A stretch of 64,000 bases of DNA. Origin: an uncultured Planctomycetales bacterium. Lineage in GTDB: Bacteria > Planctomycetota > MHYJ01 > JACPRB01. Of this stretch, positions 1-64,000 are shown piece by piece. Positions within the stretch are counted from its first letter, which is position 1, and every line of letters starts with the position of its first letter. The position numbers and the translations under genes are program-made. The notes below the pieces were generated by a model. It did not search any database and was not told where the DNA came from. It saw only the letters and a program-made list of their open reading frames with translations. The DNA is taken from NCBI GenBank assembly GCA_964468745.1, contig CAYXVY010000140.1:5945-69944 (forward strand), in the 5' to 3' direction.

Positions 1-415
1 GGACGTCCTGCAGGAACGCCTTGATCTTCCCCCACCAGTTCGCGGGGAATGGGATCCCCTTCGCCTCCGCCGCCGCGCGGATCCCCGTGACGACGAACTC
101 GCGCACGACGATGATCACGATCACCCACGCCGGAATCAGCTGCGCGATCACCTCGATCCGCTGCGTCAGGATGAGCACGCCGCACACCGTGATCTTGTCC
201 ACCATCGGGTCGGCGATCCGGCCGATCTCCGAGATCTCGCCGTACCGCCGCGCCGCCCACCCGTCGAGCGCGTCACTGATCGCCACGACAAGGTAGAGCA
301 CGTAGCAGACGACGAGCAGCGTGTGCTTCTCCGGCCCGTCCACCGGCACCAGCAGCCCGAAGAGCACCAGCGACAGCAGGAAGCGGGCAAGAGTGATCTT
401 GTTTGCGAGCGTCAT
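1..415 (-). CDS. pgsA: CDP-diacylglycerol--glycerol-3-phosphate 3-phosphatidyltransferase (CDP-alcohol phosphatidyltransferase); 3' end of the gene lies outside the window
   Basis: Minus-strand translation from the ATG at 413-415 reads MTLANKITLARFLLSLVLFG...DALDGWAARRYGEISEIGRIADPMVDKI. This carries the CDP-alcohol phosphatidyltransferase D-G-x2-A-R-x8-G-x3-D-x3-D motif and multiple TM segments. The reading frame runs off the window start, so it is absent from the ORF track. Confidence 0.8.
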   Translation of the reverse strand, partial: MTLANKITLARFLLSLVLFGLLVPVDGPEKHTLLVVCYVLYLVVAISDALDGWAARRYGEISEIGRIADPMVDKITVCGVLILTQRIEVIAQLIPAWVIVIIVVREFVVTGIRAAAEAKGIPFPANWWGKIKAFLQDV

Positions 416-466
416 TCCCTGTTTTGAGTCATGAGTGTTGAGTTATGAGCCGCTACTCAGAACTCA

Positions 467-1843
467 TCACTCACAACCAATCAGATCGCCGACGAGATCA
501 TACTGACGGAATCCAGTCACACGTGCTCGTGCGATCGAACCCTCAGATACCGAGTTTCCATGGAGGGCGATCACGGGGTCAATTTCCGGCGCGTCCCCGT
601 ACGTCCGCCCCTCCCACGTCCGCGCGTTGATCTTCCGTTCGACGAGCACCGGCACCTCGCGTCCGACCCACGAGCGATTGTGCGCATAGGCGATCGTCTG
701 CTGGAGCCGCATCAGCTTGTCCATGCGGCGCAGCTTCTCCGGCTCGGCGATGTGCCCGTCGAGCCCGTCCGCATGCGACCCCGGCTCGCGCGAGAACGCG
801 AACGCCCCGAGCCGCTCGAACTTCATCACCTCGAGGTCGGCGAGCATCCCGTCGAAGTCCTCTTCCGTCTCGCCGGGGAAGCCGACGATGACCGTCGTGC
901 GCAACACGAGCCCGGGGATGCCCGCGCGGAGCTTCGAGATCAGCTCCTTCTGCTTCTCCTCCGTGATCCCGCGCCGCATCAACCGCAGCACGCGCTCCCG
1001 CGTGTGCTGGATCGGCATGTCCATGTACTTCACGACCTTCGGCAGCCGCGCGACGGTCTCGATCAGCCGGTCGGTCACGAACGTGGGATAACAATACAGG
1101 AGACGGAGCCAGTCGATCCCCTCCACGTCGCTCAGCTTCTCGAGCAGCTCGTCGAGGCACAGCTTGCGATAGAGGTCGAGCCCGTAGTTCGTCGTGTCCT
1201 GCGCGATGAGGTTGAGCTCGCGGCACCCGTCCTTCGCGAGTTCCTGCGCCTCGCCGAGAATCGCCTCGATCGGCTTTGAGCGGAACTTCCCGCGGATTTG
1301 CGGGATGACGCAGAACGAGCATGTGTGATTGCACCCCTCGGAGAGGCGCAGGTAGGCGGTGTGCCGCGCTGTCAGGCGGAAGCGGTCGCGGTCGATCTCG
1401 TACTTCGGGAGGTCCGACGAGACCAGGTTGACTTTGCGCTTGCCGACCTTCGCCAGGACGGTCTGGCACACGTCGGCAATCTTCTCTCGGTTGGTAATCC
1501 CAAGCACCGCGTCGACATCCGGGAGTCGCTTCTCGAATTCGGGGCCGTAGCGCTGCGGGAGGCAGCCGGCGACGACAACCGCGCGCAGCTTGCCGCGCTT
1601 CTTCAGATCGACCATCTTGTCGATCGTCTCCATCGACTCGCGCTCGCTCGCCTGCAGGAATCCGCACGTGTTGACGACGACGACGTCCGAGTCCTCGTAC
1701 CGCGAGCAGATCGTGAATCCCGACTGCGCGAGGTGCCCGAGCAGCACTTCGCTGTCGATCAGGTTCTTCGCGCAGCCGAGGCTGACGAAGGAAACCCGGG
1801 GACCTGTCCCGAGCGCAGTCGAGGGGGCCGTTTCGGTGGTCAA
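467..1843 (-). CDS. rimO: Ribosomal protein S12 methylthiotransferase RimO (radical SAM, MiaB-like, C-terminal TRAM domain)
   Basis: ORF 467..2044(-) contains RVSFVSLGCAKNLIDSEVLLGHL (RimO N-terminal UPF0004 signature), a radical-SAM CxxxCxxC (CNHTCSFCVIP) and a C-terminal TRAM-like domain. The first ~80 aa of the track ORF are low-complexity junk. The likely TTG start is near 1843, about 9 nt downstream of a minus-strand TATAAT at 1853-1858. Confidence 0.75.
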   Translation of the reverse strand: MTTETAPSTALGTGPRVSFVSLGCAKNLIDSEVLLGHLAQSGFTICSRYEDSDVVVVNTCGFLQASERESMETIDKMVDLKKRGKLRAVVVAGCLPQRYGPEFEKRLPDVDAVLGITNREKIADVCQTVLAKVGKRKVNLVSSDLPKYEIDRDRFRLTARHTAYLRLSEGCNHTCSFCVIPQIRGKFRSKPIEAILGEAQELAKDGCRELNLIAQDTTNYGLDLYRKLCLDELLEKLSDVEGIDWLRLLYCYPTFVTDRLIETVARLPKVVKYMDMPIQHTRERVLRLMRRGITEEKQKELISKLRAGIPGLVLRTTVIVGFPGETEEDFDGMLADLEVMKFERLGAFAFSREPGSHADGLDGHIAEPEKLRRMDKLMRLQQTIAYAHNRSWVGREVPVLVERKINARTWEGRTYGDAPEIDPVIALHGNSVSEGSIARARVTGFRQYDLVGDLIGCE

Positions 1844-1852
1844 GGGGGGACG

Positions 1853-1858
1853 ATTATA
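1853..1858 (-). promoter_or_regulatory. -10 box (CCTATAATC) with TTGCCC -35 18 nt upstream, driving a leaderless rimO transcript
   Basis: Minus-strand sequence reads cgcccCTATAATcgtcccccc-TTG, and a TTGCCC lies 18 nt upstream of the TATAAT. Confidence 0.5.
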
Positions 1859-1895
1859 GGGGCGATCGCACGGCGGGGGCAACAGGGATGCCCGA

Positions 1896-2495
1896 CTACG
1901 CCTTAAACGTGATCCAGCCGTCCTCCTCGACACGCCAGCCGAGATCCCCTGCGTGCTCCTTGAGGGTTGCAAGGAGACGTCGCGAGGCGGTGTTCTGTCC
2001 GGTCCCCACCCGGGCCCCCGTGATGCCGGGCGACCGCGCCGCATACGCGACGAAGTCCAGAAGCATCATCACCGACAAACCCTGGCCGACATGCGATTCA
2101 TCTACAGCAACCGAGAAGCCGTGCAGCTTCGTCGCGTGACGCTGAAAAAAGACATGCCCGAGGACGATGTCCCCCTTTGGGTATATGAAACCGTCGTACC
2201 CCCGCCACAGCATGACGCGCCAGAGCAGCGCTCCCGGCATCCAGCGCACCCACCGCGTCCGGGTATGGAATCGACCGCCCTCCATGGGATGTCGTATGCA
2301 CGACAGGATGTACTCGCGCACGATTTGAGTCGATCGGCTAACAGGGTCGCTGGCAAGCCACGGCGGCGGCACCTCAAGCGCATCCGTATCGCGCGCGATC
2401 ACCTGCCTCGCGAGCCAGCGCACGTCCGCCCGCCCGGGCCCGGCGCACGGGGATCCGGAAGCATCATCCGCTCGCACTTGGTCCCGCGCAGTCAA
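1896..2495 (-). CDS. Putative GNAT-family N-acetyltransferase (hypothetical)
   Basis: ORF 1896..2519(-). C-terminal half has GNAT-like HVGQGLS...LGW motifs. A minus-strand TATAAT (2503-2508) lies inside the first codons of the track ORF, so the real start is probably the TTG at 2493-2495, 7 nt after the -10 (leaderless). Confidence 0.4.
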   Translation of the reverse strand: MTARDQVRADDASGSPCAGPGRADVRWLARQVIARDTDALEVPPPWLASDPVSRSTQIVREYILSCIRHPMEGGRFHTRTRWVRWMPGALLWRVMLWRGYDGFIYPKGDIVLGHVFFQRHATKLHGFSVAVDESHVGQGLSVMMLLDFVAYAARSPGITGARVGTGQNTASRRLLATLKEHAGDLGWRVEEDGWITFKA

Positions 2496-2502
2496 GGGGC
2501 GG

Positions 2503-2508
2503 ATTATA
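2503..2508 (-). promoter_or_regulatory. -10 box (CCTATAATC) with TTGCTC -35; leaderless start of the GNAT-like gene
   Basis: Minus-strand sequence reads TTGCTC-n18-TATAAT-ccgcccc-TTG. It is the same CCTATAATC-GCCCC module seen at rimO, cysD and the FmdB-like gene. Confidence 0.5.
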
Positions 2509-2574
2509 GGCGCGCTCACAGCGAGGGAGCAAACCCGATTGCCCCCGAAGCCGCTCGCGACTATGCTCCTCGCG

Positions 2575-3351
2575 ATGAATGAGCGGTCACTGCTCTGCGT
2601 GGCGCATCCGGGACACGAGCTGCGCGTCTACGGCTGGCTGGCGCAAGCGCGTCCCATCGTGTGCGTCGTCACCGACGGTTCGGGACGCTCGGGGCGCTCG
2701 CGCATCGAGGCCACACGCGAGACGCTCCTCGAGACGGGGTGCGTCGTCGGGCCCGTTTTCGCGCCGCTCACCGATGCGGATGCCTATCGCGCCGTCACCA
2801 CGGCCGACGCCGCACCGTTCATCCGCATCATCGACGACCTGGTCCGTACGATCGTCGAATGTGACATTCGATGCCTCGTGGGGGACGCCGCCGAAGGATA
2901 CAACCCGGCCCACGACGTCTGCCGCCTCATCCTCAACGGCGCCGGAGAAGCGTGTCGGCGGAGGGGGCATGCGCTGCGAAACCTCGAATTTCCCCTGTTC
3001 GGCGATCCCGCCGCGTGCCCCGACGCGCTTCGCTCGCAGGCCGTCGAATTGCGCCTCAGCGAGGCAATGTTCGAGGCGAAGCTCAAGGCGGCGCGACGCG
3101 AGGCGGATCTCGGCGTCGATGTGGACCAGGCGCTGCGCGAGGCGGGCGCCGACGCTTTCCGCTGCGAAGTCCTGCGGCCCTGCCTCACCACGGGCCCGAC
3201 TGACGGACTCCCGGACGCACCGACCGTCTACGAGCGATACGGCGAGGGGAAGGTGGCGGAAGGCAAGTACGCGACGGTGATCCGGCGACGTGAGCACGTG
3301 CTTCCCTTGGCGGCCGCCCTATGGCGTCACGCGGAGAGCGCCGGCCCATGA
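2575..3351 (+). CDS. PIG-L / LmbE-family N-acetylglucosaminyl deacetylase-like protein
   Basis: ORF 2539..3351(+). LLCVAHPGHELRVYGW near the N-terminus resembles the AHPDDE motif of PIG-L/LmbE deacetylases. The start is uncertain (2539 or 2575). The stop overlaps the next start (ATGA at 3348-3351). Confidence 0.5.
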   Translation: MNERSLLCVAHPGHELRVYGWLAQARPIVCVVTDGSGRSGRSRIEATRETLLETGCVVGPVFAPLTDADAYRAVTTADAAPFIRIIDDLVRTIVECDIRCLVGDAAEGYNPAHDVCRLILNGAGEACRRRGHALRNLEFPLFGDPAACPDALRSQAVELRLSEAMFEAKLKAARREADLGVDVDQALREAGADAFRCEVLRPCLTTGPTDGLPDAPTVYERYGEGKVAEGKYATVIRRREHVLPLAAALWRHAESAGP

Positions 3352-5426
3352 GCCCGCTGCGCGTCCTCATCACCAACATCACCCTGGCCACGCGGACCGG
3401 CACCGAGTTCTTCGTCCGCGATCTGGCGCACGGCCTCAAGGAGGCCGGCCACCTCCCGATGGTCTACACGCCTGCGCCGGGCTCCGTCGCCGACGAGAGC
3501 CGCGCCGAGGGGATCGCGGTGACGGACGACCTCACACGGTTGCCGGAGCGCCCCGACATCATCCACGGCCACCATACCCTGCAGACCATGGAGGCCGTCG
3601 TGCGCTTTCCCGGGGTGCCGGCGATCTTCGTCGCCCACGACCGCCTCGTCTGGCACGACGCGCCGCCCCTGCACCCGCGCATCCGTCGCCATGTCGCCGT
3701 CGACTACAACTGCCTCGATCGGCTGACGATCGACGCGAAGATCGCGGCGGACCGCACGTGCGTGATTCAAAACGCCGTGGATCTCCGAAAATTCCGCCCG
3801 CGCGATCCCCTCCCCCCGCGCCCGCGGCGGGCCCTGCTCTTCAGCAATTACGCCACGGAGGAGGGTGTTGCGGGGGCCGTTCGCGACGCGTGCGCGCGAA
3901 GCGGCATCGCCCTCGACGTCGCGGGTCAACGGCTGGGAAGCGTTTGCGAGCACCCGGAGTCGGTGCTGGGCGGCTACGATCTCGTGTTCGGGAAGGCGCG
4001 TTGCGCGCTCGAGGCGCTCGCCGTCGGGTGCGCGGTCGTGGTCTGCGATTTCCGCGGAGTCGGAGGTCTCGTGACGCCGGTCGACTTCACGCGCATGCGT
4101 CGCCTCAACTTCGGCATGCGGTTGCTCGTCGAGCCCGTAAGCGCGGAGGTGATCGCGCGCGAGATCGGGCGCTACGATCCGGCGGCCTGCACCGAAGTAA
4201 GCGCCGCCGCGCGGCGCGACGCTTCCCTGGAGGGTCAGGTCGCGCAGTTCGTGCGGCTCTACCACGACGTTCTCGCGGAACCGGCGCCGACTGGGTCGGA
4301 AGCGGAGGCCGTCGGGCGTTACCTCGCTTCCCTTATGCCCGCCTGCACGGAAATCGCCGTGCGCGCCGGCGACGGGCTGGCGGGGAGCGTCATCCATCCG
4401 CGCGCCAACCCCGCGCCAGACGAACGTGCGGCCCTGGAGGCCCAGATTGACGCGATCCGCAACTCTGCCGCGATGCGTGTGCGGGATCGCCTGCTCTCGA
4501 TGCCCGGCGTCGGCCCCGTCGCGCTCTACCTCGCCCGCTGGCTCTCGGGAAAGCATGCAAGCACCGGGCTGCGCCATCCGATGCCCGTCATCGTTGGGGT
4601 CCCGCGCTCGGGGACAACGCTCCTGCGGTTCATGCTCGACGCGCACCCGCTGCTGGCGATCCCTCCCGAGACGGGCTGGCTGCCGGAGGTCGCGAAGATG
4701 AAGCCGACGGGCAACGGTCCCGAGGCGCTCCTGAAGACGATCGCCGATCCCCCCAACTGGTCCGACTTCAAGCTGACGCGAGGAGCGCTCGAGGCGGCGC
4801 TGCGGGCCGTGCGGCCGTTCACGATCAGCGACGGCGTGCGCGCCTTCTACCGGCTGTACGCGCTCCGCTTCGATAAGCCGCGCTGGGGCGAGAAGACGCC
4901 GGGATACGGCCTGCACATGCTCGGCATCGAACGCGTGCTCCCGGAGTCGCACTTCATCCACCTCATCCGCGATGGACGCGACGTGGCCGCGTCCGTGCGC
5001 GGGCTGCCGTTTGCGCCCGGAAATACGATGGAGTCGATCGCGAACGATTGGTGCCGTCGCATTCGCGAGACCCGCGCGCAGGCGCGCCGCTGTCGGCGCT
5101 ATCTCGAGATTCGGTACGAAGATTTGATCCTCAAGCCCGCCGAGACCGTCCAGAGCGTGTGCACATTCATCGATCTCGTCTACGATCCCGCCATGCTCGA
5201 GTACTACCGGCGAAGCCGGGGACGCCTGATGGAGCACGAGGCGGGCGTCGCCCCCGATGGCCGCCCGATCACCAAGCAGGAACGCATCGAGAATCAGCGC
5301 TTCACGATGCAGCCGCCCGATGCTGCTCGGATCGGTCGCTGGCGGCAGGCTCTGAGCGCCCAAGAGATCGCGGAGTTCGAACGGGTCGCGGGACCGCTGT
5401 TGCGCGAACTCGAATATGCCAGATAG
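3348..5426 (+). CDS. Bifunctional glycosyltransferase (GT4-like, N-terminal) fused to a PAPS-dependent sulfotransferase domain (C-terminal)
   Basis: ORF 3321..5426(+), probable start MSPLRVLITN at 3348 (translationally coupled ATGA). The N-terminal ~320 aa have GT-B/GT4 features. The C-terminal ~270 aa carry the sulfotransferase 5'-PSB motif (IVGVPRSGTTLLRFML), 3'-PB motif (IRDGRDVAASV) and the typical WCRRIRE...RYEDLI region. Confidence 0.75.
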   Translation: MSPLRVLITNITLATRTGTEFFVRDLAHGLKEAGHLPMVYTPAPGSVADESRAEGIAVTDDLTRLPERPDIIHGHHTLQTMEAVVRFPGVPAIFVAHDRLVWHDAPPLHPRIRRHVAVDYNCLDRLTIDAKIAADRTCVIQNAVDLRKFRPRDPLPPRPRRALLFSNYATEEGVAGAVRDACARSGIALDVAGQRLGSVCEHPESVLGGYDLVFGKARCALEALAVGCAVVVCDFRGVGGLVTPVDFTRMRRLNFGMRLLVEPVSAEVIAREIGRYDPAACTEVSAAARRDASLEGQVAQFVRLYHDVLAEPAPTGSEAEAVGRYLASLMPACTEIAVRAGDGLAGSVIHPRANPAPDERAALEAQIDAIRNSAAMRVRDRLLSMPGVGPVALYLARWLSGKHASTGLRHPMPVIVGVPRSGTTLLRFMLDAHPLLAIPPETGWLPEVAKMKPTGNGPEALLKTIADPPNWSDFKLTRGALEAALRAVRPFTISDGVRAFYRLYALRFDKPRWGEKTPGYGLHMLGIERVLPESHFIHLIRDGRDVAASVRGLPFAPGNTMESIANDWCRRIRETRAQARRCRRYLEIRYEDLILKPAETVQSVCTFIDLVYDPAMLEYYRRSRGRLMEHEAGVAPDGRPITKQERIENQRFTMQPPDAARIGRWRQALSAQEIAEFERVAGPLLRELEYAR

Positions 5427-5472
5427 GTGCTTCCCGAACGCCGCCGGTTCGCTTGATATACTCCGCTGCTGA

Positions 5473-6185
5473 ATGTCGTCTCCCCCGATCAGGATCTCCA
5501 TCGACGTCTCGCACACGTTGACCCACGGCGCCTCGACGGGGATCCAGCGCATCGTACGGAACGTCGCGCGATGGGCCGCGGAAGCAGGCGAGGACGCGGG
5601 GATCGAGGGCCGCCCCATCGTCGTGGACAACCGCAGATCCCGCCGCCCGCGGTGGCCGTACGCCCACGTCCCCTTCATTTCGGCGATAGTAGCCGGCACC
5701 CCGCTACCCCCGGCATCTGCCGAACGCCCAGGCCAGGGAACAAGAAGCGCGGGCACACGCGCCGCAAGCCGTGCGAATCCTGCAGGCAGTTTATGAACGT
5801 CACGAGTCCATTGCGCTGGCTGGGTACCCAGTGGACGCGGCTTAAAGAAGAAGGCTTGGCCGCACGAACCTTGGCGCTGGGCAAAAAACTTTTGAGACCC
5901 GTGCTGCGCGGCTGCTTCCGCTTTGCCGGTTCACGCCCGCGCCTGAAACGGGCAGGCGCACGGCTGGCAAGAAATTCCGGCCTGTATGGGCCTCTGCATT
6001 CGCTGTACCTGCGCTTATCCGGCAAGGCCCTTCCGGTCGCGATCCTGGATCACGAGCTGCTGTTCAATGACGATGCGGAGGAAACCTCGCCCGCCAGGAT
6101 GCCGGGGAAACTGACCCTCGACGAACTCCTTTCGCGCATTCGCGCGGAACTGGCAGACCCCAAGAAACAGGGACAGCCACGGTGA
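5473..6185 (+). pseudogene. Frameshifted, truncated N-terminal fragment of a GT4 glycosyltransferase; a paralog of the 50311..51639 gene
   Basis: Two ORFs in different frames (5473..5796 and 5793..6185) resemble the N-terminal domain of the GT at 50311..51639 (ISIDVSHTLTHGASTGIQRIVRNVARW vs LIECTASFTSGLNTGVQRVMRGLANN; LLRPVLRGCFRFAGSRPRLKRAG vs LRAVLPSGVARSVIRTLKRAE). No catalytic C-terminal domain follows. The AT-richer block begins near 5800. Confidence 0.4.
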
Positions 6186-7240
6186 CGCCACAAGGTTCCG
6201 CACAATACACTTCGCACCGTGACCCGCTTCGGGTTGCCGTCCTGACAGCCGGACCCTCCACCGGAGAGCAGGGTGGAGCCGAGCGTCTCTATCAAACGCT
6301 GCTCAAGGGTCTGCTCGAGATCGGGTGCAGGGCGGAATTGATCCCGGTATCCGCAGACGAGCGCTCATTCGAGCAGATCGTGAGGAACTACGACCAAGTC
6401 CAACGCATGGACCTCTCGGCGTTCGACGTGGTCATCTCGACAAAAGCCCCGACCTTTGCGGTGGAGCACCCGAACCATGTGATGTACCTCACGCACACGA
6501 TCCGGGTGTACGACGACATGTTCCACGATGCGTTTCCCAAGCCTCATCCCCGGCATTGGGTCGAGCGCGCCAAGTTGCATGCAAGAGACTTCCAGTGCAT
6601 GTCCCGCATCAAGGCGAAGTTCGCTCTAAGTCATGAAGTCGCGAGGCGGCTGTACCGCTGGCGCGGGATCAGGGCCGAGGTATTGCACCCGCCCCTTGGC
6701 GTCCAGGGCTTCCGGCAAGGCGAGACAGGGGACTACTTCTTCCTGCCCGGACGCCTGCATCCTTGGAAGCGTGTCGACCTGCTCATCGAGGCGGTTCGGC
6801 ATTCATCGATGCCGCTGCGTCTCATCATCGCCGGCACCGGCGAAGCGGAGGCAGACCTGAGGCGCCGGGCCGCAGGCGATCCGCGCATCCGATTGGCCGG
6901 GCACATCAGCGATGAGGAATTGTTCGTGTACTATTCCGGCGCGCTGGCCATACCGTTCGTGCCTTTGCGGGAAGACTACGGCTACGTAACGCTCGAAGCG
7001 TTCGCCAGCGGCAAGGCCGTCGTGACGTGCAGCGATTCCGGCGAACCGACCCATTTCGTGAAGCACGGAGAAACCGGCCTTGTCAGTGCCCCGGACGCGC
7101 ACAGCCTGTGCGAATCGCTGGAATGGCTCTTTACCCATCGTGATGACGCCCGGAACATGGGACAAAAACGGGAAGACGCTGCTCGATGGCATGGCCTGGT
7201 CCAAGGTTGCCTCCCGGCTTGTGGACGCCGCGCTGGACAA
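6182..7240 (+). CDS. Glycosyltransferase family 4; C-terminus requires a +1 shift at an A5 run (about 7161-7168) to read the typical GT4 end
   Basis: ORF 6182..7954(+). The first ~330 aa are a good GT4 (RVAVLTAGPSTGEQGGAERLY...EAFASGKAVVTCSDSGEPTHFVKHGETGL). After DDARNMGQ the track frame becomes Arg-rich junk, whereas the +1 frame gives NGKTLLDGMAWSKVASRLVDAAL, a typical GT4 C-terminus. The shift maps to ggacaaaaacggg. Confidence 0.6.
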
Positions 7241-9299
7241 GACGCCCGCAACTCCGCCCGCACCGACAAGAGTCACCGTGCTCGACATGCAACCCATCGA
7301 CCCACCGGTCGGCGGAGGACGGCTGCGCCTGCTCGGTGTCTACCACAACCTTGGCGACAGGGTGGATTGCACGTACGTAGGCTCCTACGACTGGCCGGGG
7401 GAACGGCACAGAAAACACCGGCTGAGCGCCTGCCTCGAAGAAATCGACGTTCCTCTCAGCGACGAACACCACGCCGCGGCGCGGGCTTGGAGCGCCCATG
7501 CGGGCGGCAAGACCGTCATCGACATTTCGTTCGGCAAGCTTGGGAAGCTGTCCACCGAATACCTGGACGCCGCCCGCCGAAATATTCGCGATGCCGACAT
7601 CGTGGTCTTCTCCCATCCCTGGGTCTACCCGCTGGTCGCAGGGGATCTCTCACCGCGTCAGATCGTCGTCTACGACTCCCAGAATGTCGAAGGCTACCTT
7701 CGCGCCCAGTTGCTCGACGAGAGCAACGGGGCCGAGGCCAAGCTGTTGCGGCAGGTGGTCGACGACGAATACCAGCTGGGCTGCCGCGCGGACCTGATTC
7801 TCGCGTGCTCGCACGAGGACCTGCTTCGCTTCCAGCGGATTTACGAGTTCCCGCCGGACAGGATACGGGTCGTGCCGAACGGAGTGATGGCGTTCGCACA
7901 TCCGGTGCCAAGCCGCGAAGACAAGTCGAAGGCAAAAGCCGGACTGAAGCTTGAGAAAGGCCGTCTGATAGCGGTCTTCATCGGCAGCGCCTACGGACCC
8001 AATATCGAGGCCGGAAAGTTCATCATGGAGCACCTGGCGGACACGCTGCCGGACGTCACCTTCGTGCTTGCGGGAGGCGTCGGAGCCGAAGTGCCGGGCC
8101 GCAAGCGCAACGTCATCGTCACCGGCGGCCTGAACGAACAAGAAAAGCTGCGGTGGCTCTCCGCAGCCGACATCGCCATCAATCCCATGTTTTCGGGCTC
8201 GGGCACCAACATCAAGATGTTCGACTTCATGGCGATGGCGTTGCCTACCGTGACCACGGCCACCGGCGCGCGCGGCATCGATACCGGTGGACGTGACGCA
8301 TTGATCATCGCGGAACCCAGCACAGCGGCGTTCACCGATGCCATTCAGCGGCTCCGCGACGAAGAGACGCGAAACCGGATGGGCCGCGAGGCGCGTGCAT
8401 GCGTCGAGGAAGGCTACGCCTGGGAACGCATTTCCGGCCTTACAGGCCGGATGCTCGTGGCCAGGCATGCGCTGGCCGGACAGCCGCGCCCCATGTTCTC
8501 CGTGGTGATCCCCAGTTACGAGCGCCACCCCAAGCTGGATACGTTGATGGTCAGCTTGCAGAAACAGGTGGAAAGGGACTTCGAGGTCATCATCGTGGAC
8601 CAGACCGCGTCGCGCTGGCCTGGCGCGGAGAAAGAGTACGGATTCCCGTGCCTCTACTACCCCTCTTCGGTCAAGGGCGCGGTCCGGGCGCGCAACACCG
8701 GCGCCATGCTGGCGCAGGGCAGCGTAATCGCGTTCACCGACGACGACTGCATGCCGACCGAGGGCTGGCTGGCCAATGCCCGCAAGTACTTCCGCAGCCG
8801 CCGCGTGGTGGGCGTCGAAGGCATGATCGTATCCGACCACCTGGGCGAGTCCGATTGGCGCCCCGTCACCAATGTCGGCTTCGAAGGCGCCGGGTTCATG
8901 ACCGCCAACCTGATGGTGCGCAGCGACGTCTTCCAGAAACTCGGCGGCTTCGACCTGCAGTTCGACCGCCCGCACTTTCGCGAAGACACCGACTTCGGCT
9001 GGCGCATGACGGGCGCCGGCTTGGTGCCGTACGCGAAGGACGTCACCGTTTTCCATCCGGCCCAGCCCCGCTCCCTGGAGCGGGAATCAGCGGGTACTCG
9101 CGCCCGTCTCTTCCAGAAAGACGCATTGCTGTACCGCAAGCATCCGGACTCTTACCGACGGCTGTTCATGAAAGAGCGCCATTACCGGATCACGCCGGGG
9201 TTCAGGGAAAACGTGCTTGCCGGATTCTGCGCAACGGGGGACAAGATGCCGGAATGGATGGAGAAGCTCATCGGGAATGAACCTGATCCCATGTGCTGA
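7080..9299 (+). CDS. Bifunctional glycosyltransferase: GT4 domain (N-terminal) + GT2 domain (C-terminal); true start uncertain (possibly the ATG at 7287, or fused to the upstream GT4 via frameshift)
   Basis: GT4-like region (RIRVVPNGV...FIGSAYGPNIEAGKF...INPMFSGSGTNIKMFDFMAMALPTVTT) is followed by a GT2 domain (MFSVVIPSYERHPKLDTLMVSLQKQ...FEVIIVDQTAS...FTDDDCMP). No stop separates it from the upstream GT4 in the shifted frame. Confidence 0.7.
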   Translation: MSVPRTRTACANRWNGSLPIVMTPGTWDKNGKTLLDGMAWSKVASRLVDAALDKTPATPPAPTRVTVLDMQPIDPPVGGGRLRLLGVYHNLGDRVDCTYVGSYDWPGERHRKHRLSACLEEIDVPLSDEHHAAARAWSAHAGGKTVIDISFGKLGKLSTEYLDAARRNIRDADIVVFSHPWVYPLVAGDLSPRQIVVYDSQNVEGYLRAQLLDESNGAEAKLLRQVVDDEYQLGCRADLILACSHEDLLRFQRIYEFPPDRIRVVPNGVMAFAHPVPSREDKSKAKAGLKLEKGRLIAVFIGSAYGPNIEAGKFIMEHLADTLPDVTFVLAGGVGAEVPGRKRNVIVTGGLNEQEKLRWLSAADIAINPMFSGSGTNIKMFDFMAMALPTVTTATGARGIDTGGRDALIIAEPSTAAFTDAIQRLRDEETRNRMGREARACVEEGYAWERISGLTGRMLVARHALAGQPRPMFSVVIPSYERHPKLDTLMVSLQKQVERDFEVIIVDQTASRWPGAEKEYGFPCLYYPSSVKGAVRARNTGAMLAQGSVIAFTDDDCMPTEGWLANARKYFRSRRVVGVEGMIVSDHLGESDWRPVTNVGFEGAGFMTANLMVRSDVFQKLGGFDLQFDRPHFREDTDFGWRMTGAGLVPYAKDVTVFHPAQPRSLERESAGTRARLFQKDALLYRKHPDSYRRLFMKERHYRITPGFRENVLAGFCATGDKMPEWMEKLIGNEPDPMC

Positions 9300-9453
9300 A
9301 CTTTTCAGGAAGACGCGTTCAACAAGCACACAAAAGCAATCATCGCCGGGCAGGGCGGCCCCTACTTGCGACGCGCGACGAGCGCCGATCACCGCGGGAG
9401 AGAGTCGATGAATCCGTCGACCCAGACGGCCCGAAGCGGTCCTCGCGACGCCG

Positions 9454-11361
9454 TCACAGCGGCTGCGGCGCCGCACGCGCGCGTGCGGGCGCTGGGTCGC
9501 GCGCGGAGCGACCCTCCTCGATCGAACGGACACGGTCACGGATCCGGCGCGCCGTGTGATCCCACGTGCGCTCAGCGAGCACCACGGCCGATGCGGCGCG
9601 TCCCTTCTCGCGCGCCTCGCCCGGATTCTCGGTGACATGCCGCATGAGGCGGCGTAGATCAGAGTAGGACGGCTCCGCCCAATTCGCGCCGGCATAGTAC
9701 GGACACTTCGCCCGCGCCGGAACGACCCCCGTGATCGGAAGCGGGTACGCGATGTCCGGCCCCAGGAAATCGCGGGGTCCGCTCCAGTCCGTGGCGATGA
9801 CGGGGAGTCCGCAGGCCATGGCCTCCAACACCGGCATCCCCCACCCCTCTCCCCGCGTCGGCAGGACGAAACAGTCCGACGAGCGGTAGAGTGCCCCCAT
9901 CTGGTACGTGGGCACCATGTCGTTCACGGAGAGGATCACGCGCCCGCCGCGCGCATCGAGGCGGAGCGCCGCGATCTGCGTGTCGATGTCCACGTCCGGA
10001 TCCCGGTTGAACGTTTTGCACAGCAGCGTCACCGGCTCACGTGCACGGAACTCCTCGTTGAACGCGCGCAGCAGCAGCTCCGGCGCCTTGCGCTCTCCCC
10101 ATTCAAAGACGGACACAAACGTGTACTCGTCCCGCACGGGATAGCGCGCGATCCCGGGATGAAAGTAGTCCGCATCCACTCCGAACGGGATGACATGGAT
10201 GGGTCTCGTCACCCCGCTTCCCTTGAATGTTCCAATGTTGAACGTCGACGGGACCCAGACTTCGTCCATCAGGTTGGCCTGTCGCACCCAGTCGTTCGGG
10301 ATCCGGTCCGTCTCGAGCATCGAAAACCCGATCCGGTACGAGCCTGTGTTGCGCGAAAAGACGCCGCCCTCCCCGTAGACGACCTCGATTCCTCCCGGGC
10401 GAATCCGACGGCCGCGGATGAGGCCGAGCCGACAGGAGGAGGCCTCGGCGGATTGCGGAGCGGGACCAGATGTTCCCTCGCCGTACACGTACTCGTACCG
10501 GACCTCGATGCCGAGGCGGTCGAGCGCGAGCACCATCGCGCGGGAGCTGATCGCGTATCCTGTTTCGGGTTCGAACAATGATCTCCAGCCAATCGTCGCG
10601 GAATGCCCGCTCTTCTCGAGCTTCTTCTGCCACTTGTCCTTGAAGATCCGCTGCGACTCCAGGAACATCGGACGGAAGTCCACGCCGTTGACGCGCGTGT
10701 TCATGTTCTCGTGATGCAGCACGGTGACCCGGCCGCAGCACACGGTGCGGTAGCCGTGCTCGCGCGCCCGCAGACAGTAGTCGGTGTCTTCGAAGTAGGA
10801 AAAGTAGTCGGTGTCGAGCAACCCGACCTTCACGATCGCCTCGCGCTTGATGTAGCTGCACGCGAAGACCACCCCTTCCACGTCGCGGGTGCCGGCGTAC
10901 TGGTTGATGTCCTTCTCGCCCCCGCCGATCTGCTGCCCCCACCAGCTGTCCAGCGGCATGAACGTTCCCGCATGCTGGAGCGTGCCGTCGGGGCGTGCGA
11001 TGCGGCACCCCACGACGCCGATGTCGGCGGACGCGTGCGCCGTCTCTTGCAGCAAGTTCAACCAGTCCGGTTGGTGGATCTCGGTGTAGTTGCTGAGCAG
11101 GACAATGTCGGACTCCGGATCCGCCGCCTGGATCCCCTGATTGCACCCGCGCGCAATGCCGACGTTCGTCGCGTTCAGGACGAGATGGATGTCGGGCATC
11201 GCTGTCAGATGGTCGACGGTTCCGTCCTTGCTGCCGTTATCGACAACGATGATGCGGACGGCCGGATGCACTGTGTTGCGGCGCAGCGTGTCGAGACAGC
11301 GGCGCGTGTACTCGAGGCCGTTCCACGTCAGGATGACGACGCTGACGGGGCGCGGCTTCAC
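9454..11361 (-). CDS. Bifunctional glycosyltransferase: GT2 domain (N-terminal) + GT4 domain (C-terminal)
   Basis: N-terminus VSVVILTWNGLEYTRRCLDTL...IIVVDNGSKDGT...DTDYCLRAREHGY is GT2. C-terminal half (...CFVLPTRGEGWGMPVLEAMACGLPVIATDWSGPRDFL) is GT4. Confidence 0.8.
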   Translation of the reverse strand: MKPRPVSVVILTWNGLEYTRRCLDTLRRNTVHPAVRIIVVDNGSKDGTVDHLTAMPDIHLVLNATNVGIARGCNQGIQAADPESDIVLLSNYTEIHQPDWLNLLQETAHASADIGVVGCRIARPDGTLQHAGTFMPLDSWWGQQIGGGEKDINQYAGTRDVEGVVFACSYIKREAIVKVGLLDTDYFSYFEDTDYCLRAREHGYRTVCCGRVTVLHHENMNTRVNGVDFRPMFLESQRIFKDKWQKKLEKSGHSATIGWRSLFEPETGYAISSRAMVLALDRLGIEVRYEYVYGEGTSGPAPQSAEASSCRLGLIRGRRIRPGGIEVVYGEGGVFSRNTGSYRIGFSMLETDRIPNDWVRQANLMDEVWVPSTFNIGTFKGSGVTRPIHVIPFGVDADYFHPGIARYPVRDEYTFVSVFEWGERKAPELLLRAFNEEFRAREPVTLLCKTFNRDPDVDIDTQIAALRLDARGGRVILSVNDMVPTYQMGALYRSSDCFVLPTRGEGWGMPVLEAMACGLPVIATDWSGPRDFLGPDIAYPLPITGVVPARAKCPYYAGANWAEPSYSDLRRLMRHVTENPGEAREKGRAASAVVLAERTWDHTARRIRDRVRSIEEGRSARDPAPARARAAPQPL

Positions 11362-11804
11362 GAGGGCGTGCCCGTGGATTCCCCGCCGGTCGGGGTGATC
11401 GGGCCCGCCGAAGCGCCGTCGAGCTGCTTACGCAGCGTCGTCACCTCCCGGCGAAGGTCGTCGTTGCAGGCGGCCAGCTCCCGGACTGCCTCGAGGAGGT
11501 TGAGGTTGACGCGGCGCTGATCGCGGAAGAGCAGTTCGAAAAGCCTGAGGAACCAGCCGCGGAGCACGCCGCTGCGGTTGAACGGAAACCGGTTCAGCTG
11601 GCGCGGCAGCTCGGTGCGAACACGCGCGCCATGCTCCGCCTGCGCAAGCAGGCCGAGGATCCGCCAGCGATCCGCGGGCAGCCGCAGCACGGCGGAGGAG
11701 GCGCCCGACGGCAGGTCTGCCTCGACGCGATGCGCCCGGGTCGCGTCCCGGATCGCCGACATCAGGTCCTCGACATCCCGTTGGTTGCCGGCAAGGCCGT
11801 TCAT
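11358..11804 (-). CDS. Hypothetical protein with a predicted C-terminal coiled coil, co-transcribed with the GT2+GT4 gene
   Basis: ORF 11358..11804(-). Stop overlaps the start of the downstream GT gene (ATGA). The C-terminus LLEAVRELAACNDDLRREVTTLRKQLD is heptad-like. No recognisable catalytic motif. Confidence 0.4.
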   Translation of the reverse strand: MNGLAGNQRDVEDLMSAIRDATRAHRVEADLPSGASSAVLRLPADRWRILGLLAQAEHGARVRTELPRQLNRFPFNRSGVLRGWFLRLFELLFRDQRRVNLNLLEAVRELAACNDDLRREVTTLRKQLDGASAGPITPTGGESTGTPS

Positions 11805-11967
11805 GGCGGAGATCTCGTGAAAAGAGGAACGCCTTATATCCGATCGCGCGCGCAGCTTCCAGCGGCGCCGGTTCCGCGCCCGTCACTGGGCGACACGGCG
11901 AACCCGGGGCGATTGCGCAACGGTGGCACGGGAACAAGGCGGCTTGCGAACGTGTTATAATGCGCTC

Positions 11968-12168
11968 ATGGCCGGACAGTGGAAAGAGCGCATGGAGCGC
12001 ATGGGCCGCGCGAACGAAGAGGCGCGCTTGGAGTACCTTCGATCGCTGACCCCTGAAGCGGCTGCGCGGGTGCTCGAAGGCATCCTTGCGCATCCCATCG
12101 CGCCGCCGCGTCCGCGCGCCGATCATCCGGTTTCTCTCTCCCGCCGCATGCGCTCACGGCACGCTTGA
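11968..12168 (+). CDS. Small hypothetical protein (66 aa), leaderless
   Basis: TATAAT at 11956-11961 sits 6 nt upstream of the ATG at 11968, in frame with track ORF 11923..12168. No SD sequence. Function unknown. Confidence 0.3.
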   Translation: MAGQWKERMERMGRANEEARLEYLRSLTPEAAARVLEGILAHPIAPPRPRADHPVSLSRRMRSRHA

Positions 12169-12382
12169 GGTGGCAGGGCAACCTTCGACGGGCGTAAGAG
12201 CGCCCCACAATGTTCTCTCTGTTTCCTCGGCTTCCTCGGTGTTTATCCCCGTCTCGTGTGGAGCGACCGAGATGCATCGGTCTTCCTGAGATCCCCTTGG
12301 CGTTCTTGGCGGCCCATCCCGAAGGTGCGTTGCCGGGTTGCGTCTCTGCGTCAATCGCCTCCACGGCGATCCGCGCTGCGCC

Positions 12383-14284
12383 CTACGTGGCCTGCTCCGC
12401 CTCCAGCCGCCGGAAGTGCGCCATGATCTGCGCGACGCACGCATCCACGTCCGCCTTGTCCGTGCGCACGACGAGATCAGCCTTCTCCGGCGCCTCGTAT
12501 GGCGCGTCGATCCCCGTCACCGACTTCACCTGCCCAGCCCGCGCCTTCTTGTAGATCCCCTTCGGATCGCGCTCCTCACAGACCGCGAGCGGGCAGTCGA
12601 CGAACACCTCGACGAACTCCCCCTGCCGCAGCCCGCCCCGCACGCGGTCGCGGTCCGCCTTCATCGGCGAAATTAGTGCGACAAGCACGATGAGGCCGGA
12701 GTCGCCGAACAGCTTCGCCACCTCGCCCACGCGACGCACGTTCTCCGCCCTGTCTTCCTCGCTGAACCCGAGGTTCGCATTGAGGCCGTGCCGCAGATTG
12801 TCTCCGTCGAGCAGGTACGTCTGGTATCCCGCGTCGAACAGCCGCCGCTCCAGCGCGACGGCGAGCGTGGACTTCCCCGACCCCGAGAGACCCGTGAACC
12901 AGAGGACGCGCCCATGATGGCCGGTGCGCCGCGCGCGCTCGTCCCGCGAGACCTGGCCCGACACGAACGAGATGTTATGGCTCTTGACGCCCGACAACTC
13001 CGAGCGCAGGTCCTTCGTCGCGGCCGTCGAGATGATCCCTCCCCCCTCGATCCGCGCCCCCGCGTGCAGCACGAAACGGCCGAGCTGCGGCACCCCGCCG
13101 AAGTCGTCGATCGCGATCGGCCGCTGCGTCTCGATCGTGACCTCCGCGATCTGGTTGCGCGCCACCGACTGCGCCTCGACGGCACCGAGCGTCGCAACGT
13201 CCACCACCTGGTGGATCTTCACGACGCGGCAGATGACTTCCTGCGACGTGATCTTCAGCAGGTACTCCTTGCCGGGCATGAGGTCCTGTTTCCCCAGCCA
13301 GAACAGGCGCGCGTCGAATCGGTCCGCCTCGACCGGCGCGTTCTCGAGATGCGACGCGATCTGCCCGCGCTCGACGAAGAGCTGCGCGTCGAGCGTGATC
13401 CCGACCGAGTCGCCCGCGTGCGCCTCCGTCACCGGCGGCGCGCTCCAGCGCTCGATCGTCTTGACGAAGCCGGTCTTGTTCCACGGCGAGAACACGAGCT
13501 GATCCCCGACGCGAAGCGTGCCGGACTCGATGCGGCCGGCGAAGATGCGCGTCGTTTCGTTCTGGCGGTAGACGTCCTGGATCGGGAAGCGCAGCGGGCC
13601 GTCGGTGATGGGGACGCGCGACTTGAAGCCGTGCATCGCCTCGGCCACCGTCGGGCCGGTGTACCACGGCATGTCCGTCGCGCGCGCGACGACGTTCGCG
13701 CCCGCCTTCGCGGAGATCGGAATGAACACCGATTTGCCCGCACCGGTTGCCTTCAGGTAGGCCCCGTATTCCTTCTCGATGTCGCGGAAGGTCTGCTCCG
13801 ACCACCCGACGAGATCCATCTTGTTGACGAGCACGGCGACCTGGTGGAGCCCGAGCAGGCGCAGCAGCAGCGCGTGACGGCGCGACTGCTCGCGGATCCC
13901 CTCGCGCGCGTCGACGAGGACGAGCGCGGCGTCGGCCGTCGAAGCCCCCGTGATCATGTTCTTCAGGAATTCTTCGTGCCCGGGCGCGTCGATGATGACG
14001 AACGGGCGTCCGTTGACGTGCATCCAGACGTGCGCGGCGTCGATCGTGATCCCCTGGTCGCGCTCGGCCTGCAGCGCGTCGAGGGCGAACGCGAACTCGA
14101 ATTCGAGACCGCGCTTCTCGGAGATCTTCCGGATCTGTTCGAGCTTCCCTTCCGGGAGCGAACCGGTGTCGTGCATGAGCCGGCCGACGAACGTCGACTT
14201 GCCGTGGTCGACATGGCCGAGCATCACCACGCGGACCGGTGCGGTCGTGGGGGTGACGGCCTTTTCTTTGGTAGTCACGGGCAT
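12383..14284 (-). CDS. cysNC: Bifunctional sulfate adenylyltransferase subunit 1 (GTPase, CysN) fused to adenylylsulfate (APS) kinase (CysC); NodQ-like
   Basis: N-terminal GTPase motifs ([23 protein letters not shown]) of CysN/EF-Tu-like. C-terminal APS kinase ([39 protein letters not shown]-loop kinase signature). 633 aa. Confidence 0.9.
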
Positions 14285-14290
14285 GATTCT

Positions 14291-14520
14291 TCCCGAAGAC
14301 CGCGGAGCTCGCGGAGTTGCCGCAGAGTCGCTTGGGGCGCGGAGAGCTTCCTTCGAGTCCGCCGGCCCGCGCGCAGCGCGGGCGCGGTCAGGCAGATGCC
14401 GGATCCGGAACGCTCGGCCCCTCTTCGCGAGCGTTCCGGATCCGGCATCTGCCTGACTGCTCGTGCGGGCAAAGCCCGCACGCCGGCGGACCTCTGCGCC
14501 CCGAACCCCTCTGCGGTTCC
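14291..14520. repeat. Copy 1 of a ~200-230-bp GC-rich palindromic structured repeat element; it lies in the intercistronic gap between cysD and cysNC
   Basis: Perfect 27-bp inverted repeat (caggcagatgccggatccggaacgctc / gagcgttccggatccggcatctgcctg, ~14389-14455) with loop ggcccctcttcgc. Flanking arms match the second copy at 35641-35845 in inverse orientation (e.g. ctccgcgccccaagcgact, gtgcgggc..gcccgcac). Confidence 0.75.
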
Positions 14521-14557
14521 TCCGCGCGCTCTGCGGTTTGTCTTCATCTTCTGCGGG

Positions 14558-15367
14558 TTACATGTATCCGGAGGTGCGAAGACGCTCGAACGCGTCCTCC
14601 GATTCCTGGTCCTGTGCTCGGCCCGATCTCTCGCTCGTCTTCGTGCGCCGCAGCTCCTCGACGATCTCCGCGACGCTCGTGGCGGTGGACTCGATCATGC
14701 CGGTGCACGGCGCGCATCCGAGGCTGCGGTAGCGGCGTCCGTCCTTCGCGTAGTAGAGGTCGATGATCGGGATCGACTCGCGCTGGATGTACTCCCACAC
14801 GTTGAGTTCGGTCCAGTGGAGCAGCGGATGAATGCGTATGTGCGTGCCGGCCGGGAATTCGGTCTGGTACTGGTCCCAGAATTCCGGGGGCGCGTCGCCG
14901 AAGTTCCACGTGAGGTTCTTGTCGCGCGGCGAGAAGTAGCGCTCCTTCGCGCGCGTGCTCTCCTCGTCGCGGCGGATGCCGAGGAGCAGGCCGTGATACC
15001 CCTTGAGTTCGAGGACCTGCTTGAGGCCCTCCGTCTTGAGCGAGGAGCAGCAGACGACGCGGCCGAGGGTGTGGTTCATCCCGCCGGCGAGGGCGGCGAC
15101 GTTCTTGCCGACCACGAGGTCGAGCCCCAGCTCCTTCGCGACGCGGTCGCGGTACTCGATCATCGACGGGATTTTGTAGGTCGTGTCGACGTGGATGACG
15201 GGGAACGGGACGGCGCCGAAGAATGCCTTGCGGATGAGCCAGAGCAGGACGGTCGAATCCTTGCCGATCGACCAGAGGCACCCGAGGTTTTTCAGCTTCG
15301 CGCGCGCCTCGCGGATGATGTAGACGCTCTGCGCTTCGAGGGCGTCCAAGGGGTCGCGGTGAGCCAT
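14558..15367 (-). CDS. cysD: Sulfate adenylyltransferase subunit 2 (CysD; PAPS reductase-like ATP sulfurylase small subunit)
   Basis: ORF 14558..15367(-). [12 protein letters not shown] (PP-loop), LGIRRDEE, and overall CysD architecture. The ATG is preceded by TTGAGA-n17-TATAAT-n11. Confidence 0.9.
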
Positions 15368-15378
15368 AAGAGGGGCAG

Positions 15379-15384
15379 ATTATA
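15379..15384 (-). promoter_or_regulatory. -10 box (CCCCTATAATC) with TTGAGA -35 for cysD
   Basis: Minus-strand sequence reads TTGAGAccgcgcgcgcctgcccCTATAATctgcccctctt-ATG(15367). Confidence 0.55.
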
Positions 15385-15486
15385 GGGGCAGGCGCGCGCG
15401 GTCTCAATGGCTGCGCGCGCGTGGGACGTGTGAGGTTGGAGCTTTGAAGGGCGGAACGCGGAACGGTGACCCACCCTTCCAACGAC

Positions 15487-15918
15487 CTACTCGCCGCGCC
15501 ACGCGAGTTCGGTGATGCGATCCGCGTTCAGAATGCGCACGTCGAATCGATCGAACACGTCCGCCCTGCCCAGGAGCAGGGGCGCTTGATCCGTCTGCGC
15601 CCACCCGATGTCCGCGTAGAAGCGATGGCGCCCGATCTTGAACTCGGCTCGACGCTTCACAACCCAGATCCAGCCGCCGATGCCCCCGGCTCGGAATACC
15701 CTGTCATGGGATTCCTTGCGAAATCCGAGCAGCTCGCCCACGCTCTTTGGAACCAGCGTGAAGTCCGATCCGGAGTCTACGAGCATCACGTGGGGCAACC
15801 AGTTGTTGCGCTGCGAGCGGATAAACACCATCGCCGAGGGACGATGGATCGGTCCATAAAGCTCCGACGTCCCGATCATGTAGGGAAATCGGATGGGCGG
15901 CCGCGTTGCCGAGTTCAT
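15487..15918 (-). CDS. Retropepsin-like (clan AA) aspartic protease
   Basis: MLVDSGSDFTLVP contains the D-S/T-G active-site triad of retroviral-type aspartyl proteases. Length is ~143 aa. Confidence 0.6.
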   Translation of the reverse strand: MNSATRPPIRFPYMIGTSELYGPIHRPSAMVFIRSQRNNWLPHVMLVDSGSDFTLVPKSVGELLGFRKESHDRVFRAGGIGGWIWVVKRRAEFKIGRHRFYADIGWAQTDQAPLLLGRADVFDRFDVRILNADRITELAWRGE

Positions 15919-15924
15919 TTCCGC

Positions 15925-16137
15925 CTAGACGATCAGGATGTCCTCGGTCGGCACCTTCAACAGGACCGGCTGGCGGCGCGGATGCCGCTTACGCGCTCGC
16001 TCGACGACCGTGCGCGCATTCTTTCCGGACGCCGCAACGCGGCAGTCGACGATGGCGACGTACAACCCCCGATATCGACTGAGGTCCGTACGCGACAGCC
16101 ACTCCATCGTCGGGTCCATTTTTCTCGCGGCTCCCAT
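15925..16137 (-). CDS. Small protein partner of the retropepsin-like protease (DUF-type, ~70 aa)
   Basis: Track ORF 15925..16230(-). A TAGAAT -10 at 16145-16150 sits 7 nt upstream of the internal ATG at 16137 (MGAARKMD...GLYVAIVDCRVAASGKNARTVVERARKRHPRRQPVLLKVPTEDILIV). It is immediately upstream of, and co-oriented with, the protease gene. Confidence 0.4.
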   Translation of the reverse strand: MGAARKMDPTMEWLSRTDLSRYRGLYVAIVDCRVAASGKNARTVVERARKRHPRRQPVLLKVPTEDILIV

Positions 16138-16202
16138 CGGCGTTATTCTACTGCGCCGCTTTATGGCGGGGTAGCGGATTCCATTCGGGGTAAGGAACGG
16201 TG

Positions 16203-16872
16203 ATCCGCACCTTCCACCTTCCAACCTCAAACCTCAAACTCCTGCCCCAGTCCCCACCCCGCCTCCGCTCCGCGCCCCACGTCACTCCGCGCTTCCTTGG
16301 CGCGCTCCGCGTTTTCTTCGGGAAGTCCCGGGATGAAGTCACCCGCGGGGTATCCGTTCGCCGCAGACCTTCCGGATTCAACGCAGAGGTCGCTGAAGGA
16401 TTTGGATGGGGGCGAAGTTTTTCCTCCACCATTCCAATGTCCTCTCGGTTACCTCGGCTGCCTCGGTGTTGTCGGAGGGGTGGGGCAGCAGGCGGAAACC
16501 TCGTGGATGACACTGGGCAATCCGAGCAAACAGAGAAGCCCATCCATGCGAGGGCGTTCCCTGCTCCTCCCCTGCGCGCTCCGCGCTTTCTTCGGATAGT
16601 CCCGGGATGAAGTCGCACGCGGAGTATCAATCCGCCTCAGAATGACCCGCACCTTCCAACTTCCAACTTCCAACTTCAAACCTCAAACGCCTCCCCCACT
16701 CCCCATCCCGCCTCCGCTCCGCGCCCCCAGCCACTCTTGTCCTCCTCAGCGGGCTCCGCGTTTTCTTCGGATAGTCCCAGGATGAAGTCGCACGCGGGGT
16801 ATCCGTTCGCCTCAGAATGACCCACACCTTCCAACTTCCAACTTCCAACCTCAAACCTTAGACTCGTCCCCC
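16203..16872. repeat. Tandem array of a ~173-bp repeat (3 full or partial copies plus a fourth partial copy running into the wzm start codon); copy 2 is interrupted by a ~185-bp insert
   Basis: Unit landmarks ccgcaccttccaac(ttccaac)n ctcaaac...ccgcctccgctccgcgcccc...gcgctccgcgttttcttcggatagtcccgggatgaagtcgcacgcggggtatccgttcgcctcagaatgacc recur at ~16203, 16563 (tail only), 16647 and 16820. Each unit has internal heptad microrepeats TTCCAAC x2-3 and CTCAAAC x2. Confidence 0.85.
16859..16864 (+). promoter_or_regulatory. TAGACT -10-like box 8 nt upstream of the wzm ATG (leaderless-type)
   Basis: ccttAGACTcgtccccc-ATG(16873) with no SD. The same TAGACT-n8/9-start arrangement occurs at fcl (47400) and gmd (about 48417). 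Confidence 0.4.
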
Positions 16873-17628
16873 ATGCCCTCCTGGTTCGAGCTCCTGCGCG
16901 CGCTCGTCGCGAAGGACTTCAAGGTCCGCTACAAGAGCACGGCGCTGGGGTTCGTGTGGTCGATCGCGAACCCGGTCATGTTCGGCCTGACGTTCTACGT
17001 GGTCTTCGAGAACGTCTTCCGCGGCGGGCAGAAGAACTTCCTCGTCTTCCTGCTCGCGGGGATGTTCCCGTGGCAGTGGTTTGCGAGCACCGTGGGCGGC
17101 GCGCCCGGCACGTTCGTCGGCAACGCGGGCCTGATCAAGAAGGTCCGGTTCCCGTGGATGCTGCTCCCGACGGCGGCCCTTGTCAGCAACCTCCTGCACT
17201 TCCTGCTGGCGCTGGCGGTGGCCGTCCCGCTCCTCGGGATGAAGGGGATCTGGCCGACACCGGTCTGGCTGATCGGCATTCCGGCCCTGCTCCTCATCCA
17301 GGGGGCGCTGACACTGGGAGTCGCGCTGCTGATCGCATCGATCAACGTCATCTTCCGCGACCTCGAGTACATCACGCAGATCGTGCTGCAGTTGGTATTC
17401 TTCCTCACGCCGATCTTCTACTCGGCAACGGCGCTGCCGGAGGGGACGCGGTCGATCCTGCGCTGGAATCCGATGTGCTACGTGATTCCGGCGTGGCAGG
17501 AGCTGGTGCTGGAGGGCCGCATGCCCTGGCAGACGGCGGGGATCGGCGCGGCGATCGCGGCGGCGACGTTGCTGATCGGCTACGGAGTCTATCGACGGAT
17601 GGAGTGGCGGCTGGCGGAGTCGCTATAG
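16873..17628 (+). CDS. wzm: ABC-2 type polysaccharide export permease (Wzm/TagG/KpsM-like)
   Basis: 251 aa, 6 predicted TM segments, ABC-2 family signature region (FVWSIANPVMFGLTFYVVF...). Confidence 0.8.
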   Translation: MPSWFELLRALVAKDFKVRYKSTALGFVWSIANPVMFGLTFYVVFENVFRGGQKNFLVFLLAGMFPWQWFASTVGGAPGTFVGNAGLIKKVRFPWMLLPTAALVSNLLHFLLALAVAVPLLGMKGIWPTPVWLIGIPALLLIQGALTLGVALLIASINVIFRDLEYITQIVLQLVFFLTPIFYSATALPEGTRSILRWNPMCYVIPAWQELVLEGRMPWQTAGIGAAIAAATLLIGYGVYRRMEWRLAESL

Positions 17629-17765
17629 AGACACATGGGTTTTCTAACGCAGAGATCGCTGATTTGTTTTGAGAGCCGGAGAGGCCCATCTCAAAGAGTT
17701 AGTCTGCGGTCTCTCCTTGTCCTCTTCTGCGCCCTCGGCGTTATTCGGGAAGATTGGGCGCGATC

Positions 17766-18527
17766 ATGAGTATCACGGCTGACCCCGCGGTTGAATTCCA
17801 CGACGTCGTCAAACGCTTCCACCGCGTCCACGCCCCGATGGGATTGAAGTACGCGATGCTGCATCCCGCGGAGTTCGTCCGCGTGTGGCGCTCGGCCCCG
17901 ACCTTCACGGCGCTCGACGGGGTGTCCTTCACGGTGAAGCGCGGAGAGTCGCTGGGGATCTGCGGCCGAAACGGCAGCGGGAAGAGCACGACGATGACGT
18001 TGATGGCGGGCGTAATGCGTCCGACGAGCGGCCGCGTGGTCGTGCGCGGGAGGATCGCGCCGCTGCTGGCGCTCGGCGCCGGTTTTCATCCGGACTTGAG
18101 CGGGTCGGACAACATCACGCTGAACGGGCTGCTCCTCGGCCTGTCCCGGCGGGAGATCGCGGAGCGTCGCGAGGCGATCATCGAGTTCGCCGGGCTGCGC
18201 GAGTTCATCAACGAGCCGATGCGCACATACTCCTCCGGCATGTTCATGAGGCTGGGGTTCGCGGTGGCGGCGCATACCGATCCCGAGGTCCTGCTGGTGG
18301 ACGAGCTGTTGTCGGTCGGCGACTTCGAGTTCCAGGCGAAGTGCAAGGCGAAGATGCACGAGTTCCGGAAGTCCGGCGTCACGATCGTCTTCGTGAGTCA
18401 CACGGTGGCGGAGATGGAAGCGATGTGCGATCGCGCGATCTGGCTCGACGGCGGGAAGGCGCGCATGGACGGCACGCCGGTCGAGGTGGACAAGGCTTAT
18501 CGCGGCGCGCTGGGGGCGGCGTCGTAG
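17766..18527 (+). CDS. wzt: ABC transporter ATP-binding protein for polysaccharide export (Wzt/TagH/KpsT-like); no C-terminal carbohydrate-binding extension
   Basis: Walker A GRNGSGKST, ABC signature YSSGMFMRLGFA, Walker B LLVDELLSVGD, H-loop. Track ORF starts at 17754 (TTG); the ATG at 17766 (MSITADPAVEFHDV) is preferred. Confidence 0.85.
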   Translation: MSITADPAVEFHDVVKRFHRVHAPMGLKYAMLHPAEFVRVWRSAPTFTALDGVSFTVKRGESLGICGRNGSGKSTTMTLMAGVMRPTSGRVVVRGRIAPLLALGAGFHPDLSGSDNITLNGLLLGLSRREIAERREAIIEFAGLREFINEPMRTYSSGMFMRLGFAVAAHTDPEVLLVDELLSVGDFEFQAKCKAKMHEFRKSGVTIVFVSHTVAEMEAMCDRAIWLDGGKARMDGTPVEVDKAYRGALGAAS

Positions 18528-19549
18528 AGCCGCCGAAGATCGACCCCCTTGCGGCGCAGCGAGAGCGGCCCTTCGAGGTCGCGGTGCAGGTACGAGCAGA
18601 CGACCCCCGCGGCGGCGACAGCCAAGCGCACGGCGGAGGCCGGCGTGTGGAAGACGCCGAGGAACGAGCGACGAGCGTCGGCCCAGCGGCGCTGGACGAG
18701 CAGGTGTCGGCCGATCGTGAGGCGCACGGCCGCCCAGTAGCGGTCCCAGCGATGGGCGACGAGAGCGGGGTCGGGCTTGGGTTCGGGGAGGACGTCGTGG
18801 TGACGGCGCGCGAAGTCGACGGCAAAGCGGGCGTCGGCGCGGAGCATCGACTCAAGTTCGTCGGACGAGTTCGCTCCCGCGGGGTGTCGCCGCCAGAAGC
18901 CAAGCACTTCCGGGACGAAGTGGAATTTCCCGTGGAGGGCGAGCGTGAGGCAGGTCGCGTAGTCGACGGCGTGGCCGTCGTCCACGGACTGCAGGCCGCC
19001 GATGGCCTCGAGGGCGGAGCGCCGGATGAGGGTCGCGGGGGGATAGGTGAAGACCCCTTCGTCGGCGGAGAGCATGACGTGCGCGGCCGAGCCGACGGGA
19101 TTGTTCGATAGGATGCCGCCTGATCCCCGAGCCAGGAGCTGCGCGGTCGGGGTGGTCGCGTCGATCAGGGCGCCCGCGACGTCGACATGCTGGGTGATGC
19201 CGTAGGCGAGGACGACGGCCGGGTCGCGAAGGGGCGGGAGGAGCGATTCGAGGAAGTTGGGGGCCCAGTAGTCGTCCCCTTCGAGGAGGGCGATGAAGGG
19301 GCCGCGGGCATTTTCGAGGGCGCGGGCGTAGGTGTCCTTGAGGGCGTGTCGGCCCTGGCGGGGCTGGCAGATGATCTGGATGCGGGGGTCGCGGCGTGCG
19401 GCGATGAGTTCGACGGTGCGGTCCGTCGAGCCGTCATCGACAACGATCATGTGCCAGTCCTGGACGGTCTGGTTGAGGACGGAGTCGAGCATGCGGTCGA
19501 TGAACCGCTCGTGGTTGCAGGTCGGGGTGAGGATGGAGATCAGCGGCAT
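18497..19549 (-). CDS. Glycosyltransferase family 2
   Basis: ISILTPTCNHERFIDRMLDSVLNQT...MIVVDDGSTDRT is the GT2 N-terminal signature, followed by a DxD-type region. Confidence 0.75.
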   Translation of the reverse strand: MPLISILTPTCNHERFIDRMLDSVLNQTVQDWHMIVVDDGSTDRTVELIAARRDPRIQIICQPRQGRHALKDTYARALENARGPFIALLEGDDYWAPNFLESLLPPLRDPAVVLAYGITQHVDVAGALIDATTPTAQLLARGSGGILSNNPVGSAAHVMLSADEGVFTYPPATLIRRSALEAIGGLQSVDDGHAVDYATCLTLALHGKFHFVPEVLGFWRRHPAGANSSDELESMLRADARFAVDFARRHHDVLPEPKPDPALVAHRWDRYWAAVRLTIGRHLLVQRRWADARRSFLGVFHTPASAVRLAVAAAGVVCSYLHRDLEGPLSLRRKGVDLRRLYDAAPSAPR

Positions 19550-19642
19550 GCGAACTTATTGTTACGATTTGCGGGCGGTTGGGACACGGAATATTTCGGT
19601 CGCGCGACGGGGTCAGATCGAGACAGCCGGGATCGTGCATGA

Positions 19643-22015
19643 TTGAGCAACACGTCCAAGAACTCTGCATTGCGTGGGCACCAAGCTGCGGCTACCTTTT
19701 GGGGCTCACTGCTTCAACGTCTCACACGGTCACTGCTGTCCGCCTGGCGATGGAAGCCACATCAGATCCGGTTCAAACCGGTTCGTGATCTGCGCGCCTT
19801 CGGCTCGACCTATGCCAGCACGGAAGACCCGCAGGGGTTCGCGCTTTCCACGAGCGAAAGCTCGCTGCCCAATGGCTGGGCCCGAGTCACCCTGTTGTAC
19901 GCAACAAGTGATCTGCCCGTAGAGCCCATTCTTTACTTCGATACGGGGACGGGCTTCTCGGAGCAAAACAGGATCGTGCTTCCGAGAGGCCTCCGCGGCC
20001 GCGCAGCTGTTCTGGTCAAACTGCCCGATCACGTCGCTGCTTTGCGTCTCTACCCGCTGCGCACCGTGGATCGAATGGACCAACTCCAAGTCGAGATCGT
20101 CGAGATGGGCTGGCTGCAGGTGAGCGTACTGATGGCATGCGAGATCTTACGCAGCGTGGCACATCGCCAGGAGTCGCTCCACGCACTCGCCGTCGACGCC
20201 TGGAACGCATTCCGCCGGGGCGGCTGGAGTCACTTCATGCACTGGTACATCCGTGCGTACACCGGCGACCGCTCCAATCAGTCCGCATACCGCGTTTGGG
20301 TCCAATCCTACGACACGCTCGACGAGTCAGCACGCGCCTCCATCCGACGGCGCATCGATTCCTTCGCCCGCAAACCGGTCATCTCCGTCATCATGGCAAC
20401 GCGCAACTCGAACCTGGATCATCTTTGCGCCGCCATCGACTCTGTACGCGGGCAGCTCTATCCAGCTTGGGAACTGTGCATCGCCGACGACGCATCGAGC
20501 AGCCCGGCGATCCTCGACCTCCTGCGCTCGTGCGCGGCAAAGGATTCGCGAATCAAACTCGCATTTTGCGATGCGCCCGGGCAAGTAGCCGAGGCATCGA
20601 ACACGGCGCTTTCCCTCGCCTCGGGCGAATTCGCGACGTTCTTCGACGACGATGATCTGCTGGCAGAAGATGCGCTGTTTCACGTCGCGCTCGAGTCCGA
20701 ACGCTTTCCCGATGCCGACCTCTTTTATAGCGACGATGACAAGCTCGATCTGGATGGCGCCCGCTGCGAGCCGAATTTCAAGCCCGACTGGAATCCAGAT
20801 CTGCTGCTCGGTCAGAACTACTTGCACCGTCTCGCTGTCTACCGCATGAGACTGCTGCATGAACTGAATGGGCTTCGCTCCGGATTCGACGGCAGTCAAG
20901 ATTGGGATGTCGCCCTTCGGGCCATTGAGCGGCTCGACGCTTCGCGTATCCGCCACATTCCCCGCGTCCTGTATCACTGGCGAGTCTCCCCGGGCTCAAT
21001 GTCTCTGGGACAGGGTGACGCGCCTCACGTCCGGGAATCGCAACGCCATGTGCTGGCCGACCACCTGCAGAGGCGCGGCATCGCGGCGATCGTCGAGCCG
21101 AACGGCGCTAATTGGCGCATACGCCGCGCGCTTCCGTCCTTGCGGCCGCGAGTGAGCGTCATCGTTCCCACGCGGGACCATGCCGATCTTCTGCGCGCCT
21201 GCATCGAGAGCATCCGGTCGCGCAGCACATATGGGCCCGTCGAACTCGTTATCGTGGACAACGGATCGAAAGAGCCGGCGACGCTGGCTTATCTCTCAGA
21301 ACTTGCCGCAACCGCCGGTGCGCGCGTGATCCGCGACGACCGACCGTTCAATTACGCCGCCCTGATGAATCGCGCGGTCGCGCATGCAAGCGGAGAGATC
21401 GTCGCGCTCGTGAACAATGACATCGAAGTACTCTCGCCCGACTGGCTGGAGGAAATGGTTTCGCACGCGCTGCGGTCCGAAGTGGGCGCCGTGGGCTGCA
21501 TGCTTTACTATCCGAATTGGAAGATCCAACATGGCGGCATGATCGTCGGTGCGACCGGCGTCGCTCGCCATGCGTACGTGTGGCGGTCGCGCGGCGACGA
21601 GGGCTACAGCGGTCGTGGACGCTTAGTACAGAATCTCTCGGCGGTCACGGGCGCATGCATCGTCATCCGTCGTGATGTCTATCGCGAAGTCGGGGGTATG
21701 GACGAGGAGCACGTCGGGGTTGCCTTCAACGACATCGATTTCTGCCTGCGCCTTCGTGCGGCAGGATATCGGATCGTGTGGACGCCGCATGCAGAGCTCA
21801 TTCATCACGAATCTGCCAGCCGTGGTTCCGACGAGACGCCTGAGCGTGTGGGTCGATTCCGGCGTGAATTGGAATGGATGCGCGAGCGGTGGGAACCTGA
21901 GTTGCGGAACGACCCTGCGTACAATCCCAATCTCGCAGTCGACTGCGAGCCGTTCGAGCTCGCATTTCCGCCGCGCACGCCGCGCGGACGTTCTTGCGTC
22001 AATGAGCGACGATAG
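19643..22015 (+). CDS. Large glycosyltransferase with two tandem GT2 domains and a ~230-aa N-terminal region of unknown function
   Basis: First GT2 domain ISVIMATRNSNLDHLCAAIDSV...CIADDASS...FFDDDDLL. Second GT2 domain VSVIVPTRDHADLLRACIESI...VIVDNGS...NNDIEVLSPDWL. Confidence 0.75.
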   Translation: MSNTSKNSALRGHQAAATFWGSLLQRLTRSLLSAWRWKPHQIRFKPVRDLRAFGSTYASTEDPQGFALSTSESSLPNGWARVTLLYATSDLPVEPILYFDTGTGFSEQNRIVLPRGLRGRAAVLVKLPDHVAALRLYPLRTVDRMDQLQVEIVEMGWLQVSVLMACEILRSVAHRQESLHALAVDAWNAFRRGGWSHFMHWYIRAYTGDRSNQSAYRVWVQSYDTLDESARASIRRRIDSFARKPVISVIMATRNSNLDHLCAAIDSVRGQLYPAWELCIADDASSSPAILDLLRSCAAKDSRIKLAFCDAPGQVAEASNTALSLASGEFATFFDDDDLLAEDALFHVALESERFPDADLFYSDDDKLDLDGARCEPNFKPDWNPDLLLGQNYLHRLAVYRMRLLHELNGLRSGFDGSQDWDVALRAIERLDASRIRHIPRVLYHWRVSPGSMSLGQGDAPHVRESQRHVLADHLQRRGIAAIVEPNGANWRIRRALPSLRPRVSVIVPTRDHADLLRACIESIRSRSTYGPVELVIVDNGSKEPATLAYLSELAATAGARVIRDDRPFNYAALMNRAVAHASGEIVALVNNDIEVLSPDWLEEMVSHALRSEVGAVGCMLYYPNWKIQHGGMIVGATGVARHAYVWRSRGDEGYSGRGRLVQNLSAVTGACIVIRRDVYREVGGMDEEHVGVAFNDIDFCLRLRAAGYRIVWTPHAELIHHESASRGSDETPERVGRFRRELEWMRERWEPELRNDPAYNPNLAVDCEPFELAFPPRTPRGRSCVNERR

Positions 22016-22106
22016 TCGCCGCATGCGCGCTTGAACGCTTCTGAAGCAGCGCTCGAACAGAAGTGCTTGACTCTGTTCCGGCACCCTCGTATCACGCACC
22101 GACCGG

Positions 22107-24749
22107 ATGGCGAACGAACAGTTGGGACGCGGCACCGCTGCCTGCACTATCATCGCGAAGAACTACCTCGCCCAAGCGCGCGTGCTCGCGCGTTCATTCA
22201 AGCGCGAACACCCGGACTCCGGAATGTTCGTCCTCGTCATTGACGACATTGAGGGCTTCGTCGACGCTTCGCAGGAACCGTTCGAGACGCTCACGTTAGG
22301 CGAGCTTGCGATCCCCGACGTGCAGTCGCTCTGTTTCAAATACACGGTAATGGAGCTGGCAACGGCGGTGAAGCCGTTCCTGCTGCAATTCCTGCTGGAT
22401 CGACGGGGTGTTCAACGGCTGCTGTACCTGGATCCCGACATCCAGGTGACCAGCGACCTCTCGCAGCTCTTCGAGCGGCTACTGCAGAAGTCGATCATGC
22501 TGACCCCTCACATTACACGCGCGATCGATGACGGGTCGTTCGCGAGCGAGGTCCGCATTATGCAGTCGGGGACGTACAATCTCGGTTTCATCGGGATCTC
22601 GGACACGCCGACGACGCGAGAGATGCTCGCGTGGTGGCAGAAGCGATGCCACGACCACTGCGTGAGCCGTCCAGAGCAGGGCCTGTTCGTCGACCAGAAG
22701 TGGATCGACCTCGTTCCGGGTCTCTTCGGGGATGTGGACGTGATCCGAGAGCCCGGCTACAACGTCGCGTACTGGAACCTCCATGAGCGCGAGGTCACGA
22801 TCAACTCGCCTCCCCTGGTAAACGGCCAGACGCTGCGCTTTTTTCACTTCAGCGGGTATGACCCCGACAAGCCGCACATCGTTTCGAAGCACCAGACCCG
22901 CTTCAACATGAACGAGGTGGGGGACGCGGAGCGCCTCTTCGGAGAGTACGGGCGGCGGCTCGGCGAGGAGGGATATCACGAGAGCATCCGCTGGCCCTAC
23001 TCGTTTGACGCGTTTGACAATGGCGTGCGGATCCTGCCGTTGATGCGCGACCTCTATTATCGCCTGGGCAGCCAGCGGGAGGCGTTTGGCGACCCCTTCG
23101 TAACGAGGGGCGACAACACGTTCTCTCGCTGGATGAATGCGCCTGCGCCGGGCGAGCCGCAATCTCCTCCTTATGTCTCGCACCTGGCAGCGCACTGTTG
23201 GGAGATCCGCGAGGATCTGAGACAAACGTTCCCGGAGTATCGCGGCGCGCAGCGCGCCAGTTTCCTTCGGTGGTTCGCGTCGGACGGCATCGCGTATTTC
23301 GGATTGGATTCCGTGACGGCGGAAGAGATCCGGCGTCAGGCGTCGGGCAACAGGATTCCCGAGCAAGCCATCGCTCCTCGAGCGACGGCCATTTCCAATT
23401 CGGCGCACTGCCGGGTTTGTGCGGTTCAGGCGATACTCGATCGCTGGCGCTTGCGCGCCCCGGCAAAGGAATTGGTGCTGGGGCATGGTGCGCCGAGCCC
23501 GTTGCTGCGGCTGCTGCGCTGGCTGGGAAGGCGCGGAGTGATGACCAACCTCCGGAAGAGTCTCCGTCCCTGTGCCAAACATGAGCTTCTGGTAAAGCGG
23601 CTGGGGGCGGATCTATCGGCTTCGCGCGAGAAGCGAACCTGCGTTGGGCCGTTCGGACTGAACGCGGCAGGGTATTACACGACCGAGAGCGGCATCGGCG
23701 AAGCGGCGCGGCTCATGGCGCGGAGCTTCGAGAGCGTGGAATTGCCGCACGTCCTCATCAACTTCGACCGCAGTTACGGGTTGCGACGCGACGATCGGAC
23801 GTACACGAAATTCTCGACCTCGAACCCGTACGCGATCAATCTGGTGCAGGTGAACGCGGACGAGGTTCCCGCCTTTGTCACCTTCGTGGGTGAGCAGTAC
23901 TTCGAAGGAAAGTACAACATTGGATCGTGGCTCTGGGAGTTGCCGGACTTTCCACTGGATTGGGCGGATCGGTTCGACCGTTTCGACGAGATCTGGGCGT
24001 CGAGCTGTTTCACGGCGGCGGCGCTGCGCAAGGCAACATCGCTTCCCGTCACGGTCGTGCCGTATCCGTTGGCCGCGCCTGCGCCTGTTGTTCATGGTCG
24101 CGACCACTTTGGCATCGCAGAGGACGCTTTCGTCTTCCTCTTCATATTCGATTTCATGAGCGTTTTCGAGCGCAAGAATCCGTTGGCGACGATCGAGGCC
24201 TTCCTGCGTGCGTTTCCCGGGCGCCGCGACGTAAGGCTCGTGATCAAGTGCTCGAATTCGCGGATCGACCCCGAGAATGCAGCTCGCCTCAGACAGGCGG
24301 CGGAGCGCGGACTTGTGCAGATCATTGACGGGTATCTGTCGCGCACCGAAGTAAACGATCTGGTTGCCTGCTGCGACGCCTACGTCTCGCTCCATCGTTC
24401 CGAGGGATTCGGCCTGACGCTCGCGGAGGCGATGACGCGCGGGAAGCCAGTCATTGGCACGGATTTCTCCGGCAACACGGACTTCATGAACGCCTCGAAC
24501 AGCTTTCCAGTGCGCTGCAAGGTCATCGAGCTAACGCGGGACGTGGGACCTTACCGCCGAGGCTCCCGCTGGGCGGAGGCAGACGTCGACCATGCGGCAG
24601 ACCGGATGCGCAACGTGTTGGACGATCGCGAAAGTTCCGCCGCCATCGGCACCGCGGCCGCTGCATATATGGCCGAACACCATAGCCCTACGGCGGTGGG
24701 TGCCACTATCGACGTCCGACTTAGGGCGATCCAAAAGCACATGAGATGA
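22107..24749 (+). CDS. Two-domain glycosyltransferase: N-terminal GT-A-like nucleotide-sugar transferase domain (DxD: YLDPDIQV) + C-terminal GT4 domain
   Basis: N-terminus TIIAKNYLAQARVLARSFK...YLDPDIQV is GT-A-like. C-terminus ...VSLHRSEGFGLTLAEAMTRGKPVIGTDFSGNTDFM is GT4. Confidence 0.7.
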   Translation: MANEQLGRGTAACTIIAKNYLAQARVLARSFKREHPDSGMFVLVIDDIEGFVDASQEPFETLTLGELAIPDVQSLCFKYTVMELATAVKPFLLQFLLDRRGVQRLLYLDPDIQVTSDLSQLFERLLQKSIMLTPHITRAIDDGSFASEVRIMQSGTYNLGFIGISDTPTTREMLAWWQKRCHDHCVSRPEQGLFVDQKWIDLVPGLFGDVDVIREPGYNVAYWNLHEREVTINSPPLVNGQTLRFFHFSGYDPDKPHIVSKHQTRFNMNEVGDAERLFGEYGRRLGEEGYHESIRWPYSFDAFDNGVRILPLMRDLYYRLGSQREAFGDPFVTRGDNTFSRWMNAPAPGEPQSPPYVSHLAAHCWEIREDLRQTFPEYRGAQRASFLRWFASDGIAYFGLDSVTAEEIRRQASGNRIPEQAIAPRATAISNSAHCRVCAVQAILDRWRLRAPAKELVLGHGAPSPLLRLLRWLGRRGVMTNLRKSLRPCAKHELLVKRLGADLSASREKRTCVGPFGLNAAGYYTTESGIGEAARLMARSFESVELPHVLINFDRSYGLRRDDRTYTKFSTSNPYAINLVQVNADEVPAFVTFVGEQYFEGKYNIGSWLWELPDFPLDWADRFDRFDEIWASSCFTAAALRKATSLPVTVVPYPLAAPAPVVHGRDHFGIAEDAFVFLFIFDFMSVFERKNPLATIEAFLRAFPGRRDVRLVIKCSNSRIDPENAARLRQAAERGLVQIIDGYLSRTEVNDLVACCDAYVSLHRSEGFGLTLAEAMTRGKPVIGTDFSGNTDFMNASNSFPVRCKVIELTRDVGPYRRGSRWAEADVDHAADRMRNVLDDRESSAAIGTAAAAYMAEHHSPTAVGATIDVRLRAIQKHMR

Positions 24750-24778
24750 ACCGGCGCGATGTCTGAGCCTGCCGGCGA

Positions 24779-25945
24779 CTACCGTCTGAGCCGCAGCAGA
24801 GCTCGCGTTGTTTCCCCCTCATGGACTGCTTCGCTGAGGATCTCCATGCGGAGTCCAATCGACGCTCCGAGTTTCTTGAAGGCATTCAGATTCCACTCGA
24901 CAAGTGCGCGCGTTCCGCGGGTTTCAGAGACATCCTTCGCACAAAATATATCGGCGAGAATGCGACCTCCATCTCCCATGCACCTCGTGGCGTCAGTTAG
25001 GAGTCCGCGAGACTCATGCGGATAGGTGTGCGTTAGGACGCTCATGAAGAGCACAAAATCGAAGGGTCCTCCAACAATTTCGAGTGGCAGACTGGCGTCC
25101 ATATTCCGCGTGAAGGAAAATGTGGAGCGACTGTAGCGCTGTCTGCAGAAAGCCACAGGCTTTTCCGCGATATCTGTACCGCAGTAGCGCCCCGTCGAAT
25201 CCAAGAAGCTGTGTAGTGGTCGTGTTAACAGCCCTGTTCCGCAACCCACATCGAGTACGCGGGAATTGCGCGCCAATCCAAATTCCATCAACATGCGCAA
25301 CTTGTCGTCGCCCAGTGTGACGAACTGTTCCTCGGACGGAACTCCGACGACCGACCAGTAGTCGCGAGTAAAGTCGGCGTTTTCCCAGACAGTGGCATAT
25401 TCGCCAAAATCGCCAGGCCGCGCTCCAGCGATTTCAACTGTGATCGGTGAGACTCTTGAGCCCCGATCCTTGAACCAGGTAATGTTTTCGTGAACTAAGT
25501 CAAATTCGAGCGTACACAGACTTGGAGTGGCAGGCGCCTGAACTGTCGCGCGAACTAAGACCTCTGCGCCGGAATCAATATCGGTTGGAAAATCGGTCCG
25601 AATCCCGTCATAGACAAGTACTTTCCCGTCTTGTCGCAGCCAATGGTATGCCAGCCGAACGGCATTTGGTTTGTTTCCAGCAGGCCACCGATGGGGAGTA
25701 GCGTTACGAACGCGCACGGGCACTTGAACAATCTCTCCTTCGTGCAGCTTGGCAGGTGCCTCTAGTACGTGGATTTGGGCGCGGTATGCCACGCTGGGCA
25801 TGCTGTCCAGTGGCAAGGTGGGGTCGCCCAACTGCAGTTCTCCTTTTTCTGAGTCCGACTTAGTATCTGAGTTTTGCAGCAGATGCAAGAAGCGATTCGC
25901 CGAGAGCCTTCGAATCTCGCGAGCTATTTCTTCGCCGGTTGACAT
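24779..25945 (-). CDS. Class I SAM-dependent methyltransferase (C-terminal) with a ~190-aa N-terminal domain of unknown function
   Basis: VLDVGCGTGLL (SAM-binding motif I) and downstream motifs (FDFVLFMSVLTH). Noticeably AT-richer than the background. Confidence 0.7.
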   Translation of the reverse strand: MSTGEEIAREIRRLSANRFLHLLQNSDTKSDSEKGELQLGDPTLPLDSMPSVAYRAQIHVLEAPAKLHEGEIVQVPVRVRNATPHRWPAGNKPNAVRLAYHWLRQDGKVLVYDGIRTDFPTDIDSGAEVLVRATVQAPATPSLCTLEFDLVHENITWFKDRGSRVSPITVEIAGARPGDFGEYATVWENADFTRDYWSVVGVPSEEQFVTLGDDKLRMLMEFGLARNSRVLDVGCGTGLLTRPLHSFLDSTGRYCGTDIAEKPVAFCRQRYSRSTFSFTRNMDASLPLEIVGGPFDFVLFMSVLTHTYPHESRGLLTDATRCMGDGGRILADIFCAKDVSETRGTRALVEWNLNAFKKLGASIGLRMEILSEAVHEGETTRALLRLRR

Positions 25946-25982
25946 AGGATCGACGCGCCCGATAAGCTCCGCTGGCGAACGA

Positions 25983-27293
25983 ATGGATAACCACTTGCAT
26001 CGCGTTGAGATTCAGCACGTTGCCCCGACCACCGTTGATCCCTTGGTGCTCTGGGGGGCAGGGCTGAACTCGCCCACGCTTGGTACGAGCGGCAGTTACT
26101 CAATTGGAATTGCAGGTTGGGTATTACCGCGCGCGGGACAAAGGGCTAAAGTCCAGTTCACTTGTGGACGCCGAATCCTCAGTGAACTAGAAATTGACCG
26201 GTGGCGACCTGACGTGCTGAAGCACTTCCCCGATATTCCCGGTGCCGAGCATTGCGGATTCTACGGGTCGCTACGGACGGTAGAACTCCCTAGTCAGTTC
26301 GATATCCAGATCTCCATCAAGTTGGAAGGCCACGGATTGCTTCCCATGACGACCATTCGCGGCTGTCGCAATTCCATCGTTCCTGCGCCGGTGGAATCAC
26401 TGCGTCCAATCTTTATTACATCGTTAGGGCGCTGCGGCTCGACCTATCTCGCCCTGCTGCTAAAAAACCATCCCGAGATAGTAGTTGCTGGCCCCTTCCC
26501 GTACGAAAACCACGTACTCCCTTACTGGGTTTCAGTTTTCGAGACCCTCTCAGCTCCACAGTCTTTCTTAAAGCAGCTCGCCTCGCCCCTGCGTGGACAC
26601 TATTGGTGGCTGGGCGATGCGCGCGACTCAGTAGAGACCTACCTTGAGCGCTTTCCCAACGTAGATCTCGTTGGTGGCGACGCGGTTGACGCAGCCGCAA
26701 CGTTCTGTCGTGCTCGCGTTTACGCGTACGATGCACAACTTGCAGCACGCGTCGGCAAGCCGAAGGCTGTTTATTTCGCCGAGAAGTTACCTCCGTCCGG
26801 CCCCAACCCCCTCGCGGAACAACTGTTCCCCACGACGCGTGAAATCGTACTTCTTCGCGATCCCCGAGACATTATCGCGTCCGTGCTCGCGTTCAATCGA
26901 AAGCGGGGTTTCGCATCGTTTAGCCGCGAACTCGTTCAGAGCGATCTAGAGTATGTGGCTTCCATTCGACATCAGTGGCTCGCGCTGGCCGTCGGATGGC
27001 GGAACCGAAAGACAAATGCGATAGTTGTACGTTACGAAGATCTCATGGAGAAACGTGACGAGACCGTCCGAAGCGTCTTTGGTGCATTGAATCTGTCAGC
27101 TTCTGATGACGTGCTTCGACACGTGGTGGAAGCCTCCGCACAGGAAGATGTCGCTCTTCAAGAAGCTCATATGACATCAACAAGCACTGAAAGTTCGATT
27201 GGCAGATGGAAGCGGGAGCTTCCAAGTGAGCTCCAGAAAGCCTGCAGGGACACCCTAGGTGACGCGCTGGAGGAGTTCGGTTACGCAGTGTAA
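25983..27293 (+). CDS. Sulfotransferase family protein (PAPS-dependent)
   Basis: 5'-PSB motif ITSLGRCGSTYLALLL and 3'-PB motif LLRDPRDIIASV. Track ORF 25749..27293 overlaps the convergent methyltransferase gene by ~200 bp. Starting at the internal Met (MDNHLH..., 25983) removes the overlap and the low-complexity N-terminus. Confidence 0.75.
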   Translation: MDNHLHRVEIQHVAPTTVDPLVLWGAGLNSPTLGTSGSYSIGIAGWVLPRAGQRAKVQFTCGRRILSELEIDRWRPDVLKHFPDIPGAEHCGFYGSLRTVELPSQFDIQISIKLEGHGLLPMTTIRGCRNSIVPAPVESLRPIFITSLGRCGSTYLALLLKNHPEIVVAGPFPYENHVLPYWVSVFETLSAPQSFLKQLASPLRGHYWWLGDARDSVETYLERFPNVDLVGGDAVDAAATFCRARVYAYDAQLAARVGKPKAVYFAEKLPPSGPNPLAEQLFPTTREIVLLRDPRDIIASVLAFNRKRGFASFSRELVQSDLEYVASIRHQWLALAVGWRNRKTNAIVVRYEDLMEKRDETVRSVFGALNLSASDDVLRHVVEASAQEDVALQEAHMTSTSTESSIGRWKRELPSELQKACRDTLGDALEEFGYAV

Positions 27294-27412
27294 CCGCGCT
27301 TACCACGCTTTACTGGCATATCGAAAGTCAACGCCTCCGGACTTCGACGCGCGTACGCGCACCATTTCCTGATTCTGTCTCCGGTCTCCTGAATTCTGTA
27401 TCCTCTCCGCAC

Positions 27413-28150
27413 ATGCGCCACCGGTCCGAAGTCGCCTACTTCCAGCCCACCAGCTGGACTGTCGTCGAAGAAGCGCAGGACAAGGCCGGACCCGCGGCGC
27501 GTGCCGCCTACGAACGGCTCGCCGCCGGCTACTGGAAACCCACCTTCTTCTTCCTCCGCAAGCGCGGGCTCCGGCGCGAGAACGCCGAAGACGCCACCCA
27601 GGACTTCTTCGCCTACTTCTTCGACCGCGACTTCATCCAGAACGCCGACCCCGCCAAGGGGAAGTTCCGCACCTTCATCATCGCCCACCTCGAAAACTTC
27701 CTCGCCAACCAGCGGCGTAACGCCCACACCGTGCGACGCGGCAAAGGCACCCACACCATCAGCGCCGACTTCGGCGATGCCGAGCAGGAACTCTCCGGCA
27801 TGCCCGCCTCCATCGAAACCGCCGACGCCGTCTTCCTCCGCTCGTGGGCCCTCGAAACGATGGCCAAGGCGTGGGAGCTGCTCCGCCTCAAGATGATCGA
27901 GAGCGGCGAAGGCCACTACTTCGGCCCCCTCCACACCTTCTTCAACAACGTGAAGGACCGGCCCACCCGCGCCCAGCTCGAGGAACAGCTCGGCCTGTCC
28001 TACAAACAAGTCGACCACCTCATCGACGGGACGCGCAAGCAGTTCAAGGATCAGCTCCGCCTCGTCGTCCGTCCCACGGTCGAAAACGAGAGCGAAGTGA
28101 AGGCGGAAATCGTCGCACTCTTCGACGCCCTGGGCGCGACTCAGCCGTAA
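27413..28150 (+). CDS. ECF-type RNA polymerase sigma factor (sigma-70 regions 2 and 4)
   Basis: Region 2 (ENAEDATQDFFAYFF...FRTFIIAHLENFLANQRR) and a region 4 HTH (RAQLEEQLGLSYKQVDHLIDGTRKQFKDQL). 245 aa. Confidence 0.8.
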   Translation: MRHRSEVAYFQPTSWTVVEEAQDKAGPAARAAYERLAAGYWKPTFFFLRKRGLRRENAEDATQDFFAYFFDRDFIQNADPAKGKFRTFIIAHLENFLANQRRNAHTVRRGKGTHTISADFGDAEQELSGMPASIETADAVFLRSWALETMAKAWELLRLKMIESGEGHYFGPLHTFFNNVKDRPTRAQLEEQLGLSYKQVDHLIDGTRKQFKDQLRLVVRPTVENESEVKAEIVALFDALGATQP

Positions 28151-28273
28151 CCGGCCACCCGTCGCGGCACACCCGCGCCCGCACGCGCGTACCCCGATCA
28201 GACAATCCGCACTTTCCGCGCGCGGATTCGCACTTTCGTCCGGGAAGTCGCCCCAAACCTTACCTAAGGGAGT

Positions 28274-28774
28274 ATGAACGCAAACGTAAACAAGAAGGAC
28301 GGGGGCGAAACGACGCCGAAGGGCGTCCTGCCGCGGCAGGACGATGCACCGGCTTCCCAGCGCACCACCGTGGCGCGGCACGACGCTGCACCGGAATCCC
28401 AGCGCGCCTCCGTGGCGGGGCACGGCATTGCACCGGCTTCCCAGCGCACCACCGTGACGCGGCACGACAGCACATCGGCTTCCCAGCGCACTTCCGTGCC
28501 GAGTCACGACACTGCATCGGCATCTCGACGCACCTCCATGGCGGGGCATGGCACTGCATCGGCAACCCGGCGCACTAGCGTGGCGGGGCACGGCGCTGCA
28601 CTGGCCACCCGGCGCACTTCCGTGCCGCGGCACGACACTGCACCGGCATCCCGATGCACCTCCGTGACGCGGCAGGACGTCGGGATCGCGATCCTCACCC
28701 ACTTCGATCGAGGACCTCCTGTGCATCCATCGCTCTCACGCAGTAACGCGACGGGGAGTGTTTCCCCGTCGTGA
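28274..28774 (+). CDS. Repetitive Ser/Thr/Arg/His-rich protein (8 x 14-aa repeats) encoded directly downstream of the ECF sigma factor; strand assignment tentative
   Basis: AGGGAG-like SD before the ATG at 28274. Body is 8 near-identical 14-residue units (APASQRTTVARHDA...). The complementary strand is also open (PRHGGALGSRC... repeats), so strand is not certain. Confidence 0.35.
   Translation: MNANVNKKDGGETTPKGVLPRQDDAPASQRTTVARHDAAPESQRASVAGHGIAPASQRTTVTRHDSTSASQRTSVPSHDTASASRRTSMAGHGTASATRRTSVAGHGAALATRRTSVPRHDTAPASRCTSVTRQDVGIAILTHFDRGPPVHPSLSRSNATGSVSPS
28346..28681. repeat. 42-bp tandem repeat x8
   Basis: Units gcaccggcttcccagcgcaccaccgtggcgcggcacgacgct and variants are repeated 8 times head-to-tail (28346, 28388, ... 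28640). Confidence 0.9.
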
Positions 28775-28831
28775 CGGTTCGACGAAATCGAACCCGGTTT
28801 TCAATAACAAAACAGATTAGGAGATCTAACC

Positions 28832-29554
28832 ATGTTCATTCCGCAAAACCACAACGCCAGCCAGCGGCTGGTGGATACGTTCGGTACCTATCTCGCGTCC
28901 CGCCTGAAGGCGAACGCCGAGACCCGCAGTCTGTACGAGACCTTCCAGAAGGCGCAGGAGACGCTCGACGCCTCCAATGCCCTTCAGCGGAAGTCCCGGC
29001 GCGGGATGTTGGAGGCTCAGTCCGCGCGTGATCACGCCGCGTTCCTGATGGGGCGCGTGATCGCCAAGTTCCAGCTCGCCGTGCTCGCGCACGTCGAGAA
29101 GGTCCGGACGAGCCCGCTGTACGGCCGTTACTTCAAGGACGGGATGGAAGCGATCGCGCTCGTCCCGCCGCATCGCCTGGTCGAGAACGTGAAGACGTTC
29201 GAACGCGACCTGGCGATGTCCGCGGACGCCGAAGCTCTGCGGTCCTGGGTCCCGGTGCTCGTTGAAGGCCGGATGACCCTGGAGAAGTCCATGGTCGAGT
29301 ACTCCGACGCTCGGATCGTGTACACCAACGCGGTGAACGCCGAGGAGACGGAGCGGCTCCACTGGGTGGAGGCTTACCGCACCGTCGCCGGCGACCTCGT
29401 CGGGATCTACCCGGCCGATCGTCGGAAGATCGAGAGCTTCTTCCGGAAGGGTCGCAAGCCGCGCGGCGGCACGACCCCGACGGAAGCGGCCACCTCCGAC
29501 GAGACGAAGGTGATCGGTCCGCCGACGGCGGGGGAGACCCGAATCGCCATGTAG
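28832..29554 (+). CDS. Hypothetical protein (240 aa)
   Basis: Good SD (ttAGGAGatctaacc-ATG). No recognisable motifs. Lies between the sigma factor/repeat-protein genes and the Ser/Thr kinase. Confidence 0.5.
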   Translation: MFIPQNHNASQRLVDTFGTYLASRLKANAETRSLYETFQKAQETLDASNALQRKSRRGMLEAQSARDHAAFLMGRVIAKFQLAVLAHVEKVRTSPLYGRYFKDGMEAIALVPPHRLVENVKTFERDLAMSADAEALRSWVPVLVEGRMTLEKSMVEYSDARIVYTNAVNAEETERLHWVEAYRTVAGDLVGIYPADRRKIESFFRKGRKPRGGTTPTEAATSDETKVIGPPTAGETRIAM

Positions 29555-29745
29555 ACACCGCACAGTCGCGAGAACGGGGAAGCGGGAAGCGAGAATCGAC
29601 CCGCGACTCGATCGAAGGGCGATGGGAGACGTCAGGTTGCACGCACCCTCCATCCGCGCGATCGAACGTTGAGGTCGTGACTCGCTTCCCCTTCCCCGGA
29701 TCTCCACACCGTTCCCTTTTTCAAACAATTTGATACTCTTCCGAG

Positions 29746-29811
29746 CGGCCTTGCGGCCTCGCTCACCATGAACGGATTCGACTCGGCCTTGCGGCCTCGC
29801 TCACCATGAAC
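29746..29811 (+). repeat. 28-bp direct duplication (cggccttgcggcctcgctcaccatgaac x2) spanning the kinase start codon; the upstream copy creates a 13-codon uORF overlapping the kinase ATG
   Basis: Copies at 29746-29773 and 29784-29811. uORF atg(29768)...tga(29807-29809) = MNGFDSALRPRSP*. Its stop overlaps ATG 29806 (ccATGAac). Confidence 0.8.
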
Positions 29812-31326
29812 TGCCCCGAGTGTAATGCCCCCGACGTCGCCGGCATCTGCTACGCCTGCGTGATGGGCAAGCCAAAGGAAATGTCCTCTGGCCCGGCTTC
29901 GTCGCAGCCGGCGCCCGTCGATCCCGCGAAGGATCTCCCCGCCCTCAAGCGCGGCGACAAGATCGGCGGCTGGTATATCCTCTCACTGATCGCTTCGGGC
30001 GGTCACGCCGTCGTTTACAAAGTCGAAGCCGCCGGCGTCATCGTCGCGACCAAGATGCTGCGACCGTCGATGGCGAAGCGCCCTGAAGTCCTCGCGCGCC
30101 TCCAGCGCGAGAAGGAACTGTTGCAGTCCTTCGACCATCCCAACATCGTAAAGGTCCTCGACAGCGGCAAGGGTCCGCCGCCGTGGTACGCGATGACGCT
30201 CGTCAATGGCAAGTCGCTGCGGCAACGGCTCGATGAGGGGCGCGTACCGGCGACCGAAGCGACGCGCATCGGCGACGCAGTCTGCTCCGTCGTCGAGTAC
30301 GTCCATTCGAAGGACGTCGTGCATCGCGACCTCAAGCCCGCGAACATCATCCTCGACACGCAGGGCCACGTGTGGCTCGTGGACTTCGGCGTCGCGAAGC
30401 ACAAGTCGGACCTCCCCCCGAAGAACGGCCCGACGGGCGCCGACACGCCGGATCAGCAGACCGAGGACGGGCAGTTCGTCGGGACGCGCGACTACGCGTC
30501 GCCGGAGCAGCTCGCGAACTCTCACCTGGCGGACCAGCGGTCGGACATCTACTCGCTCGCCCTCATCCTGTACGAGATGCACACGGGGATCCGGCCGCCG
30601 ACGATCGGCAAGGACGGGCGTCCGGTGCTCACGCAAACGGCGGCGGGGGGGACGCCGCCCGGGGTGCGCAAACTGAGCGCGCCGTCGAAGGATGCGCCCG
30701 TGACGCGGGAGTTCGACGACGCGGTGCTGGAGTCGCTCCTCGTGGATCCCGATCTCCGCCCGCAGTCCGTGGCGGAGTTGAGGGCGGCGCTCAAGGAGGC
30801 GGCGAAGTGGATCTCCTATAAGACGGTCATGGACGAGAAGAAACTCCAGGCGTGGCAGATCGATCAGGCGCGGGAGTGTCATCCGGTCAAGACCCGCATG
30901 TACCGGGGCCGGCTGTTCCTGGATCGAGCCGGTTTCGAGTATGCGCTCCGCGCGTGGCGGCACAAGGGGTCGCAGCCGGACGCGCAGGGGTCGCAGACGG
31001 CGGCGCTAACGACCCTGCTGGCGATCTTCGCGTGCGGCTTCCTGCTGGCGGGGCACGCCGCGTGGGACGATCGGGGGTTGAGCGCGGGTCTGTTCGTGTT
31101 CGGCCTGGGGCTCGGGATCGCGACGTTCCTATTCCACGCGAAGGCGGACAAGGAGATCCGGGAGTCGCAAGGCGGGCTGACGGGGATGGGGTGGGTATGG
31201 TTTGGGACGCTGCTGGCGTCGCTCGCGTTGACGGTTGCGCTGCTGTCGGCGATGACGCGGGAAAAGCCGAAGGTGAAGACGCCGGGGCCGGCGACGTCAG
31301 GCGAAGACGTCCGGCGCGTGCGATGA
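29806..31326 (+). CDS. Serine/threonine protein kinase with N-terminal zinc-ribbon (CxxC...CxxC) and C-terminal transmembrane segments
   Basis: CPECNAPDVAGICYAC; kinase subdomains (VATKML, HRDLKPANIIL, DFGVAKH, GTRDYASPEQ). C-terminal hydrophobic segments (ALTTLLAIFACGFLLAG..., LFVFGLGLGIATFLF, WVWFGTLLASLALTVALL). Confidence 0.85.
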   Translation: MNCPECNAPDVAGICYACVMGKPKEMSSGPASSQPAPVDPAKDLPALKRGDKIGGWYILSLIASGGHAVVYKVEAAGVIVATKMLRPSMAKRPEVLARLQREKELLQSFDHPNIVKVLDSGKGPPPWYAMTLVNGKSLRQRLDEGRVPATEATRIGDAVCSVVEYVHSKDVVHRDLKPANIILDTQGHVWLVDFGVAKHKSDLPPKNGPTGADTPDQQTEDGQFVGTRDYASPEQLANSHLADQRSDIYSLALILYEMHTGIRPPTIGKDGRPVLTQTAAGGTPPGVRKLSAPSKDAPVTREFDDAVLESLLVDPDLRPQSVAELRAALKEAAKWISYKTVMDEKKLQAWQIDQARECHPVKTRMYRGRLFLDRAGFEYALRAWRHKGSQPDAQGSQTAALTTLLAIFACGFLLAGHAAWDDRGLSAGLFVFGLGLGIATFLFHAKADKEIRESQGGLTGMGWVWFGTLLASLALTVALLSAMTREKPKVKTPGPATSGEDVRRVR

Positions 31327-31387
31327 CGGTTCAGGACTTCACCCTGCCACCCTCCGGCACTCGTCGAGTTGCCGGTGGTGCGCCTCA

Positions 31388-31690
31388 TCATCTGAGCTTG
31401 GGGCCGATCCCGCGCACGGCGCTCCACACCGCCAAGACGACGACGCTATCCTTGTGGATCTTGTAGTAGACGTGATAGCGGCTCGACCGTAGCAGGACTC
31501 TGCGAATTCCGGCGACCGTCGGATGCGGATAGGGTCTCCCAGCCCGGGGCGCACCGCTCAGGAGTGAGAAGGCTGCCGCCAGTTCCTCGGCAAACAGATT
31601 GGGGGCAGCGGTCCTTTCGCGACGCCACCAAACATCGATTGTCCGAACCTGCGTTTCGGCCTCGGGAGCAACGAACACCCGCAGGGTCAT
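31388..31690 (-). CDS. parE: ParE/RelE-family type II toxin
   Basis: MTLRVFVAPEAETQVRTIDVWW...GIRRVLLRSSRYHVYYKI...VVLAVWSAVRG is the ParE-like pattern. Start overlaps the antitoxin stop (ATGA). Confidence 0.65.
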   Translation of the reverse strand: MTLRVFVAPEAETQVRTIDVWWRRERTAAPNLFAEELAAAFSLLSGAPRAGRPYPHPTVAGIRRVLLRSSRYHVYYKIHKDSVVVLAVWSAVRGIGPKLR

Positions 31691-31917
31691 CGACCGAAGC
31701 GGAGATCGTTGATCAGGTGGTGCGCGGGGCGAAGTTTGCCCTTCCTGGCCGAGGCCCACGCCCTCTCAATGGCCCGATCGAGAACCATGCGCTCCCGCTG
31801 CGTCAGATCGTCGCCTTCATCGTCCAGGACGAGGTCCAGCGTCGTTCCATCCGGCAGACTCGTCGGCTCATCAAGATGCAAGCGCCCGTTCTTGACGCGT
31901 GCGCGAAGGCTGCCCAT
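31687..31917 (-). CDS. Type II antitoxin (ParD/Phd-like), upstream partner of the ParE-like toxin
   Basis: 76-aa acidic protein (MGSLRARVKNGRLHLDEPTSLPDGTTLDLVLDDEGDD...). Minus-strand TATACT -10 at 31924-31929 sits 6 nt upstream of the ATG at 31917. Confidence 0.55.
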   Translation of the reverse strand: MGSLRARVKNGRLHLDEPTSLPDGTTLDLVLDDEGDDLTQRERMVLDRAIERAWASARKGKLRPAHHLINDLRFGR

Positions 31918-32266
31918 GTCCACAGTATATCAGGGGCGCTCCACGGTTCCAGTTGCGGGACCCGCCCGGGGCCGGTGACCTCCGGCGCGGACGCTAACTC
32001 GCTCGCATGCGGGGTCCTGCCTGATACTCTGCCGTGCCGGCCGGAGTTGCGTCCCGGGGCGCCGGCCTCCCCCATCGTCGTGGGTCTCCATGCTCTTCAG
32101 CGAGCCGTTCTTCCTCTTCCTGCCCCTCCCTCTCACCCTCGCCGCCGCCGGTGCTGAGCCCGGCGTCAGGCCGCTGACGGTCCATCCCCGCCGCACGCGC
32201 GTCGGATCGCCATTCGCCGTCGCTCCGATGAAACGCGAAGCGCGGCGGCGGCAATCGGACGCGCGA

Positions 32267-34501
32267 CTACTCCCGTTCGGTGAGCGTGAAGTCGGCCACC
32301 CGGAACACCAACTCACGGAGGTCCGCCGGACTCTCCAGCCTCGCGGCGTCGCAGAAGAAGCGCAGCGTGTGCCGGCCAGGGGGGACGGTCATCTTCAACA
32401 CGAGCGGCTTGAGCCGCCCGTCGATCTCGAGCTCCTCCGTGATCATGTCGCCTGTCACTCGCAGCCGCGCCGGCGCGGGCCGTCCGGTCGCGCACAGCAT
32501 CGCGAGCTCCACCCCCTTGGGTCGCACGGATGAGTTGATCACGATCAGCTTTCCCTGCGCGCCGCACCAGCGCCAGCTCTCGACAGCGGGCTCCGTTCGC
32601 GGAGCGGAGGCATCCGCGGGAGCCCGTTCCTGCGAATGGAATCCGCTGCGCCAGAGGATCAGCGGCATGTGTAGCGCCGCCTCTCGTCTTCGATTCCACT
32701 CCTCTTCGGTGAACTGCGCCCTGTACTCCGCGCCGAACCTCTCCAGGTCGAAGAACGCCAATCGACCGTTGTCGCTGACCATCGGTTCGAGCCGCAGCAT
32801 CTTCGAAAGACCGGCCTCGAGGTCCCTAGCCTTGTCCGCGAAGGCGGCACGATCGAGGGTGACGCCGGCAAATCCGGCCAGCGTCACCGTTTTCACCCAC
32901 GCGTCCATCGGCTGCGCGGCCACGGTCTCGTGCCAGAGGTCGCCTTCCCTGCCGCGCATCGCGCCGTAGCTCCATCGCAGCGCCCGGGAGTGCATGTAGC
33001 CGCGAAGGAGGTCGTAGTCGAGCATGCCGTTCACGGGACTGGATTCCGGGAACGCGTGGTACGGCAGCTGGTAGATCATCGAACCCTTCGGCACGCGCCC
33101 TTCGATCCGTCGAACGAAGTCCGCGTCACCGGCATACGCCCGTGCGGTCGCGACGTAGGAGGGTATGCACGACGGCGGCGTCATATCGAGGAGGCCCGCG
33201 ATCAACACCAGGGCCAACCCGGCGTGGACGATGCGGCGACTTCGCGTTCCCGTGCCGTACCGCCGGCACGCTTCCTGCATCAGCCACACGAGCGCCAGGA
33301 GCGCGAAGAACGCGATGAACACGCTGATGCGGTTGTACCCGCGGATGTCCGGAGAAATGTAATACGAGAAGACCGCGCCGAGTCCGCCGATGGTGCCGAG
33401 GAGGACGGACGCGATATTCAAAATGCCCAGGGAGTCCAGGAGATCCCCCGCGCCCTCGGGTTTCCGCCGCGCCAGCAGGCGCCCGACCAGGAACAGGAAG
33501 CCGCAGCTTCCAAACAGGCCCAGGGCAGCCATGCGGTTCTCCGTGACCAGGGGCGTGCCGGGTTTGTTGTATCGCGCGCTCAGGGAGGCGAGCCGCGGCA
33601 CCCTGTGGCCCTGGACGGGGACCAGGAGTTGAATGACTTTCAACCCGTAGATCTCAGCCCCCTCAGGGCTGCGCTGAACCGCCTCCGTGTTGGCGCCGTG
33701 CCGCAGGCGGTAGACCAGGTTCGGACCGATGTTCACCAGGACGCCCACGGAGATCACCCCGACAAGAATCGACGCGATGACCAGCGGACGCCATCGCCCG
33801 TGCCAAAGCCGCGCAGAGACTCCCGCGACGAGCAGCAGAAAGCAGCCGAAAAACGCGTAATAGACCGATGCAGAGGACACGAGGATGCAGGTGACGATGG
33901 TGACGACGACTTCGAAGGTTCGCAGATCCCTTGTGGACCACCGGGTGCCGTCGCGGGGAGAGAACTTGTCGAGATGCACCCAGACGATCACCAGGACCAT
34001 CAGGGGGACGTGACCATACGCGCCCACGTAGAGATGTGCGATGCTTCGGGCGAAATGGAACGGGAGGAATGCGTAGAGCAGGCTTCCGACGAGAGATGGG
34101 CCGGCTCCGAATCCGAGCCGCCGGCAGACAAACAGGGCCACCAGCGTGGTCAACGGGTACGTGAGCAGGTAGAAGACGTTGCACACGAGCGCGGGGTCTG
34201 AACAGAAGATGGAGATGAGCTTGATGACCAGGTGCCAGAGGTTATGGGCCGCCGGATAGTCGTGCGAGTCCTGGCCGAAAGGCGCCCCGAGGAAGTCGTT
34301 GTGCAGATACCAGCCGTTGTCGATCGCGCCCTTGATCGCTGCAACGACCGCCATGCTGTCGCCCCCGGCGTACGACAGCGGGACGTGAAGATCCGCACGC
34401 CACAGTTCCATCACGCAGGTGAGGGCCACCAGGGTGATGAGAAGGGCGCCGCCATACAGGGCGGCCGTTCGAGCGATCTGTTCCCGCGGCGGACATTGCA
34501 T
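32267..34501 (-). CDS. Large polytopic membrane protein (~744 aa; ~13 TM + C-terminal soluble domain), YfhO/GT-C-like; candidate polysaccharide glycosyltransferase or polymerase
   Basis: Track ORF 32267..35689(-). Only the part after MQCPPREQ... (ATG ~34501) looks coding; the rest is antisense to the GT2 gene. Many hydrophobic helices. Conserved-looking periplasmic loop YAGGDSMAVVAAIKGAIDNGWYLHNDFLGAPFGQDSHDYP. Confidence 0.45.
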   Translation of the reverse strand: MQCPPREQIARTAALYGGALLITLVALTCVMELWRADLHVPLSYAGGDSMAVVAAIKGAIDNGWYLHNDFLGAPFGQDSHDYPAAHNLWHLVIKLISIFCSDPALVCNVFYLLTYPLTTLVALFVCRRLGFGAGPSLVGSLLYAFLPFHFARSIAHLYVGAYGHVPLMVLVIVWVHLDKFSPRDGTRWSTRDLRTFEVVVTIVTCILVSSASVYYAFFGCFLLLVAGVSARLWHGRWRPLVIASILVGVISVGVLVNIGPNLVYRLRHGANTEAVQRSPEGAEIYGLKVIQLLVPVQGHRVPRLASLSARYNKPGTPLVTENRMAALGLFGSCGFLFLVGRLLARRKPEGAGDLLDSLGILNIASVLLGTIGGLGAVFSYYISPDIRGYNRISVFIAFFALLALVWLMQEACRRYGTGTRSRRIVHAGLALVLIAGLLDMTPPSCIPSYVATARAYAGDADFVRRIEGRVPKGSMIYQLPYHAFPESSPVNGMLDYDLLRGYMHSRALRWSYGAMRGREGDLWHETVAAQPMDAWVKTVTLAGFAGVTLDRAAFADKARDLEAGLSKMLRLEPMVSDNGRLAFFDLERFGAEYRAQFTEEEWNRRREAALHMPLILWRSGFHSQERAPADASAPRTEPAVESWRWCGAQGKLIVINSSVRPKGVELAMLCATGRPAPARLRVTGDMITEELEIDGRLKPLVLKMTVPPGRHTLRFFCDAARLESPADLRELVFRVADFTLTERE

Positions 34502-34540
34502 GGCTGAATCGGGCATCCTATCACCGTCGCGCACGAGCCG

Positions 34541-35512
34541 ATGCGACTCGATCGCAGCCCCCGCCGCGCGTCGAAGGTCTTGACACCCCGCACGGGCACG
34601 GTTACCGTCACCCCCGCGCACGTGGGGAATGGAATAGTGAATCGGCCGTCGGTCGCCGTCGTTCTCACCTCCTACAACGGCAAAGACGACACGCTGGAGT
34701 GCCTGCGCTCCCTGGCTGCCCTCACCTACCCGAACTACTCCGTCATCGTCATGGACGACGCCTCCGGCGACCGCACCGCCGACACCGTCGCGCGCGACTT
34801 CCCCAGCGTCCGCGTCGTCCACAACCCGAAGAATCTCGGCTATATCCGCAACCTCAACCGCGGCGTCATGCTGTCGATGGACGCCGACTACATTCTCATC
34901 CTCAACAACGACCTGACGGTCGCGCCTGACCTGATCGACCGACTCGTCGACGTCGCGGAACGCGACCCCAGGATCGCGCTCTGTGGTCCGGAAATGTATC
35001 GCTATCACGAACCCGACACGCTGTGGGCCGCGGGCGGCGACGTTTCGCCTTGGACCGGGCGTTCCTACCATCACGAGACGAACGGTCTCGCGGGACCCGC
35101 CGATGTGGGCTACATCCCGGGCGCGGCCATGCTCGTCCGGCGCGATGCCTTCGAGCAGATCGGTTTCTTCGAAGCCGCGTACCATGCGTACTTCGAGGAA
35201 GTGGACTTCGCGTTCCGTCTGCGCCGCAGGGGCCACCGCGTCGTCTGCGTCCCGGACGCGCGCATCTGGCACAAGGTCAGCGCGACGATGACGCGCGTGC
35301 TCTCCCCCGAGCAGCGCAAGTTCTACGGCGTGCGCAATCGCCGCTGGGTGCTGCGCAGCCATGCGTCCCCCTGGAAACGCCCGCTGCTCCACGCCATCGA
35401 CGCCGTCGCGAGCGCCTTCCACTTCGCGTACACCATGGCGCGCTCCCCCGGCGAGGCCGGCGCCGTCTTCCGCGGCTACTGCGCCGGGTGGCGGCCAGTC
35501 ACACCCAGCTGA
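34541..35512 (+). CDS. Glycosyltransferase family 2 (real start probably the GTG near 34637)
   Basis: VAVVLTSYNGKDDTLECLRSL...VIVMDDASGDRT...FEEVDFAFRLRRRGHRV. Confidence 0.75.
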   Translation: MRLDRSPRRASKVLTPRTGTVTVTPAHVGNGIVNRPSVAVVLTSYNGKDDTLECLRSLAALTYPNYSVIVMDDASGDRTADTVARDFPSVRVVHNPKNLGYIRNLNRGVMLSMDADYILILNNDLTVAPDLIDRLVDVAERDPRIALCGPEMYRYHEPDTLWAAGGDVSPWTGRSYHHETNGLAGPADVGYIPGAAMLVRRDAFEQIGFFEAAYHAYFEEVDFAFRLRRRGHRVVCVPDARIWHKVSATMTRVLSPEQRKFYGVRNRRWVLRSHASPWKRPLLHAIDAVASAFHFAYTMARSPGEAGAVFRGYCAGWRPVTPS

Positions 35513-35640
35513 TCTCTCAGGCCCTTTTAACGCCGAGAGCGCAGACGCGCTGCAGAAGAGAGCGCAGGTTTGTGGTGGAACGTGGGGCGTGGTCCTTCCG
35601 GAACTTCCGGACAACCGCTGAGCGCGCAGGGGCAAGCAGA

Positions 35641-35845
35641 GGGGTTCCGGGCGCTGAGGTGTCCGCCGCCGTGCGGGCAACGCCCGCACGAGCGGCCACG
35701 CAGAAGCCGTTTCCGAAACGCCCAGCCCTTCTTCGGGAGCGTTTCGGAAACGGCTTCTGCGTGGCCGCGCCCGCGCTACGCGCGGGCCGGCGGACCCGAA
35801 AGAAGCTCTCCGCGCCCCAAGCGACTCCTGTCCTCCTCTGCGTTC
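35641..35845. repeat. Copy 2 of the ~200-bp palindromic structured repeat element; lies between the convergent GT2 and GT2-GT-C genes
   Basis: Perfect 22-bp inverted repeat (gcagaagccgtttccgaaacgc / gcgtttcggaaacggcttctgc, ~35700-35760), loop ccagcccttcttcggga. Arms ggggttccgggcgctgaggtgtccgccgccgtgcgggcaacgcccgcac and gcgcgggccggcggacccgaaagaagctctccgcgccccaagcgact match copy 1 (inverted). Confidence 0.75.
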
Positions 35846-35893
35846 TCTGCGGTTGTCCGGCAGGCGAGCGGAGATTTGATGCCCCGCGTGTCT

Positions 35894-37990
35894 CTAGTTC
35901 GCCTTGAACACGGACACCCCCTCGAACCGCGCGACCCGTTGCCCGATCTTCTCGAGCTCCTCGAGCGCACCCGGCGCCTCTTTGCGCAGATCTTTCTCCA
36001 CCACGATCGCGTACTCCCCATCGCGCAGCTCCACTCGTCGACCCGGCAGGATCGGCTCCGACCGCCGACCGACGTACCACTCCACCCGCTGCGTGTTCGA
36101 CCACAGGCCCGACGGCGACTGCGCCTTCACCCACAGCGCCGCTTCCTTCACCGGCCGATCCTCAGTTCGACGCGGCCGCGCGCTCGCCACCACCATCCCC
36201 GTCAGCGCGACGCCGATCGCGATCGACGACGCGACACGCACGAGCTTGGCGCGGGCCCGCGACGCCAGCCAGTCGATGAACGCCACCGCCGCCGCCGCCG
36301 CGAGGGGCAGTACGAAGAGCACCGGCAGCAAGACCTGTCGCTGGCTCACCATGTATCCGCTCGCCGCCGCGAGGATCGGCCCCAGCATCGCCCCCGCGCT
36401 CAGGCAGAGCAGGAACGCCAAGCCGAGCGGACGCACCCGACCGCGCAGAAACCAGATCCCCAGCGCCAGCGGCGGAAGCACGAGCCACGCGAGACTCTTG
36501 AGCTTCGACGCGTAGCGCGCGAACGCGGCCCCCCACCCCGACTCCAGCGGCGCGTGTGGCCCCATCGGGGGAAGCTCGGGCCGCTTGCCGAGCGACTGCA
36601 TCGCCGCCTGCACGCCTCCGCGCCACGTGATCTTCCACTCCCCGGTGAGCTCCCTCCAGAAGTTGAGCAGCGGCATCGCCGCGGCCACGAACACCGCCGC
36701 ACCAGCCACTGCCGACCCCGCGACTCCCCAACGAAACGGACGGCGCATCAGAGCGATGCCCACCAGCGCGATCGGCACGTAAATCCCCTCGGGTCGGACA
36801 TAGTACGCCAGCGCGCCGACAAGCCCCGACGCGATCGTGAGCCCCGCGCTCCCCCGCATGACCCCGAACCACGCGAGCGAAATCGCGCTGATGAAGAACA
36901 GGTGGAACAGTCCCTCCGTCATCACGTCCGCGTGCGCCTGCGCGTAGTACGGCGCGCACGCGAAGAGCAGCGCCGCCAGCATGCCCGCCCGCCGGCCCGT
37001 CACGTCCATCGCCAGCGCGAGGAACGGCGCGACGGCCAGCGCCCCCGCCAGCGCCGAGACGAGATACCCCGCGCGCTCCCAGTCTCCGATCAGCGAATGC
37101 GCGGCCGCGATCGCGACCGGATATCCCGGATGAATTCCGTGCCCCATCCACGTCTTCCAAGTCCCCTGCGTCAAATCCTGCGCGGCGAAGAGATAGGAGG
37201 ACGCATCGGTCGTCAGCACTTCCGTGAGCGACGCCTGCACCATGCGCAGCGCGAACGCGAGGAGCACGATGCCGATCGGCGCCGCCATCGCCACCGCGTA
37301 CCACTTGAGGTAGTGCGGCAGCCACTTCAGGATTCTGAAGCGGCTCTCGCCCGCGGTGCGGTCCTCCCACGTGCTCGGCACTTCAGCGACGTTCCATCCG
37401 CGCACGTGCGCCTTCACCGTCATCTCGAGGCCGAGCTCGAACCCCGCCTCGCTCTGCACCGGCACCTTCGACAGGAACTCGCGACTGTACGCGCGGAAGT
37501 TGTTCGTAGCGTCGTGGGTCGCGACGCCGGCGAGCCAGTGGAGCGACAGGCCGGCCGCGCGCGAGCCGAGCCGTTTCAGGAGCGGTCCTCCCTTTTGCGA
37601 CCCACCCGGCATGTACCGCGAGCCGCTGACGACGTGCGCCCCCTCGTCGCGGATCTTCCGCGCCATCGCACGGATGATCTCCGGCGGATCGGAGAGGTCT
37701 GCCATCGTGACGACGACGACGTCCCCTGTCGCCGCCGCCATGCCGGCCCGGATCGCGAACGCGGGACCGCGTCCGAGGTCGTTCTTCACGAGCCGGACGC
37801 TCGGCGGCTTGTCGGGCATCGCGGCGATTGCGGCGAGCGTGCGGTCCTCGTCGAAGTCGTAGCAGACGAGGAGCTCGTGATCCTCCGAGGCCAGAGCGTG
37901 TGCCAGTCGCCGCAGGCACTCGGCGATGTTTCGGTCTTCGTTGTAGACCGGGATGACGACGCTGACGCGGCGAGCAATCAGAGGGGGCAT
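35894..37990 (-). CDS. Fusion protein: polyprenyl-phosphate glycosyltransferase (GT2, DPM1/GtrB/ArnC-like) + large C-terminal polytopic membrane domain (GT-C-like)
   Basis: N-terminus RVSVVIPVYNEDRNIAECLRRL...DFDEDRT...LVKNDLGRGPAFAIRAGM is the Dpm1/GtrB-type GT2. It is followed by >400 aa of TM helices. Track start TTG 38011; preferred ATG 37990 (MPPLIARR), 10 nt after a TATAAC -10. Confidence 0.6.
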   Translation of the reverse strand: MPPLIARRVSVVIPVYNEDRNIAECLRRLAHALASEDHELLVCYDFDEDRTLAAIAAMPDKPPSVRLVKNDLGRGPAFAIRAGMAAATGDVVVVTMADLSDPPEIIRAMARKIRDEGAHVVSGSRYMPGGSQKGGPLLKRLGSRAAGLSLHWLAGVATHDATNNFRAYSREFLSKVPVQSEAGFELGLEMTVKAHVRGWNVAEVPSTWEDRTAGESRFRILKWLPHYLKWYAVAMAAPIGIVLLAFALRMVQASLTEVLTTDASSYLFAAQDLTQGTWKTWMGHGIHPGYPVAIAAAHSLIGDWERAGYLVSALAGALAVAPFLALAMDVTGRRAGMLAALLFACAPYYAQAHADVMTEGLFHLFFISAISLAWFGVMRGSAGLTIASGLVGALAYYVRPEGIYVPIALVGIALMRRPFRWGVAGSAVAGAAVFVAAAMPLLNFWRELTGEWKITWRGGVQAAMQSLGKRPELPPMGPHAPLESGWGAAFARYASKLKSLAWLVLPPLALGIWFLRGRVRPLGLAFLLCLSAGAMLGPILAAASGYMVSQRQVLLPVLFVLPLAAAAAVAFIDWLASRARAKLVRVASSIAIGVALTGMVVASARPRRTEDRPVKEAALWVKAQSPSGLWSNTQRVEWYVGRRSEPILPGRRVELRDGEYAIVVEKDLRKEAPGALEELEKIGQRVARFEGVSVFKAN

Positions 37991-38374
37991 GAGTTCATGA
38001 GTTATAACCAAGCTCCACTGCCGACACCGTCTTGCCCGATCAACACAGAGGAATCCGAGGACACCGAGAAGATTGGGATGGGGTAGTTACGCCCGCTTGG
38101 AGGATACCTCCGGGCTGCGATATTGCGCGCTGCAATGGGATCATCGGACGCGACACCGAGATATCGGAGGGAACCGAGAAGAGGCCGTGGGGGGATCGCA
38201 GACCGCCTCGGTCGCCACGGTGACACGAAGATCTGCCGGCTCCCACGACGAGGAGTGAATGTCCCCTCCAAAAGCCTTCTCGGTTGACTCGGATGACTCG
38301 GTGTTCATCCGCGTCCTGCCGCGCTCATACTCACGTTCTCTGATTTCCGGTCTTCGCATCGGTATAGTGTCTCG

Positions 38375-39463
38375 GTGCCCCGCATCGGGATCAACGCAAC
38401 CTTCATCCACGACCCGCCGACCGGCATCGCCACATATTCCATCCAGGTCGCGCGCCGGCTGCTGCGCAGTCCCGACTATGCGGCGTTCGTATCGTTGCCG
38501 GGTCAGATCGGCCCGGAGAACGACTCCCGCATCCTCGGGACCTACCCGCGCTTCGCCCCCAACGGCCGCGCCTTGACGCATCTGAAGCGGCTCTTCTGGG
38601 AGCAGTTCAGTCTTCCGCGCCTGTCGCGAAAGCACGGACTCGCCCTGATCTATTCCCTGGCGGCGGAGGCGTCCCTGGTGGACTCCATGCCGACGGTGAT
38701 CACGCTCTATGACGTGGTGCAACTCGCGCGGCCCAACTTCTTCCCGAAGCACCGGATCTATCACAGGCGCGTGGTCCCGCGCATCGCGCGCCGCGCGGCC
38801 GCCGTCATCACGATTTCGGAATTCAGCAAGGGGGAGATCGCGCACTACTGCGACGTGCCGCCGGAGCGCATCCACGTTGCCCCGTGCGCCGTGGACCTCG
38901 ACCGGTTTCGGCCGCGTCCGCCGGGGACGCCGCGCGCGCGCTACGGGCGCTTCGTGCTCATGGTTGGCGCGCAGCACCCGCACAAGAACGTGGCGAGAGG
39001 TCTGCGTGCCTTCGATCGGTTGAGCGACGACGATCTCAAGCTCGTGTTGATCGGGGCGCACGACGGCATGGGGATGGAGGAGTCGATCGACGGTCTGCGC
39101 CATCCGGAGCGGATCGTCGCCGCTGGACGCGTGAGCACCGACGAACTCGTCCAGTACTACGCGGATGCGGCGGCATTTCTGTTCCCGTCGCTCTACGAGG
39201 GGTTCGGGTTGCCCCCTCTCGAGGCGATGGCCTGCGGCACGCCCGTGGCGGCGGCGCGTGCGACGGCGCTTCCCGGCACGTGCGGCGACGCGGCGCGGCT
39301 GTTCGATCCGGGTTCCGAGGAGGATATGGCCGAGGCGCTGCGGGAGGTGATCGCCCATCCGCAGCCTTACCGCGAGCGCGGACTGGCGCGTGCGGCCGCG
39401 TTCTCGTGGGACCGTACCGCGCAGACGATAGACGCGGTGCTGCGCGCCGTGACCAACGATTGA
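38375..39463 (+). CDS. Glycosyltransferase family 4
   Basis: GT4 C-terminal signature FLFPSLYEGFGLPPLEAMACGTPVAAARATALPGTCGDAARLFDP. Confidence 0.8.
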   Translation: MPRIGINATFIHDPPTGIATYSIQVARRLLRSPDYAAFVSLPGQIGPENDSRILGTYPRFAPNGRALTHLKRLFWEQFSLPRLSRKHGLALIYSLAAEASLVDSMPTVITLYDVVQLARPNFFPKHRIYHRRVVPRIARRAAAVITISEFSKGEIAHYCDVPPERIHVAPCAVDLDRFRPRPPGTPRARYGRFVLMVGAQHPHKNVARGLRAFDRLSDDDLKLVLIGAHDGMGMEESIDGLRHPERIVAAGRVSTDELVQYYADAAAFLFPSLYEGFGLPPLEAMACGTPVAAARATALPGTCGDAARLFDPGSEEDMAEALREVIAHPQPYRERGLARAAAFSWDRTAQTIDAVLRAVTND

Positions 39464-39494
39464 TTCGCGGCGACGCATCGGGTAACACACTTCC

Positions 39495-40940
39495 GTGACC
39501 GAAGTTCAATCGGCAACCACGTCGCTGCCGCAGGCGGCACACGCGACCGAGCGCCCGCGGTCACGGTACCTGGCACGCGTACTGGCGGAAGCCACGTGCA
39601 CGGTCGCGCTTGCGGTGAGCGACCTGGCCGGCGCGTGCCTGTCGGTGGCCGTCGCGTACGGCATACATCGTCTGCTCACGACGTGGCTCACGTTGAAACC
39701 GCTCAGCCTGGCGCACGGCCTCGGGAACGCGATCTGGCTCGCGATCCCGCTTCTCGCGGTCTCGCTGCTGCGCGGCACGTATACCCGCAAAGTGCCGTTC
39801 TGGGAGGCGGCGCGGCTCCTGCTGGGGTCGGTGGTCGTCGCGATCGTCGTTTCCTTTATCGGCCTCTATCTGACGCGCTTGGCGCCCGAGATGTCGCGCT
39901 CGCTGTTCGTCCTGTCGGGCGTGGCGATGGTCGCGATCGTGCCGCTGCTGCGATTGAGCTGCGTCGCGCTGCTGTACCGGCTGAAGCTTTGGGGACAGGA
40001 GGTCGCGGTGGTCGGGCATGCCACGCACGTCCACACGGTGGCGGCGAACCTCGAGCGCGACCACATGCTCGGCTATCACGTGGTGCAGACGATCGAGGTG
40101 ACAGGAGACGAAAAGGAGCTGATGCCGAGGACAAACGCGGCGATCGTCGTCATGGAAGGGCTCGCGCCCGAGGCGGCCTCGCGCCTCGTCTCCGCGCTGC
40201 ACGCCGTCATCCGACGCGTGACCATCATGCCGGTGCTCACGGAGCTGCCGTACGCCTGGACCACACCCCATTTCCTGCTCGACCGCCGCTACATGCTGCT
40301 GACCACGGACAACCGGCTGAAGGAGCCGGTGAATCTGCTGCTCAAACGCGTGTTCGATTTCGTCCTGGCGGCGCTGATGACGGTGCTCCTCGCGCCGTTC
40401 TTCCTATTGATGGCGCTGGCGATCCGCCTGGAGTCGAGCGGTCCGGCGTTTTTCGCCCACAAGCGCATCGGCAGGCGCGGCCGCACGTTCCCGTGCCTCA
40501 AGTTCCGCACGATGTACGCCGACGCCCAGCAGCGCCTGCAGTCGATCCTCGATGCCGACCCCGCAAAGCAGGCGGAATGGGACGCGACGTACAAGCTCAA
40601 GGACGATCCGCGCATCACGGGCGTGGGGAGATTCCTGCGCAAGACGAGTCTCGACGAGTTTCCACAGCTCTTCAATGTGCTCGCCGGGCAGATGAGCCTG
40701 GTCGGCCCGCGGCCGATCGTCGAGGGGGAGATCGCGAAGTACGGCGACGGCTATGCGGTCTACAGCGAGGTGACGCCCGGGATCACAGGGCTCTGGCAGG
40801 TGTCGGGGCGCACGGAGACGAGCTACGCGGAGCGCGTGGCGATCGACGTGTGCTACGTTTGCAACTGGTCGCTGTGGCTCGATCTCGTTGTCTTGTTGCG
40901 GACGATTCCCGCCGTCCTTTCGAAGCGCGGCGCGTATTGA
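39495..40940 (+). CDS. Polyprenyl-phosphate sugar phosphotransferase (WbaP/WcaJ-type initiating glycosylphosphotransferase)
   Basis: N-terminal TM segments. C-terminal bacterial sugar transferase domain (KRVFDFVLAALMTVLLAPFF...PCLKFRTMY...DEFPQLFNVLAGQMSLVGPRP). Confidence 0.85.
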   Translation: MTEVQSATTSLPQAAHATERPRSRYLARVLAEATCTVALAVSDLAGACLSVAVAYGIHRLLTTWLTLKPLSLAHGLGNAIWLAIPLLAVSLLRGTYTRKVPFWEAARLLLGSVVVAIVVSFIGLYLTRLAPEMSRSLFVLSGVAMVAIVPLLRLSCVALLYRLKLWGQEVAVVGHATHVHTVAANLERDHMLGYHVVQTIEVTGDEKELMPRTNAAIVVMEGLAPEAASRLVSALHAVIRRVTIMPVLTELPYAWTTPHFLLDRRYMLLTTDNRLKEPVNLLLKRVFDFVLAALMTVLLAPFFLLMALAIRLESSGPAFFAHKRIGRRGRTFPCLKFRTMYADAQQRLQSILDADPAKQAEWDATYKLKDDPRITGVGRFLRKTSLDEFPQLFNVLAGQMSLVGPRPIVEGEIAKYGDGYAVYSEVTPGITGLWQVSGRTETSYAERVAIDVCYVCNWSLWLDLVVLLRTIPAVLSKRGAY

Positions 40941-40948
40941 CGGGGGCC

Positions 40949-42040
40949 ATGGCGCGCATACTCCACGTCAGCAAGCTCTACGCCCCGTGGATCGGCGGGG
41001 TGGAGCGCGCGGTCCAGGACATGGCCGAGGGGTTGCGCCTCGAGCACGAGGTGCGGGTGCTCGTGTGCAATCACCACCGGCGGTACGTCCGCGAGACGAT
41101 CAATCATGTACCCGTCGTGCGCGCGCGCACCCCGAAGATCGCGTTCTCGATGCCGCTCTCGCTGCAGTTTCCGTCGTTGCTGGCGCACTATGCGCGGCGG
41201 GCCGATCTCGTGCACTTTCACAGCCCGTTTCCGCTGGGCGATCTCGCGGGCGTGCTCGACGGGTGCGAGGGCAGGCCGGTCATCGTCTCGTACCACTTTC
41301 ACGTCGTGCGGCAGTGGTGGGCGATGCCGTTCTACGGCCCGGTGCTTCGCGCGCTGCTGCGGCGGGCGGACCGCGTGATCGTTTCGGGCGCGCGGATGCG
41401 CGACAGTTCGCGCGCGCTCATGGAGGTTGCGGAGAAGTGCCGCATCGTTCCGTACGGCGTTCGCGACGAAGCCGCCGCCCCGCGGGAAAGCTTCGCGCTT
41501 CCGGCGCGCGACTTCGTCCTCTTCGTCGGCCGCCTGGTGCCGTACAAGGGGTGCGAGGTCCTCATCCGGGCGATGCCGCAGGTCGACGCACCGCTGGTGA
41601 TCGTTGGGCAGGGTCCGCTGCGCGGGGCGCTCGAACGGCTTGCGCGGGAGTTGGGAGTCGCCTCCCGGGTGCACTTTCTCGGCGCGCTTTCCACGCCGCG
41701 CATCCGCCACTGCTATGCCGAGTCGCGCGTCTTCGCGTTCCCGTCCGTCATCAACACGGAGGCGTTCGGGATCGTGCAGCTCGAGGCGATGTCGTTCGGC
41801 AAGCCGGTGGTCAACACGGACCTGCCGACGAGCGTGCCCGAGGTGGGGCCGCACGACGTGACGGGGCTCACGGTGCCGCCGCGCGACGCGACTGCGCTGG
41901 CCGGGGCGCTCAACGCGATCCTGCGTGAGCCCGAGCGCTATGAACGCTACAGCCGGGCGGCGCGCGCGCGGGCGGGCGAGCTTTCCACCGCACGATTTCT
42001 CGACGGCGTTCGCGCAGTCTATCGCGAGGTGCTGTCGTGA
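40949..42040 (+). CDS. Glycosyltransferase family 4
   Basis: Starts MARILHVSKLYAPWIGGVERAV. Has GT4 EX7E region (FAFPSVINTEAFGIVQLEAMSFGKPVVNTD). Embedded in a longer out-of-frame track ORF (39596..42040). Confidence 0.8.
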   Translation: MARILHVSKLYAPWIGGVERAVQDMAEGLRLEHEVRVLVCNHHRRYVRETINHVPVVRARTPKIAFSMPLSLQFPSLLAHYARRADLVHFHSPFPLGDLAGVLDGCEGRPVIVSYHFHVVRQWWAMPFYGPVLRALLRRADRVIVSGARMRDSSRALMEVAEKCRIVPYGVRDEAAAPRESFALPARDFVLFVGRLVPYKGCEVLIRAMPQVDAPLVIVGQGPLRGALERLARELGVASRVHFLGALSTPRIRHCYAESRVFAFPSVINTEAFGIVQLEAMSFGKPVVNTDLPTSVPEVGPHDVTGLTVPPRDATALAGALNAILREPERYERYSRAARARAGELSTARFLDGVRAVYREVLS

Positions 42041-43569
42041 GCGAAGTTGCGGCCGGGGAGCGCGGCGCGGAGCGCGACCGTCGTGCGCGCCTGGGCTTCC
42101 TGCTGGCCAACGCCTATCGCGTGGTGCGCCTCGGGCTCGGGCTCATGAGCGTGCCGCTGGCGATCACGTATTTCGAGCGCGAGCAGTACGGGTTCTGGCT
42201 GGTCGGTTTGAGCGTGGTCGCCTATCTCTCGCTCAGCCATTTCGGGGTCGGCAACAGCCTGTTGAATACGGTCGCGCGCCAGCGGGGCGCCGCCGGGCCG
42301 GACGACCAGAAGCGCGCCGTCTCCAGCGCCTTCTTTCCGTTCCTGGTCGCCGCGCTCGTCATCGGTGTCGTCGGCTTCATTCTCGTCCGGATCCTTCCGA
42401 TCGACCGCCTCTTCGGACTGTCCAGCAAGGTTCGCGAAGCTCCCGCGGTCCTTACGGTTCTCATGGCATGGGCGCTGATCGATCTCGTGCTGCGAATCCC
42501 GCTGGCGGCGCAGCAGGGGCACCAGGAGGACTACCGCGCCCATGCGTGGAACATCGTCGGGGCCATCGCCGCATTCAGCGGGCTGGTGGCGGTCACGCGC
42601 CTCGACGGCGGGCTTCTGGGGTGGGCCTACGTGTCGCTCGTGGCGAACATGGGTGTCGAGGCGATCAACCTCGTACTTTTCCTTCGCGAGCACCCCGAAT
42701 GCCGGCCGTCGCTGCGGTTCTTCGACTGGGGAGAGGCGAAGCTCCTGTTCACGCGCGGGTTCCTGTTCTGGTGCCTTCAGATCTGCTCGCTGCTCATCGT
42801 CAGCACGGACAACGTGGTCATCGCGCGACTGATGGGCGCGACCGAGGTGGCGACCTACGGCGTGGTCTTCCAGCTCGTCATGTTCGGCACGACGGTGATT
42901 CACGCGCTCAGCGCGTCACACTGGGGCGCGTACGCGGAGGCGGCCGGGCGCGGCGATTGGGATTGGATCGGCCGCTCGTTCTCACACATCATTCAGCTCT
43001 CGGTGTGGCTCGCGGCGGCGGCGGGCCTGTGCGTGGCTGCCTGGGGGCAGGATCTCCTGCGCGTGTGGCTGCGCGGCGAGATCACGGCGTCGGCGACGCT
43101 CCTGGCGGTGATGGGCGCGTATCTCGCGATCAACGTCTGGTACAACGCGTACAGCGTGCTGCTGGGGGCGCTCGACCGCGTCGGTCGGCAGGTTATCGCA
43201 TTTGGCTTGGAAGCGGCGGTGCATCTCACACTCTCGCTGATTCTCGTGACGAAGATGGGAATCGAAGGGGCGGCGTGGGCCACGATCGTTCCGGCAGTCG
43301 CCATCACGGCATGGCTGCTGCCGGTCCTCGCACGCCGGGCACTGGGAGGGCATGCGCCGCGCGTGCTGTTCAATCTCCTGCGCGGAGTCGCGATCCCGGC
43401 GGCGCTCGCGCTGGGCGCTACGGTCCTGCTCCGTCGCTGGCTCGGCGAGAGCGCTCCGCTCATCCGCTTGCTGGTGGGTTCGGCGGGCACGCTGGCGGTG
43501 TTCGGCGTCTCCTCGCTCGTGCTGATGGGGCGCGAGAGGGCGATGCTGGCGCTCAGGAAGATCACGTAG
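42037..43569 (+). CDS. Polysaccharide biosynthesis/flippase protein (Wzx-like, MOP superfamily), ~14 TM
   Basis: 510 aa, hydrophobic throughout, with Wzx-like N-terminal (LANAYRVVRLGLGLMSVPLAITYF). GTG start overlaps the upstream stop. Confidence 0.65.
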   Translation: MSEVAAGERGAERDRRARLGFLLANAYRVVRLGLGLMSVPLAITYFEREQYGFWLVGLSVVAYLSLSHFGVGNSLLNTVARQRGAAGPDDQKRAVSSAFFPFLVAALVIGVVGFILVRILPIDRLFGLSSKVREAPAVLTVLMAWALIDLVLRIPLAAQQGHQEDYRAHAWNIVGAIAAFSGLVAVTRLDGGLLGWAYVSLVANMGVEAINLVLFLREHPECRPSLRFFDWGEAKLLFTRGFLFWCLQICSLLIVSTDNVVIARLMGATEVATYGVVFQLVMFGTTVIHALSASHWGAYAEAAGRGDWDWIGRSFSHIIQLSVWLAAAAGLCVAAWGQDLLRVWLRGEITASATLLAVMGAYLAINVWYNAYSVLLGALDRVGRQVIAFGLEAAVHLTLSLILVTKMGIEGAAWATIVPAVAITAWLLPVLARRALGGHAPRVLFNLLRGVAIPAALALGATVLLRRWLGESAPLIRLLVGSAGTLAVFGVSSLVLMGRERAMLALRKIT

Positions 43570-43599
43570 CAAGGAACGCGAAAACCCGTCCTTATTGCC

Positions 43600-44505
43600 T
43601 CAGGCGAGATCTCCCAAGCGACACGTGGCGTGACTGATCACGTCGACGACAGGGAGATGCGCGATGAGCCGCAGTCGATCCGAACCCGATACGAATGTGA
43701 GCTTGCCCGATTGATCTCGCGATTCCCGATATCGGCTCTCGACATACGCTTCGGCAGCGGTCAGCCGCCTGAATGAAGCCGCAAGATCCACTCGAACGAA
43801 GAACGCGTTCAGTCCCGCACTCGTACAGCCCACCAGCTGGTATCCTTTTGCCTTAGCCGCATGGCAAAGGGCCGGGAGCGAGGCGCCCCAATACAGATTC
43901 GATTCATGCGCGCGAGTTCGGTGGAATTCAGCCTCATACGGAATCGTAACCGAGTGAACCTTGCCGAAGATGCTGTTGTATTCGCAAACGACGATCCGGG
44001 GTTGGATGACGGTAATCGCCTGCCAGACCCAATAGTCGTTCCCGTCGATGTCGATGCTCAGGAGCCCGATGTCCCCGGAGAAGCCTGCCGCTTGGATTGT
44101 GGTATTGATGTTCTCCCGGGTGATAAAGGAACGGATCGCCTTGAGCTGATGCCTCCAGTAGATCGGATCCTGCTTGATGTACTCGATGTGATTTCCGTCG
44201 CAGTCGATGACGAGGCCTTGCCAGTTATTGTGACGCACCAAGAACCGCGTGTTGGACTCCAAGTAGTCCTCAACGCCGATCTCCACGAAGACCTGATTCT
44301 CTAGCAGAACGCGTTGTATGAGATGCTGGATGATGCCGTCCTCGCCATATTGCGAATAGACTCGGAACTCAAGCTCTGAAAGTCGTGAAAAGGATTGGAT
44401 CCGTCCGACCCGCTCTGCTTGCTGTTGGCCCAGCAGCATCAGTGCAGCATCGTCACGCGTCATGAATCTGCGAATCTTCGCCAGAAGACCCTTCACGAGT
44501 TTCAC
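43600..44505 (-). CDS. FkbM-family methyltransferase (putative sugar O-methyltransferase); markedly AT-richer than surroundings
   Basis: GLLSIDIDGNDYWVWQAI...PRIVVCEYN matches the FkbM-type l.iDvEG.E..vl.....P.i..E.h region. Confidence 0.55.
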   Translation of the reverse strand: MKLVKGLLAKIRRFMTRDDAALMLLGQQQAERVGRIQSFSRLSELEFRVYSQYGEDGIIQHLIQRVLLENQVFVEIGVEDYLESNTRFLVRHNNWQGLVIDCDGNHIEYIKQDPIYWRHQLKAIRSFITRENINTTIQAAGFSGDIGLLSIDIDGNDYWVWQAITVIQPRIVVCEYNSIFGKVHSVTIPYEAEFHRTRAHESNLYWGASLPALCHAAKAKGYQLVGCTSAGLNAFFVRVDLAASFRRLTAAEAYVESRYRESRDQSGKLTFVSGSDRLRLIAHLPVVDVISHATCRLGDLA

Positions 44506-44615
44506 GTGCGATCAGCCCTTATGCACACGTTTCACCGGATTTCCGTCGTCTTCAGCATAGCAAGGCGCGGCCGGCGTGAGGCGCGATATACTGTCGTTCC
44601 TCCTCGAGGATCACC

Positions 44616-46496
44616 GTGCTCGCGTTGCTCCCCGGCCTCACGTTCCTGGCGCTGCTGGCCGTCCTGCGCACCCGGGCGCCGCACGCGGACTGGAGGGACA
44701 GCTATCTGGCGGCCGCTGTACTGATCGGCGTCTACCTCACCGCCGCCACCGAAGTCCTGAGTGTCCTCCACGCCTTGCATGCGACGGCGCTGGTCTGCGT
44801 CTGGACCCTGCCGTGCGCCCTGCTCACCGTCTGGCTGATTCGCAAGCGCACCGATTGGTCGACTTCACTGCTGCCGCGGGGTTGCCGACGGGCTGAGTCG
44901 ATGATCGTTCTTACGATTGTCGGTATCGTCGGCCTGATCGCAATGATCGCACCGCCGAACAACTGGGATTCGATGACCTACCACATGGCGCGAGTGGCGC
45001 ACTGGAAGCAGAACGCGACAGTCGCCTTCTATCCCACGCACATCATGCGACAGCTGCATCCGCCGCCGGGATCGGAATACGCCCTGGCGCACGTCTTCAT
45101 CCTCGGCGGGGATCGGTTTGTGAATTTGGTCCAGGGGTTCGCGTTCGCAGCCGCAGCTGTGGCGGCCAGTCGACTCGCCGACCATCTCGGCGCCCCTGCT
45201 CCTGCGCAGTGGCTCGCCGCGATGCTGGTGCTCACCACGCCGATGGCGATTCTGCAGGGATCGAGCACGCAGAATGACCTCGTGGCAGCCATGTGGGTGG
45301 CGATTTTCGTCACCTTCGGGACCCGGTGGCTGAGCGATCGCAGGTTCGTGTCCCTCATGCTTGGCGCCGGAGCGCTCGGATTGGCGCTGCTGACGAAGGG
45401 CACGTCGTACGTCTTCGCGGCGCCGTTCGTGATCGGATTCGGAGCGGCGATCATCAGACATCGCGGGCTCCGGGCTTGGCGACCCCTTGTGGCCACTGTC
45501 GCGATCGTCGTGGCACTGAACGCAGGCCACTACGCGCGGAACGCCGGACTCTATGGTCATCCCCTCGGTCCGGCCACCGGCAGAGACGCGGACGAGAAAG
45601 TGAAGTACACGAACGACATCGTGACGCCACTGTCCGTGGCTTCGACCATCGTCCGCAACGTCGCGAGCCATTTCATGTCGACCCCCCTCCGGCCCGTGAA
45701 TCGGCTCGCCCACGCTGTCACCGTCGCGCTTCATGAACGCACAGGGTGCGACGTCAGCGACCCCCGCACGACCTTCGGTCTCCCCTTCGCGATCCCCCGC
45801 TCGTGGAGGCACGAGGATTCGATCGGAAATCCACTGCATCTGTTGATCGGCGCCGTGGCGCTCGCCCTGTTCATCCGCCGGCGCCGGGAGATTCCCAACG
45901 CGCGAAATCTGGCCGCGTTCGTCGCGGCGTGCGCCGCGGCCGCGCTCCTGTTCTGCGTGCTGTTCCGATGGCAGATGTGGAGCACGCGCCTTCACCTCCC
46001 GCTATTCGTCCTGGGAAGCGCGTTCGCCGCCTCGGCGCTTCCGCCGGGCGCCACGCGCCTGCGCTTCGCGGTGCTGGCCGTCGTTCTCGTCGGAGCCGTG
46101 CCGTGCCTTGTTTACAACAAGAGCCGGCCCATCGTCGGCGAGGGTAGCATTCTCACGACCCCGCGGACGGAGCTCTATTTCAGCAATCGCCGTGACCTGT
46201 ATGCCCCCTATCAAGACGCCGCCGCCCGAGTCCGCGCCGCGGGGGTGACGGAGATCGGTCTCATCGCCGGATCGGACGACTGGGCGTATCCGCTGTTCGC
46301 GCTGCTCGGCCCGGGGGTGCGCATCGTGCACGTCGATGTGGAGAACGCCTCGCGCACGCTGCCGGGGGCGCGCCTTCACGGTTCGCTCGACGTGATCGCA
46401 TGTCTGGATCCCGCACGCACGTCCCAGCTCAGCACTGATCGCGACTACGCGCTCTGGGCCGCATTCGACCGCATATCGCTGTTCCGGAGGCGATGA
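44616..46496 (+). CDS. Polytopic membrane protein (~11 TM + ~200-aa C-terminal domain), GT-C/PMT-ArnT-like; candidate glycosyltransferase or polymerase
   Basis: 626 aa. Loop with NNWDSMTYHMARVAHW after TM1-2. Repeated hydrophobic helices, then a soluble C-terminal domain. Confidence 0.4.
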   Translation: MLALLPGLTFLALLAVLRTRAPHADWRDSYLAAAVLIGVYLTAATEVLSVLHALHATALVCVWTLPCALLTVWLIRKRTDWSTSLLPRGCRRAESMIVLTIVGIVGLIAMIAPPNNWDSMTYHMARVAHWKQNATVAFYPTHIMRQLHPPPGSEYALAHVFILGGDRFVNLVQGFAFAAAAVAASRLADHLGAPAPAQWLAAMLVLTTPMAILQGSSTQNDLVAAMWVAIFVTFGTRWLSDRRFVSLMLGAGALGLALLTKGTSYVFAAPFVIGFGAAIIRHRGLRAWRPLVATVAIVVALNAGHYARNAGLYGHPLGPATGRDADEKVKYTNDIVTPLSVASTIVRNVASHFMSTPLRPVNRLAHAVTVALHERTGCDVSDPRTTFGLPFAIPRSWRHEDSIGNPLHLLIGAVALALFIRRRREIPNARNLAAFVAACAAAALLFCVLFRWQMWSTRLHLPLFVLGSAFAASALPPGATRLRFAVLAVVLVGAVPCLVYNKSRPIVGEGSILTTPRTELYFSNRRDLYAPYQDAAARVRAAGVTEIGLIAGSDDWAYPLFALLGPGVRIVHVDVENASRTLPGARLHGSLDVIACLDPARTSQLSTDRDYALWAAFDRISLFRRR

Positions 46497-46504
46497 GCCG
46501 CGAA

Positions 46505-47335
46505 TCAGAGTTCGCTCTTCACGGCGTCGATCATGTCCGCGAGGGTGGCGCGCAGATCGTGCCGAGGACGCCAGCCGGTCGCCCGGCGCAGCCGGGTCGC
46601 ATCCCCCACCTGGACGTCCGCCGGCCGCAGACGACGGGGATCCTGGACGACCCGCACGCTCCTGCCGGAGAGCCGGATGAGCGTGTCGAGAAGGTCGCCG
46701 ATCCTCCAGCCGCGCCCGGAGGCGATGTTATACGTTTCGCCCCGCCGGCCGCGCTCGATGAGCAGCCGGTAGGCGGCAACGACGTCGCGCACGTCGAGGA
46801 AATCGCGAACCGAGTCGAGCTGGCCGACGCGCACGACGGGCCCGGTCACGACCTGCCGGGCGAACGACCCACACACGAACGATTCCTTCTGGCCCGGGCC
46901 GGTGTGGTTGAAGGGACGCGCGATCACCACATCGAGACGATCCTGGGCGCGCGCGACCGCCTCCGCCATCACCTTGCTCCACGCGTACGGATTGCGAGGG
47001 TCGAGGGGATCCGTCTCGCGGATCGGGCGGCCGACGAGCCGGTAGATCTCGGCCGAGCTCACGATGAGGACGCGTCCGCCGAACCCCTCGAGCGCCTCCA
47101 GAAGACGCGCCGTGCCGAGCGTGTTGATCTCGAACGTCTCGTCCGGACTCAGGCGCGACTGACCGGGGTGCGACTTTGCGGCCAGATGGAAGACAGCGTC
47201 GCCCCGGAAGCCGCGCGCCCTGCGCGGATCGCGGATATCGCCCTGAAGGAGGGTGACGCGCGAGCCCGCCTCGCGCAAGGCCGCGACGAGATGGCGTCCC
47301 ACGAAGCCGTTGCCCCCCGTCACCAGCGCATGCAT
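46505..47335 (-). CDS. NAD(P)-dependent epimerase/dehydratase-family reductase, short form (Rmd-like GDP-4-keto-6-deoxy-D-mannose reductase candidate)
   Basis: MHALVTGGNGFVGRHL (Rossmann GxxGxxG), YAWSK (YxxxK), 276 aa. Divergent from fcl and next to gmd. Confidence 0.55.
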   Translation of the reverse strand: MHALVTGGNGFVGRHLVAALREAGSRVTLLQGDIRDPRRARGFRGDAVFHLAAKSHPGQSRLSPDETFEINTLGTARLLEALEGFGGRVLIVSSAEIYRLVGRPIRETDPLDPRNPYAWSKVMAEAVARAQDRLDVVIARPFNHTGPGQKESFVCGSFARQVVTGPVVRVGQLDSVRDFLDVRDVVAAYRLLIERGRRGETYNIASGRGWRIGDLLDTLIRLSGRSVRVVQDPRRLRPADVQVGDATRLRRATGWRPRHDLRATLADMIDAVKSEL

Positions 47336-47414
47336 GCGAAGCGGAACTGTAGCACACGCGGGCCGACAGTGTTCGCTTCAACCCGTGCACCTCGCGGGAT
47401 AGACTGACTGCCCC

Positions 47415-48395
47415 ATGGCCGAGATTCTGAAATTCGATGCGCGCATCTTCGTAACGGGACACTTGGGTCTCGTCGGCTCCGCCATCCTGCGCCGGCTGCA
47501 GCGCGAGGGGTTTTCGAATCTCCTGACCGCCACGCGGAAGGAGCTCGATCTTCGTGATCAGCACGCAACCGAGACATGGTTCCGCAAGAACCGTCCGGAG
47601 TACGTCTTCCTCGTCGCCGGAACGGTCGGCGGCATTCACGCGAACTCGACGCGCCCCGCGACCTTCCTTTATGACAATCTGATGATTCACGCGACCGTCG
47701 TGCACGCCGCGCACCTGACGGACGTGAAAAAGCTCCTCTATCTCGGCAGCTCGTGCATCTATCCGCGCAACGCGCCGCAGCCGATGCGCGAGGAGTATCT
47801 TCTGACCGGCCCCCTCGAGCCGACGAACGAGGGGTATGCCGTGGCCAAGATCGCCGGCATCAAGATGTGCCAGTTCTACCGCCAGCAGTACGGCCGCAAC
47901 TTCATCTCCGCGATGCCGACGAACGTCTACGGACAGTTCGACAACTTCGACCTGCAGGACGCCCACGTCCTGCCCGCGCTGATCCGCAAGTTTCACGAGG
48001 CCGCGCGCGACACGTCGGGCCAGGTGACGATCTGGGGGTCCGGAACGCCGCGCCGCGAGTTCCTGCATGCCGATGACCTCGCCGAGGCATGCCTCTTTCT
48101 CATGCGCACGTATGAAGACGCCTCCCACGTGAACGTGGGGACCGGGATCGATCTGACAATCCGCGAGCTGGCGGAGACAATCCGTCGCATCGTGTCGCCG
48201 AACGTAAAGCTGGTCTTCGACAGCACCAAGCCCGACGGCATGCCGCGCAAGCTGCTCGACGTCGGCCGCCTGCAAAAACTCGGATGGAGCGCGCGCATCG
48301 GGCTCGAGGACGGCGTCCGCGACACGTACGCGTGGTTCGCAAAGAACTACGACGCGGCGGTGGCGCGCCGGCGATCGCACGCCGCCGTTCCGTAG
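47415..48395 (+). CDS. fcl: GDP-L-fucose synthase (GDP-4-keto-6-deoxy-D-mannose 3,5-epimerase/4-reductase)
   Basis: IFVTGHLGLVGSAILRRL, YAVAKIAG, LTGPLEPTNEGYAVAK, and the overall WcaG/Fcl pattern, ~326 aa. TAGACT -10 sits 9 nt upstream of the ATG. Confidence 0.85.
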   Translation: MAEILKFDARIFVTGHLGLVGSAILRRLQREGFSNLLTATRKELDLRDQHATETWFRKNRPEYVFLVAGTVGGIHANSTRPATFLYDNLMIHATVVHAAHLTDVKKLLYLGSSCIYPRNAPQPMREEYLLTGPLEPTNEGYAVAKIAGIKMCQFYRQQYGRNFISAMPTNVYGQFDNFDLQDAHVLPALIRKFHEAARDTSGQVTIWGSGTPRREFLHADDLAEACLFLMRTYEDASHVNVGTGIDLTIRELAETIRRIVSPNVKLVFDSTKPDGMPRKLLDVGRLQKLGWSARIGLEDGVRDTYAWFAKNYDAAVARRRSHAAVP

Positions 48396-48430
48396 CGGAA
48401 CTCGCGCGCGGGTGTTAGACTTCGCCCCTC

Positions 48431-49396
48431 GTGAAACGGGCGCTGATCACCGGCATCACCGGTCAGGACGGGTCGCACCTCGCCGACCTTCTCCTCGAGA
48501 AGGGGTACGAAGTGCACGGCATGGTGCGCCGCTCCAGCACGGAGAACTTCGAGCGCATCGCGCATCTCACGCACCGGGTGACGCTGCACCAGGCCGACCT
48601 TCTCGACCAGCTCTCGATCATCGACATGATCCAGACTGTCCGGCCGAAGGAGGTGTACAACCTCGCCGCGCAGTCGTTCGTTCCGATCTCGTGGGTCCAG
48701 CCGGTCCTCACCGCCGAGTACACGGCGCTGGGCGCCACCCGGGTCCTCGAGGCAATCCGTCTGGTCGATCCCAAGATCCGCTTTTACCAGGCGTCGTCGA
48801 GCGAGATGTTCGGGAAAGTCCTCGAGACCCCGCAGAAGGAGTCGACGCCGTTCTATCCGCGCAGCCCGTACGGCGTCGCCAAGTGCTACGCGCACTTCCT
48901 CACGGTGAACTACCGCGAGAGCTACAACCTGTTCGCGTGTTCGGGAATCCTGTTCAACCACGAAGGTCCGCGGCGCGGCCGCGAGTTCGTCACCCGGAAG
49001 ATCACACACGCGGTCGCCGAAATCAAGCTGGGCCGCCGCAAGAACCTGGCGCTCGGAAACCTCGATGCGCGCCGCGACTGGGGATTCGCGGGGGACTACG
49101 TCCGCGCCATGTGGCTGATGCTCCAGCTGAAGAAGCCCGACGATTTCGTCATCGCCACGGGACGGTCCCACACCGTCCGCGAGTTCTGCGACATCGCCTT
49201 TGCGCACGCCGGGCTCGACTGGCGGAAGCACGTCGTCGTGGACCGCAAGCTCTACCGTCCCGCGGAGGTGCACACGCTCTGCGGCGACGCGTCCAAGGCG
49301 CGACGCAAGCTGGGCTGGAAGCCAGCGGTGGGGTTCGAAGCGCTCGTGCACATGATGGTGGACGCGGATCTCGAGAGGCTGGGCCGCACGTCCTGA
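48431..49396 (+). CDS. gmd: GDP-mannose 4,6-dehydratase
   Basis: [33 protein letters not shown]...[37 protein letters not shown] is the Gmd signature. GTG start. Confidence 0.9.
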
Positions 49397-50314
49397 TCAC
49401 GGGGCGGACGGCGTCCCGGAGAACGATCGCCGCAGGCCGAGGGCGGCGAGCACGCGTCGCGACGCGCGCAGAAAGCTGCTGCGGACGAGCTCCAGCGCGC
49501 GCAGCGCGAGGTGCGCTACGGCGTGGAACATGTGGCGCGGCGGGCAGTAGCGCACGAAGGCGGCCACGACGGGCCGCCAGTAGTAGGGGGAGCGCTTGTG
49601 AAAGAGGAGGTCGTAGAGCCGGCGCACGTTTGTCGAGCTGGTCGTGTCGTTCCACACGACGGCATCGAGATTCACGCACGCGTCGTATCCATGCTTGCGC
49701 GCGCGCAGGACGAGCTCGGAATCGGCGTGGTACTGGGGGAAGTTGACGGCGTCGTACACTCCGATGCGACGGTAGCAGCGCGCCGGAACGAGCGTGCCGC
49801 ACCCGGTGAGGATGTCCGTCGGAACCTCGCGGGCCGGGGAGGGCGCGGCGCCGTCGGAATGGGGCGTGGCGCGCATCTGGAAGATGTTTCCGTTGCGCCA
49901 GTCCATCCGGCCGCCGATCGTCCAGATCTGCTCCGGGTCGTCCATATAGTGGATACGGCTCCCCACGATCGTGCGGCTGCGGCGCTCGGCCGTACCAACG
50001 AGGTGATCGAGGAAGTCGGGGCGCACGACGGAATCGTTGTTGATGGTCAGCACGTAGTCGAATCCGTTGCGAAGGGCGAAACGGACGCCGACGTTGGTGC
50101 CGCCGGCCCACCAGAGGTTGCCGCTCCCCGGAAGCACGGTTGCCTCCGGGAACTCCTTTCCCAGGATCTCGCGGGTGCCGTCGCTGGAGCGGTCGTCGAC
50201 GATCACGATCCGGTAGTTGGAATAGCGAACGTTGCGGAACGATTCGAGGAAGCGCCGCGTCAGCCGGATCTTGTTGAAGACAGGGACGACGACGGCCACC
50301 GTGGGGGCGCTCAT
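49397..50314 (-). CDS. Glycosyltransferase family 2
   Basis: Starts at the internal Met (MSAPTVAVVVPVFNKIRLTRRFLESF...IVIVDDRSSDGT), whose ATG 50314 overlaps the upstream stop (ATGA). The longer track ORF N-terminus is junk. Confidence 0.75.
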   Translation of the reverse strand: MSAPTVAVVVPVFNKIRLTRRFLESFRNVRYSNYRIVIVDDRSSDGTREILGKEFPEATVLPGSGNLWWAGGTNVGVRFALRNGFDYVLTINNDSVVRPDFLDHLVGTAERRSRTIVGSRIHYMDDPEQIWTIGGRMDWRNGNIFQMRATPHSDGAAPSPAREVPTDILTGCGTLVPARCYRRIGVYDAVNFPQYHADSELVLRARKHGYDACVNLDAVVWNDTTSSTNVRRLYDLLFHKRSPYYWRPVVAAFVRYCPPRHMFHAVAHLALRALELVRSSFLRASRRVLAALGLRRSFSGTPSAP

Positions 50315-51639
50315 GGCGACGCTCCGCCGGCGGGCGGCACCAGGCTCAGGGCCGTGCGCAGGAAGTCCTCGCAGGATTCCTGCCAGGTGCACTGCCGGAA
50401 GGACGCGCCGCTGCCACGCTCCGCGGCTGGCGCCAAGAGCAAGTCGGCCAGCGTGGACGCCGAATCGAGCGGGAAATACGTGCACGCCTCGCCCCCCACC
50501 TCGCGATGCACGGGCGTGTCGCTCGCGAGGACGCGCAGTCCGCGTCCCAGCGCCTCGGCGATCGGGAGTCCGTACCCTTCATGCGTGGACGGGAAGACGA
50601 GCCCGCGGGCATTCCCGTACGCGTAGGTCAGCTCGTCGTCGGTCGCATCGTTGATCATGAACAACCGGTGGCCCAGCTCGCCGTGTCGCTGGATGCGATC
50701 CACGGTTTTCTGCGACAGCGGGTTGATCCGTCCCAGGATGCACAGTCGCGCGTCGCCGCCCTGCTTCCAGAGGGCGTCGAACGCGTCGAGAAGAAAGGCG
50801 TGATTCTTCCTCGGCTCGATGCTGCCGACGGCGATCCAAGGCTGCGGCGAGCTCTCGAAGACTTGGCGCAAGTCGGCACGGACGGCGGACGCCGACGCCG
50901 GATCCGCACGATCGAGGGTCGCGGCGAGTCGAAAGGCCTCGGCGCGGAGCGGCCTCGCGTCTCCCTGCGACTGCTCGCGGAGCCAGGCCCGAAGGTCGTC
51001 GCGCGTCCAGCGCGAGATCGTCAGGCAGAAATCGACGTTCGGCATGACGGCGTCGAACCACTGGCGGTAGTCGGCGACGATGCCGGCGGGCAGCAGTTCC
51101 GGGGCGCGCAGCGGGATGAGATCGTAGAGGACGCATCCGACTGTCGCGCGCGAGGCGCGTAACGTGTCGAAGACGCTGTCGAAGGGGAGGTGCCACGAAA
51201 TGTCGGCGAGAATGACGATGTCCTGCTGCGTCAGCACGAGCGTCGACTCGCGGTCCCCCGACCGGCTTCGCGTTTCGGCGCGCTTCAACGTGCGGATGAC
51301 GGATCGCGCGACCCCGGAGGGCAGGACGGCGCGCAGCGTTCGTCCCGCGATCTCGCGCAGCCGCTGGCGCTTCGAGAGCGAGGGGGACGAAAGCGAAAGT
51401 CCGTCGATCGCGTGAAACGCGCCGTCGGAGAAGACGACGGGGCGGCAGTCGATCCCGAGCGAGCGGCCCACCTCGACGCAGTTGTTCGCGAGGCCGCGCA
51501 TGACGCGCTGCACGCCCGTGTTCAATCCTGACGTGAAGCTGGCCGTGCACTCGATGAGGACGCGCCGCACGGACGGGGTCGCACCGGGGCGGAGCTGCAT
51601 GGGCAGTCGCTTATACACCGAGACTCGCCGCGGGGACAA
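50311..51639 (-). CDS. Glycosyltransferase family 4 (WbdA/mannosyltransferase-like, with an N-terminal ...TG.QRV... domain)
   Basis: N-terminus VLIECTASFTSGLNTGVQRVMRGLANN. C-terminus VFPSTHEGYGLPIAEALGRGLRVLASD. Confidence 0.8.
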   Translation of the reverse strand: MSPRRVSVYKRLPMQLRPGATPSVRRVLIECTASFTSGLNTGVQRVMRGLANNCVEVGRSLGIDCRPVVFSDGAFHAIDGLSLSSPSLSKRQRLREIAGRTLRAVLPSGVARSVIRTLKRAETRSRSGDRESTLVLTQQDIVILADISWHLPFDSVFDTLRASRATVGCVLYDLIPLRAPELLPAGIVADYRQWFDAVMPNVDFCLTISRWTRDDLRAWLREQSQGDARPLRAEAFRLAATLDRADPASASAVRADLRQVFESSPQPWIAVGSIEPRKNHAFLLDAFDALWKQGGDARLCILGRINPLSQKTVDRIQRHGELGHRLFMINDATDDELTYAYGNARGLVFPSTHEGYGLPIAEALGRGLRVLASDTPVHREVGGEACTYFPLDSASTLADLLLAPAAERGSGASFRQCTWQESCEDFLRTALSLVPPAGGASP

Positions 51640-51719
51640 GTCGGGGCGGGTCGCGCGGAAGCCGCCGGTCGGAAGTCTTGCCGCACGTCCGTCGCGTCCC
51701 TATAATCGCCCCCGACGAC

Positions 51720-52073
51720 ATGCCCACATACGACTACGGGTGTGCCGCGTGCGGGCACGTCTTCGAGGTGTTTGAGAAGATCAACGATGGAGGAACGAAG
51801 GCCTGTCTGAAGTGCGGCAAGAGGCGCGCCAAGCGGCGCATCGGCGCCGGCGCGGGCGTGATCTTCAAGGGAAGCGGCTTCTACGCCACCGACTCCAAGG
51901 AGTCCTCGAAGGCCCCCTCCACCGGCGGGGACAAGAAGAAGACGACGCGAAAGACGACCGAGACCAAGACCGAAACAAAGACCGAGACTAAGCCCGAGAC
52001 GAAGACCGAGGCCAAGTCCGAGGCAAAGACCGAGTCGAAACCCGAGAAAACAGAAAAGACGGAGAAACGATGA
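51720..52073 (+). CDS. FmdB-family zinc-ribbon protein with Lys/Thr/Glu-rich repetitive C-terminal tail
   Basis: MPTYDYGCAACGHVFEV...CLKCG (CxxC...CxxC), then KKKTTRKTTETKTETKTETKPETKTEAKSEAKTESKPEKTEKTEKR. TATAAT at 51701-51706 sits 13 nt upstream of the ATG (CCCTATAATCGCCCCC module) with TTGCCG -35. Confidence 0.6.
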   Translation: MPTYDYGCAACGHVFEVFEKINDGGTKACLKCGKRRAKRRIGAGAGVIFKGSGFYATDSKESSKAPSTGGDKKKTTRKTTETKTETKTETKPETKTEAKSEAKTESKPEKTEKTEKR

Positions 52074-53503
52074 GAGACCTGAAAGGGGACTGGCGCGATC
52101 TCTTCAATGGGTTCATGCTGGCGCTCGACCTGCGCAAGATGTTCCTAGGACTTTGCGCGATCCTCTTCACCGTTTTCGGCCCGCTCGGGTTTACATGCTG
52201 GATCGCCAACAAGATCGACGCCGGCGCCGTGAACGCCCCGCAGACGTTCGTCCTCGGCGAGATCTGGGGGACGATTTGCCAGTCGTGGCACGTCATCTAC
52301 AGCGGCACGTCCGGTCATCCCGCGGACTGGAAGCTCTACATCCCCTATAGCCTCCTGTTTGTCACGTCGGTGCTTGCGATCTGGGCCTATTTCGGCGGCG
52401 CGATCGCGCGCAACGCGGCGTACGAGATCGGACGCGACGGCGAGCGCATCGAGACGGCCCGCGCGCTCGGATTCGCCGGTAAGAAGTTCTGGTCCTTCTT
52501 CATGTCGCCGTGGATCTGCGTCATCGGCGCCCTCTTCTTCTTCCTCTGCAACTTCGCGGGGGGCGCGCTCGGCCGGGTCCTGGACCTGGCGTGGATCGGC
52601 GGTCCCATCGTGGCGCTGCTCCTGCCGCTGGCGCTCCTCTCCGGATTCATCATGACGCTCATCTCCGTGGGCACCGTCGCGGGATTCCCGCTCTTCGCCC
52701 CCGCGGTGGCGGCCGAGGGAACCGACGCGTTCGACGCCGTGAGCCGCGGCTTCAGCTACGTGTACTCGCGGCCGTGGCACTATCTGTGGTACCAGGTCGC
52801 GGGGTCGCTGTACGGAGTCGTCTGCTCATCGTTCGTCATCCTCTTCGCGATCCTGATGTGCCATTTCGGACTGCAGGCGGGGGCGGCGGGCTTCGACACC
52901 TTTGCCGTCGAGGAAACGCCCCAAGCTCCGGCGAGTCCGGCGGACAACGCGACGCCGGCGGAGCGCGACAAGTTCAAGCAGGCGATGGACGCCTGGCACA
53001 AGCGCCGCATCGAGCAGCCAAAGGACTTCGAGGAGAAGAACGACCGGTTCCAGGACATCGCGAACACGGCGTGGGCGAAGATCCTCAGTCGCGAACACGC
53101 CACGCAGCAGTACGGATGGTGCCCGTCGGATCTTGCGAACAATCTCGACCCGTACGGCCGCCTGATGAACCTCGCGAATTGCATCGTGAAGCCGAACCAC
53201 ATGATGCACGTGGACGCGCTCAACACGAAATTCCACAAGGTCGCGGCGTGGCTCGTCATGGCGTGGCTCGTGATCACGCTCGGGCTCGCGCTGGGCTACA
53301 TCCCCAGCTACGTGATCTCCCACCAGACGATCATCTACTTCCTGCTGCGCAAGAAGGTGGACGGGATCGAGATGAACGAAGTCTACGAGGAGCCGGAGGA
53401 GGGCCGGGGCGGAGAGCCCGTTGCCGCGTCCGACAAGCCCGCGCCGCCGCCCGCAGCCGACGCGAAACCGGCGCCGCCGCCGGAGCAGAAACCGCCTGCG
53501 TAG
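52070..53503 (+). CDS. Hypothetical integral membrane protein (translationally coupled to the FmdB-like gene)
   Basis: 477 aa with several TM helices and a Pro/Ala/Lys-rich C-terminus. ATGA overlap with the upstream stop. Confidence 0.5.
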   Translation: MRDLKGDWRDLFNGFMLALDLRKMFLGLCAILFTVFGPLGFTCWIANKIDAGAVNAPQTFVLGEIWGTICQSWHVIYSGTSGHPADWKLYIPYSLLFVTSVLAIWAYFGGAIARNAAYEIGRDGERIETARALGFAGKKFWSFFMSPWICVIGALFFFLCNFAGGALGRVLDLAWIGGPIVALLLPLALLSGFIMTLISVGTVAGFPLFAPAVAAEGTDAFDAVSRGFSYVYSRPWHYLWYQVAGSLYGVVCSSFVILFAILMCHFGLQAGAAGFDTFAVEETPQAPASPADNATPAERDKFKQAMDAWHKRRIEQPKDFEEKNDRFQDIANTAWAKILSREHATQQYGWCPSDLANNLDPYGRLMNLANCIVKPNHMMHVDALNTKFHKVAAWLVMAWLVITLGLALGYIPSYVISHQTIIYFLLRKKVDGIEMNEVYEEPEEGRGGEPVAASDKPAPPPAADAKPAPPPEQKPPA

Positions 53504-53765
53504 TCCCTGGTCCCTGGTAGTTGGTTCTTAGTCGCGTTGCGCGCGACCCGCTCGCGTCCACAGAGACCGAGGCGCACGTACGACTCCGTGCACATTTCCG
53601 ACGATCGAAGTGCGATGCGGTCGTGAGGGTCGGTCGTCATACGCGTAGCCGGGGGACAGGACGATGGAAGCAACCATCGATCGCGCTCTCGGTACCTTCG
53701 TCGAGGCCGCCCGCAGCTTCGCCAGCAAACGTGCGAAAGCGTCGCGTCGATCCTAGAATGCGCCC

Positions 53766-55025
53766 GTGCACTGGCTCACTTTTCTCAAGGTGACCGTCGT
53801 TTTCATCGCGGTCGTCTATGCGATGAAGAAGAAGGTCCCGATGGGCCTCGCCCTGTCGGGGGGCGGACTCGCGATCGCGCTTCTGATGGGCTTCGGCCCT
53901 CGCTGGATCCTCGACCAGCTCGCCGGAGGGGACGCGATCCTCTTCTCGACGCACACCTGCGAGTTCGTGGCCGTGATGGGCCTGACCGTGTCGCTCTCGT
54001 TCGTTCTCGAGCGGTCACGGCAGATCGAACGGCTCACCAACGCGTTCCGCACGAGCTTCTCGAATCCGCGCGTGACGCTGGCGACGCTCCCCGCGATCAT
54101 CGGGCTGCTGCCGATGCCCGGCGGCGCGCTCTTCTCCGCGCCGATGGTCGAGGCGGCGGCGACCGGCACCGGCCTCGACGGCGAGGAAAAGGCCCTCATC
54201 AATTACTGGTACCGCCACGTCTGGGAGTACGCGTGGCCGCTCTACCCCGGCATCATTTACTCCGCGCAGCTCATGCACCGCGAGATGCGCGAGGTCGCGC
54301 TCGCCCAGTTTCCACTGTGCATCGTGGCGATCGTCGGCGGTTTCCTATTCCTGCGTCGCGCCACCGCTCCTCCCGTCCCTCGCGAAAGCGCCCCGCGCCG
54401 TCAGGCGGCGCTCGACATCTTCATCGCGCTTCTCCCGTTCGCGATCATCACCGTCACGCACCTCGTCGCGAAGCTGAACATCGTCGCCTCCGTCGGCCTG
54501 GGATTCGGTGTCGCGAGCCTCTGGCTTCTCGGCACGCGCGCGATCGGATTTCGCACGCTCCTCAAGACCGTCTTCGCGAACTGGGGCGTGCTCGAGATGA
54601 TGCTCATGGGGTACGGCGCGAAGATCTTCGGCGACCTCATGATGCGCGCGGGGGCGATCGACGGCATCTCGGCGCTGCTGCAATCGATGAACCTGCCCGT
54701 CATCCTGCTCGCGATCGCGCTCCCGTATGCCGTCGGCTTCTTCGCGGGGATGACAATCGTCTACGTCATGACGGCGCTGCCGGTGCTGCTCACCTTCCCG
54801 GAGGTCTCCGCGAATCCGCTGCCGTTCTTCGTCCTCGCGTTCGCGGCCGGGTACTGCGGCACGCTGATGTCCCCCATCCACGCGTGCCTTGTGCTCTCGG
54901 CGAAGTACTTCAAGAGCGACCTGCTGCGGCCGATCTATCGCATGGCGCTGCCGTGCCTGGCGCTCGTCCTCACCGGCCTCGCGCTCTTCTTCGTCTACCG
55001 GCGATTCCCCATTACCCTTTCGTAG
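53766..55025 (+). CDS. Polytopic membrane protein (DUF401-like putative permease)
   Basis: 419 aa, ~10-12 TM. GTG start 6 nt after a TAGAAT -10 (53754-53759). Confidence 0.45.
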   Translation: MHWLTFLKVTVVFIAVVYAMKKKVPMGLALSGGGLAIALLMGFGPRWILDQLAGGDAILFSTHTCEFVAVMGLTVSLSFVLERSRQIERLTNAFRTSFSNPRVTLATLPAIIGLLPMPGGALFSAPMVEAAATGTGLDGEEKALINYWYRHVWEYAWPLYPGIIYSAQLMHREMREVALAQFPLCIVAIVGGFLFLRRATAPPVPRESAPRRQAALDIFIALLPFAIITVTHLVAKLNIVASVGLGFGVASLWLLGTRAIGFRTLLKTVFANWGVLEMMLMGYGAKIFGDLMMRAGAIDGISALLQSMNLPVILLAIALPYAVGFFAGMTIVYVMTALPVLLTFPEVSANPLPFFVLAFAAGYCGTLMSPIHACLVLSAKYFKSDLLRPIYRMALPCLALVLTGLALFFVYRRFPITLS

Positions 55026-55938
55026 CGAAGAAGATGTCTTCCTTCCACGTCGCGATCGTGTTGTCCTTGTTCACCTGTTTCGCGCGCAGAACGTTGAGCC
55101 GCCATGCCCCCGCATAGTCCTTGAACGCACTCGCCGCATACCGATCCTTCAGCGACTTCGGAAACGCGTCGGTCGCCACAGTGACGTTCGATGCCCCATG
55201 CGGCTTCGCCACGTTGATGCGCTTCAGGCTGTCGTTCGACGACTCGAAATCGAAGTCCGTCTTCGTAAACACGTAGAGGTTCACGTCGAACACGCCCTGC
55301 CGCGACGAGAAGCGCAGCGGGTAGTACGGCTTGTCGCTCTTGAACGAGAGGTGCAGCGGGGGCACGCCGCTCGCCTTCTCGACCGCCTTCTGTCCCTGCT
55401 CCGGCACGATCTTCATGCAGAGGAAGGTGAACTTCTTGTCGACGAAGTACGCCATATGATTTTCATCTTCCGTCGGGAAGCCGTTCTTCTTGAGCCATTC
55501 GTTGAGGCCGGCGAGCGCCTCGCGGCCGAGTGCGCGCACCGGCTGGATCTCGTATGGCCCGACTTTTACGGCCTTGCCGAATTCGAGGCCTTCCCCGAGA
55601 TCGCCTTTCGCGGGACCGCGTCCTTTCAAGTCGGGCGGATTGACCTGCGATTCGGCCCACGAGAAGACCTCCTCGAAGAGCTTCGCGTCGCCCACGGCGT
55701 ACGCGTCCGGCTCGTTCGGAACCGTCACGATCCACGCGAAGCGGTCCGGCATCTTGTCGCCGGTGATCTGGTAATTGATTTTCAATATTAGTTCCTCGCG
55801 GCCGTCGGCGTGGAACATCACCGCTTCCTGCGCCGACTGGCTGATCGTCCCCTTGTAGTCCGCCGGCACCATGCAGCACGGTTCGGCGACGGCGCCCGCG
55901 ACGAGAAGAAGAACGACGAATGCGACGGTAGTTTTCAT
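55012..55938 (-). CDS. Secreted hypothetical protein (signal peptide)
   Basis: MKTTVAFVVLLLVAGAVAEP signal peptide. No recognisable motifs. Confidence 0.5.
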   Translation of the reverse strand: MKTTVAFVVLLLVAGAVAEPCCMVPADYKGTISQSAQEAVMFHADGREELILKINYQITGDKMPDRFAWIVTVPNEPDAYAVGDAKLFEEVFSWAESQVNPPDLKGRGPAKGDLGEGLEFGKAVKVGPYEIQPVRALGREALAGLNEWLKKNGFPTEDENHMAYFVDKKFTFLCMKIVPEQGQKAVEKASGVPPLHLSFKSDKPYYPLRFSSRQGVFDVNLYVFTKTDFDFESSNDSLKRINVAKPHGASNVTVATDAFPKSLKDRYAASAFKDYAGAWRLNVLRAKQVNKDNTIATWKEDIFFATKG

Positions 55939-56005
55939 GGCTCCTCCGTTGACATACTGTACGTCCGAACCCGCACCGTAGGCTCGTCGCTATAATTCGC
56001 TGCCA

Positions 56006-58588
56006 ATGCGTCGATCGAAGCTCGCCCGCCGGAGCCTCCTCGCCCTCCTCTATATAGTGTGGGGCGCGGCGGTCGCCTGGTTCTCGATCCTCCCCGCCGC
56101 CCTGCGCGCCGGCTTCCTGCACGCGACGATCGAAAGGAAGGTGGGCGAAGCCCTCGGTTGCGCCGTGCGCCTTGGGCAGATCGACTTTCCGAATGGGCGG
56201 GAGCTGACGGTCCGAGGAACCACGATCACGCCATCCATGCCGGGGCTCGGCGCCGTCGAAATCGAATCGGTCCGCGTCTCCTTTGCAGGGCTCGCCCCGC
56301 TGTCGGAGCTGAGCGAGATCGCGATCGACGGCGTGAAGGCGCGCGTCGATCTGGCCGTCGATCACCTCAAACCGACGGCCGCGCCGCCGGGCGCCCCGCC
56401 TTCCACCCCCATCCGGCTTGCCGTGCCGCGAACGCTGCCGACGATCCGCGCAACGCGCGTGTCGATCGACGGCACCGTCGGGGGCGAGGCCGTCTCCCTG
56501 CGGGAGCTCGACGTGCGGCTCGAGCGCGACGGCTCATTCGCCGGCACCGGCAGGCTCGCGACGTCGTCCGATCCCGAAATCGACGTCCGCGGTTCGATCA
56601 CGGATGGGCGAGTGCGGTTCGACCGCCTGAAGATAGGCACGCTCTCCGCGAAGGCCGGCCTCGCAACGCCCGGGGACAAGGACATGACGGGCAACTTCGC
56701 TATAGACTCGTTCAAAATACCGCGCGCGCTGCAGTCCGTCCTCGAAGGCGTCACGGGAGTGAAGGCGCGCGGCCTGGTGACGACGAGTCTCGCATTTACG
56801 CTGGACGGCACGCGCCTCGCATCGCTCGAGTTCGAAGGCGAGCTCGTGAACTACGAGGTCGAGAAGTCTGGCGTGCGCGTGGCGCACAAGAAGGACCGCA
56901 CACGCGTGAAGCTCTCGGTGACAACGCACCCCGCGGGAGGCTGGGCGGCGACGGGCACGCTCAGCGACGTCGAGGTGCAGCTCGGCGGCGGGTTCGTCCT
57001 GCACTTCCCGCAGGCTGCATACGATGCGCACATCGACGGCGGCCGATCCGCCGGCACGATCCGCTTCGCCGACGCCTTCTGCTCGCAGGGCGAGTTCGAG
57101 TCGAGCCGCACGGAAGGGGACCTCGCGTTCGACGTGACGCGCGACGCCGAGAATCGGGTCTTCACCGGATCGACGCGCCTGACGCTGCGTCACGCGGAGA
57201 TGCTCAGGGGCGAGATCTACCAGGAAGTGGACAAGGATCACGTGCTCGAGCTGCTCCTTGCGGGCCGTTTCGACATCGAGGCCGGCAACTACGAATTCAG
57301 GGGGACCGGCGCGTCGCTCGGAGGCGTCGGGAAGATCTCGCTGGACGGAAGCGTGCGCCGCGGCGGGAACGGATTCGTCTACGACGTCGGTATCGAGACC
57401 GATGACCTGTCCGCGAAGGAGCTCGCCGCGCGTCTCGCCGCGATGTACTCGATCGAGGATATCACGATGGCAGGGCGCATCCGAGCGAAGGCGCGCCTGA
57501 CGGGGGAGGCGGGGGAGTACGCGCTCGACGGTCGCGCGACGCTCATCGACGTCGCGATCCGGAAGGGCCCGCTCGCGATTGCGAAGCTCGAGGGGGAGAT
57601 CCCGCTGATGATCTCGAAGCGTCGCGATTTCGACCGCACGGAGCGGGGCTGGATCTCGTTCGAGGACCTCGTGCCGATGAAGGGGATCTCGCTCGGCAAG
57701 CGCCGGCTCGAGGCGGTCGCGCGCACGAATTCGCTGCGGTTCCCCGACACGATATCGTTCGATCTTTTCGGCGGGCGCGCCACGCTCGGTGAGATTGCGA
57801 TCTGGGACATCGCGAACAGCCCGCACTACGACTTGAAGTGCGGCGCGACGGACATCGACCTGACCCTCCTCGTCAAGTCGTTCGGAAGCGACCGCCGCTT
57901 GAAGGGGAGCGCCTCCATCGAACACGGCCCGGTCCTGATCTCGATGCAGCAGGTCACGATCCTGAAGCCCCTGAGGTTGTCGATTTTCGAGGGGATGGCC
58001 GAGTTCCAGCACATCCGCGTCCTCAAGCCGGCGGACCCGGTGCACCGCGCGTACCAGATGGGATTCGTGGCGGGCGGGCTGCGGCTGCGCGACATCTGCC
58101 GCACGATGACGGAGTTCGGCGCCATCGACGGCGTTGCGGACGCGCAGGGGATGATCGAGCTGCACACGAGCGGCCTACCAAACTGGTTCCAGATCCAGAT
58201 GCGCACGGTAAAACGCGACGGCGTGGAGCAGATGTGCGACCTGAAGGCGATCCGGGCGCTCGCGCGGGTCATGAGCGGGGAGGACATCGCGGCGCGGCTG
58301 CAGGAGCTGCGGACCGACAAGCTGTACTACGACAAGTTCGGGTTCTTCGCGGCGATGGACGTGGACTTCTCGCTCTACCTGCGCGGCTTCTGGTGGCAGC
58401 CGCGGGGATCGAGCACCTTCACGGAGGTCCCGATCGAGGATCTGAAAGTGGGCAAGCGGCCGAAGACGCCGGGGCTCGAGTTCCTCATGGTGGGCACGGG
58501 GCGTCAGCAGGTAAACATGAACATCGCGAACCCGGGCGTCGGGATCGACTTCAACGATCTGCTCGACAGATTCAAGAAAGTTAAATGA
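56006..58588 (+). CDS. Large AsmA-family / YdbH-like envelope protein with N-terminal membrane anchor
   Basis: 860 aa. N-terminal TM (LLALLYIVWGAAVAWFSIL), then a long beta-rich periplasmic region. Followed by a YdbL-like gene, as in the ydbH-ynbE-ydbL arrangement. Confidence 0.5.
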   Translation: MRRSKLARRSLLALLYIVWGAAVAWFSILPAALRAGFLHATIERKVGEALGCAVRLGQIDFPNGRELTVRGTTITPSMPGLGAVEIESVRVSFAGLAPLSELSEIAIDGVKARVDLAVDHLKPTAAPPGAPPSTPIRLAVPRTLPTIRATRVSIDGTVGGEAVSLRELDVRLERDGSFAGTGRLATSSDPEIDVRGSITDGRVRFDRLKIGTLSAKAGLATPGDKDMTGNFAIDSFKIPRALQSVLEGVTGVKARGLVTTSLAFTLDGTRLASLEFEGELVNYEVEKSGVRVAHKKDRTRVKLSVTTHPAGGWAATGTLSDVEVQLGGGFVLHFPQAAYDAHIDGGRSAGTIRFADAFCSQGEFESSRTEGDLAFDVTRDAENRVFTGSTRLTLRHAEMLRGEIYQEVDKDHVLELLLAGRFDIEAGNYEFRGTGASLGGVGKISLDGSVRRGGNGFVYDVGIETDDLSAKELAARLAAMYSIEDITMAGRIRAKARLTGEAGEYALDGRATLIDVAIRKGPLAIAKLEGEIPLMISKRRDFDRTERGWISFEDLVPMKGISLGKRRLEAVARTNSLRFPDTISFDLFGGRATLGEIAIWDIANSPHYDLKCGATDIDLTLLVKSFGSDRRLKGSASIEHGPVLISMQQVTILKPLRLSIFEGMAEFQHIRVLKPADPVHRAYQMGFVAGGLRLRDICRTMTEFGAIDGVADAQGMIELHTSGLPNWFQIQMRTVKRDGVEQMCDLKAIRALARVMSGEDIAARLQELRTDKLYYDKFGFFAAMDVDFSLYLRGFWWQPRGSSTFTEVPIEDLKVGKRPKTPGLEFLMVGTGRQQVNMNIANPGVGIDFNDLLDRFKKVK

Positions 58589-58700
58589 TGAGTTCTGGGT
58601 TTTGAGTCGTGAGTCGGACCGGCCTCTGATCACTCATAACTCAAAACTCATAACTCGCTGCGTCGTGTATACTCAGACCCCACTTATCTAGGAGAGCGTC

Positions 58701-59303
58701 ATGTTGCGTAGCCTTGCGTTGTCCGCTGCGATCGCTTTTGGCGCAGCCTGTATTCCCGTGACCGTCAACCTCACGTTCGCCTTCCCGCCCAAGGAGATGG
58801 AGCAGAAGCTCATCGACATGGAGAAGAAGGTGCGCGAGGTGGAGGACAAGCCGAAGAGCCCCGCGGCCGCGTTCGATCCCGTGGCGGATCAAGACCAGGG
58901 GGTAAACATCACCGTCGAGACCCCTGCCATCAAGGAGATCAACGAGCGTCGCAAGAAGCGCGCGGGCGAACTCAAGGGACACTTCGAGGCCGGGCGCGTC
59001 GGCGAAGGGAACGACGCCCGAGTCACCGAGCGCGAGACGGGCGATCTCGCCGGCAAGGACAAGGCCGCGTTCAAGAAGCTCGTGAATGCGGAGAACGACG
59101 ACCGCGAGAATCTCGTCAAGGAGATCCTGAAGGCCAACAAGCTCGCCGACGATCAGCTTGGCAACGTTCGCGGTATCTATGCCCGGGCACTGCGCAAGGT
59201 CGCCGCGGTCGGCTGGTGGTTCCAGACGGCCAAAGGGACCTGGCTCAAGAAAACCGCGGAGCACCAGAAAAAACTCGAGAAAGATGAGGAAATCGACCAG
59301 TAA
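58701..59303 (+). CDS. YdbL-like (DUF1318) periplasmic protein, possibly with an N-terminal YnbE-like lipoprotein segment
   Basis: C-terminal half GRVGEGNDARVTERE...LVNAENDDRENLVKEILKAN...GIYARALRKVAAVGWWFQTAKGTWLKK matches the YdbL pattern (G.VGE...N..R...Y...A...G.W.Q...G.W.K). N-terminus has a signal/lipobox-like GAAC and IPVTVNLTF. Good SD (AGGAGA). Confidence 0.5.
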   Translation: MLRSLALSAAIAFGAACIPVTVNLTFAFPPKEMEQKLIDMEKKVREVEDKPKSPAAAFDPVADQDQGVNITVETPAIKEINERRKKRAGELKGHFEAGRVGEGNDARVTERETGDLAGKDKAAFKKLVNAENDDRENLVKEILKANKLADDQLGNVRGIYARALRKVAAVGWWFQTAKGTWLKKTAEHQKKLEKDEEIDQ

Positions 59304-59348
59304 CCGTCGTTCAATAGAGCGGAGGACGGTTTACCCAAGGGAGATCTC

Positions 59349-60080
59349 ATGAGGGCTCTGGCTGTCGGTCTGGCTCTCGCGCTCGCCCTTCCCGCATTCG
59401 CGGACGAGGTCGTTCTCCGAAACGGTTCGCGCTTTGAAGGCAAGGTCAAGGAGAACGGCGACCAGGTCGTGGTCGTCATGGACTTCGGCGAGATCGCCTT
59501 CAACCGCAGCGATGTGGTGAAGATCATTCCGGGGAAGTCGTCGATCCAGGAATTCGACAGCAAGGTTACGGAGCTCAAGAGCGACGAGATCGAGGGGCGC
59601 CTCAAGCTCGCGATGTGGGCGAAGAATCGCGACTTGAACAACCGCGCGAAGGCGCTCCTGGAGGAGATTCTCGTCATCAATCCGGATCATGCGGGCGCGC
59701 GCGCCGAGCTCGGGTACACGAAGGTTGAGGGTCGCTGGCTCACGGCGGACGAAGCGAAGGCCGCGCAGGGGCTCGTCAAGTTCCGCGGCGCGTGGGTGAA
59801 GCAGTCGGAGGCCGAGGCGGTGCTCCAGCGCGAGGCCGACCGTTCGGTGGAGGCGGCGCGCGACATGGAACTCGTCACGGCGCAGCGCAGGTTGCTCGAG
59901 GCCGAGGCGGACTACGTCAAGGCGAAGGCCGAAGGCGAGCGCGTGCGCACCGAGATCGAACGCGTGAAGCAGGAGTCGGCGCGGCGCTGGGTTCCGATCA
60001 TGGTCTGGTACGTCAACGACGCGCGTATTCCCGCGGCGCACCACGGCTGCGCGAGCAAGACACCCGTACTGAAGAAATAG
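59349..60080 (+). CDS. Secreted hypothetical protein
   Basis: Signal peptide MRALAVGLALALALPAFA, then a coiled-coil-rich C-terminus. Confidence 0.45.
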   Translation: MRALAVGLALALALPAFADEVVLRNGSRFEGKVKENGDQVVVVMDFGEIAFNRSDVVKIIPGKSSIQEFDSKVTELKSDEIEGRLKLAMWAKNRDLNNRAKALLEEILVINPDHAGARAELGYTKVEGRWLTADEAKAAQGLVKFRGAWVKQSEAEAVLQREADRSVEAARDMELVTAQRRLLEAEADYVKAKAEGERVRTEIERVKQESARRWVPIMVWYVNDARIPAAHHGCASKTPVLKK

Positions 60081-60122
60081 CGGATTGTGTTCTGGGGGCG
60101 GTTTTTGTCAGGAGGCGGACTC

Positions 60123-60989
60123 ATGCGGACTCTGGCAGCAATAGTGGCGCTGACGCTCGGCGGCGCGGCGCTCGCGCAAGACAAGCCCGACGAAGCCAAG
60201 AAGCAGGCGGAGAAGGATGCCGAGACGAAGGCCAAGGCCACGCTCGACAATTTCAGAAACGCGACCAAGAAGGCCAAGGTGAGCGACGATTTCATCGCCG
60301 CCCTCAACGGCCTCGGCGACGAGCCGCATGCCCTCATCCTCGCGGAGCTCAAGATCTGGCTGGGCAAGCCCGCACCGGAGGTCCGCCAGGAGGCCGCCGA
60401 CGAGATCGGCAAGTTCAAGGGGGACGAGAAGGCCGCCCAGACCCTCATCAACTGCGCGAAGGGCGATAAGATGCTCGACGTGCAGGTGAAGTGCCTGCTC
60501 GAGGTCGGCAAGATCGGCTGCCGTAAGATCGCGAAGGACCTGCACGGGTTCTGGCAGCACAAGGAGCTCGACATCGCGCGCGAGGCGCTCGACTCCACCG
60601 GCGCCTGCAAGGCGAAGGACTCGATCGAGCCGCTCATCCGCTTCCTCGAGGAGAAGGAGGCGGAGAAGGCTCAGCTCGCTCAGCAACAGCAACAGCAGCA
60701 GTCCGGTGGCAGCGGCGGCGGCAGCAGCAGCGGCGGCGGCAGCTACGGACCGACGACCCCGGGTCCCGTCACCACGAACCAGAACAACGACCTCGCCGAC
60801 AAGATCAAGCGCGTGGACGAGCTCATCCCGCGCGCGGTGCAGGCCCTGCAGGACATCAGCGGCGAGAAGTTCAAGATGGCCAAGGAGTGGAAGAAGTGGT
60901 GGGGCAAGAGCAAGCAGTTCTTCAAGGAAGAGGGCGAAGAACCCAAGAAGGAAGAAAAGAAAGAAGAGAAAAAGGAAGATAAGAAATAG
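60123..60989 (+). CDS. Secreted HEAT/ARM-like repeat protein with Gln/Gly/Ser linker and Lys/Glu-rich C-terminal tail (paralog A of a tandem family)
   Basis: SD AGGAGG 7 nt before ATG 60123. Signal peptide. Conserved ...DDFIAALNGLGDEPHALILAELKIWLGKP...EEIGKFKGDEKAA.... Tail ...KKEEKKEEKKEDKK. Confidence 0.6.
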   Translation: MRTLAAIVALTLGGAALAQDKPDEAKKQAEKDAETKAKATLDNFRNATKKAKVSDDFIAALNGLGDEPHALILAELKIWLGKPAPEVRQEAADEIGKFKGDEKAAQTLINCAKGDKMLDVQVKCLLEVGKIGCRKIAKDLHGFWQHKELDIAREALDSTGACKAKDSIEPLIRFLEEKEAEKAQLAQQQQQQQSGGSGGGSSSGGGSYGPTTPGPVTTNQNNDLADKIKRVDELIPRAVQALQDISGEKFKMAKEWKKWWGKSKQFFKEEGEEPKKEEKKEEKKEDKK

Positions 60990-61010
60990 GCGGGATCTCT
61001 GGGGAGGACT

Positions 61011-61856
61011 ATGACGATGCGGATGCTTGTGGCGCTGCTGCTTCTGAGCGGGCTGACCTACGCGCAGGATGACCCGAAGAAGCAGGCCGAGAAGGAAGCC
61101 GAGGCGAAGGCCAAGGAGAAGATCGACGCCTTCAAGGCGACGGTCAAGAAGGCCAAGACGAACGACGACTTCATCGGGGCCATCGACGGCCTCGGCGACA
61201 TGCAGCACCCCCTCATCCTGGCGGAGCTGAAGGCCTGGCTCGGCAAGCCCACGCCGGAGATCCGGCAGGCCGCGGCCGAGGAGATCGGCAAGTTCAAGGG
61301 GGACGAGAAGGCCGCCTCCGCGCTCTGCATGATGGCCAAGAACGACAAGATCCCCGACGTCGCGATCAAGTGCCTCCTCGAGATGGGCAAGATCGCATGC
61401 AAGAAGACCGCCAGGGAGCTCGTCGGCTTCTTCGCGCGCAAGGAGTGGGAGGTCGCCCGCGAGGCGGTCGACTCCTGCGCCGCGATCAAGAGCAAGACGG
61501 TCATCTCGCCCCTGATCACCTTCCTCGAGGACCTCGAGACGGAGAAGGAGCGCGTCAAGCAGGCCCAGAATTCGCAGCAGGCGGGCGGCCAGGGAGGCCA
61601 GCTGCCGGGCGGCGGCGGGCAGCTCCCCGGCGGCCAGGCCGGCGGCACGAACTCGCAGACCGACCTGCAGGACCGCCAGAAGCGCGTCGACGAGCTCATC
61701 CCGCGCGTCGTTCAGGCTCTCAAGGACATCACCGATGAGAAGCTGAACACCGCCAAGGAATGGCGCAAGTACGAGATGAAGAACCGCGGGTTCTTCAAGG
61801 ACGACGAGGAGAAGAAGGACGACAAGAAGGAAGAAAAGAAGGACGAGAAGAAGTAG
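61011..61856 (+). CDS. Paralog B of the secreted Lys/Glu-tailed family
   Basis: About 55-60% identical by eye to paralog A (DDFIGAIDGLGDMQHPLILAELKAWLGKP...). Tail KKDDKKEEKKDEKK. Confidence 0.6.
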   Translation: MTMRMLVALLLLSGLTYAQDDPKKQAEKEAEAKAKEKIDAFKATVKKAKTNDDFIGAIDGLGDMQHPLILAELKAWLGKPTPEIRQAAAEEIGKFKGDEKAASALCMMAKNDKIPDVAIKCLLEMGKIACKKTARELVGFFARKEWEVAREAVDSCAAIKSKTVISPLITFLEDLETEKERVKQAQNSQQAGGQGGQLPGGGGQLPGGQAGGTNSQTDLQDRQKRVDELIPRVVQALKDITDEKLNTAKEWRKYEMKNRGFFKDDEEKKDDKKEEKKDEKK

Positions 61857-62098
61857 TCGAAACGGAGATCAACACGCCCCCGGTTCCACCGAGCCGGGGG
61901 CTTTTTTGTTGGCCGAGCAAACAGAGAAGTAGGAAAACACCGAGAAAGCCGAGTCATCCGAGAGGCGATCTTGGATGGGACGGGAGAACTCCCCAAGTCC
62001 TCTCGGTTTTCTCGGATCTCTCGGTGTTGATCCGCTCGGGTTCCTCTTTCTCCCTCTATTCTCTCACGCCGCAGTTTACAGCCTCTCGGAGGTGCCTC

Positions 62099-62881
62099 AT
62101 GCGGCGAGTCTGGATCGTGGTCGCCACGGTGTGCGTCGCATCGAGCGCCTGGGCGCAACAGGACGCGAAGGCCGAGGAGAAGGCGGCCGAGGAACGCGCG
62201 AAGGCGCGCCTCGTCGAGTTCCGCAAGAGCCTTCGCAAGTGTCAGGAAACCGACCACTTCGTCGACGCGCTCGCCGGACTCGCCAACGAGCCGCACGCCC
62301 TCATCCTCGCCGAGCTCAAGCTCTGGCTCGCCAAGCCGCAGTATGAAATCCGGCTCAAGGCGGCCGAGGAGATCTCGAAGTTCACCGGCGACGGCAAGGC
62401 TTCCGCAACGCTCATCGCCGCCGCCGTCACGGAAAAGGAGACCGGCGTCGCCACCGCCTATCTTGACCGCCTCCTCGAGATCCGCCATCGCGCGTCCGTA
62501 CGGAATCTCGCGCCCCTCTTCAACCACAGGGAGAAGATCGTCGCCCAGAAGGCGACCGAGATCGCAGGCGCGTTCCGAACGAAGGACGCCGTCGAGCTTC
62601 TCATCGGCCAGCTGTTCAAGCTCGAGGGGGACCGCAAGAAGCACACCACGCAGGACTCCAGCGGCATCAACAACGGACCGGACTTCGGCACTTCGGCCTA
62701 CGGCCAGCAGGCGGGCGCCATGGAGTCAGCGGCCAAGCGCATCGAGGACATGATCACGTGCACGCGCCAGGCGCTGCTCACCCTCACGAAGCAGCCGTAC
62801 ATGAGCTCGATGCAATACAAGGAATGGTGGGCGAAGGCCAAGACGACGTGGAAGGAACCTGATCCGGAGGATGAAGACTAA
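62099..62881 (+). CDS. Paralog C of the secreted family (no poly-Lys tail)
   Basis: Signal peptide, HFVDALAGLANEPHALILAELKLWLAKP. Ends ...KEPDPEDED. Confidence 0.55.
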   Translation: MRRVWIVVATVCVASSAWAQQDAKAEEKAAEERAKARLVEFRKSLRKCQETDHFVDALAGLANEPHALILAELKLWLAKPQYEIRLKAAEEISKFTGDGKASATLIAAAVTEKETGVATAYLDRLLEIRHRASVRNLAPLFNHREKIVAQKATEIAGAFRTKDAVELLIGQLFKLEGDRKKHTTQDSSGINNGPDFGTSAYGQQAGAMESAAKRIEDMITCTRQALLTLTKQPYMSSMQYKEWWAKAKTTWKEPDPEDED

Positions 62882-63076
62882 ATGAAACTTTCACTTGCGA
62901 TTGCAGTAGCGCTCTTCGTCGGCCTCGCGCAGGTCGACGCCCACGGTCAGTGATGCGGCAGTTCGGGCGGGGGCGGATCCGCTCCCGCGGCGCCGACCGG
63001 CGGCGGCAGCCCGACCGGCGGGGGCGGCGGCGAGAAGAGCGGGGGCTCCAAGTCCAGCGGCAGCTCCGGCGGGCAG

Positions 63077-63712
63077 ATGTACGACGCGCTCATCGTCCCG
63101 GAGGAGTGCATCACGCTCCGGTACTACCCGGGCGAGATCGACGTCGCGGTCGTCAAGCCCGCGCTCCAGCGCATCAAGAACGTCGCCAAGGTAGACGTCG
63201 ACGCGTCGCTGCGGCTGATCCTCGTCACCTGGAAGGGCAAGTGCAAGGGGATCCACCAGCTCGAGAGCGCGGCAGCCGCCGCGGGCGTGCCGGCGTACCT
63301 CCTCAACCACGCGCATGTCACCGCGACGCTCAAGACGAATCGCGGCTCGAACCTCAACACCCTCTGGTACGGACTGAATGACGTCGCGGGCGTGAAGGGG
63401 TCGATCATCACAGGCGCGCAAGTCGAGATCCACTGCGACCTGCAGGATCTCTCGATCACGGGCATCCGCAAGGCGGCAAAGGAAGCCAACGTGGAAGTCG
63501 AATTCACGTCGCATCATTGGATCGAGCCCACGCTCTCCGGCGGCGACGTCGAACGCGCCTGTCGCGAGGTCGGACAGCTGAAAGGCGTGGTCCTCGCACG
63601 GGTGACGAACGAGAAGCTCGGCTTCTGGGCAATCAAGTCCGTGAAGGACGATCAGCTCAAGGCCGCCGTCGAGCGCTCCGGCTCAACCTGCACCGCGCTC
63701 GAGCGGAAGTAG
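63077..63712 (+). CDS. Hypothetical protein with three ~60-aa internal repeats; possibly the mature part of a secreted protein whose signal peptide (62882-62950) is separated by an in-frame TGA
   Basis: Track ORF 63077..63712. Upstream in the same frame reads MKLSLAIAVALFVGLAQVDAHGQ-TGA-CGSSGGGGSAPAAPTGGGSPTGGGGGEKSGGSKSSGSSGGQ-MYDAL..., with no other stop. Confidence 0.4.
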   Translation: MYDALIVPEECITLRYYPGEIDVAVVKPALQRIKNVAKVDVDASLRLILVTWKGKCKGIHQLESAAAAAGVPAYLLNHAHVTATLKTNRGSNLNTLWYGLNDVAGVKGSIITGAQVEIHCDLQDLSITGIRKAAKEANVEVEFTSHHWIEPTLSGGDVERACREVGQLKGVVLARVTNEKLGFWAIKSVKDDQLKAAVERSGSTCTALERK

Positions 63713-63777
63713 TCGTTCTGCGCACCGATTCCCGCCCAAGCGGTGTCATAGTATAAAGCGGGTTTCGGAGGGGTGCA

Positions 63778-64000
63778 TGGCACGGATCGGGTGTATCGTC
63801 TCTCTTCTTCTGTGCGCGTCGACGGCTTATGCGCAGTCGCCGGAGGAGAAGGCGGCCGAGGAGAAAGCCAAGGCGCGTATCGCCGAGTTCAAGAAGTCGC
63901 TCGGCAAGTGCCGCGCGGCCGAAGATTACGTCGCCGCGCTCGACGGCCTGGGCAGCGAGCCGCACCCCTTGATCCTCAAGGAGTTGCTGATCTGGCTCGC
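63778..64000 (+). CDS. Paralog D of the secreted family (5' part; continues beyond the window)
   Basis: MARIGCIVSLLLCASTAYAQSPEEKAAEEKAKARIAEFKKSLGKC...YVAALDGLGSEPHPLILKELLIWL. Confidence 0.55.

Follow-up and report, generated by a model that had tools for sequence, protein, structure and literature searches.

The closest described counterparts of the arrangement reported here are the TA-led genes (PMC3160421) and the leaderless genomes of GeneMarkS-2 group C (PMC6028130). In these Actinobacteria and Deinococcus-Thermus, a TANNNT or TATAAT Pribnow box lies about 10 nt before the start codon of the first gene in an operon, without a Shine-Dalgarno (SD) sequence; internal genes retain the SD, 25–60% of operons are affected, and mis-annotation of start codons is a known consequence (PMC3160421, PMC6028130, PMC4007540). 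Strictly leaderless genes have spacers of 6–8 nt, as reported for M. tuberculosis (GeneMarkS-2, PMC6028130), and dRNA-seq of D. deserti counted leaders of 0–3 nt, which are translated (PMC4007540). The DNA described here resembles these genomes in all these general features, and differs from them in that its spacers, with a strong excess of C, are centred at 9 nt rather than 6–8 nt, in that the middle positions of its -10 hexamers are informative (TATAAT, TAGAAT, TAGACT) where the high-GC groups have a bare TAnnnT, and in having two TTG starts and transcription start sites (TSS) that are predicted from sequence.

In mycobacteria, about a quarter or more of the transcripts are reportedly leaderless, with the TSS said to lie on the start codon by experiment and the -35 usually to be unrecognisable. 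The window shares with mycobacteria a high-GC genome and a -10 immediately before an ATG or GTG start, whereas it has a clear TTGNNN -35 or a TGn at many promoters, and a longer spacing. In promoters of the E. coli rrnB P1 type the discriminator is G+C-rich and non-GGG, and the TSS lies 9 nt from the -10; rrnB P1 itself serves growth-rate control and produces a long rRNA transcript with a leader. The consensus TATAAT followed by a C-rich discriminator is found here as well, and rrnB P1 is a precedent for a TSS beyond 7 nt, although nothing in the window shows stringent control. Finally, the RPS1-dependent non-SD initiation of Bacteroidetes and cyanobacteria (GeneMarkS-2 group B) is similar in its low SD usage and upstream A/T bias, and Planctomycetes have been placed alongside these phyla because they, too, use the SD little (PMC5397173). 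There, however, the motif precedes all genes, internal ones included, on leadered mRNAs, whereas in the window it is confined to operon heads, is promoter-like and occurs alongside canonical GGAGG SDs.

The window is a stretch of 64,000 nt from an uncultured member of the Planctomycetota, with about 52 genes as modelled by a simple codon-usage caller made for this analysis. An earlier note on this DNA had listed 12 genes with a -10 hexamer 6–13 nt before the start codon and no SD; all 12 pairs were confirmed, and its hexamer tally (TATAAT five times, TAGAAT twice, TAGACT three times, TATAAC and TATACT) is exact. Seven further genes (marked as added below) bring the total to 19, about half of the operon heads or transcription units in the window:

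1841..1882, minus strand: rimO, TTGCCC-18-TATAAT-cgtcccccc-TTG, spacer 9 nt, start TTG at 1843
2493..2532, minus strand: GNAT-like (unnamed) gene, TTGCTC-18-TATAAT-ccgcccc-TTG, spacer 7 nt, start TTG at 2495
2539..2577, plus strand: LmbE-like gene, TTGCCC-17-TATGCT-cctcgcg-ATG (added)
5454..5475, plus strand: glycosyltransferase-like N-terminal fragment, TGa-TATACT-10 nt-ATG (added; weak coding score)
11953..11970, plus strand: 66-aa ORF, extended -10 TGt-TATAAT-gcgctc-ATG, spacer 6 nt, start ATG at 11968
15365..15407, minus strand: cysD, TTGAGA-17-TATAAT-ctgcccctctt-ATG, spacer 11 nt, start ATG at 15367
16135..16150, minus strand: DUF5678 'protease partner', TAGAAT-aacgccg-ATG, spacer 7 nt, start ATG at 16137
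16859..16875, plus strand: wzm (ABC-2 permease), TAGACT-cgtccccc-ATG, spacer 8 nt, start ATG at 16873
27399..27415, plus strand: sigma-factor-like gene, TATCCT-ctccgcac-ATG (added; matches public gene call)
31915..31932, minus strand: antitoxin of ParE pair, TGa-TATACT-gtggac-ATG, spacer 6 nt, start ATG at 31917 (public call agrees)
37988..38006, minus strand: GT2+PMT_2 (GT-C) fusion, TATAAC-tcatgaactc-ATG, spacer 10 nt, start ATG at 37990 (public call agrees)
38363..38377, plus strand: GT4 glycosyltransferase, TATAGT-gtctcg-GTG (added; matches public gene call)
47333..47354, minus strand: NAD-dependent epimerase, TGc-TACAGT-tccgcttcgc-ATG (added)
47400..47417, plus strand: fcl, TAGACT-gactgcccc-ATG, spacer 9 nt, start ATG at 47415
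48413..48433, plus strand: gmd, TGt-TAGACT-tcgcccctc-GTG, spacer 9 nt, start GTG at 48431
51598..51639, minus strand: GT4 glycosyltransferase, TTGTCC-18-TATAAG-cgactgccc-ATG (added; matches public gene call)
51678..51722, plus strand: FmdB-like Zn-ribbon gene, TTGCCG-17-TATAAT-cgcccccgacgac-ATG, spacer 13 nt, start ATG at 51720
53754..53768, plus strand: DUF401 gene, TAGAAT-gcgccc-GTG, spacer 6 nt, start GTG at 53766
55991..56008, plus strand: 860-aa protein gene, TATAAT-tcgctgcca-ATG (added; beyond the range of the earlier note)

The LmbE-like gene is divergent from the GNAT-like gene, with 79 nt between them; the label 'GNAT-like' found no Pfam match. The coding score of the 66-aa ORF is weakly positive. 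We also observe that gmd lies just 35 nt downstream of fcl, and the two genes could share one transcript.

The placement of promoter-like hexamers against start codons is real and beyond chance. Among the strong -10-like hexamers in gene-upstream regions, 16 of 30 have an in-frame candidate start 5–13 nt downstream, where the positional background, taken within the same regions, is 9.3% (binomial p=1.3e-9). Exact TATAAT occurs six times in the window where 1.28 are expected, a count reached in 0 of 100 shuffles, and every copy falls 6–13 nt before an ATG or TTG. Scrambled hexamers showed no enrichment in the same position test (p 0.16–0.57); the reversed hexamer gave p=8e-4 and the reverse complement p=0.05, both of which overlap TATAAT-like sites. 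With about 250 kb of relatives added to the window, the distances from -10 to start cluster at 6–11 nt, with peaks at 7 and 10 nt, are nearly absent at 12–16 nt and are at background beyond.

Several features support the hexamers as probable genuine sigma70-type promoter elements that abut start codons lacking an SD. A TTGNNN -35 at 17–18 nt, which had been claimed for some of these genes, is indeed present at cysD, FmdB, rimO and the GNAT-like gene, and the LmbE-like gene and the GT4 gene at 51600 have one too; at 16–19 nt from the -10, TTGNNN is found in 6 of 19 promoters against a background of 3.6% (p=3.6e-5). Five of the 13 promoters without TTGNNN have an extended -10 TGn (p=3e-4). When two 20-kb stretches were scanned for generic promoters just four sites were returned, three of which, scoring 10–11 of 12, were rimO, cysD (11 of 12) and FmdB. 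The 19 spacers (6 nt four times, 7 three times, 8 twice, 9 five times, 10 three times, 11 once and 13 once; median 9, range 6–13) are 54% C and 29% purine.

We favor the explanation, at a probability of about 0.8, that sigma70-type promoters are placed directly against the start codon, giving leaders of 0 to ~6 nt and translation by the leaderless pathway. Each promoter would have a TATAAT-like -10, accompanied by a TTGNNN -35 at 17–18 nt or by an extended -10 TGn, and transcription would begin at the start codon or a few bases from it. As a leader of 0 to ~6 nt could not hold an SD, translation would have to follow the leaderless pathway, with ribosome and initiator tRNA binding a 5′-terminal or near-terminal AUG or GUG. 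The C-rich, purine-poor spacer would act as a G-poor discriminator and would most likely serve to make the purine of the start codon the first good nucleotide for initiation.

It is possible, although we hold it only tentatively, that the TSS lies at the usual ~7 nt after the -10, so that only the genes with 6–7 nt spacers would be truly leaderless, and the majority, with spacers of 8–13 nt, would receive an oligo-C leader of 1–6 nt and use some SD-independent short-leader route. The spacer lengths given above and the two peaks in the distances speak for it, and so does the 9–10 nt spacing of rimO, which is conserved across five genomes. With spacers centred on 9 nt and so rich in C, many transcripts may carry an oligo-C leader of 1–6 nt; a TSS ~7 nt after the -10 would give ten of the 19 genes leaders of 3–7 nt rather than none. 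Two of the 19 starts (rimO and the GNAT-like gene) are TTG, a codon that failed to sustain leaderless translation in E. coli or H. volcanii and that argues against strict recognition of a 5′-terminal start, and D. deserti also translates leaders of 1–3 nt (PMC4007540). On the other hand, purines make up only 28% of the final 4 nt ahead of the start (p=6e-5), so that the start codon's own A or G is often the first purine, within reach of the -10, at which transcription could begin. It is known from E. coli rrnB P1 and scrunching studies, moreover, that C-rich discriminators push the TSS downstream, which also counts against a leader of this kind. The difference between this reading and promoters set directly against the start is one of degree only. 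The suggestion in the earlier note of a lineage with many leaderless mRNAs holds for promoter-abutting starts, which appear lineage-wide, and less so for strict leaderlessness, as only 9 of 19 spacers have the strictly leaderless geometry of 6–8 nt.

For the non-SD genes of Bacteroidetes and cyanobacteria, translation enhancers that are A/U-rich, unstructured or S1-binding have been proposed; we consider it unlikely that the TA-rich hexamers are elements of this kind, lying within longer leaders whose promoters are further upstream. SD genes are reportedly few in Planctomycetes, and their upstream A/T bias would fit either leaderless mRNA or RPS1 binding (PMC5397173). However, the positional match is specific to TATAAT and is not seen with scrambled A/T hexamers, and the hexamers are accompanied by TTGNNN at 17–18 nt or by TGn. 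About ten FmdB orthologues keep the promoter TTGACN-17-TATAMT at distances from the ATG that drift between 8 and 22 nt, an SD being present only where that distance is at least 17 nt; such drift is the behaviour of a promoter and not of an element fixed relative to the start. Furthermore, the divergent pairs at 2495/2575, 47335/47415 and 55938/56006 have only 67–79 nt between their starts, and there is therefore no room for upstream promoters with long leaders.

An extended form shared by four genes had also been pointed out, and CCTATAATC does occur exactly four times. This count is not significant by itself, since four copies were reached in 17 of 100 shuffles, whereas CC...C flanks on four of the six TATAAT are non-random (p=2e-5), and the extended form is seen again in relatives at rimO, FmdB and DUF401. 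We nevertheless find it very improbable that CCCTATAATC-GCCCC, as present at cysD, FmdB, rimO and the GNAT-like gene, is a dispersed repeat or is bound by a regulator of its own that these genes share. Likeness among the four copies does not extend beyond the -35 TTG, -10 and C-run, with 12 invariant columns and a mean identity of 59%; the copies have no terminal repeats or longer unit in common, and belong to genes of unrelated function; the C-rich spacer also follows TAGACT, TAGAAT and TATAAG. Rather than a separate element, the module CCTATAATC-GCCCC would simply be the consensus promoter core of the architecture, a consensus -10 with the C-rich discriminator and spacer common to most of these promoters.

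The expected effect on start-codon annotation is borne out, for example, by the TTG of rimO and the GTG of gmd, DUF401 and GT4, for which support comes from public gene calls, from N-terminal alignments to PDB or Pfam entries, or from orthologues. Seven of the 11 starts tested are identical to public gene calls, while four (GNAT-like, LmbE-like, 66-aa ORF and DUF5678) are absent from them. The public call for rimO (458 aa) uses the TTG, where the relatives have ATG; residue 2 of gmd aligns to residues 2–4 of several bacterial GMD structures in the PDB, the N-terminus of cysD can be aligned with the CysD structure 1zun, and a protein identical to fcl is called on Logan contigs. Pfam N-terminal registers pin the starts of the epimerase, where the Rossmann motif begins at residue 3, of FmdB, where Zn_ribbon_8 begins at residue 1, and of DUF401.

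SD-bearing starts were thought to number just three (28832, 58701 and 60123), an underestimate: at least 13 starts have GGAG, GAGG or GGGAG 2–11 nt upstream. Set against the 19 promoter-proximal genes, SD-led genes are thus not a small minority, and the two types are about equally numerous. Operon-internal genes and a second class of operon heads would retain the classical GGAG-type SD; in this second class the -10 lies 17–28 nt upstream, and leaders would thus be minimal there too.

The hexamers are conserved in orthologues of rimO, FmdB and DUF401 from relatives at 60–82% protein identity, in which the flanking DNA has diverged. In four relatives (L125–L128, 74–82% identity) rimO keeps TATAAT, a C-rich spacer of 9–10 nt and ATG. 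Three of four DUF401 orthologues have TANNNT 6–10 nt before GTG or ATG (L129, TAGTAT+6+GTG; L131, TACCAT+9+GTG; L132, TATAAT+10+ATG), and the wzm orthologue in L125 has TATGGT 13 nt before ATG. Positional enrichment is 4.8-fold in the window and 8.4-fold in relatives at 55–70% identity; the rimO-relative set taken alone gives p=0.013 only. Two other sets of Planctomycetota MAGs gave 2.4-fold, which is not significant (p=0.12), and 0.8–1.2-fold, and loci of Verrucomicrobiota, Omnitrophota, Melainabacteria and FCB were likewise without enrichment (0.8–1.2-fold). That A+T-rich intergenic DNA in a genome of 65% G+C merely yields functionless TANNNT near starts is effectively refuted by the tests run, for although A+T content is higher in intergenic DNA, and hexamers with at least five of six matches to TATAAT total 41 overall in place of the 60 predicted by a Markov model, the enrichment is position-specific over the within-region background and missing from scrambled hexamers and from control lineages of similar G+C, and the hexamers are kept in orthologues.

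A literature search found neither a TSS study nor a report of leaderless mRNAs for this uncultured Planctomycetota lineage. The comparisons above support the architecture as a property of the lineage and not of the window alone. Our verdict, drawn from sequence comparison, is that it would represent a new lineage-level instance, in uncultured Planctomycetota, of the leaderless architecture already described as "group C" or "TA-led", a design well known in actinobacteria and Deinococcus that here appears in a new lineage.

The earlier note had proposed leaderless transcripts, with a -10 box 6–13 nt before the start codon and no Shine-Dalgarno (SD) sequence. All twelve pairs of -10 box and start on which it relied are present, with spacers (hexamer end to start codon) of 6–13 nt and without an SD, and its tally of the hexamers is exact. 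We found seven further pairs.

Additional pairs of -10 hexamer and start codon in the window
Start 2575: LmbE-like gene, TATGCT, spacer 7 nt
Start 5473: glycosyltransferase fragment, TATACT, spacer 10 nt
Start 27413: sigma-factor-like gene, TATCCT, spacer 8 nt
Start 38375: GT4 gene, TATAGT, spacer 6 nt
Start 47335: epimerase gene, TACAGT, spacer 10 nt
Start 51600: GT4 gene, TATAAG, spacer 9 nt
Start 56006: gene for an 860-aa protein, TATAAT, spacer 9 nt

Promoter-proximal genes thus number 19 of about 52 in the window and make up about half of the operon heads. A TAGAAT at 26258 (-) was left out of this count, since the ATG 5 nt downstream is out of frame with the methyltransferase ORF, and stops interrupt the ORF at that place.

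Exact TATAAT occurs six times in the window, where 1.28 copies are expected, a number reached in 0 of 100 shuffles, and each of the six is followed by ATG or TTG at 6–13 nt. Because starts must not be picked by the motif, our upstream-region test took every position in the non-coding stretch before each called gene and asked for any in-frame ATG, GTG or TTG 5–13 nt downstream. Such a start followed 16 of 30 strong -10-like hexamers vs 9.3% of all positions (p = 1.3e-9). Scrambled hexamers gave p values of 0.16–0.57 in the same test. Reversed hexamers gave 8e-4 and reverse-complement ones 0.05; both kinds overlap TATAAT-like sites. The test replaced one in which TANNNT was set against all in-frame ATG, GTG and TTG codons, and which barely distinguished this pattern from permuted ones because internal codons diluted the signal. 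A "maximum coding score" rule for choosing starts was dropped as well; it gave wrong starts for several genes (e.g., cysD and the GNAT-like gene), and the tests were therefore run over every in-frame candidate start.

The strongest evidence that the hexamers are likely to be promoters comes from the comparison of orthologues, in which a phylogenetic footprint (hexamer kept, flanks diverged) is present for rimO, FmdB and DUF401. In four rimO relatives of 74–82% identity the upstream DNA has diverged, and all four have TATAAT, a C-rich spacer of 9–10 nt and ATG; rimO of the window has the same geometry but TTG instead of ATG. The closest relative of the FmdB-like gene has CCCCTATAATCGCC, 12 nt from the ATG, and remoter orthologues keep TTGACN-17-TATACT/TATAAT at 16–22 nt from the ATG. 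That this unit is preserved although its spacing from the ATG varies argues for a promoter and not a translation signal. Several of the FmdB orthologues with 16–22 nt have a GGAG-type SD, and none of those with spacers of 13 nt or less does. DUF401 orthologues have TAGTAT+6+GTG, TACCAT+9+GTG and TATAAT+10+ATG. Synteny is lost beyond FmdB and P477, the gene paired with it in relatives, so neighbouring promoters are not comparable by that route. The RimO of the window (1843) carries about 10 additional N-terminal residues compared with its relatives at L125–L128 (position 10001), and as the promoter-start distance of 9–10 nt is unchanged, this points to an insertion within the coding region together with a change of start codon from ATG to TTG. 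The nearest RimO relatives (68–82% identity) are proteins from MAGs and bear the label Planctomycetes or Planctomycetota.

The promoters appear to be of the sigma70 type, taken as a TATAAT-like -10 combined with TTGNNN at 17 ± 1 nt or with TGn. TTGNNN lies 17–18 nt upstream of the -10 in 6 of the 19 vs a background of 3.6% (p = 3.6e-5), five of the 13 promoters without it have an extended -10 TGn (p = 3e-4), and eight of the 19 have neither. A generic two-hexamer consensus scan of 40 kb returned four sites only, a count not above shuffles, and its informative part is limited to the three sites scoring 10–11 of 12, which are those of rimO, cysD and FmdB. Furthermore, the divergent starts 2495/2575, 47335/47415 and 55938/56006 are separated by 67–79 nt, so that promoters must abut the starts. 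Another divergent pair, 34501 (-) and 34541 (+), is separated by only 39 nt, which leaves two options: each promoter is located within the coding sequence of the opposite gene, or one start (or both) has been assigned wrongly. The -10 TAGACT is common to wzm, fcl and gmd (16859, 47400 and 48416), which are linked by GDP-fucose synthesis and polysaccharide export; co-regulation may be the reason, or a promoter subtype used by all three. Tandem words of 7–9 nt (CTTCCAA in 3–4 copies, ACTCATA in 3.6, GTTATGA in 4, CTCGGATGA and CTCTCGGTT) are found in intergenic DNA at 421–449, 16653–16681, 16828–16849, 38279–38301, 58632–58656 and 62000–62025, often in the -35 region directly before a -10 (e.g., wzm and gene 58701), and comparable repeats lie upstream of rimO or FmdB in Planctomycetota loci from other genomes (L004, L007, L008, L097 and L112).

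Four copies of the module CCCTATAATC-GCCCC do exist, as had been reported, before rimO, cysD, the GNAT-like gene and the FmdB-like gene, but we do not regard it as a separate element. The alignment of the four copies leaves only the -35, the -10 and the C-run in common, and the four occurrences of CCTATAATC in the window are not above shuffles. CC...C flanks are found on four of the six TATAAT (p = 2e-5). A dispersed repeat, REP-like sequence or mobile element is rejected, since the similarity is limited to promoter elements and all copies, in the window and in relatives, lie directly before starts; the module is best described as a consensus -10 followed by a C-rich discriminator.

None of GGAG, GAGG or AGGA is present in any of the 19 spacers. 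Genes with an SD had been counted as a minority of three (28832, 58701 and 60123), a number that we revise to at least 13 starts with GGAG-type SDs, among them those of the internal genes 3348, 42037, 50314 and 52070, which overlap or abut their neighbours. From 58701 to 64000, a cluster of paralogues for HEAT-repeat proteins (secreted or lipoproteins), whose C-terminal tails are rich in K/E, has canonical GGAG/GGAGG SDs throughout, unlike the promoter-proximal genes in other parts of the window. SD-led operon heads have a -10 at 17–28 nt upstream, from which we infer that leaders are minimal there as well.

Several proteins support the proposed starts. For gmd, which offers no alternative start in frame, residue 2 aligns with residues 2–4 in several GMD structures from bacteria; the epimerase has its Rossmann motif from residue 3, FmdB has Zn_ribbon_8 from residue 1, and position 9 of the DUF401 profile aligns to residue 12. 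Public gene calls agree in 7 of 11 cases (rimO, the antitoxin, the GT4 gene at 51600, DUF401, the GT4 gene at 38375, the sigma-factor-like gene and the GT2-PMT fusion) and differ in four, namely the GNAT-like gene, the LmbE-like gene, the 66-aa ORF, whose coding signal is weak, and the DUF5678 gene. That some ORFs start too far upstream is borne out by rimO, whose ORF extends to 2044 whereas the supported start is 1843; read from this TTG, the protein has a 100% identical counterpart in NCBI.

The start codons of the 19 are ATG (14), GTG (3) and TTG (2), and the TTG at rimO and the GNAT-like gene fits poorly with strict leaderless translation (PMC4007540). Spacers of the 19 are 6 nt (four), 7 (three), 8 (two), 9 (five), 10 (three), 11 (one) and 13 nt (one). 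Their median is 9, and no more than nine of them fall at the 6–8 nt of published leaderless genomes (PMC6028130). Together with those of relatives, the spacers cluster at 6–11 nt with peaks at 7 and 10 nt. Their C content is 54% vs 32% window-wide (p = 1e-8), and purines make up only 28% of the last 4 nt before the start (p = 6e-5). The oligo-C tract could act as a G-poor discriminator, so that the first nucleotide favourable for initiation would be the purine of the start codon. An oligo-C leader of 1–6 nt, instead of initiation on the start codon, is just as possible; leaders of 1–3 nt in D. deserti are counted as leaderless and are translated (PMC4007540). We regard the leaderless interpretation as supported in part: the mRNAs are predicted to be leaderless or nearly so, which would put the transcription start sites (TSS) on the start codon or a few nt before it.

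Repeating the upstream-region test on other loci gave the following.

Enrichment of -10-like hexamers before starts, by group of loci
Window: 4.8x, p = 8e-7
Metagenome relatives with the FmdB-P477 pair, 55–70% identity: 8.4x, p = 1.5e-4
One set of other Planctomycetota MAG loci (L029, L044, L047, L049): 2.4x, p = 0.12
Other Planctomycetota MAGs (L004, L007, L008), Verrucomicrobiota, Omnitrophota, Melainabacteria and FCB loci: 0.8–1.2x, not significant
P477 relatives of 45% identity or less: 0 of 6 hexamers, not significant

The loci of rimO relatives by themselves gave p = 0.013. A GTDB genome scan with rimO returned relatives of at most 48% identity, because retrieval requires exact 8-mer peptides; these were of no use for orthologous promoters and were kept as negative-control lineages, and the actual relatives were obtained through protein search and contig look-ups. 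Enrichment in relatives of 55–82% identity, together with the three orthologue sets, suggests that the architecture is lineage-wide and not local.

Some features of the window are described here for completeness. It has a G+C content of 65%, and most of its genes have cell-envelope polysaccharide functions (many glycosyltransferases, wzm/wzt, gmd and fcl, the last with an identical protein in two Logan assemblies; also cysDN and rimO); HEAT-repeat lipoprotein genes form a run. The species of the window is present in the runs SRR9952630 and SRR9952632. An Rfam scan of the entire window at gathering thresholds returned zero families, so no riboswitch or leader RNA accounts for the upstream regions. 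A lower-GC island at 24779–27293 (58% vs 65%) holds a methyltransferase (-) and a sulfotransferase (+), and since the codon model also scored both poorly, they may be horizontally acquired genes for polysaccharide modification. Glycosyltransferase-like frames at 5473–7137 look broken or frameshifted, with a 107-aa N-terminal fragment from 5473, and in the same region the ORFs 6182–7954 and 7080–9299 overlap in different frames. Between the sigma-factor-like gene and gene 28832, a tandem array at 28332–28678 (42-nt unit, 8.3 copies, 78% matches; a period of 126 also fits) lies within a 166-aa ORF (28274–28774, +), whose predicted product has 14-residue repeats of the form ...APASQRTSV.RHD..... 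In the 273-nt cysD-cysN gap, an inverted repeat at 14377–14467 (40 nt, 90% complementary, 11-nt loop, CGCAGAG words on its flanks) may be a processing, attenuation or termination structure within the cysDN unit. A direct duplication of about 28 nt (CGGCCTTGCGGCCTCGCTCACCATGAAC twice, 29745–29810) at the 5' end of the Ser/Thr kinase gene copies the start-codon region and yields two alternative in-frame ATGs.

A localised Pribnow motif, an SD-free spacer and SDs on internal genes and other heads are all found in the window, as in the "TA-led" or GeneMarkS-2 group C architecture (PMC3160421; PMC6028130), although the group C motif lies about 6–8 nt before first-in-operon starts and the median here is 9 nt. 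The architecture has been established experimentally in Deinococcus (PMC4007540). From one genome, Planctomycetes have been inferred to use SDs little and to carry a signal that may reflect leaderless mRNA or RPS1 (PMC5397173). We searched the literature on Planctomycetota, Gemmata and Verrucomicrobia for mapped TSS or leaderless transcripts and retrieved nothing specific, nor any TSS study of the phylum. Work by Shell and colleagues in 2015 reportedly established the architecture experimentally in mycobacteria. Nothing is overturned here, because the architecture itself is textbook; as judged from sequence, what is new is its occurrence in this lineage.

We speculate that leaderless expression of about half of the transcription units arose in this uncultured clade of soil and groundwater Planctomycetota separately from Actinobacteria and Deinococcota, and that the clade uses a promoter grammar of its own (CC-TATAAT-C, then a purine-poor oligo-C spacer of 9–10 nt). 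The C-tract would either shift initiation by RNA polymerase to the purine of the start codon, at an unusually long distance (10–11 nt) from the -10, or yield a 2–4 nt oligo-C leader that is itself recognised for SD-independent initiation, UUG starts included. We would give this scenario roughly one chance in five.

Planctomycetota genetics is a young field, and the practical value lies in start annotation and expression parts. Start codons in this clade should be chosen by a promoter-aware model, as longest-ORF calls overshoot, and short leaderless ORFs, among them the antitoxin and the 66-aa ORF, are readily missed. TTGCCC-17/18-CCTATAATC-GCCCC-ATG, a short consensus promoter by which the translation start is set as well, would be a usable planctomycetal expression part. 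The unusually long C-rich spacer offers a testable handle on how the register of TSS and start codon is kept. Found in this clade and its relatives and not in the other PVC loci sampled, the trait would be a further instance, beyond the classic phyla, of leaderless initiation gained or retained by a particular lineage.

Follow-up and report, generated by a model that had tools for sequence, protein, structure and literature searches.

Close to the beginning of the window (the whole 64,000-nucleotide stretch of DNA analyzed here), an open reading frame at 3321..5426 on the forward strand spans a gene at 3348..5426 on the same strand, whose 692-residue product (plus stop) starts with a GT-B glycosyltransferase domain and ends with a sulfotransferase domain, the two being joined by a helical linker. 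The ATG start at 3348 is backed by the alignment of homologues and also by its overlap, within the sequence ATGA, with the stop codon of an upstream gene on the forward strand (2539..3351), which codes for a protein with the LmbE/PIG-L fold, henceforth the partner. A sequence-only reading of this DNA had described one polypeptide of ~690 residues with both catalytic domains, and the open reading frame, the Pfam matches and an AF2 model bear this out; the model (mean pLDDT 91) has two confidently folded domains (residues 1-330 and 410-692, pLDDT >90) with a low-confidence linker between them. Furthermore, 20 full-length homologues with 38-61% identity align over the entire protein, and the same single reading frame is present in an independently built Logan assembly (L086) with 99.978% identity over 4622 nucleotides and 0 gaps. 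Together these rule out a frameshift or assembly artefact as the source of the fusion. A scan of window positions 2300-6300 for promoters and terminators returned nothing exceeding chance.

The C-terminal domain (residues 408-692; 4569..5423, forward strand) was recognized as a PAPS-dependent sulfotransferase from its Pfam, phmmer and Foldseek matches and its invariant residues. Sulfotransfer_3 (PF13469) matches residues 414-613 with E=4e-29 (102.8 bits; cut-off 27), giving the family match expected for this half of the protein, and Sulfotransfer_1 (PF00685) is recovered with E=8e-7 (29.1 bits; cut-off 22). The motifs quoted in the earlier reading are present exactly, namely the 5'-PSB motif VPRSGTTLL (residues 418-426, nt 4599-4625) and the 3'-PB motif IRDGRDVAAS (residues 540-549, nt 4965-4994). 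In phmmer alignments both motifs align to their TPST2 counterparts, as does the predicted catalytic glutamate E441 (nt 4668-4670), which lies in the sequence PPETGW and corresponds to the glutamate of the TPST2 GEETR motif. PRSGTTLLR, E441/T442, K510 and RDGRD..S vary little or not at all across 21 fusions, and, as judged from these alignments, the PAPS-binding and catalytic residues of the fused domain are intact. Its designation as a carbohydrate-type enzyme, on the other hand, is not established by these comparisons: the nearest solved relatives, found with phmmer against PDB sequences at E ~1e-11 and supported by Foldseek, are the OLS/CurM sulfotransferase and TPST1/2, which are not carbohydrate enzymes and which share the 5'-PSB, catalytic glutamate and 3'-PB with it but are only 20-26% identical. 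Stf9, a mycobacterial sulfotransferase of the glycolipid type, is a weaker Foldseek match, and the NCBIfam model NoeE matches weakly and locally (30 bits; cut-off 500).

The N-terminal domain (residues 1-326; 3348..4325, forward strand) is a divergent GT4-like GT-B domain. The earlier label of GT4-type stands for its fold and its N-terminal half: Pfam Glyco_transf_4 matches residues 18-147 (E=1e-8; 35.9 bits, cut-off 28.5), Foldseek recovers GT4 structures with the two-Rossmann GT-B fold at E-values of 1e-11 to 1e-7 (ManT, 7qsg, at 1e-11; also MshA, BshA and PimA), and hhalign aligns it with a canonical GT4 from the window at 93% probability. The label does not reach beyond these, as in the Pfam search the fusion protein does not match Glycos_transf_1 even at E<=1. 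The family is marked by the motifs NxTLAxR(S/T)GTE, IHGHH (nt 3561-3575), HD, FSNY (nt 3840-3851) and FGKARCALEA (nt 3987-4016). By hhalign, E222 (nt 4011-4013) corresponds to the second glutamate of the E-x7-E motif, while the position of the first is occupied by F214, near which K216 and R218 are invariant; the canonical G-R/K...K diphosphate-binding motif is likewise missing, with FSNY in its place. Because of F214, FSNY and the missing Glycos_transf_1 match, the chemistry of this domain may differ from that of GT4 enzymes. Nevertheless, about 50 positions are invariant or near-invariant among 69 diverse sequences, and the invariant polar residues comprise N10, R16, E20, H73, H76, H97, D119, R125, D145, R152, K216, R218, E222 and R289. 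The domain is strongly conserved yet non-canonical.

The partner is 270 residues long if translated from TTG 2539 and 262 residues long from ATG 2563, the start in the NCBI call. Pfam returned nothing except noise for it at E<=10 and NCBIfam had no match; a profile of the family found no solved structure among PDB sequences either, and it was the fold search alone that succeeded, revealing an LmbE-type Rossmann-like fold with MshB, BC1534, Dbv21 and LnmX among the top matches. The partner family is a new LmbE-fold family outside the recognition of Pfam and NCBIfam. Its invariant motifs are AHPGHE, TDGSG, D-x2-EG-Y-N-P-x-HD and HVLP, of which AHPGHE and N-P-x-H-D replace the canonical AHPDD(E) and HxDH. 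By motif position H23, H26 and D126 could constitute a metal-binding His/His/Asp set, and the usual general-base aspartate appears to be a glycine. The partner is probably a metal-dependent de-N-acetylase.

Homologues of the fusion protein form at least 1,559 clusters (50% identity) at E <= 1e-30 from the GT/ST search alone, and the module is present in at least 10 phyla. The partner is syntenic with the glycosyltransferase in ~90% of the loci examined. The sequence-only reading, which had a sulfated sugar installed in one step, overlooked this translationally coupled gene; its coupling in the window and its presence in 90% of loci argue for a route in several steps, in which transfer is followed by de-N-acetylation and sulfation. 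The fusion itself had been called unusual, and it is indeed uncommon, but it is also recurrent: the top 120 matches contain 27 proteins with the order GT-linker-ST and 10 with the order ST-GT, and the fused forms fall into at least 19 clusters at 50% identity. Moreover, there are split versions, with the sulfotransferase, partner and glycosyltransferase as successive genes of an operon (L015, L019, L028, L035, L068 and L082) or with the glycosyltransferase and sulfotransferase as two genes (L006). With the sulfotransferase fused C-terminally, fused N-terminally, encoded by a separate operonic gene or absent from the locus, it is an accessory module of the unit formed by the glycosyltransferase and the partner. 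Most loci with this unit have no sulfotransferase within ~8 kb, so the core pathway itself does not entail sulfation. We found no fusion of the partner to the glycosyltransferase or sulfotransferase among 150 representatives.

Further domains are drawn into the module in some genomes. A gene for an LpxD-family N-acyltransferase sits between the partner and the glycosyltransferase in L013 and adjoins the sulfotransferase in L034, L043 and L083, and GT-LbH and ST-GT-LbH fusions also occur. Fusions with components of the glycan toolkit include GT+GT2, GT2-ST, Wzt+Wzt_C-ST and ST-NKWYS; the third is seen in P0292, where a close homologue of the sulfotransferase (53% identity) is joined to a complete Wzt with the cap-binding Wzt_C domain. 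That GT2, Wzt_C or NKWYS domains are joined to it in relatives favours a glycan as the substrate of the sulfotransferase, and, given the fusion to the glycosyltransferase and to glycan modules, the peptide tyrosine and beta-hydroxyacyl-ACP used by the TPST and CurM/OLS enzymes are unlikely substrates here. Two other associations were considered and rejected. An apparently conserved MsbA-type ABC exporter, in a cluster of 13 loci, dissolved into heterogeneous generic ATPase similarity at variable distances; and a role in defence, raised by restriction-modification, toxin-antitoxin and Cas3 neighbours in the L001 and L004 loci, was set aside as these neighbours are not recurrent and PADLOC gave no result for either protein. 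We found no literature on the fusion, or on a module of LmbE-fold protein, sulfotransferase and glycosyltransferase; the sulfotransferases of synechan synthesis are described as encoded by genes separate from the glycosyltransferases.

The wider window provides a local context for the fusion gene. The genes cysNC (12383-14284) and cysD (14558-15367), both on the reverse strand and identified with Pfam and NCBIfam, code for PAPS synthesis and are a plausible local supply of the donor outside the conserved module. On the forward strand a Wzm permease (16873-17628) and a Wzt ATPase (17754-18527) constitute a glycan ABC exporter; this Wzt has 257 residues with an ABC_tran match only, and lacks the carbohydrate-binding Wzt_C domain. 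A second, stand-alone sulfotransferase of another subfamily (25983..27293, forward strand) is adjoined by a methyltransferase gene (24779-25945, reverse strand). Thus, cysD, cysNC and a second sulfotransferase do lie together in the window, as noted earlier, though the latter is a distant relative: it matches an HMM of the fused sulfotransferase with E=2e-8, compared to ~1e-115 for the sulfotransferases of the module. Searches with tblastn found no LpxD-like gene and no methyltransferase of the type associated with the module in the window. Next to the fusion gene is a large glycan cluster of the ABC-transporter-dependent kind, in which multi-domain GT2/GT4 genes are numerous.

Several known pathways install glucosamine by pairing a GT4 glycosyltransferase with an LmbE-fold enzyme: MshA/MshB of mycothiol, BshA/BshB of bacillithiol, PIG-A/PIG-L of the GPI anchor, and NeoM/BtrM with NeoL/BtrD in the synthesis of 2-deoxystreptamine aminoglycosides. 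The module resembles these in combining a GT-B/GT4-like transferase with an LmbE-fold protein in adjacent co-directional genes, and in the fold matches of the former to MshA, BshA and PimA and of the latter to MshB, BC1534, Dbv21 and LnmX. It differs in that both of its proteins have diverged beyond the reach of the Pfam PIG-L and Glycos_transf_1 models. The partner has AHPGHE/NPxHD where the known enzymes have AHPDDE/HxDH, and in the transferase GR..K is replaced by FSNY and the first glutamate by F214. Further differences are the coiled-coil tail of the transferase and the addition of a sulfotransferase and sometimes of an LpxD-type acyltransferase. We regard the module as a new variation on the known GT4+LmbE logic.

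By analogy with these pairs we infer a three-step route. [quoted passage not shown] Sulfation would be on oxygen where an N-acyltransferase accompanies the module, and possibly on nitrogen in the window. The reading that we prefer, with about even confidence, is that the fusion protein is a bifunctional cytoplasmic enzyme encoded by the second gene of a two-gene operon, after the LmbE-fold partner, in a widespread modular pathway. In the window alone, its product could plausibly decorate or cap the glycan of the ABC-transporter-dependent cluster next to it, with cysD/cysNC supplying the PAPS. The same order of reactions, with HexNAc transfer, de-N-acetylation, N-acylation and PAPS-dependent sulfation, is found in the tailoring of Nod factors by NodC, NodB, NodA and NodH with NodPQ, and in the LpxC/LpxD logic of lipid A. 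The CysD/CysNC-type genes near the fusion gene and the LpxD-family N-acyltransferase of some module loci add to the likeness, which is nevertheless in logic only: the enzymes are not homologous (GT-B against the GT2 NodC, and the LmbE fold against the CE4 NodB or LpxC), and the acyltransferase is absent from the window.

The coiled coils of the family suggest another reading. WbdD and WbbB are coiled-coil terminators of ABC-transporter-dependent O-antigen assembly that end chains with methyl, phosphate or Kdo. Like them, the fusion protein is a predicted multi-module cytoplasmic protein with a modifying enzyme, a coil and a glycosyltransferase module, and it might be a terminator or chain-length regulator that places a sulfate cap at the non-reducing end, with the coil as scaffold or ruler. 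Coiled-coil extensions are a feature of the family: tails of 38-225 residues follow stand-alone glycosyltransferases, and linkers in 27 fused homologues span 35-358 residues, with P0016 annotated by its sources with coiled-coil families. Wzm/Wzt and multi-domain glycosyltransferases neighbour the fusion gene, and the Wzt_C-bearing fusion of P0292 lies among its relatives. However, the linker of the window protein (residues 327-407; 4326..4568, forward strand), which is a shortened remnant of the coiled-coil tail of stand-alone family members and is closed by the conserved motif NSAAMRVRDRLL (nt 4461-4496), is among the shorter ones at 81 residues and is predicted at low confidence (pLDDT 40-70). 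In the ST-GT proteins the catalytic domains are just 10-22 residues apart with the coil C-terminal to both, which weakens its interpretation as a ruler between catalytic sites. Moreover, the cap in the known systems is not sulfate, the Wzt of the window lacks a cap-binding domain, and an ABC glycan exporter is missing from most loci of the module. Hence, we regard a role in termination as rather unlikely. It is compatible with the bifunctional enzyme preferred above if the cap is a sulfated aminosugar, and the glycosyltransferase may or may not add the terminal sugar.

The earlier reading proposed that sulfation occurs during chain assembly, and the fusion protein could be an enzyme that elongates the polysaccharide of the neighbouring cluster by itself, adding sugar and sulfate in one pass with no partner. 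The GT2/GT4 genes, exporter, cysD/cysNC and second sulfotransferase beside it are consistent with this, as is the fact that 7-11 of 80 loci have GT2, GT4 and flippase genes close to the module. The homologous modules, however, mostly lie amid unrelated housekeeping genes, as in all five of the loci inspected individually, and cysDN genes are not a recurrent neighbour in homologue loci. What is conserved is the partner with the glycosyltransferase rather than the latter with a glycan cluster, and the two are translationally coupled in the window itself; we therefore consider an elongation enzyme unlikely.

If the fused sulfotransferase N-sulfonates the freed amine, the module would be a functional analogue of NDST1, where deacetylase activity is likewise coupled to a PAPS-dependent sulfotransferase and a third domain of the system is Rossmann-like. 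To our knowledge, formation of N-sulfoglucosamine (GlcNS) is not established in bacterial biosynthesis. No N-acyltransferase that might compete for the amine was found in the window with tblastn, and yet we hold it decidedly unlikely that the partner and fusion are a bacterial NDST counterpart built from unrelated folds, converting GlcNAc through the amine to GlcNS. In NDST1 the sulfotransferase is fused to a deacetylase that folds as an Agd3/CE4-like (beta/alpha)7 barrel and carries a His-His-Asp triad (PMC10864358). In contrast, the deacetylase-like protein of the module has the LmbE fold and is a separate polypeptide, while its sulfotransferase is closest to TPST/CurM and is fused to a GT-B domain. 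Soluble bacterial sulfotransferases are wanted for heparin-like and other sulfated polymers, and one report names the expression of active NDST in bacteria as a key bottleneck (PMC13353177). The bacterial trio of transferase, deacetylase and sulfotransferase provides candidates open to direct testing. In broader terms, a new LmbE-fold family, a non-canonical GT-B protein bearing a coiled-coil tail and a mobile TPST-like sulfotransferase form a widespread and wholly unannotated pathway module. Bacterial sulfated glycoconjugates are poorly understood, and in Planctomycetota, Acidobacteriota and Cyanobacteria the module may indicate an unrecognised class of glycolipids or glycan caps that contain sulfated aminosugars.

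Two remaining readings would assign a single activity or another class of substrate. The N-terminal domain of NDST1 is non-catalytic, and the GT-B domain could by comparison be a dead, substrate-binding scaffold with the sulfotransferase as the sole enzyme, as its lack of a Glycos_transf_1 match, the phenylalanine at the first glutamate of E-x7-E and the missing G-R...K might suggest. The many invariant polar residues and the retention of the ribose-binding glutamate speak against this; in addition, because most members of the family are stand-alone GT-tail proteins, the domain must serve some purpose by itself, and we judge a dead domain to be very doubtful. Finally, the proximity of TPST1/2 and CurM/OLS in sequence and fold, along with the LpxD-type acyltransferase as a hint of a lipidated product, would fit a sulfotransferase acting on peptide tyrosine, a hydroxyacyl group or a lipid in a module that modifies protein or lipid, but this is highly improbable for a domain that is physically joined to a GT-B domain, is combined in relatives with GT2, Wzt_C and NKWYS capsule domains, and matches Stf9 and, weakly, NoeE.

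The open reading frame occupies window positions 3321..5426 on the forward strand and contains an internal ATG at 3348, from which a protein of 692 residues would be translated. This ATG is the likely start, because homologues begin at an equivalent M-x-x-LRVL and because it overlaps the stop codon of the gene directly upstream as ATGA. The sequence-only reading had taken the frame to encode a single polypeptide combining a glycosyltransferase and a sulfotransferase, and this has been borne out: we recovered 20 full-length fusion homologues (38-61% identity) that can be aligned over their entire length, and the Logan assembly of run SRR9952630 matches the window with 99.978% identity over 4,622 nt and 0 gaps. 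The end-to-end homologues together with this gap-free independent assembly rule out the fusion being an artefact. An AlphaFold2 model (mean pLDDT 91; input alignment of 69 sequences) contains the two expected folded domains, at residues 1-330 and 410-692, with a low-confidence helical linker between them.

The C-terminal sulfotransferase domain carries both PAPS-binding motifs exactly as originally quoted, VPRSGTTLL (nt 4599-4625) and IRDGRDVAAS (nt 4965-4994), and a Pfam search detects Sulfotransfer_3 in residues 414-613 (E=4e-29). The 5'-PSB, E441 (aligned to the catalytic base of TPST2), K510 and the 3'-PB are conserved, and judging from its sequence the domain is expected to be a competent PAPS enzyme. 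Among solved proteins it comes closest, in both sequence and fold, to the polyketide sulfotransferases OLS and CurM and to TPST1/2 (E ~1e-11), mycobacterial Stf9 being a weaker match; hence homology does not yield the earlier label of a "carbohydrate-type" sulfotransferase.

The assignment of the N-terminal domain to the GT4 type stands only in part. On the one hand, Foldseek searches recover retaining GT4 enzymes at 13-18% identity with E down to 1e-11, including ManT, MshA, BshA, PimA, PglA and the tetrahydrobiopterin glucosyltransferase, and the Pfam Glyco_transf_4 model matches residues 18-147 above its curated cut-off (E=1e-8). On the other, the Pfam Glycos_transf_1 model finds no match on the fusion protein, and the E-x7-E signature is incomplete: in a profile-profile alignment with a canonical GT4 of the window, the invariant E222 falls on the second glutamate, while the position of the first is a conserved phenylalanine (F214), and FSNY stands in place of the G-R...K diphosphate motif. 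Across 69 sequences the family nonetheless retains about 50 invariant or near-invariant positions, including N10, R16, E20, H73, H76, H97, D119, R125, D145, R152, K216, R218, E222 and R289. The domain has the look of a GT-B glycosyltransferase that is active although non-canonical.

Immediately 5' of the fusion gene lies a partner gene (2539/2563-3351, forward strand) for an LmbE/PIG-L-fold, deacetylase-like protein without a Pfam or NCBIfam match, whose family comprises more than 2,000 proteins, none of them functionally annotated or assigned a Pfam domain. Its motifs are non-canonical yet invariant (AHPGHE, TDGSG, EGYNPxHD and HVLP). From the motif positions, H23, H26 and D126 could form a putative His/His/Asp metal site; the position of the usual general-base aspartate is occupied by glycine.

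Inspecting singly a first set of five homologue contigs (a Planctomycetaceae MAG, the complete Nostoc sp. TCL26-01 genome and three others), we found the partner directly upstream of the glycosyltransferase gene, or two genes off, in all five, the other neighbors being unrelated housekeeping genes. A second set of 80 further loci was obtained by scanning GTDB representative genomes, with hosts from Acidobacteriota, Planctomycetota, Cyanobacteria, Gemmatimonadota, Desulfobacterota, Methylomirabilota, Verrucomicrobiota, Chloroflexota, Gammaproteobacteria, Armatimonadota and others. HMM scans place the partner next to the glycosyltransferase in 72 of 80 loci bearing the latter, usually on the same strand and 6-45 bp 5' of it. 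A sulfotransferase of the subfamily fused in the window (E ~1e-115) is present in about 29 of the 80, a fraction inflated by one scan pattern having been a sulfotransferase motif. Every other neighboring family is confined to at most 13 of the 80 loci, genes for GT2, GT4, flippases and methyltransferases being found in 6-11 each. An ABC exporter as a recurrent neighbor was rejected, the cluster being an artefact of generic ATPase similarity. In three homologue loci a component is broken into several frame-shifted fragments, namely the sulfotransferase in L045 (2706-3602) and the partner in L075 (7226-7974) and L070 (7023-7937); these decayed copies may represent pseudogenes, or errors in the assembly of the MAGs.

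The manner in which the sulfotransferase is attached to this module varies. Among the top 120 database hits, 27 have the order GT-linker-ST (linker of 35-358 aa), 10 the permuted order ST-GT-tail with 10-22 aa separating the catalytic domains, and 83 a glycosyltransferase with only a coiled-coil tail of 38-225 aa. Both fused orders are seen among the loci, alongside operons of the form ST-partner-GT (L015, L019, L028, L035, L068 and L082), a split GT-ST pair 9 bp apart in a complete Smithellaceae chromosome (L006), and loci in which a separate sulfotransferase gene lies 0.3-4 kb away on the other strand. Among culturable carriers, Nostoc sp. TCL26-01 and N. minutum NIES-26 have partner and glycosyltransferase only, the Gemmataceae isolate CJuql4 (L007) has the fused form, and Laspinema palackyanum D2a has the sulfotransferase only. 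When 1.84 billion representatives were searched exhaustively, 1,559 clusters matched with E<=1e-30, and at least 19 of the best 150 of these are fused. Given this number and the several arrangements, the fusion, at first thought unusual, is indeed uncommon but recurrent. It has had at least two origins and interconverts with the split form, a pattern that classically indicates that glycosyltransferase and sulfotransferase are functionally linked. The proposal that a single enzyme installs a sulfated sugar in one step should be replaced by a modular operon of partner, glycosyltransferase and sulfotransferase, the partner having been missed in the sequence-only reading; fusion is only one of several modes by which the sulfotransferase joins it.

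Further domain combinations occur among the homologous proteins from the database searches. Tailed glycosyltransferases are fused to hexapeptide-repeat acyltransferase domains (P0254, P0299 and P0336), and P0253 combines sulfotransferase, glycosyltransferase and such a domain; other fusions join the glycosyltransferase to GT2 modules (P0314 and P0364), GT2 to the sulfotransferase (P0317), or an NKWYS capsule domain to the sulfotransferase (P0310). Two to four tandem sulfotransferase domains are found in P0243 (1,298 aa, four domains), P0245 (two domains), P0270 and P0272, which suggests multiply sulfated products. An LpxD-family N-acyltransferase (N-domain score 48.7 bits; cut-off 30.8) lies between partner and glycosyltransferase in L013 (6927-7991), directly beside the sulfotransferase in L034 (3758-4711), L043 (11962-12954) and L083 (9356-10327), and within or adjoining the module in L028 (9197-10240); the sulfotransferase is its neighbor in four of the five. 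No LpxD-like gene is present in the 64-kb window. The permuted ST-GT protein P0017 is encoded in L005, where the genes between the partner and the ST-GT gene (5987-7995) are for a Gfo/Idh/MocA oxidoreductase and a DegT-type aminotransferase, both typical of the synthesis of amino-sugar nucleotides.

A GT4-like transferase paired with an enzyme of LmbE fold is the signature of pathways that install glucosamine by transfer of GlcNAc and subsequent removal of the acetyl group, as in MshA/MshB, BshA/BshB, PIG-A/PIG-L and the aminoglycoside enzymes NeoM/NeoL. By analogy with these pairs, we propose that the GT-B domain would transfer a HexNAc, the partner would take off its N-acetyl group and the fused sulfotransferase would then sulfonate the sugar residue. 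The occasional LpxD-type N-acyltransferase fits re-acylation of the freed amine, much as lipid A synthesis proceeds from LpxC to LpxD. N-acyltransferase and sulfotransferase tend to co-occur rather than replace each other; where both are encoded a hydroxyl is the probable site of sulfation, and in the window, which lacks the acyltransferase, N-sulfation may occur. Since PAPS is cytoplasmic and the fusion protein lacks a signal peptide, the N-terminus leading directly into the first strand of the glycosyltransferase, all steps would take place on the cytoplasmic side before export.

As the PAPS-synthesis genes (CysN-CysC, 12383-14284, and CysD, 14558-15367, both on the reverse strand), correctly placed in this locus by the sequence-only reading, and an ABC-transporter cluster with a Wzm/Wzt exporter (16873-18527) are neighbors, a glycan decoration or terminal cap is a plausible product. 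A capping role finds some support in P0292, which joins a complete Wzt (ABC ATPase and Wzt_C carbohydrate-binding domain) to a sulfotransferase with 53% identity to the domain fused in the window, hinting that in some systems sulfate may be a chain-end cap read by the exporter; however, the window Wzt lacks a Wzt_C domain and the window linker is short.

The module resembles the glucosamine-installing pairs with tailoring added, and its overall logic is like that of Nod-factor tailoring and NDST. It belongs to none of these families, since NDST1 has as its deacetylase a CE4-like barrel, joined to the sulfotransferase (PMC10864358), the partner falls outside the sequence definition of PIG-L, and the glycosyltransferase lacks both an intact E-x7-E and a Glycos_transf_1 match. 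A full-text literature search found no description of a GT-ST fusion or of an LmbE, glycosyltransferase and sulfotransferase combination; in the synechan pathway the glycosyltransferase and sulfotransferase genes are separate. Overall, the original observation is confirmed and its interpretation partly supported, and the module is a lead to an uncharacterized, phylogenetically broad pathway for sulfated aminosugars.

The second sulfotransferase already recognized in the locus (25983-27293, forward strand) has a 140-aa N-terminal extension and is a divergently oriented neighbor of a SAM methyltransferase (24779-25945, reverse strand); both could serve to tailor or terminate the ABC-transporter glycan. 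The window has many multi-domain GT2/GT4 genes. Between 5473 and 9299, codon-position GC indicates that the coding frame switches at ~5650 (frame 0 to 2), also in the independent assembly L086, and at ~7060-7100 (frame 1 to 2). Here ORF 6182-7954 begins with a complete GT4 with an intact E-x7-E and continues stop-free into a GT4+GT2 ORF (7080-9299). This may represent one three-domain glycosyltransferase with a frameshift, or else a pseudogene. A second glycan-assembly region (34500-51700) encodes GT2, GT2+PMT_2, GT4 and further GT2 and GT1 proteins, a Bac_transf priming transferase (39495-40940), a Wzx-type flippase (42037-43569), and GDP-mannose 4,6-dehydratase with two epimerases (46505-49396); a glycan island thus makes up most of the window. 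Two large ORFs with good codon-position GC signal, 52070-53503 (477 aa) and 56006-58588 (860 aa), have no Pfam match. A probable planctomycete origin of the window is indicated by the gene at its left edge, which encodes RimO, the ribosomal protein S12 methylthiotransferase (467-2044, reverse strand; NCBI call of 458 aa), whose closest named relatives are from Planctomycetota MAGs (66-81% identity).

Follow-up and report, generated by a model that had tools for sequence, protein, structure and literature searches.

The segment from 2.5 to 51.6 kb of the window (the whole 64-kb stretch of DNA analysed) probably comprises a pair of neighbouring clusters for surface-glycan biosynthesis, each with its own organisation, divided by a 5-kb insert (27.4-32.2 kb). 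Cluster A (2.5-27.3 kb) contains every sulfation gene and an ABC exporter, and cluster B (32.3-51.6 kb) contains the WbaP/Wzx genes together with those for GDP-fucose/rhamnose synthesis and for the GT-C proteins. A preliminary description had proposed a single unit of about 49 kb making one or two glycans; the 16 strand blocks of the locus and the regulatory and toxin-antitoxin genes of the insert argue against a single unit, and the analysis favours two glycans.

Gene content of the region

Gene calls came from a codon-usage model and were then compared with Pfam and NCBIfam. The region encodes 13 Leloir glycosyltransferase genes with GT-A/GT-B domains, including five clear fusions (GT4-sulfotransferase, GT4-GT2, GT2-GT4, GT2-GT2 and GT2-GT-C). 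With two stand-alone GT-C-type genes and one WbaP gene, this gives 16 glycosyl-transfer genes among ~37, against the 'about 17' proposed previously; the five multi-domain fusions were recovered. Genes for glycosyl transfer typically make up 1-2 % of genomes, a far lower share. Pfam/NCBIfam searches also confirmed the proposed WbaP, Wzx-like flippase, wzm/wzt, cysD and cysNC, two sulfotransferases, gmd and fcl, while the Rmd-like reductase was identified by PDB matches.

Cluster A links sulfate activation, sulfotransferases and an ABC exporter

The following features were assigned to cluster A:

2563-3351 (+), LmbE/PIG-L-fold protein, 262 aa, deacetylase-like partner of the next gene
3348-5426 (+), fusion of a GT4 glycosyltransferase with a sulfotransferase of the PAPS type (GT4-ST), 692 aa (PF13439; PF13469, Sulfotransfer_3, 102.8 bits)
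5571-6185 (+), orf204, no family assignment or Pfam hit; weak coding signal, GC3 0.69
6182-7168 (+), GT4, frame breaks at an A5 run (PF00534, 68.5 bits)
7169-9299 (+), two-domain GT4-GT2 (PF13692, PF13439, PF00535)
9454-11361 (-), two-domain GT2-GT4 (PF00535, 69.5 bits; PF13692, 60.4 bits)
11358-11804 (-), orf148, no family hit; GC3 0.87; 4-nt overlap with the GT2-GT4 start
12383-14284 (-), CysN-CysC, bifunctional ATP sulfurylase GTPase subunit and APS kinase, making PAPS (TIGR02034, 370, cutoff 336; apsK, 266, cutoff 139)
14558-15367 (-), CysD, ATP sulfurylase small subunit (NF003587, 347 bits, cutoff 195)
15379-15407 (-), sigma-70-like promoter match, 11/12, directly upstream of cysD
16873-17628 (+), Wzm, ABC-2 permease (PF01061, 55 bits; about 5-6 TM segments)
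17754-18527 (+), Wzt, nucleotide-binding subunit only, 257 aa (PF00005; TagH/Wzt-type models best-scoring)
18497-19549 (-), GT2, conserved-core member (PF00535, 92 bits)
19643-22015 (+), two-domain GT2-GT2, 790 aa (two PF00535 stretches)
22107-24749 (+), 880-aa protein, C-terminal GT4 domain and uncharacterised N-terminal 660 aa (GT8 hint there, E = 0.017)
24779-25945 (-), class I SAM methyltransferase, uncharacterised 220-aa N-terminal domain (PF13649, PF08241, PF08242)
25983-27293 (+), second sulfotransferase, ~436 aa, start uncertain, uncharacterised 145-aa N-terminal domain (PF13469, 61.7 bits; PF00685)

CysNC has intact kinase motifs ([20 protein letters not shown] and [10 protein letters not shown]). 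The NF003587 match excluded CysH as the identity of 14558-15367, and a scan of the ORFs called over the 64 kb turned up neither CysH nor sulfite reductase, in agreement with the earlier remark that no PAPS reductase lies nearby. The promoter match is the sole one in 20 kb; it is weak evidence, since shuffled sequences give 2.9 per 20 kb. The cysDNC genes could be the cell's sole sulfate-activation genes. Among the best 80 CysNC loci in GTDB genomes, a sulfotransferase or exporter lies nearby in 3-4, so such linkage is not the default arrangement.

That these functions belong together, as previously proposed, is supported by conserved synteny. A divergent, independent metagenome contig (L090/L091) retains the core of cluster A with the same order and strands: LmbE-like (58.5 % identity to the L090 protein), GT4-ST (56 %), CysNC (69.5 %), CysD (75 %), Wzm (58 %), Wzt (63 %) and GT2 (52 %). 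Conservation of order at 52-75 % identity links PAPS supply with sulfation and export. One of the sulfotransferases is also physically joined to a GT4. An independent analogue is found in an unrelated gammaproteobacterial MAG (cysD-cysNC-rmlA..rmlB-wzm-wzt-Sulfotransfer_3-GT2), which likewise unites PAPS genes, exporter and sulfotransferase. Sulfated-polysaccharide loci of such make-up are already known: the published locus of Vibrio sp. KMM 8419 shares the logic of cluster A, with cysNDC, sulfotransferases and ABC export (PMC11641403), and the locus studied here represents a variation on this type.

Beyond the core, L090 encodes a 1251-aa MT/GT2/GT4 protein and then a class I methyltransferase. 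Cluster A also has a variable, lower-GC block made up of the GT2-GT2 gene (GC 0.62, GC3 0.71), the 880-aa protein, the class I methyltransferase (GC 0.55, the locus minimum) and the second sulfotransferase (GC 0.56). The latter carries 5'-PSB (GRCGST) and 3'-PB (RDPRD..S) motifs and is only 25 % identical to the first sulfotransferase domain. This conserved core with a variable block resembles serotype-variable O-antigen or capsule loci. Cluster A lacks an initiating transferase of its own, genes for nucleotide sugars, a ligase and an outer-membrane component for export, and its Wzt has no C-terminal glycan-binding domain; the absence of the former components means that gene content does not fix the product class (O-antigen, capsule or glycolipid).

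ORFs 6182-7954 and 7080-9299 overlap on account of a frameshift at the A5 run (7164-7168), where GC3 switches frame (about 7050-7250) and the GT4 C-terminal motif carries on in the next frame. If the frameshift is an error, the genes at 6182 and 7169 would join into a GT4-GT4-GT2 protein of ~1040 aa. orf204 was not called by the codon model and has no match in L090; orf148 was also called in a Logan contig.

A conserved LmbE-like/GT4 module

The stop codon of the LmbE-like gene overlaps the start of the GT4-ST gene by 4 nt. The preliminary description had not listed this gene as a partner of the fusion, nor the pair as a conserved module. The fusion is identical to P0001 (692 aa); eleven other full-length homologues share 42-57 % identity with it, and additional ones share 36-41 %. 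Its sulfotransferase domain has the 5'-PSB motif PRSGTT and is 50 % identical to a stand-alone sulfotransferase in a Longimicrobium operon, where the genes are separate. The LmbE-like gene lies directly upstream of the GT4 in all five inspected contexts and in 30/46 metagenome loci, with five more showing another adjacent arrangement. The pair often occurs alone or with sulfotransferase, flippase or PAPS genes; other contexts add a PAPS synthase, flippase and sulfotransferase. The LmbE-like/GT4 pair is a widespread conserved module in its own right, of which literature searches returned no description. In three loci (L002-L004), the LmbE-like/GT4-ST pair stands alone amid housekeeping genes, and therefore it need not serve an exported polymer.

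The LmbE-like protein has no Pfam match. The LmbE family motif is AHPDDE; the protein here reads AHPGHE, and its structural neighbours include the hydratase GalB, so deacetylase activity is not assured.

The insert between the clusters

27413-28150 (+), ECF-type sigma-factor-like protein, below threshold (TIGR02937, E = 1e-5, 25 bits, cutoff 42.9, full model covered; PF04542, E = 0.045)
28287-28706 (no strand), intergenic array with about 8-10 tandem copies of a 42-bp unit
28832-29554 (+), orf240, uncharacterised, between array and kinase; GC3 0.89, no Pfam hit, no TM segments
29806-31326 (+), membrane-anchored Ser/Thr protein kinase (PF00069, 128.9 bits; 3 C-terminal TM segments)
31388-31923 (-), ParE toxin and small antitoxin-like gene (PF05016, matched by the L087 gene call)

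Cluster B encodes WbaP, a flippase and GT-C-fold proteins

32267-34501 (-), GT-C-fold membrane glycosyltransferase, C-terminal CBM-like beta-sandwich, 744 aa (predicted structure)
34541-35512 (+), GT2 (PF00535, 94 bits)
35894-38011 (-), GT2 resembling polyprenyl-phosphate-sugar synthases, in fusion with a GT-C (PMT_2) domain (PF00535; PF13231, 41.3, cutoff 26.1)
38375-39463 (+), GT4
39495-40940 (+), WbaP-type initiating phosphoglycosyl transferase (PF02397, 221 bits; TIGR03022, 427, cutoff 403)
40949-42040 (+), GT4 (PF00534, 128.6 bits)
42037-43569 (+), Wzx-like (MOP superfamily) flippase (PF01943, 32.7, cutoff 28.2; PF01554; 11 TM segments)
43600-44505 (-), 301-aa member of a large family with a distant relationship to FkbM methyltransferases; GC 0.56 (PF05050, E = 0.11)
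44616-46496 (+), polytopic GT-C-like protein, weak (PF13231, 25.0 bits, cutoff 26.1; Agl23-like model, E = 4e-5; about 9 TM segments)
46505-47335 (-), Rmd-like GDP-4-keto-6-deoxymannose reductase, short SDR (best PDB matches Rmd 6x3b, 5e-49, and 2pk3, 3e-47)
47415-48395 (+), GDP-L-fucose synthase, Fcl, full length (NF047922, 483.8 bits, just under the cutoff of 500)
48431-49396 (+), GDP-mannose 4,6-dehydratase, Gmd (TIGR01472, 456.7, cutoff 415)
49397-50314 (-), GT2 (PF00535, 75 bits)
50311-51639 (-), GT4, 4-nt stop overlap with the GT2 start (PF00534, 60.5 bits)

The 744-aa protein has no Pfam hit (PF19830/DUF6311 is present in some homologues), but its predicted structure (AF2 pLDDT 89.7) returned AftD, AglB, ArnT, EmbB and STT3 in Foldseek (E 7e-9 to 1e-5), with CBM35/61/6 matches for its tail. 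The GT2 domain of 35894-38011, a protein with 8 TM segments, most closely resembles Dol-P-hexose transferase, PgfS and ArnC. The Rmd-like SDR carries GxxGxxG and YAWSK motifs.

Regarding the methyltransferases proposed earlier, the class I enzyme at 24779 stands, and the FkbM-like assignment at 43600 is weakly supported: within its family of 7,222 relatives, PF05050 reached E <= 1e-3 in 5/38 homologues (best 1.8e-5), and 5/38 were fused to GT2. The suggested EPS product is disfavoured, as Wzy, PCP and OPX were not detected and cluster B instead has three GT-C-fold membrane proteins (one fused to GT2).

Proposed pathways

From the observed domain identities, predicted folds and conserved synteny, we infer substrates, step order, final products and the identity of the sulfate-bearing glycan. 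The sulfated fucose- or rhamnose-containing glycan envisaged previously is not indicated, because the sulfation genes (all cluster A) and deoxyhexose genes (all cluster B) are separated by ~19 kb or more; Gmd, the only deoxyhexose gene queried, had no match within the 13 kb seen around the L090/L091 core. The cluster A sulfotransferases may also act on the cluster B glycan, since PAPS is found in the cytoplasm and both assembly lines operate there.

Under the two-cluster explanation, which we hold as a whole to be somewhat favoured, cluster A specifies an ABC-transporter-dependent pathway and cluster B a WbaP-initiated, Wzx-flipped one. In cluster A, multi-domain GT2/GT4 enzymes would assemble a lipid-carrier-linked glycan on the cytoplasmic side of the membrane, with the variable block contributing polymerising and decorating enzymes. 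The two PAPS-dependent sulfotransferases would sulfate it in the cytoplasm using PAPS from the cluster's own CysD/CysN-CysC; the LmbE-fold protein and GT4-ST most likely act sequentially on one residue, an N-acetylhexosamine being added, de-N-acetylated and then sulfated. The glycan would probably be methylated before export via Wzm/Wzt. In cluster B, Gmd, Fcl and Rmd would supply GDP-L-fucose and GDP-D-rhamnose, and the three GT-C-fold enzymes, one fused to its own putative polyprenyl-phosphate-sugar synthase, may extend or decorate the glycan outside the cytoplasm.

Gene content of the glycan region

Because the window is GC-rich (65 %) and contains many shadow ORFs, genes were called using a codon model trained on confident genes and annotated with Pfam and NCBIfam; calling by GC3 alone was dropped, as it wrongly called shadow frames. 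Nearly every item in the gene inventory of the preliminary description, which had read the region from sequence alone as a ~49-kb locus for one or two sulfated glycans, for example one containing fucose/rhamnose, was recovered in this way, and its boundaries proved correct, since the flanks hold housekeeping genes or genes without known function. Between 2.5 and 51.6 kb, 13 genes encode GT-A or GT-B domains, five of them as clear fusions (Pfam/NCBIfam), and two sulfotransferase domains are present (PF13469/PF00685, 102.8 and 61.7 bits, cutoff 27), one of which is fused to a GT4 domain. Wzm and Wzt score below the specific NCBIfam equivalog cutoffs. Pfam matches to GT4-conflict (defence) families were judged to reflect generic GT4 similarity, and scans of the window for tRNA genes and Rfam families found none.

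Table. Principal glycan genes of the region (window coordinates; scores given against model cutoffs)
3348-5426, GT4-sulfotransferase fusion
~7169-9299, GT4-GT2 fusion
9454-11361, GT2-GT4 fusion
12383-14284, bifunctional CysN-CysC, APS-kinase motifs intact
14558-15367, CysD
16873-18527, Wzm and Wzt (PF01061, 55.2 > 26.9; PF00005, 70.9 > 25)
19643-22015, GT2-GT2 fusion
24779-25945, class I methyltransferase
25983-27293, second sulfotransferase (61.7 bits)
32267-34501 and 44616-46496, two stand-alone polytopic GT-C-type proteins
35894-38011, GT2-GT-C fusion
39495-40940, WbaP-type initiating transferase (TIGR03022, 427 > 403)
42037-43569, Wzx-like flippase (PF01943, 32.7 > 28.2)
46505-47335, short SDR, Rmd-like (best solved relatives, two Rmd structures, 5e-49 and 3e-47)
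47415-48395, Fcl (484 bits, cutoff 500)
48431-49396, Gmd (score above equivalog cutoff)

The GT4-GT2 gene exhibits an anomaly, in that ORFs 6182-7954 and 7080-9299 overlap owing to a change of reading frame at an A5 run (7164-7168), where the GT4 C-terminal motif "...ARNMGQK" is carried on in the next frame as "GKTLLDGMAWSKVASRLV...". A one-base correction at this run would join 6182-9299 into a GT4-GT4-GT2 protein of ~1040 aa; the switch may be either an assembly error hiding such a protein or a real frameshift.

Two or three methyltransferases had been proposed for the region. The class I enzyme at 24779-25945 stands; the FkbM-like gene orf301 (43600-44505) matches PF05050 weakly (E value 0.11) and returned no match in NCBIfam (including TIGR01444) or in sequence-level PDB searches. 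Its family is very large (7,222 cluster representatives), and among 38 sampled homologues five matched PF05050 at E ≤ 1e-3 and five were fused to a GT2. An FkbM-type methyltransferase identity for orf301 is no more than plausible.

Two clusters separated by a glycan-free insert

The proposal of a single locus was not borne out, as the region runs through 16 strand blocks and is interrupted at 27.4-32.2 kb by an insert from which glycan genes are absent, separating two clusters. To the left, cluster A (2.5-27.3 kb) holds all of the sulfation-related genes and the ABC exporter; to the right, cluster B (32.3-51.6 kb) holds WbaP, Wzx, the GDP-fucose/rhamnose genes and every GT-C-type protein. Nothing specifically links sulfate to fucose or rhamnose, and the sulfated fucose/rhamnose product suggested previously is not supported. 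We consider it probable that the region specifies two products: a sulfated glycan exported by Wzm/Wzt from cluster A, and, from cluster B, a fucose/rhamnose glycan for which WbaP would be the initiating enzyme and Wzx the flippase.

Both sulfotransferases show weak similarity to NoeE (28-30 bits, cutoff 500). Fucose specificity is not supported by it, as the match of the first sulfotransferase is a short N-terminal stretch and that of the second lies below the per-stretch threshold.

The insert contains an ECF-type sigma-factor-like protein (TIGR02937, E value 1e-5, below cutoff), a 42-bp tandem array, an unknown gene (orf240, 28832-29554), a Ser/Thr kinase with an N-terminal cysteine-rich segment and a membrane anchor, and a ParE toxin with a small gene:
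27413-31326, sigma-like gene, 240-aa unknown and membrane-anchored kinase between the clusters, which could regulate one or both
28287-28706, tandem array of ~8-10 copies of a 42-bp unit (70-79 % identity, partly palindromic), in the 681-nt gap from the ECF-like sigma gene to orf240
31388-31923 (-), ParE toxin gene (PF05016) between the kinase and cluster B; the small upstream gene is presumably the antitoxin

A CRISPR reading of the array was ruled out, as its copies lie head-to-tail without spacers.

GC content falls to 0.55-0.62 in 19.6-27.3 kb, versus ~0.66, and the lowest-GC genes of the locus are the methyltransferase, the second sulfotransferase and, in cluster B, orf301. Such a pattern is typical of decoration blocks that vary and are exchanged horizontally.

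Cluster B and its GT-C-type proteins

A tight same-strand block in cluster B consists of WbaP, two GT4 genes and Wzx (gaps of 31, 8 and -4 nt). Gmd and Fcl would supply GDP-L-fucose, and Gmd together with the Rmd-like SDR would supply GDP-D-rhamnose. The GT-C-type protein at 32267-34501 (744 aa) gave no useful match in a sequence-level PDB search and was modelled as a 720-aa core (32267-34429; pLDDT 89.7) with 35 homologues, some of which carry DUF6311. Structure searches (Foldseek) returned AftD, AglB, ArnT, EmbB and STT3 (E values 7e-9 to 1e-5), and the tail of the protein matched CBM35/61/6 modules. The protein at 35894-38011 consists of a GT2 nearest to Dol-P/Und-P-sugar synthases (ArnC, PgfS, AglJ) fused to a PMT_2 GT-C domain (PF13231, 41.3 > 26.1), and would make its own lipid-linked monosaccharide donor and use it outside the cytoplasm; the third, at 44616-46496, lies below the cutoff of the same model (25.0 < 26.1). 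Judged from these matches and the model, cluster B resembles a pathway for a flipped lipid-linked glycan that would be extended or decorated extracytoplasmically; the product may be polymerised, joined to lipid A-core or passed on to protein.

It is a serious possibility, if somewhat short of an even one, that this glycan is short and, once flipped, is transferred or decorated by GT-C enzymes, and that it does not enter a Wzy-type EPS or O-antigen pathway. Such a route would resemble protein/S-layer glycosylation or ArnT/AftD-like modification of an envelope polymer, and it is in keeping with the presence of three GT-C-type proteins (one with an AftD/AglB/ArnT-like fold and a CBM-like tail, another fused to a polyprenyl-phosphate-sugar-synthase-like GT2) and with the finding that Wzy, PCP (Wzz/Wzc) and OPX (Wza) have no Pfam or NCBIfam match in the window. 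However, profile models detect Wzy proteins poorly, export genes may sit elsewhere, as the OPX gene of synechan does, and either the weakly GT-C-like 44616-46496 or an eight-TM protein at 52070-53503 could be a polymerase or ligase.

Further genes lie to the right of the locus:
51678-53503, directly right of the locus, FmdB-type zinc-ribbon protein and 477-aa membrane protein, overlapping by 4 nt
60087-64000, at least four tandem paralogous genes with a common ~160-300-nt repeat (62-76 % identity)

The FmdB-type protein has a repetitive acidic/Thr-rich tail, with a 12-nt repeat at 51956-52047. Its 477-aa neighbour (52070-53503) has ~8 TM segments and no family match, and could have a polymerase- or ligase-like role. 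HEAT repeats were found in all three of the tandem paralogues scanned, and Lys/Glu-rich tails end two of the genes.

An LmbE-fold protein paired with a GT4-sulfotransferase

The gene at 2563-3351, hereafter LmbE-like, overlaps the start of the GT4-sulfotransferase gene by 4 nt. It has no Pfam or NCBIfam match (PF02585 gave none even at E ≤ 5), and a profile of 40 sequences likewise retrieved no relative from the PDB; an AlphaFold model from that alignment was confident (pLDDT 94.4) and displays the LmbE/PIG-L deacetylase superfamily fold. The classical metal-binding and catalytic motif of this superfamily is AHPDDE ... HxxH. In the invariant residues of LmbE-like (A-H15-P-G-H18-E19 and N114-P-x-H117-D), histidines are kept and the aspartates of that motif replaced. 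A sequence-level PDB search with the GT4 domain returned no useful match.

LmbE-like lies directly upstream of the GT4 homologue in all five contexts inspected (L002-L004, L085 and L086) and in 30 of the 46 metagenome loci with sufficient upstream sequence, with the two adjacent in another arrangement in five more. A 258-aa gene upstream in L002 was rejected as the partner, being unrelated (17 % identity); the true partner there lies within the 3' half of the next called gene.

Table. Contexts of the LmbE-like/GT4 pair in comparison loci
L002, L003 and L004, LmbE-like and GT4-sulfotransferase fusion amid housekeeping genes
L085 (Longimicrobium), pair with a MurJ/Wzx-like flippase, a stand-alone sulfotransferase (50 % identity to the fused domain in the window) and a DAGK-type lipid kinase
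L086, pair alone, without a sulfotransferase
L088, Sat-CysC PAPS synthase, two GTs, Wzx-like flippase, pair and rml genes
L089, GTs, pair and sulfotransferase

Certain lineages link the pair to genes for PAPS synthesis, to a flippase or to Wzm/Wzt. The GT4 and the sulfotransferase are fused in some genomes and encoded separately in others, which ties together the three activities, that of the LmbE-fold protein included. Relatives are widespread in metagenomes (989 for LmbE-like and 871 for the GT4-sulfotransferase); few homologues carry a name, and those that do are labelled as MAGs of Acidobacteriota, Gemmatimonadota (Longimicrobiaceae), Planctomycetota and Methylacidiphilales.

Pairs of a GT and a deacetylase are known from MshA/MshB, BshA/BshB and PIG-A/PIG-L. 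GT-deacetylase-flippase aminoglycolipid systems are represented by gpgSDF (PMC12713373) and HexSDF (PMC10128005). As in these systems, a GT4-type gene stands here beside a de-N-acetylase-fold gene, with a flippase next in some relatives. However, the window proteins match none of the family models of MshA/B, BshA/B, PIG-A/L, gpgSDF or HexSDF, the metal-site motif of LmbE-like differs, and a fused or adjacent sulfotransferase, present here, is not known from any of those systems. By analogy with MshA/MshB, PIG-A/PIG-L, gpgSDF and HexSDF, we infer as the simplest reading that the GT4 would add an N-acetylhexosamine, the LmbE-fold enzyme would then take off the acetyl group and the sulfotransferase would then sulfate the hexosamine residue.

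We tentatively propose that the pair defines a widespread, undescribed bacterial pathway, often with a PAPS-dependent sulfotransferase. An envelope glycoconjugate would thereby receive a hexosamine that is first de-N-acetylated and then sulfated. In this lineage the module would make up the conserved core genes for a sulfated polymer exported by the ABC route, with PAPS made by the cluster itself. Our literature search found no paper combining LmbE, a sulfotransferase and a glycosyltransferase. In heparan sulfate biosynthesis, the N-deacetylase/N-sulfotransferase NDST couples deacetylase-type and PAPS-sulfotransferase activities on hexosamine, a possible functional analogy for the LmbE-like/GT4-sulfotransferase module that we offer as a lead only. 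If the proposal is true, bacteria would have in this module their own version of the deacetylate-then-sulfate sequence seen in heparan sulfate, and uncultured lineages would commonly bear sulfated glycans on their surfaces.

Compatible with the main model, and in our view possible though less likely than not, is that the pair acts as an autonomous module yielding a small sulfated amino-sugar conjugate (a glycolipid or low-molecular-weight glycoside) rather than a part of the exported polymer. Its logic would be that of gpgSDF, HexSDF (GT, deacetylase and, where present, flippase) or MshA/MshB, and GT, deacetylase and flippase are documented together for GlcN-phosphatidylglycerol (PMC12713373). 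The isolation of the pair amid unrelated housekeeping genes in L002, L003, L004 and L086 fits such a role, as does L085, where its neighbours are a MurJ/Wzx-like flippase, a DAGK-type lipid kinase and a sulfotransferase encoded on its own; furthermore, the GT4 domain is 44-60 % identical over the inspected contexts and metagenome loci, an unusual degree of conservation for a polysaccharide GT. On the other hand, the pair is contiguous with cysNC-cysD-wzm-wzt-GT2 in the closest relative found, L090, and lies amid further GTs in L088 and L089, and models for GlcNAc-PG synthase and BshA gave no match to the window's GT4.

The conserved core of cluster A

The closest relative found is a 17.8-kb JGI metagenome contig (L090, the same as L091), which shares the core gene order and strands of the window from LmbE-like through GT2.

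Table. Protein identity between L090 and the window
LmbE-like, 58.5 %
GT4-sulfotransferase, 56 %
CysNC, 69.5 %
CysD, 75 %
Wzm, 58 %
Wzt, 63 %
GT2, 52 %

The retention of synteny at 52-75 % identity argues for joint selection of PAPS supply, sulfation and ABC export. After the core, L090 encodes a 1251-aa methyltransferase/GT2/GT4 protein and then a class I methyltransferase; this difference from the GT block of the window suggests a conserved-core, variable-polymerase design. The large protein has the following make-up:
L090 8582-12337, 1251-aa protein with Methyltransf_24, a coiled-coil-like segment (weak match), GT2 and GT4

The functions joined in it are split over several genes in the window, and its coiled coil might be a chain-length ruler.

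The earlier statement that a cysD and cysNC pair supplies PAPS agrees with the intact kinase motifs of CysN-CysC and with its synteny with the sulfotransferase and exporter in L090; likewise, scanning the ORFs called in the 64-kb window revealed no PAPS reductase (CysH) and no sulfite reductase. An independent analogue, cysD-cysNC-rmlA..rmlB-(sulfatase-family membrane protein)-wzm-wzt-Sulfotransfer_3-GT2, occurs in a gammaproteobacterial MAG (L014). Such linkage is not the default for cysNC, as a sulfotransferase or exporter lay nearby in 3-4 of the best 80 CysNC loci in GTDB representative genomes, in which the best CysNC match displays 54 % identity. One gene of L014 is recorded separately:
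L014 15303-17486, 727-aa sulfatase-family (PF00884) protein, with rml genes on one side and wzm on the other

The glycan of cluster A would be finished in the cytoplasm, sulfated with locally made PAPS and probably methylated, and would leave via Wzm/Wzt. Wzt (257 aa) has no C-terminal glycan-binding domain; a cap-recognising Wzt was rejected on this ground, and methyl or sulfate as an export-gating cap is not favoured. Cluster A encodes no initiating transferase (WbaP of cluster B is the only one), outer-membrane export component or ligase, and no Kps, Wza or WaaL-type match was obtained among the ORFs scanned in the window; such genes may sit elsewhere. A PDB sequence search with the second sulfotransferase returned only the CurM ST (E value 0.06).

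Several further elements were observed around the cys and wzm genes:
14289-14467 and 35685-35863, copies of a dispersed palindromic element of ~155 nt, 81-83 % identical
15487-16119 (-), two genes directly upstream of cysD on the same strand, for a DUF5678 protein (~60-64 aa) and a 143-aa protein faintly resembling aspartyl proteases (E value 0.005)
16120-16880, internal direct repeats in the 753-nt region upstream of wzm

The palindromic element looks REP- or MITE-like; its hairpin arms are 90-92 % complementary and the copies differ in both arms, one filling the unusually long 273-nt cysD-cysNC gap and the other lying between the GT2 and GT2-GT-C genes. Upstream of wzm, 16208-16367 resembles 16657-16816 (85 %) and 16565-16703 resembles 16740-16878 (88 %), and CTTCCAA is repeated four times at 16653-16681; the region could be regulatory or a duplication scar.

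That all 49 kb direct the synthesis of a single sulfated, methylated fucose/rhamnose polysaccharide is, in light of these data, unlikely. The genes are contiguous, GT density is unbroken save for 5 kb, cluster B would provide the initiating transferase and sugar-nucleotide genes missing in cluster A, and capsule and O-antigen genes also lie side by side in Vibrio sp. KMM 8419. However, Wzm/Wzt and Wzx represent two different export logics, the genes fall into 16 strand blocks, the halves are kept apart by genes for a sigma factor, a kinase and a toxin-antitoxin pair, the synteny with L090 is restricted to the cluster A core, and the initiating enzyme of ABC-dependent pathways is normally encoded elsewhere.

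That cysD and cysNC are ordinary assimilatory genes lying by chance among GT genes, with no sulfated glycan made, is very improbable, even though neither sulfotransferases nor exporters accompany most of the best 80 CysNC homologues, CysN-CysC fusions serve assimilation too in many bacteria and cysD has its own promoter-like site. Against it stand the two sulfotransferase domains with intact PAPS-binding motifs, the position between the GT4-sulfotransferase and wzm/wzt kept in L090 despite 25-30 % protein divergence, the failure to find cysH or sir among the ORFs scanned in the 64 kb, the analogue in L014 and the precedent of Vibrio sp. KMM 8419 (PMC11641403).

Comparison with known systems and significance

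Among the closest known systems are those of Vibrio sp. KMM 8419 (PMC11641403) and Cobetia marina KMM 1449 (PMC11766843). The Vibrio capsule locus carries second cysNDC copies, three sulfotransferases and an ABC exporter and adjoins a Wzx-type O-antigen cluster, and the authors regard PAPS genes together with sulfotransferases in a polysaccharide cluster as a hallmark of sulfated-polysaccharide synthesis (PMC11641403). As in Vibrio, the window combines its own cysN, cysD and cysC with sulfotransferases, GTs, an ABC exporter, deoxyhexose genes and an adjacent Wzx cluster. In the window, the exporter is of the Wzm/Wzt type rather than the Kps type (kpsDMET), the deoxyhexose is GDP-linked and belongs to the other cluster rather than being dTDP-rhamnose, and CysN and CysC are fused. 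The Vibrio sulfotransferases are described as separate genes, the text consulted mentions no LmbE-like partner, and the product structure there is solved, whereas the window has a GT4-sulfotransferase fusion with LmbE-like and a predicted product.

The synechan (xss) cluster of Synechocystis PCC 6803 encodes two sulfotransferases of different subfamilies, eight GTs and regulators, with the outer-membrane export gene encoded elsewhere (PMC8205485). The xss system is Wzx/Wzy/PCP-dependent, whereas the sulfotransferases here accompany an ABC exporter and dedicated cysDNC; 'PAPS' and 'cysN' are absent from the text of that paper (PMC8205485). As in xss, the window has two sulfotransferases among GTs, putative regulators within and no outer-membrane export gene in the cluster.

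ABC-dependent O-polysaccharide systems (e.g. E. coli O9a and Klebsiella O2a) are characterised by Wzm/Wzt, multi-domain polymerising GTs, methyltransferases and completion in the cytoplasm. Cluster A is reminiscent of these in its Wzm/Wzt, large multi-domain GTs and methyltransferase, and unlike them in its short Wzt without the C-terminal domain; to our knowledge, sulfation is not among the features of the classical systems.

Published examples thus exist of sulfated-polysaccharide loci that combine dedicated PAPS genes and sulfotransferases with ABC export, and the original proposal has direct precedents in this respect; its single locus and its sulfated deoxyhexose are not supported. What is new is the conserved core, in which a GT4-sulfotransferase fusion and a member of an undescribed LmbE-fold family are syntenic, in this lineage, with cysDNC and wzm/wzt; otherwise the 49 kb look like an ordinary mosaic locus for glycans. 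In our literature search, few bacterial sulfated-polysaccharide systems were found besides those of cyanobacteria and marine isolates, and as late as 2021 the synechan paper described sulfated polysaccharides as confined to cyanobacteria (PMC8205485).

Together, the LmbE-fold protein, the GT4-sulfotransferase, cysDNC and wzm/wzt constitute a compact gene set, present in this locus and its syntenic relative, that predicts sulfated envelope glycans in uncultured lineages. Defined sulfated (amino)sugars might be made enzymatically with the GT-sulfotransferase fusion and the deacetylase-fold protein paired with it, both of which are candidates for such use. The conserved module is a concrete, testable lead and, if it is as widespread as the ~1,000 relatives of each protein suggest, would bear on the anionic envelopes of these bacteria and on the matching of bacterial sulfatases to their natural substrates.
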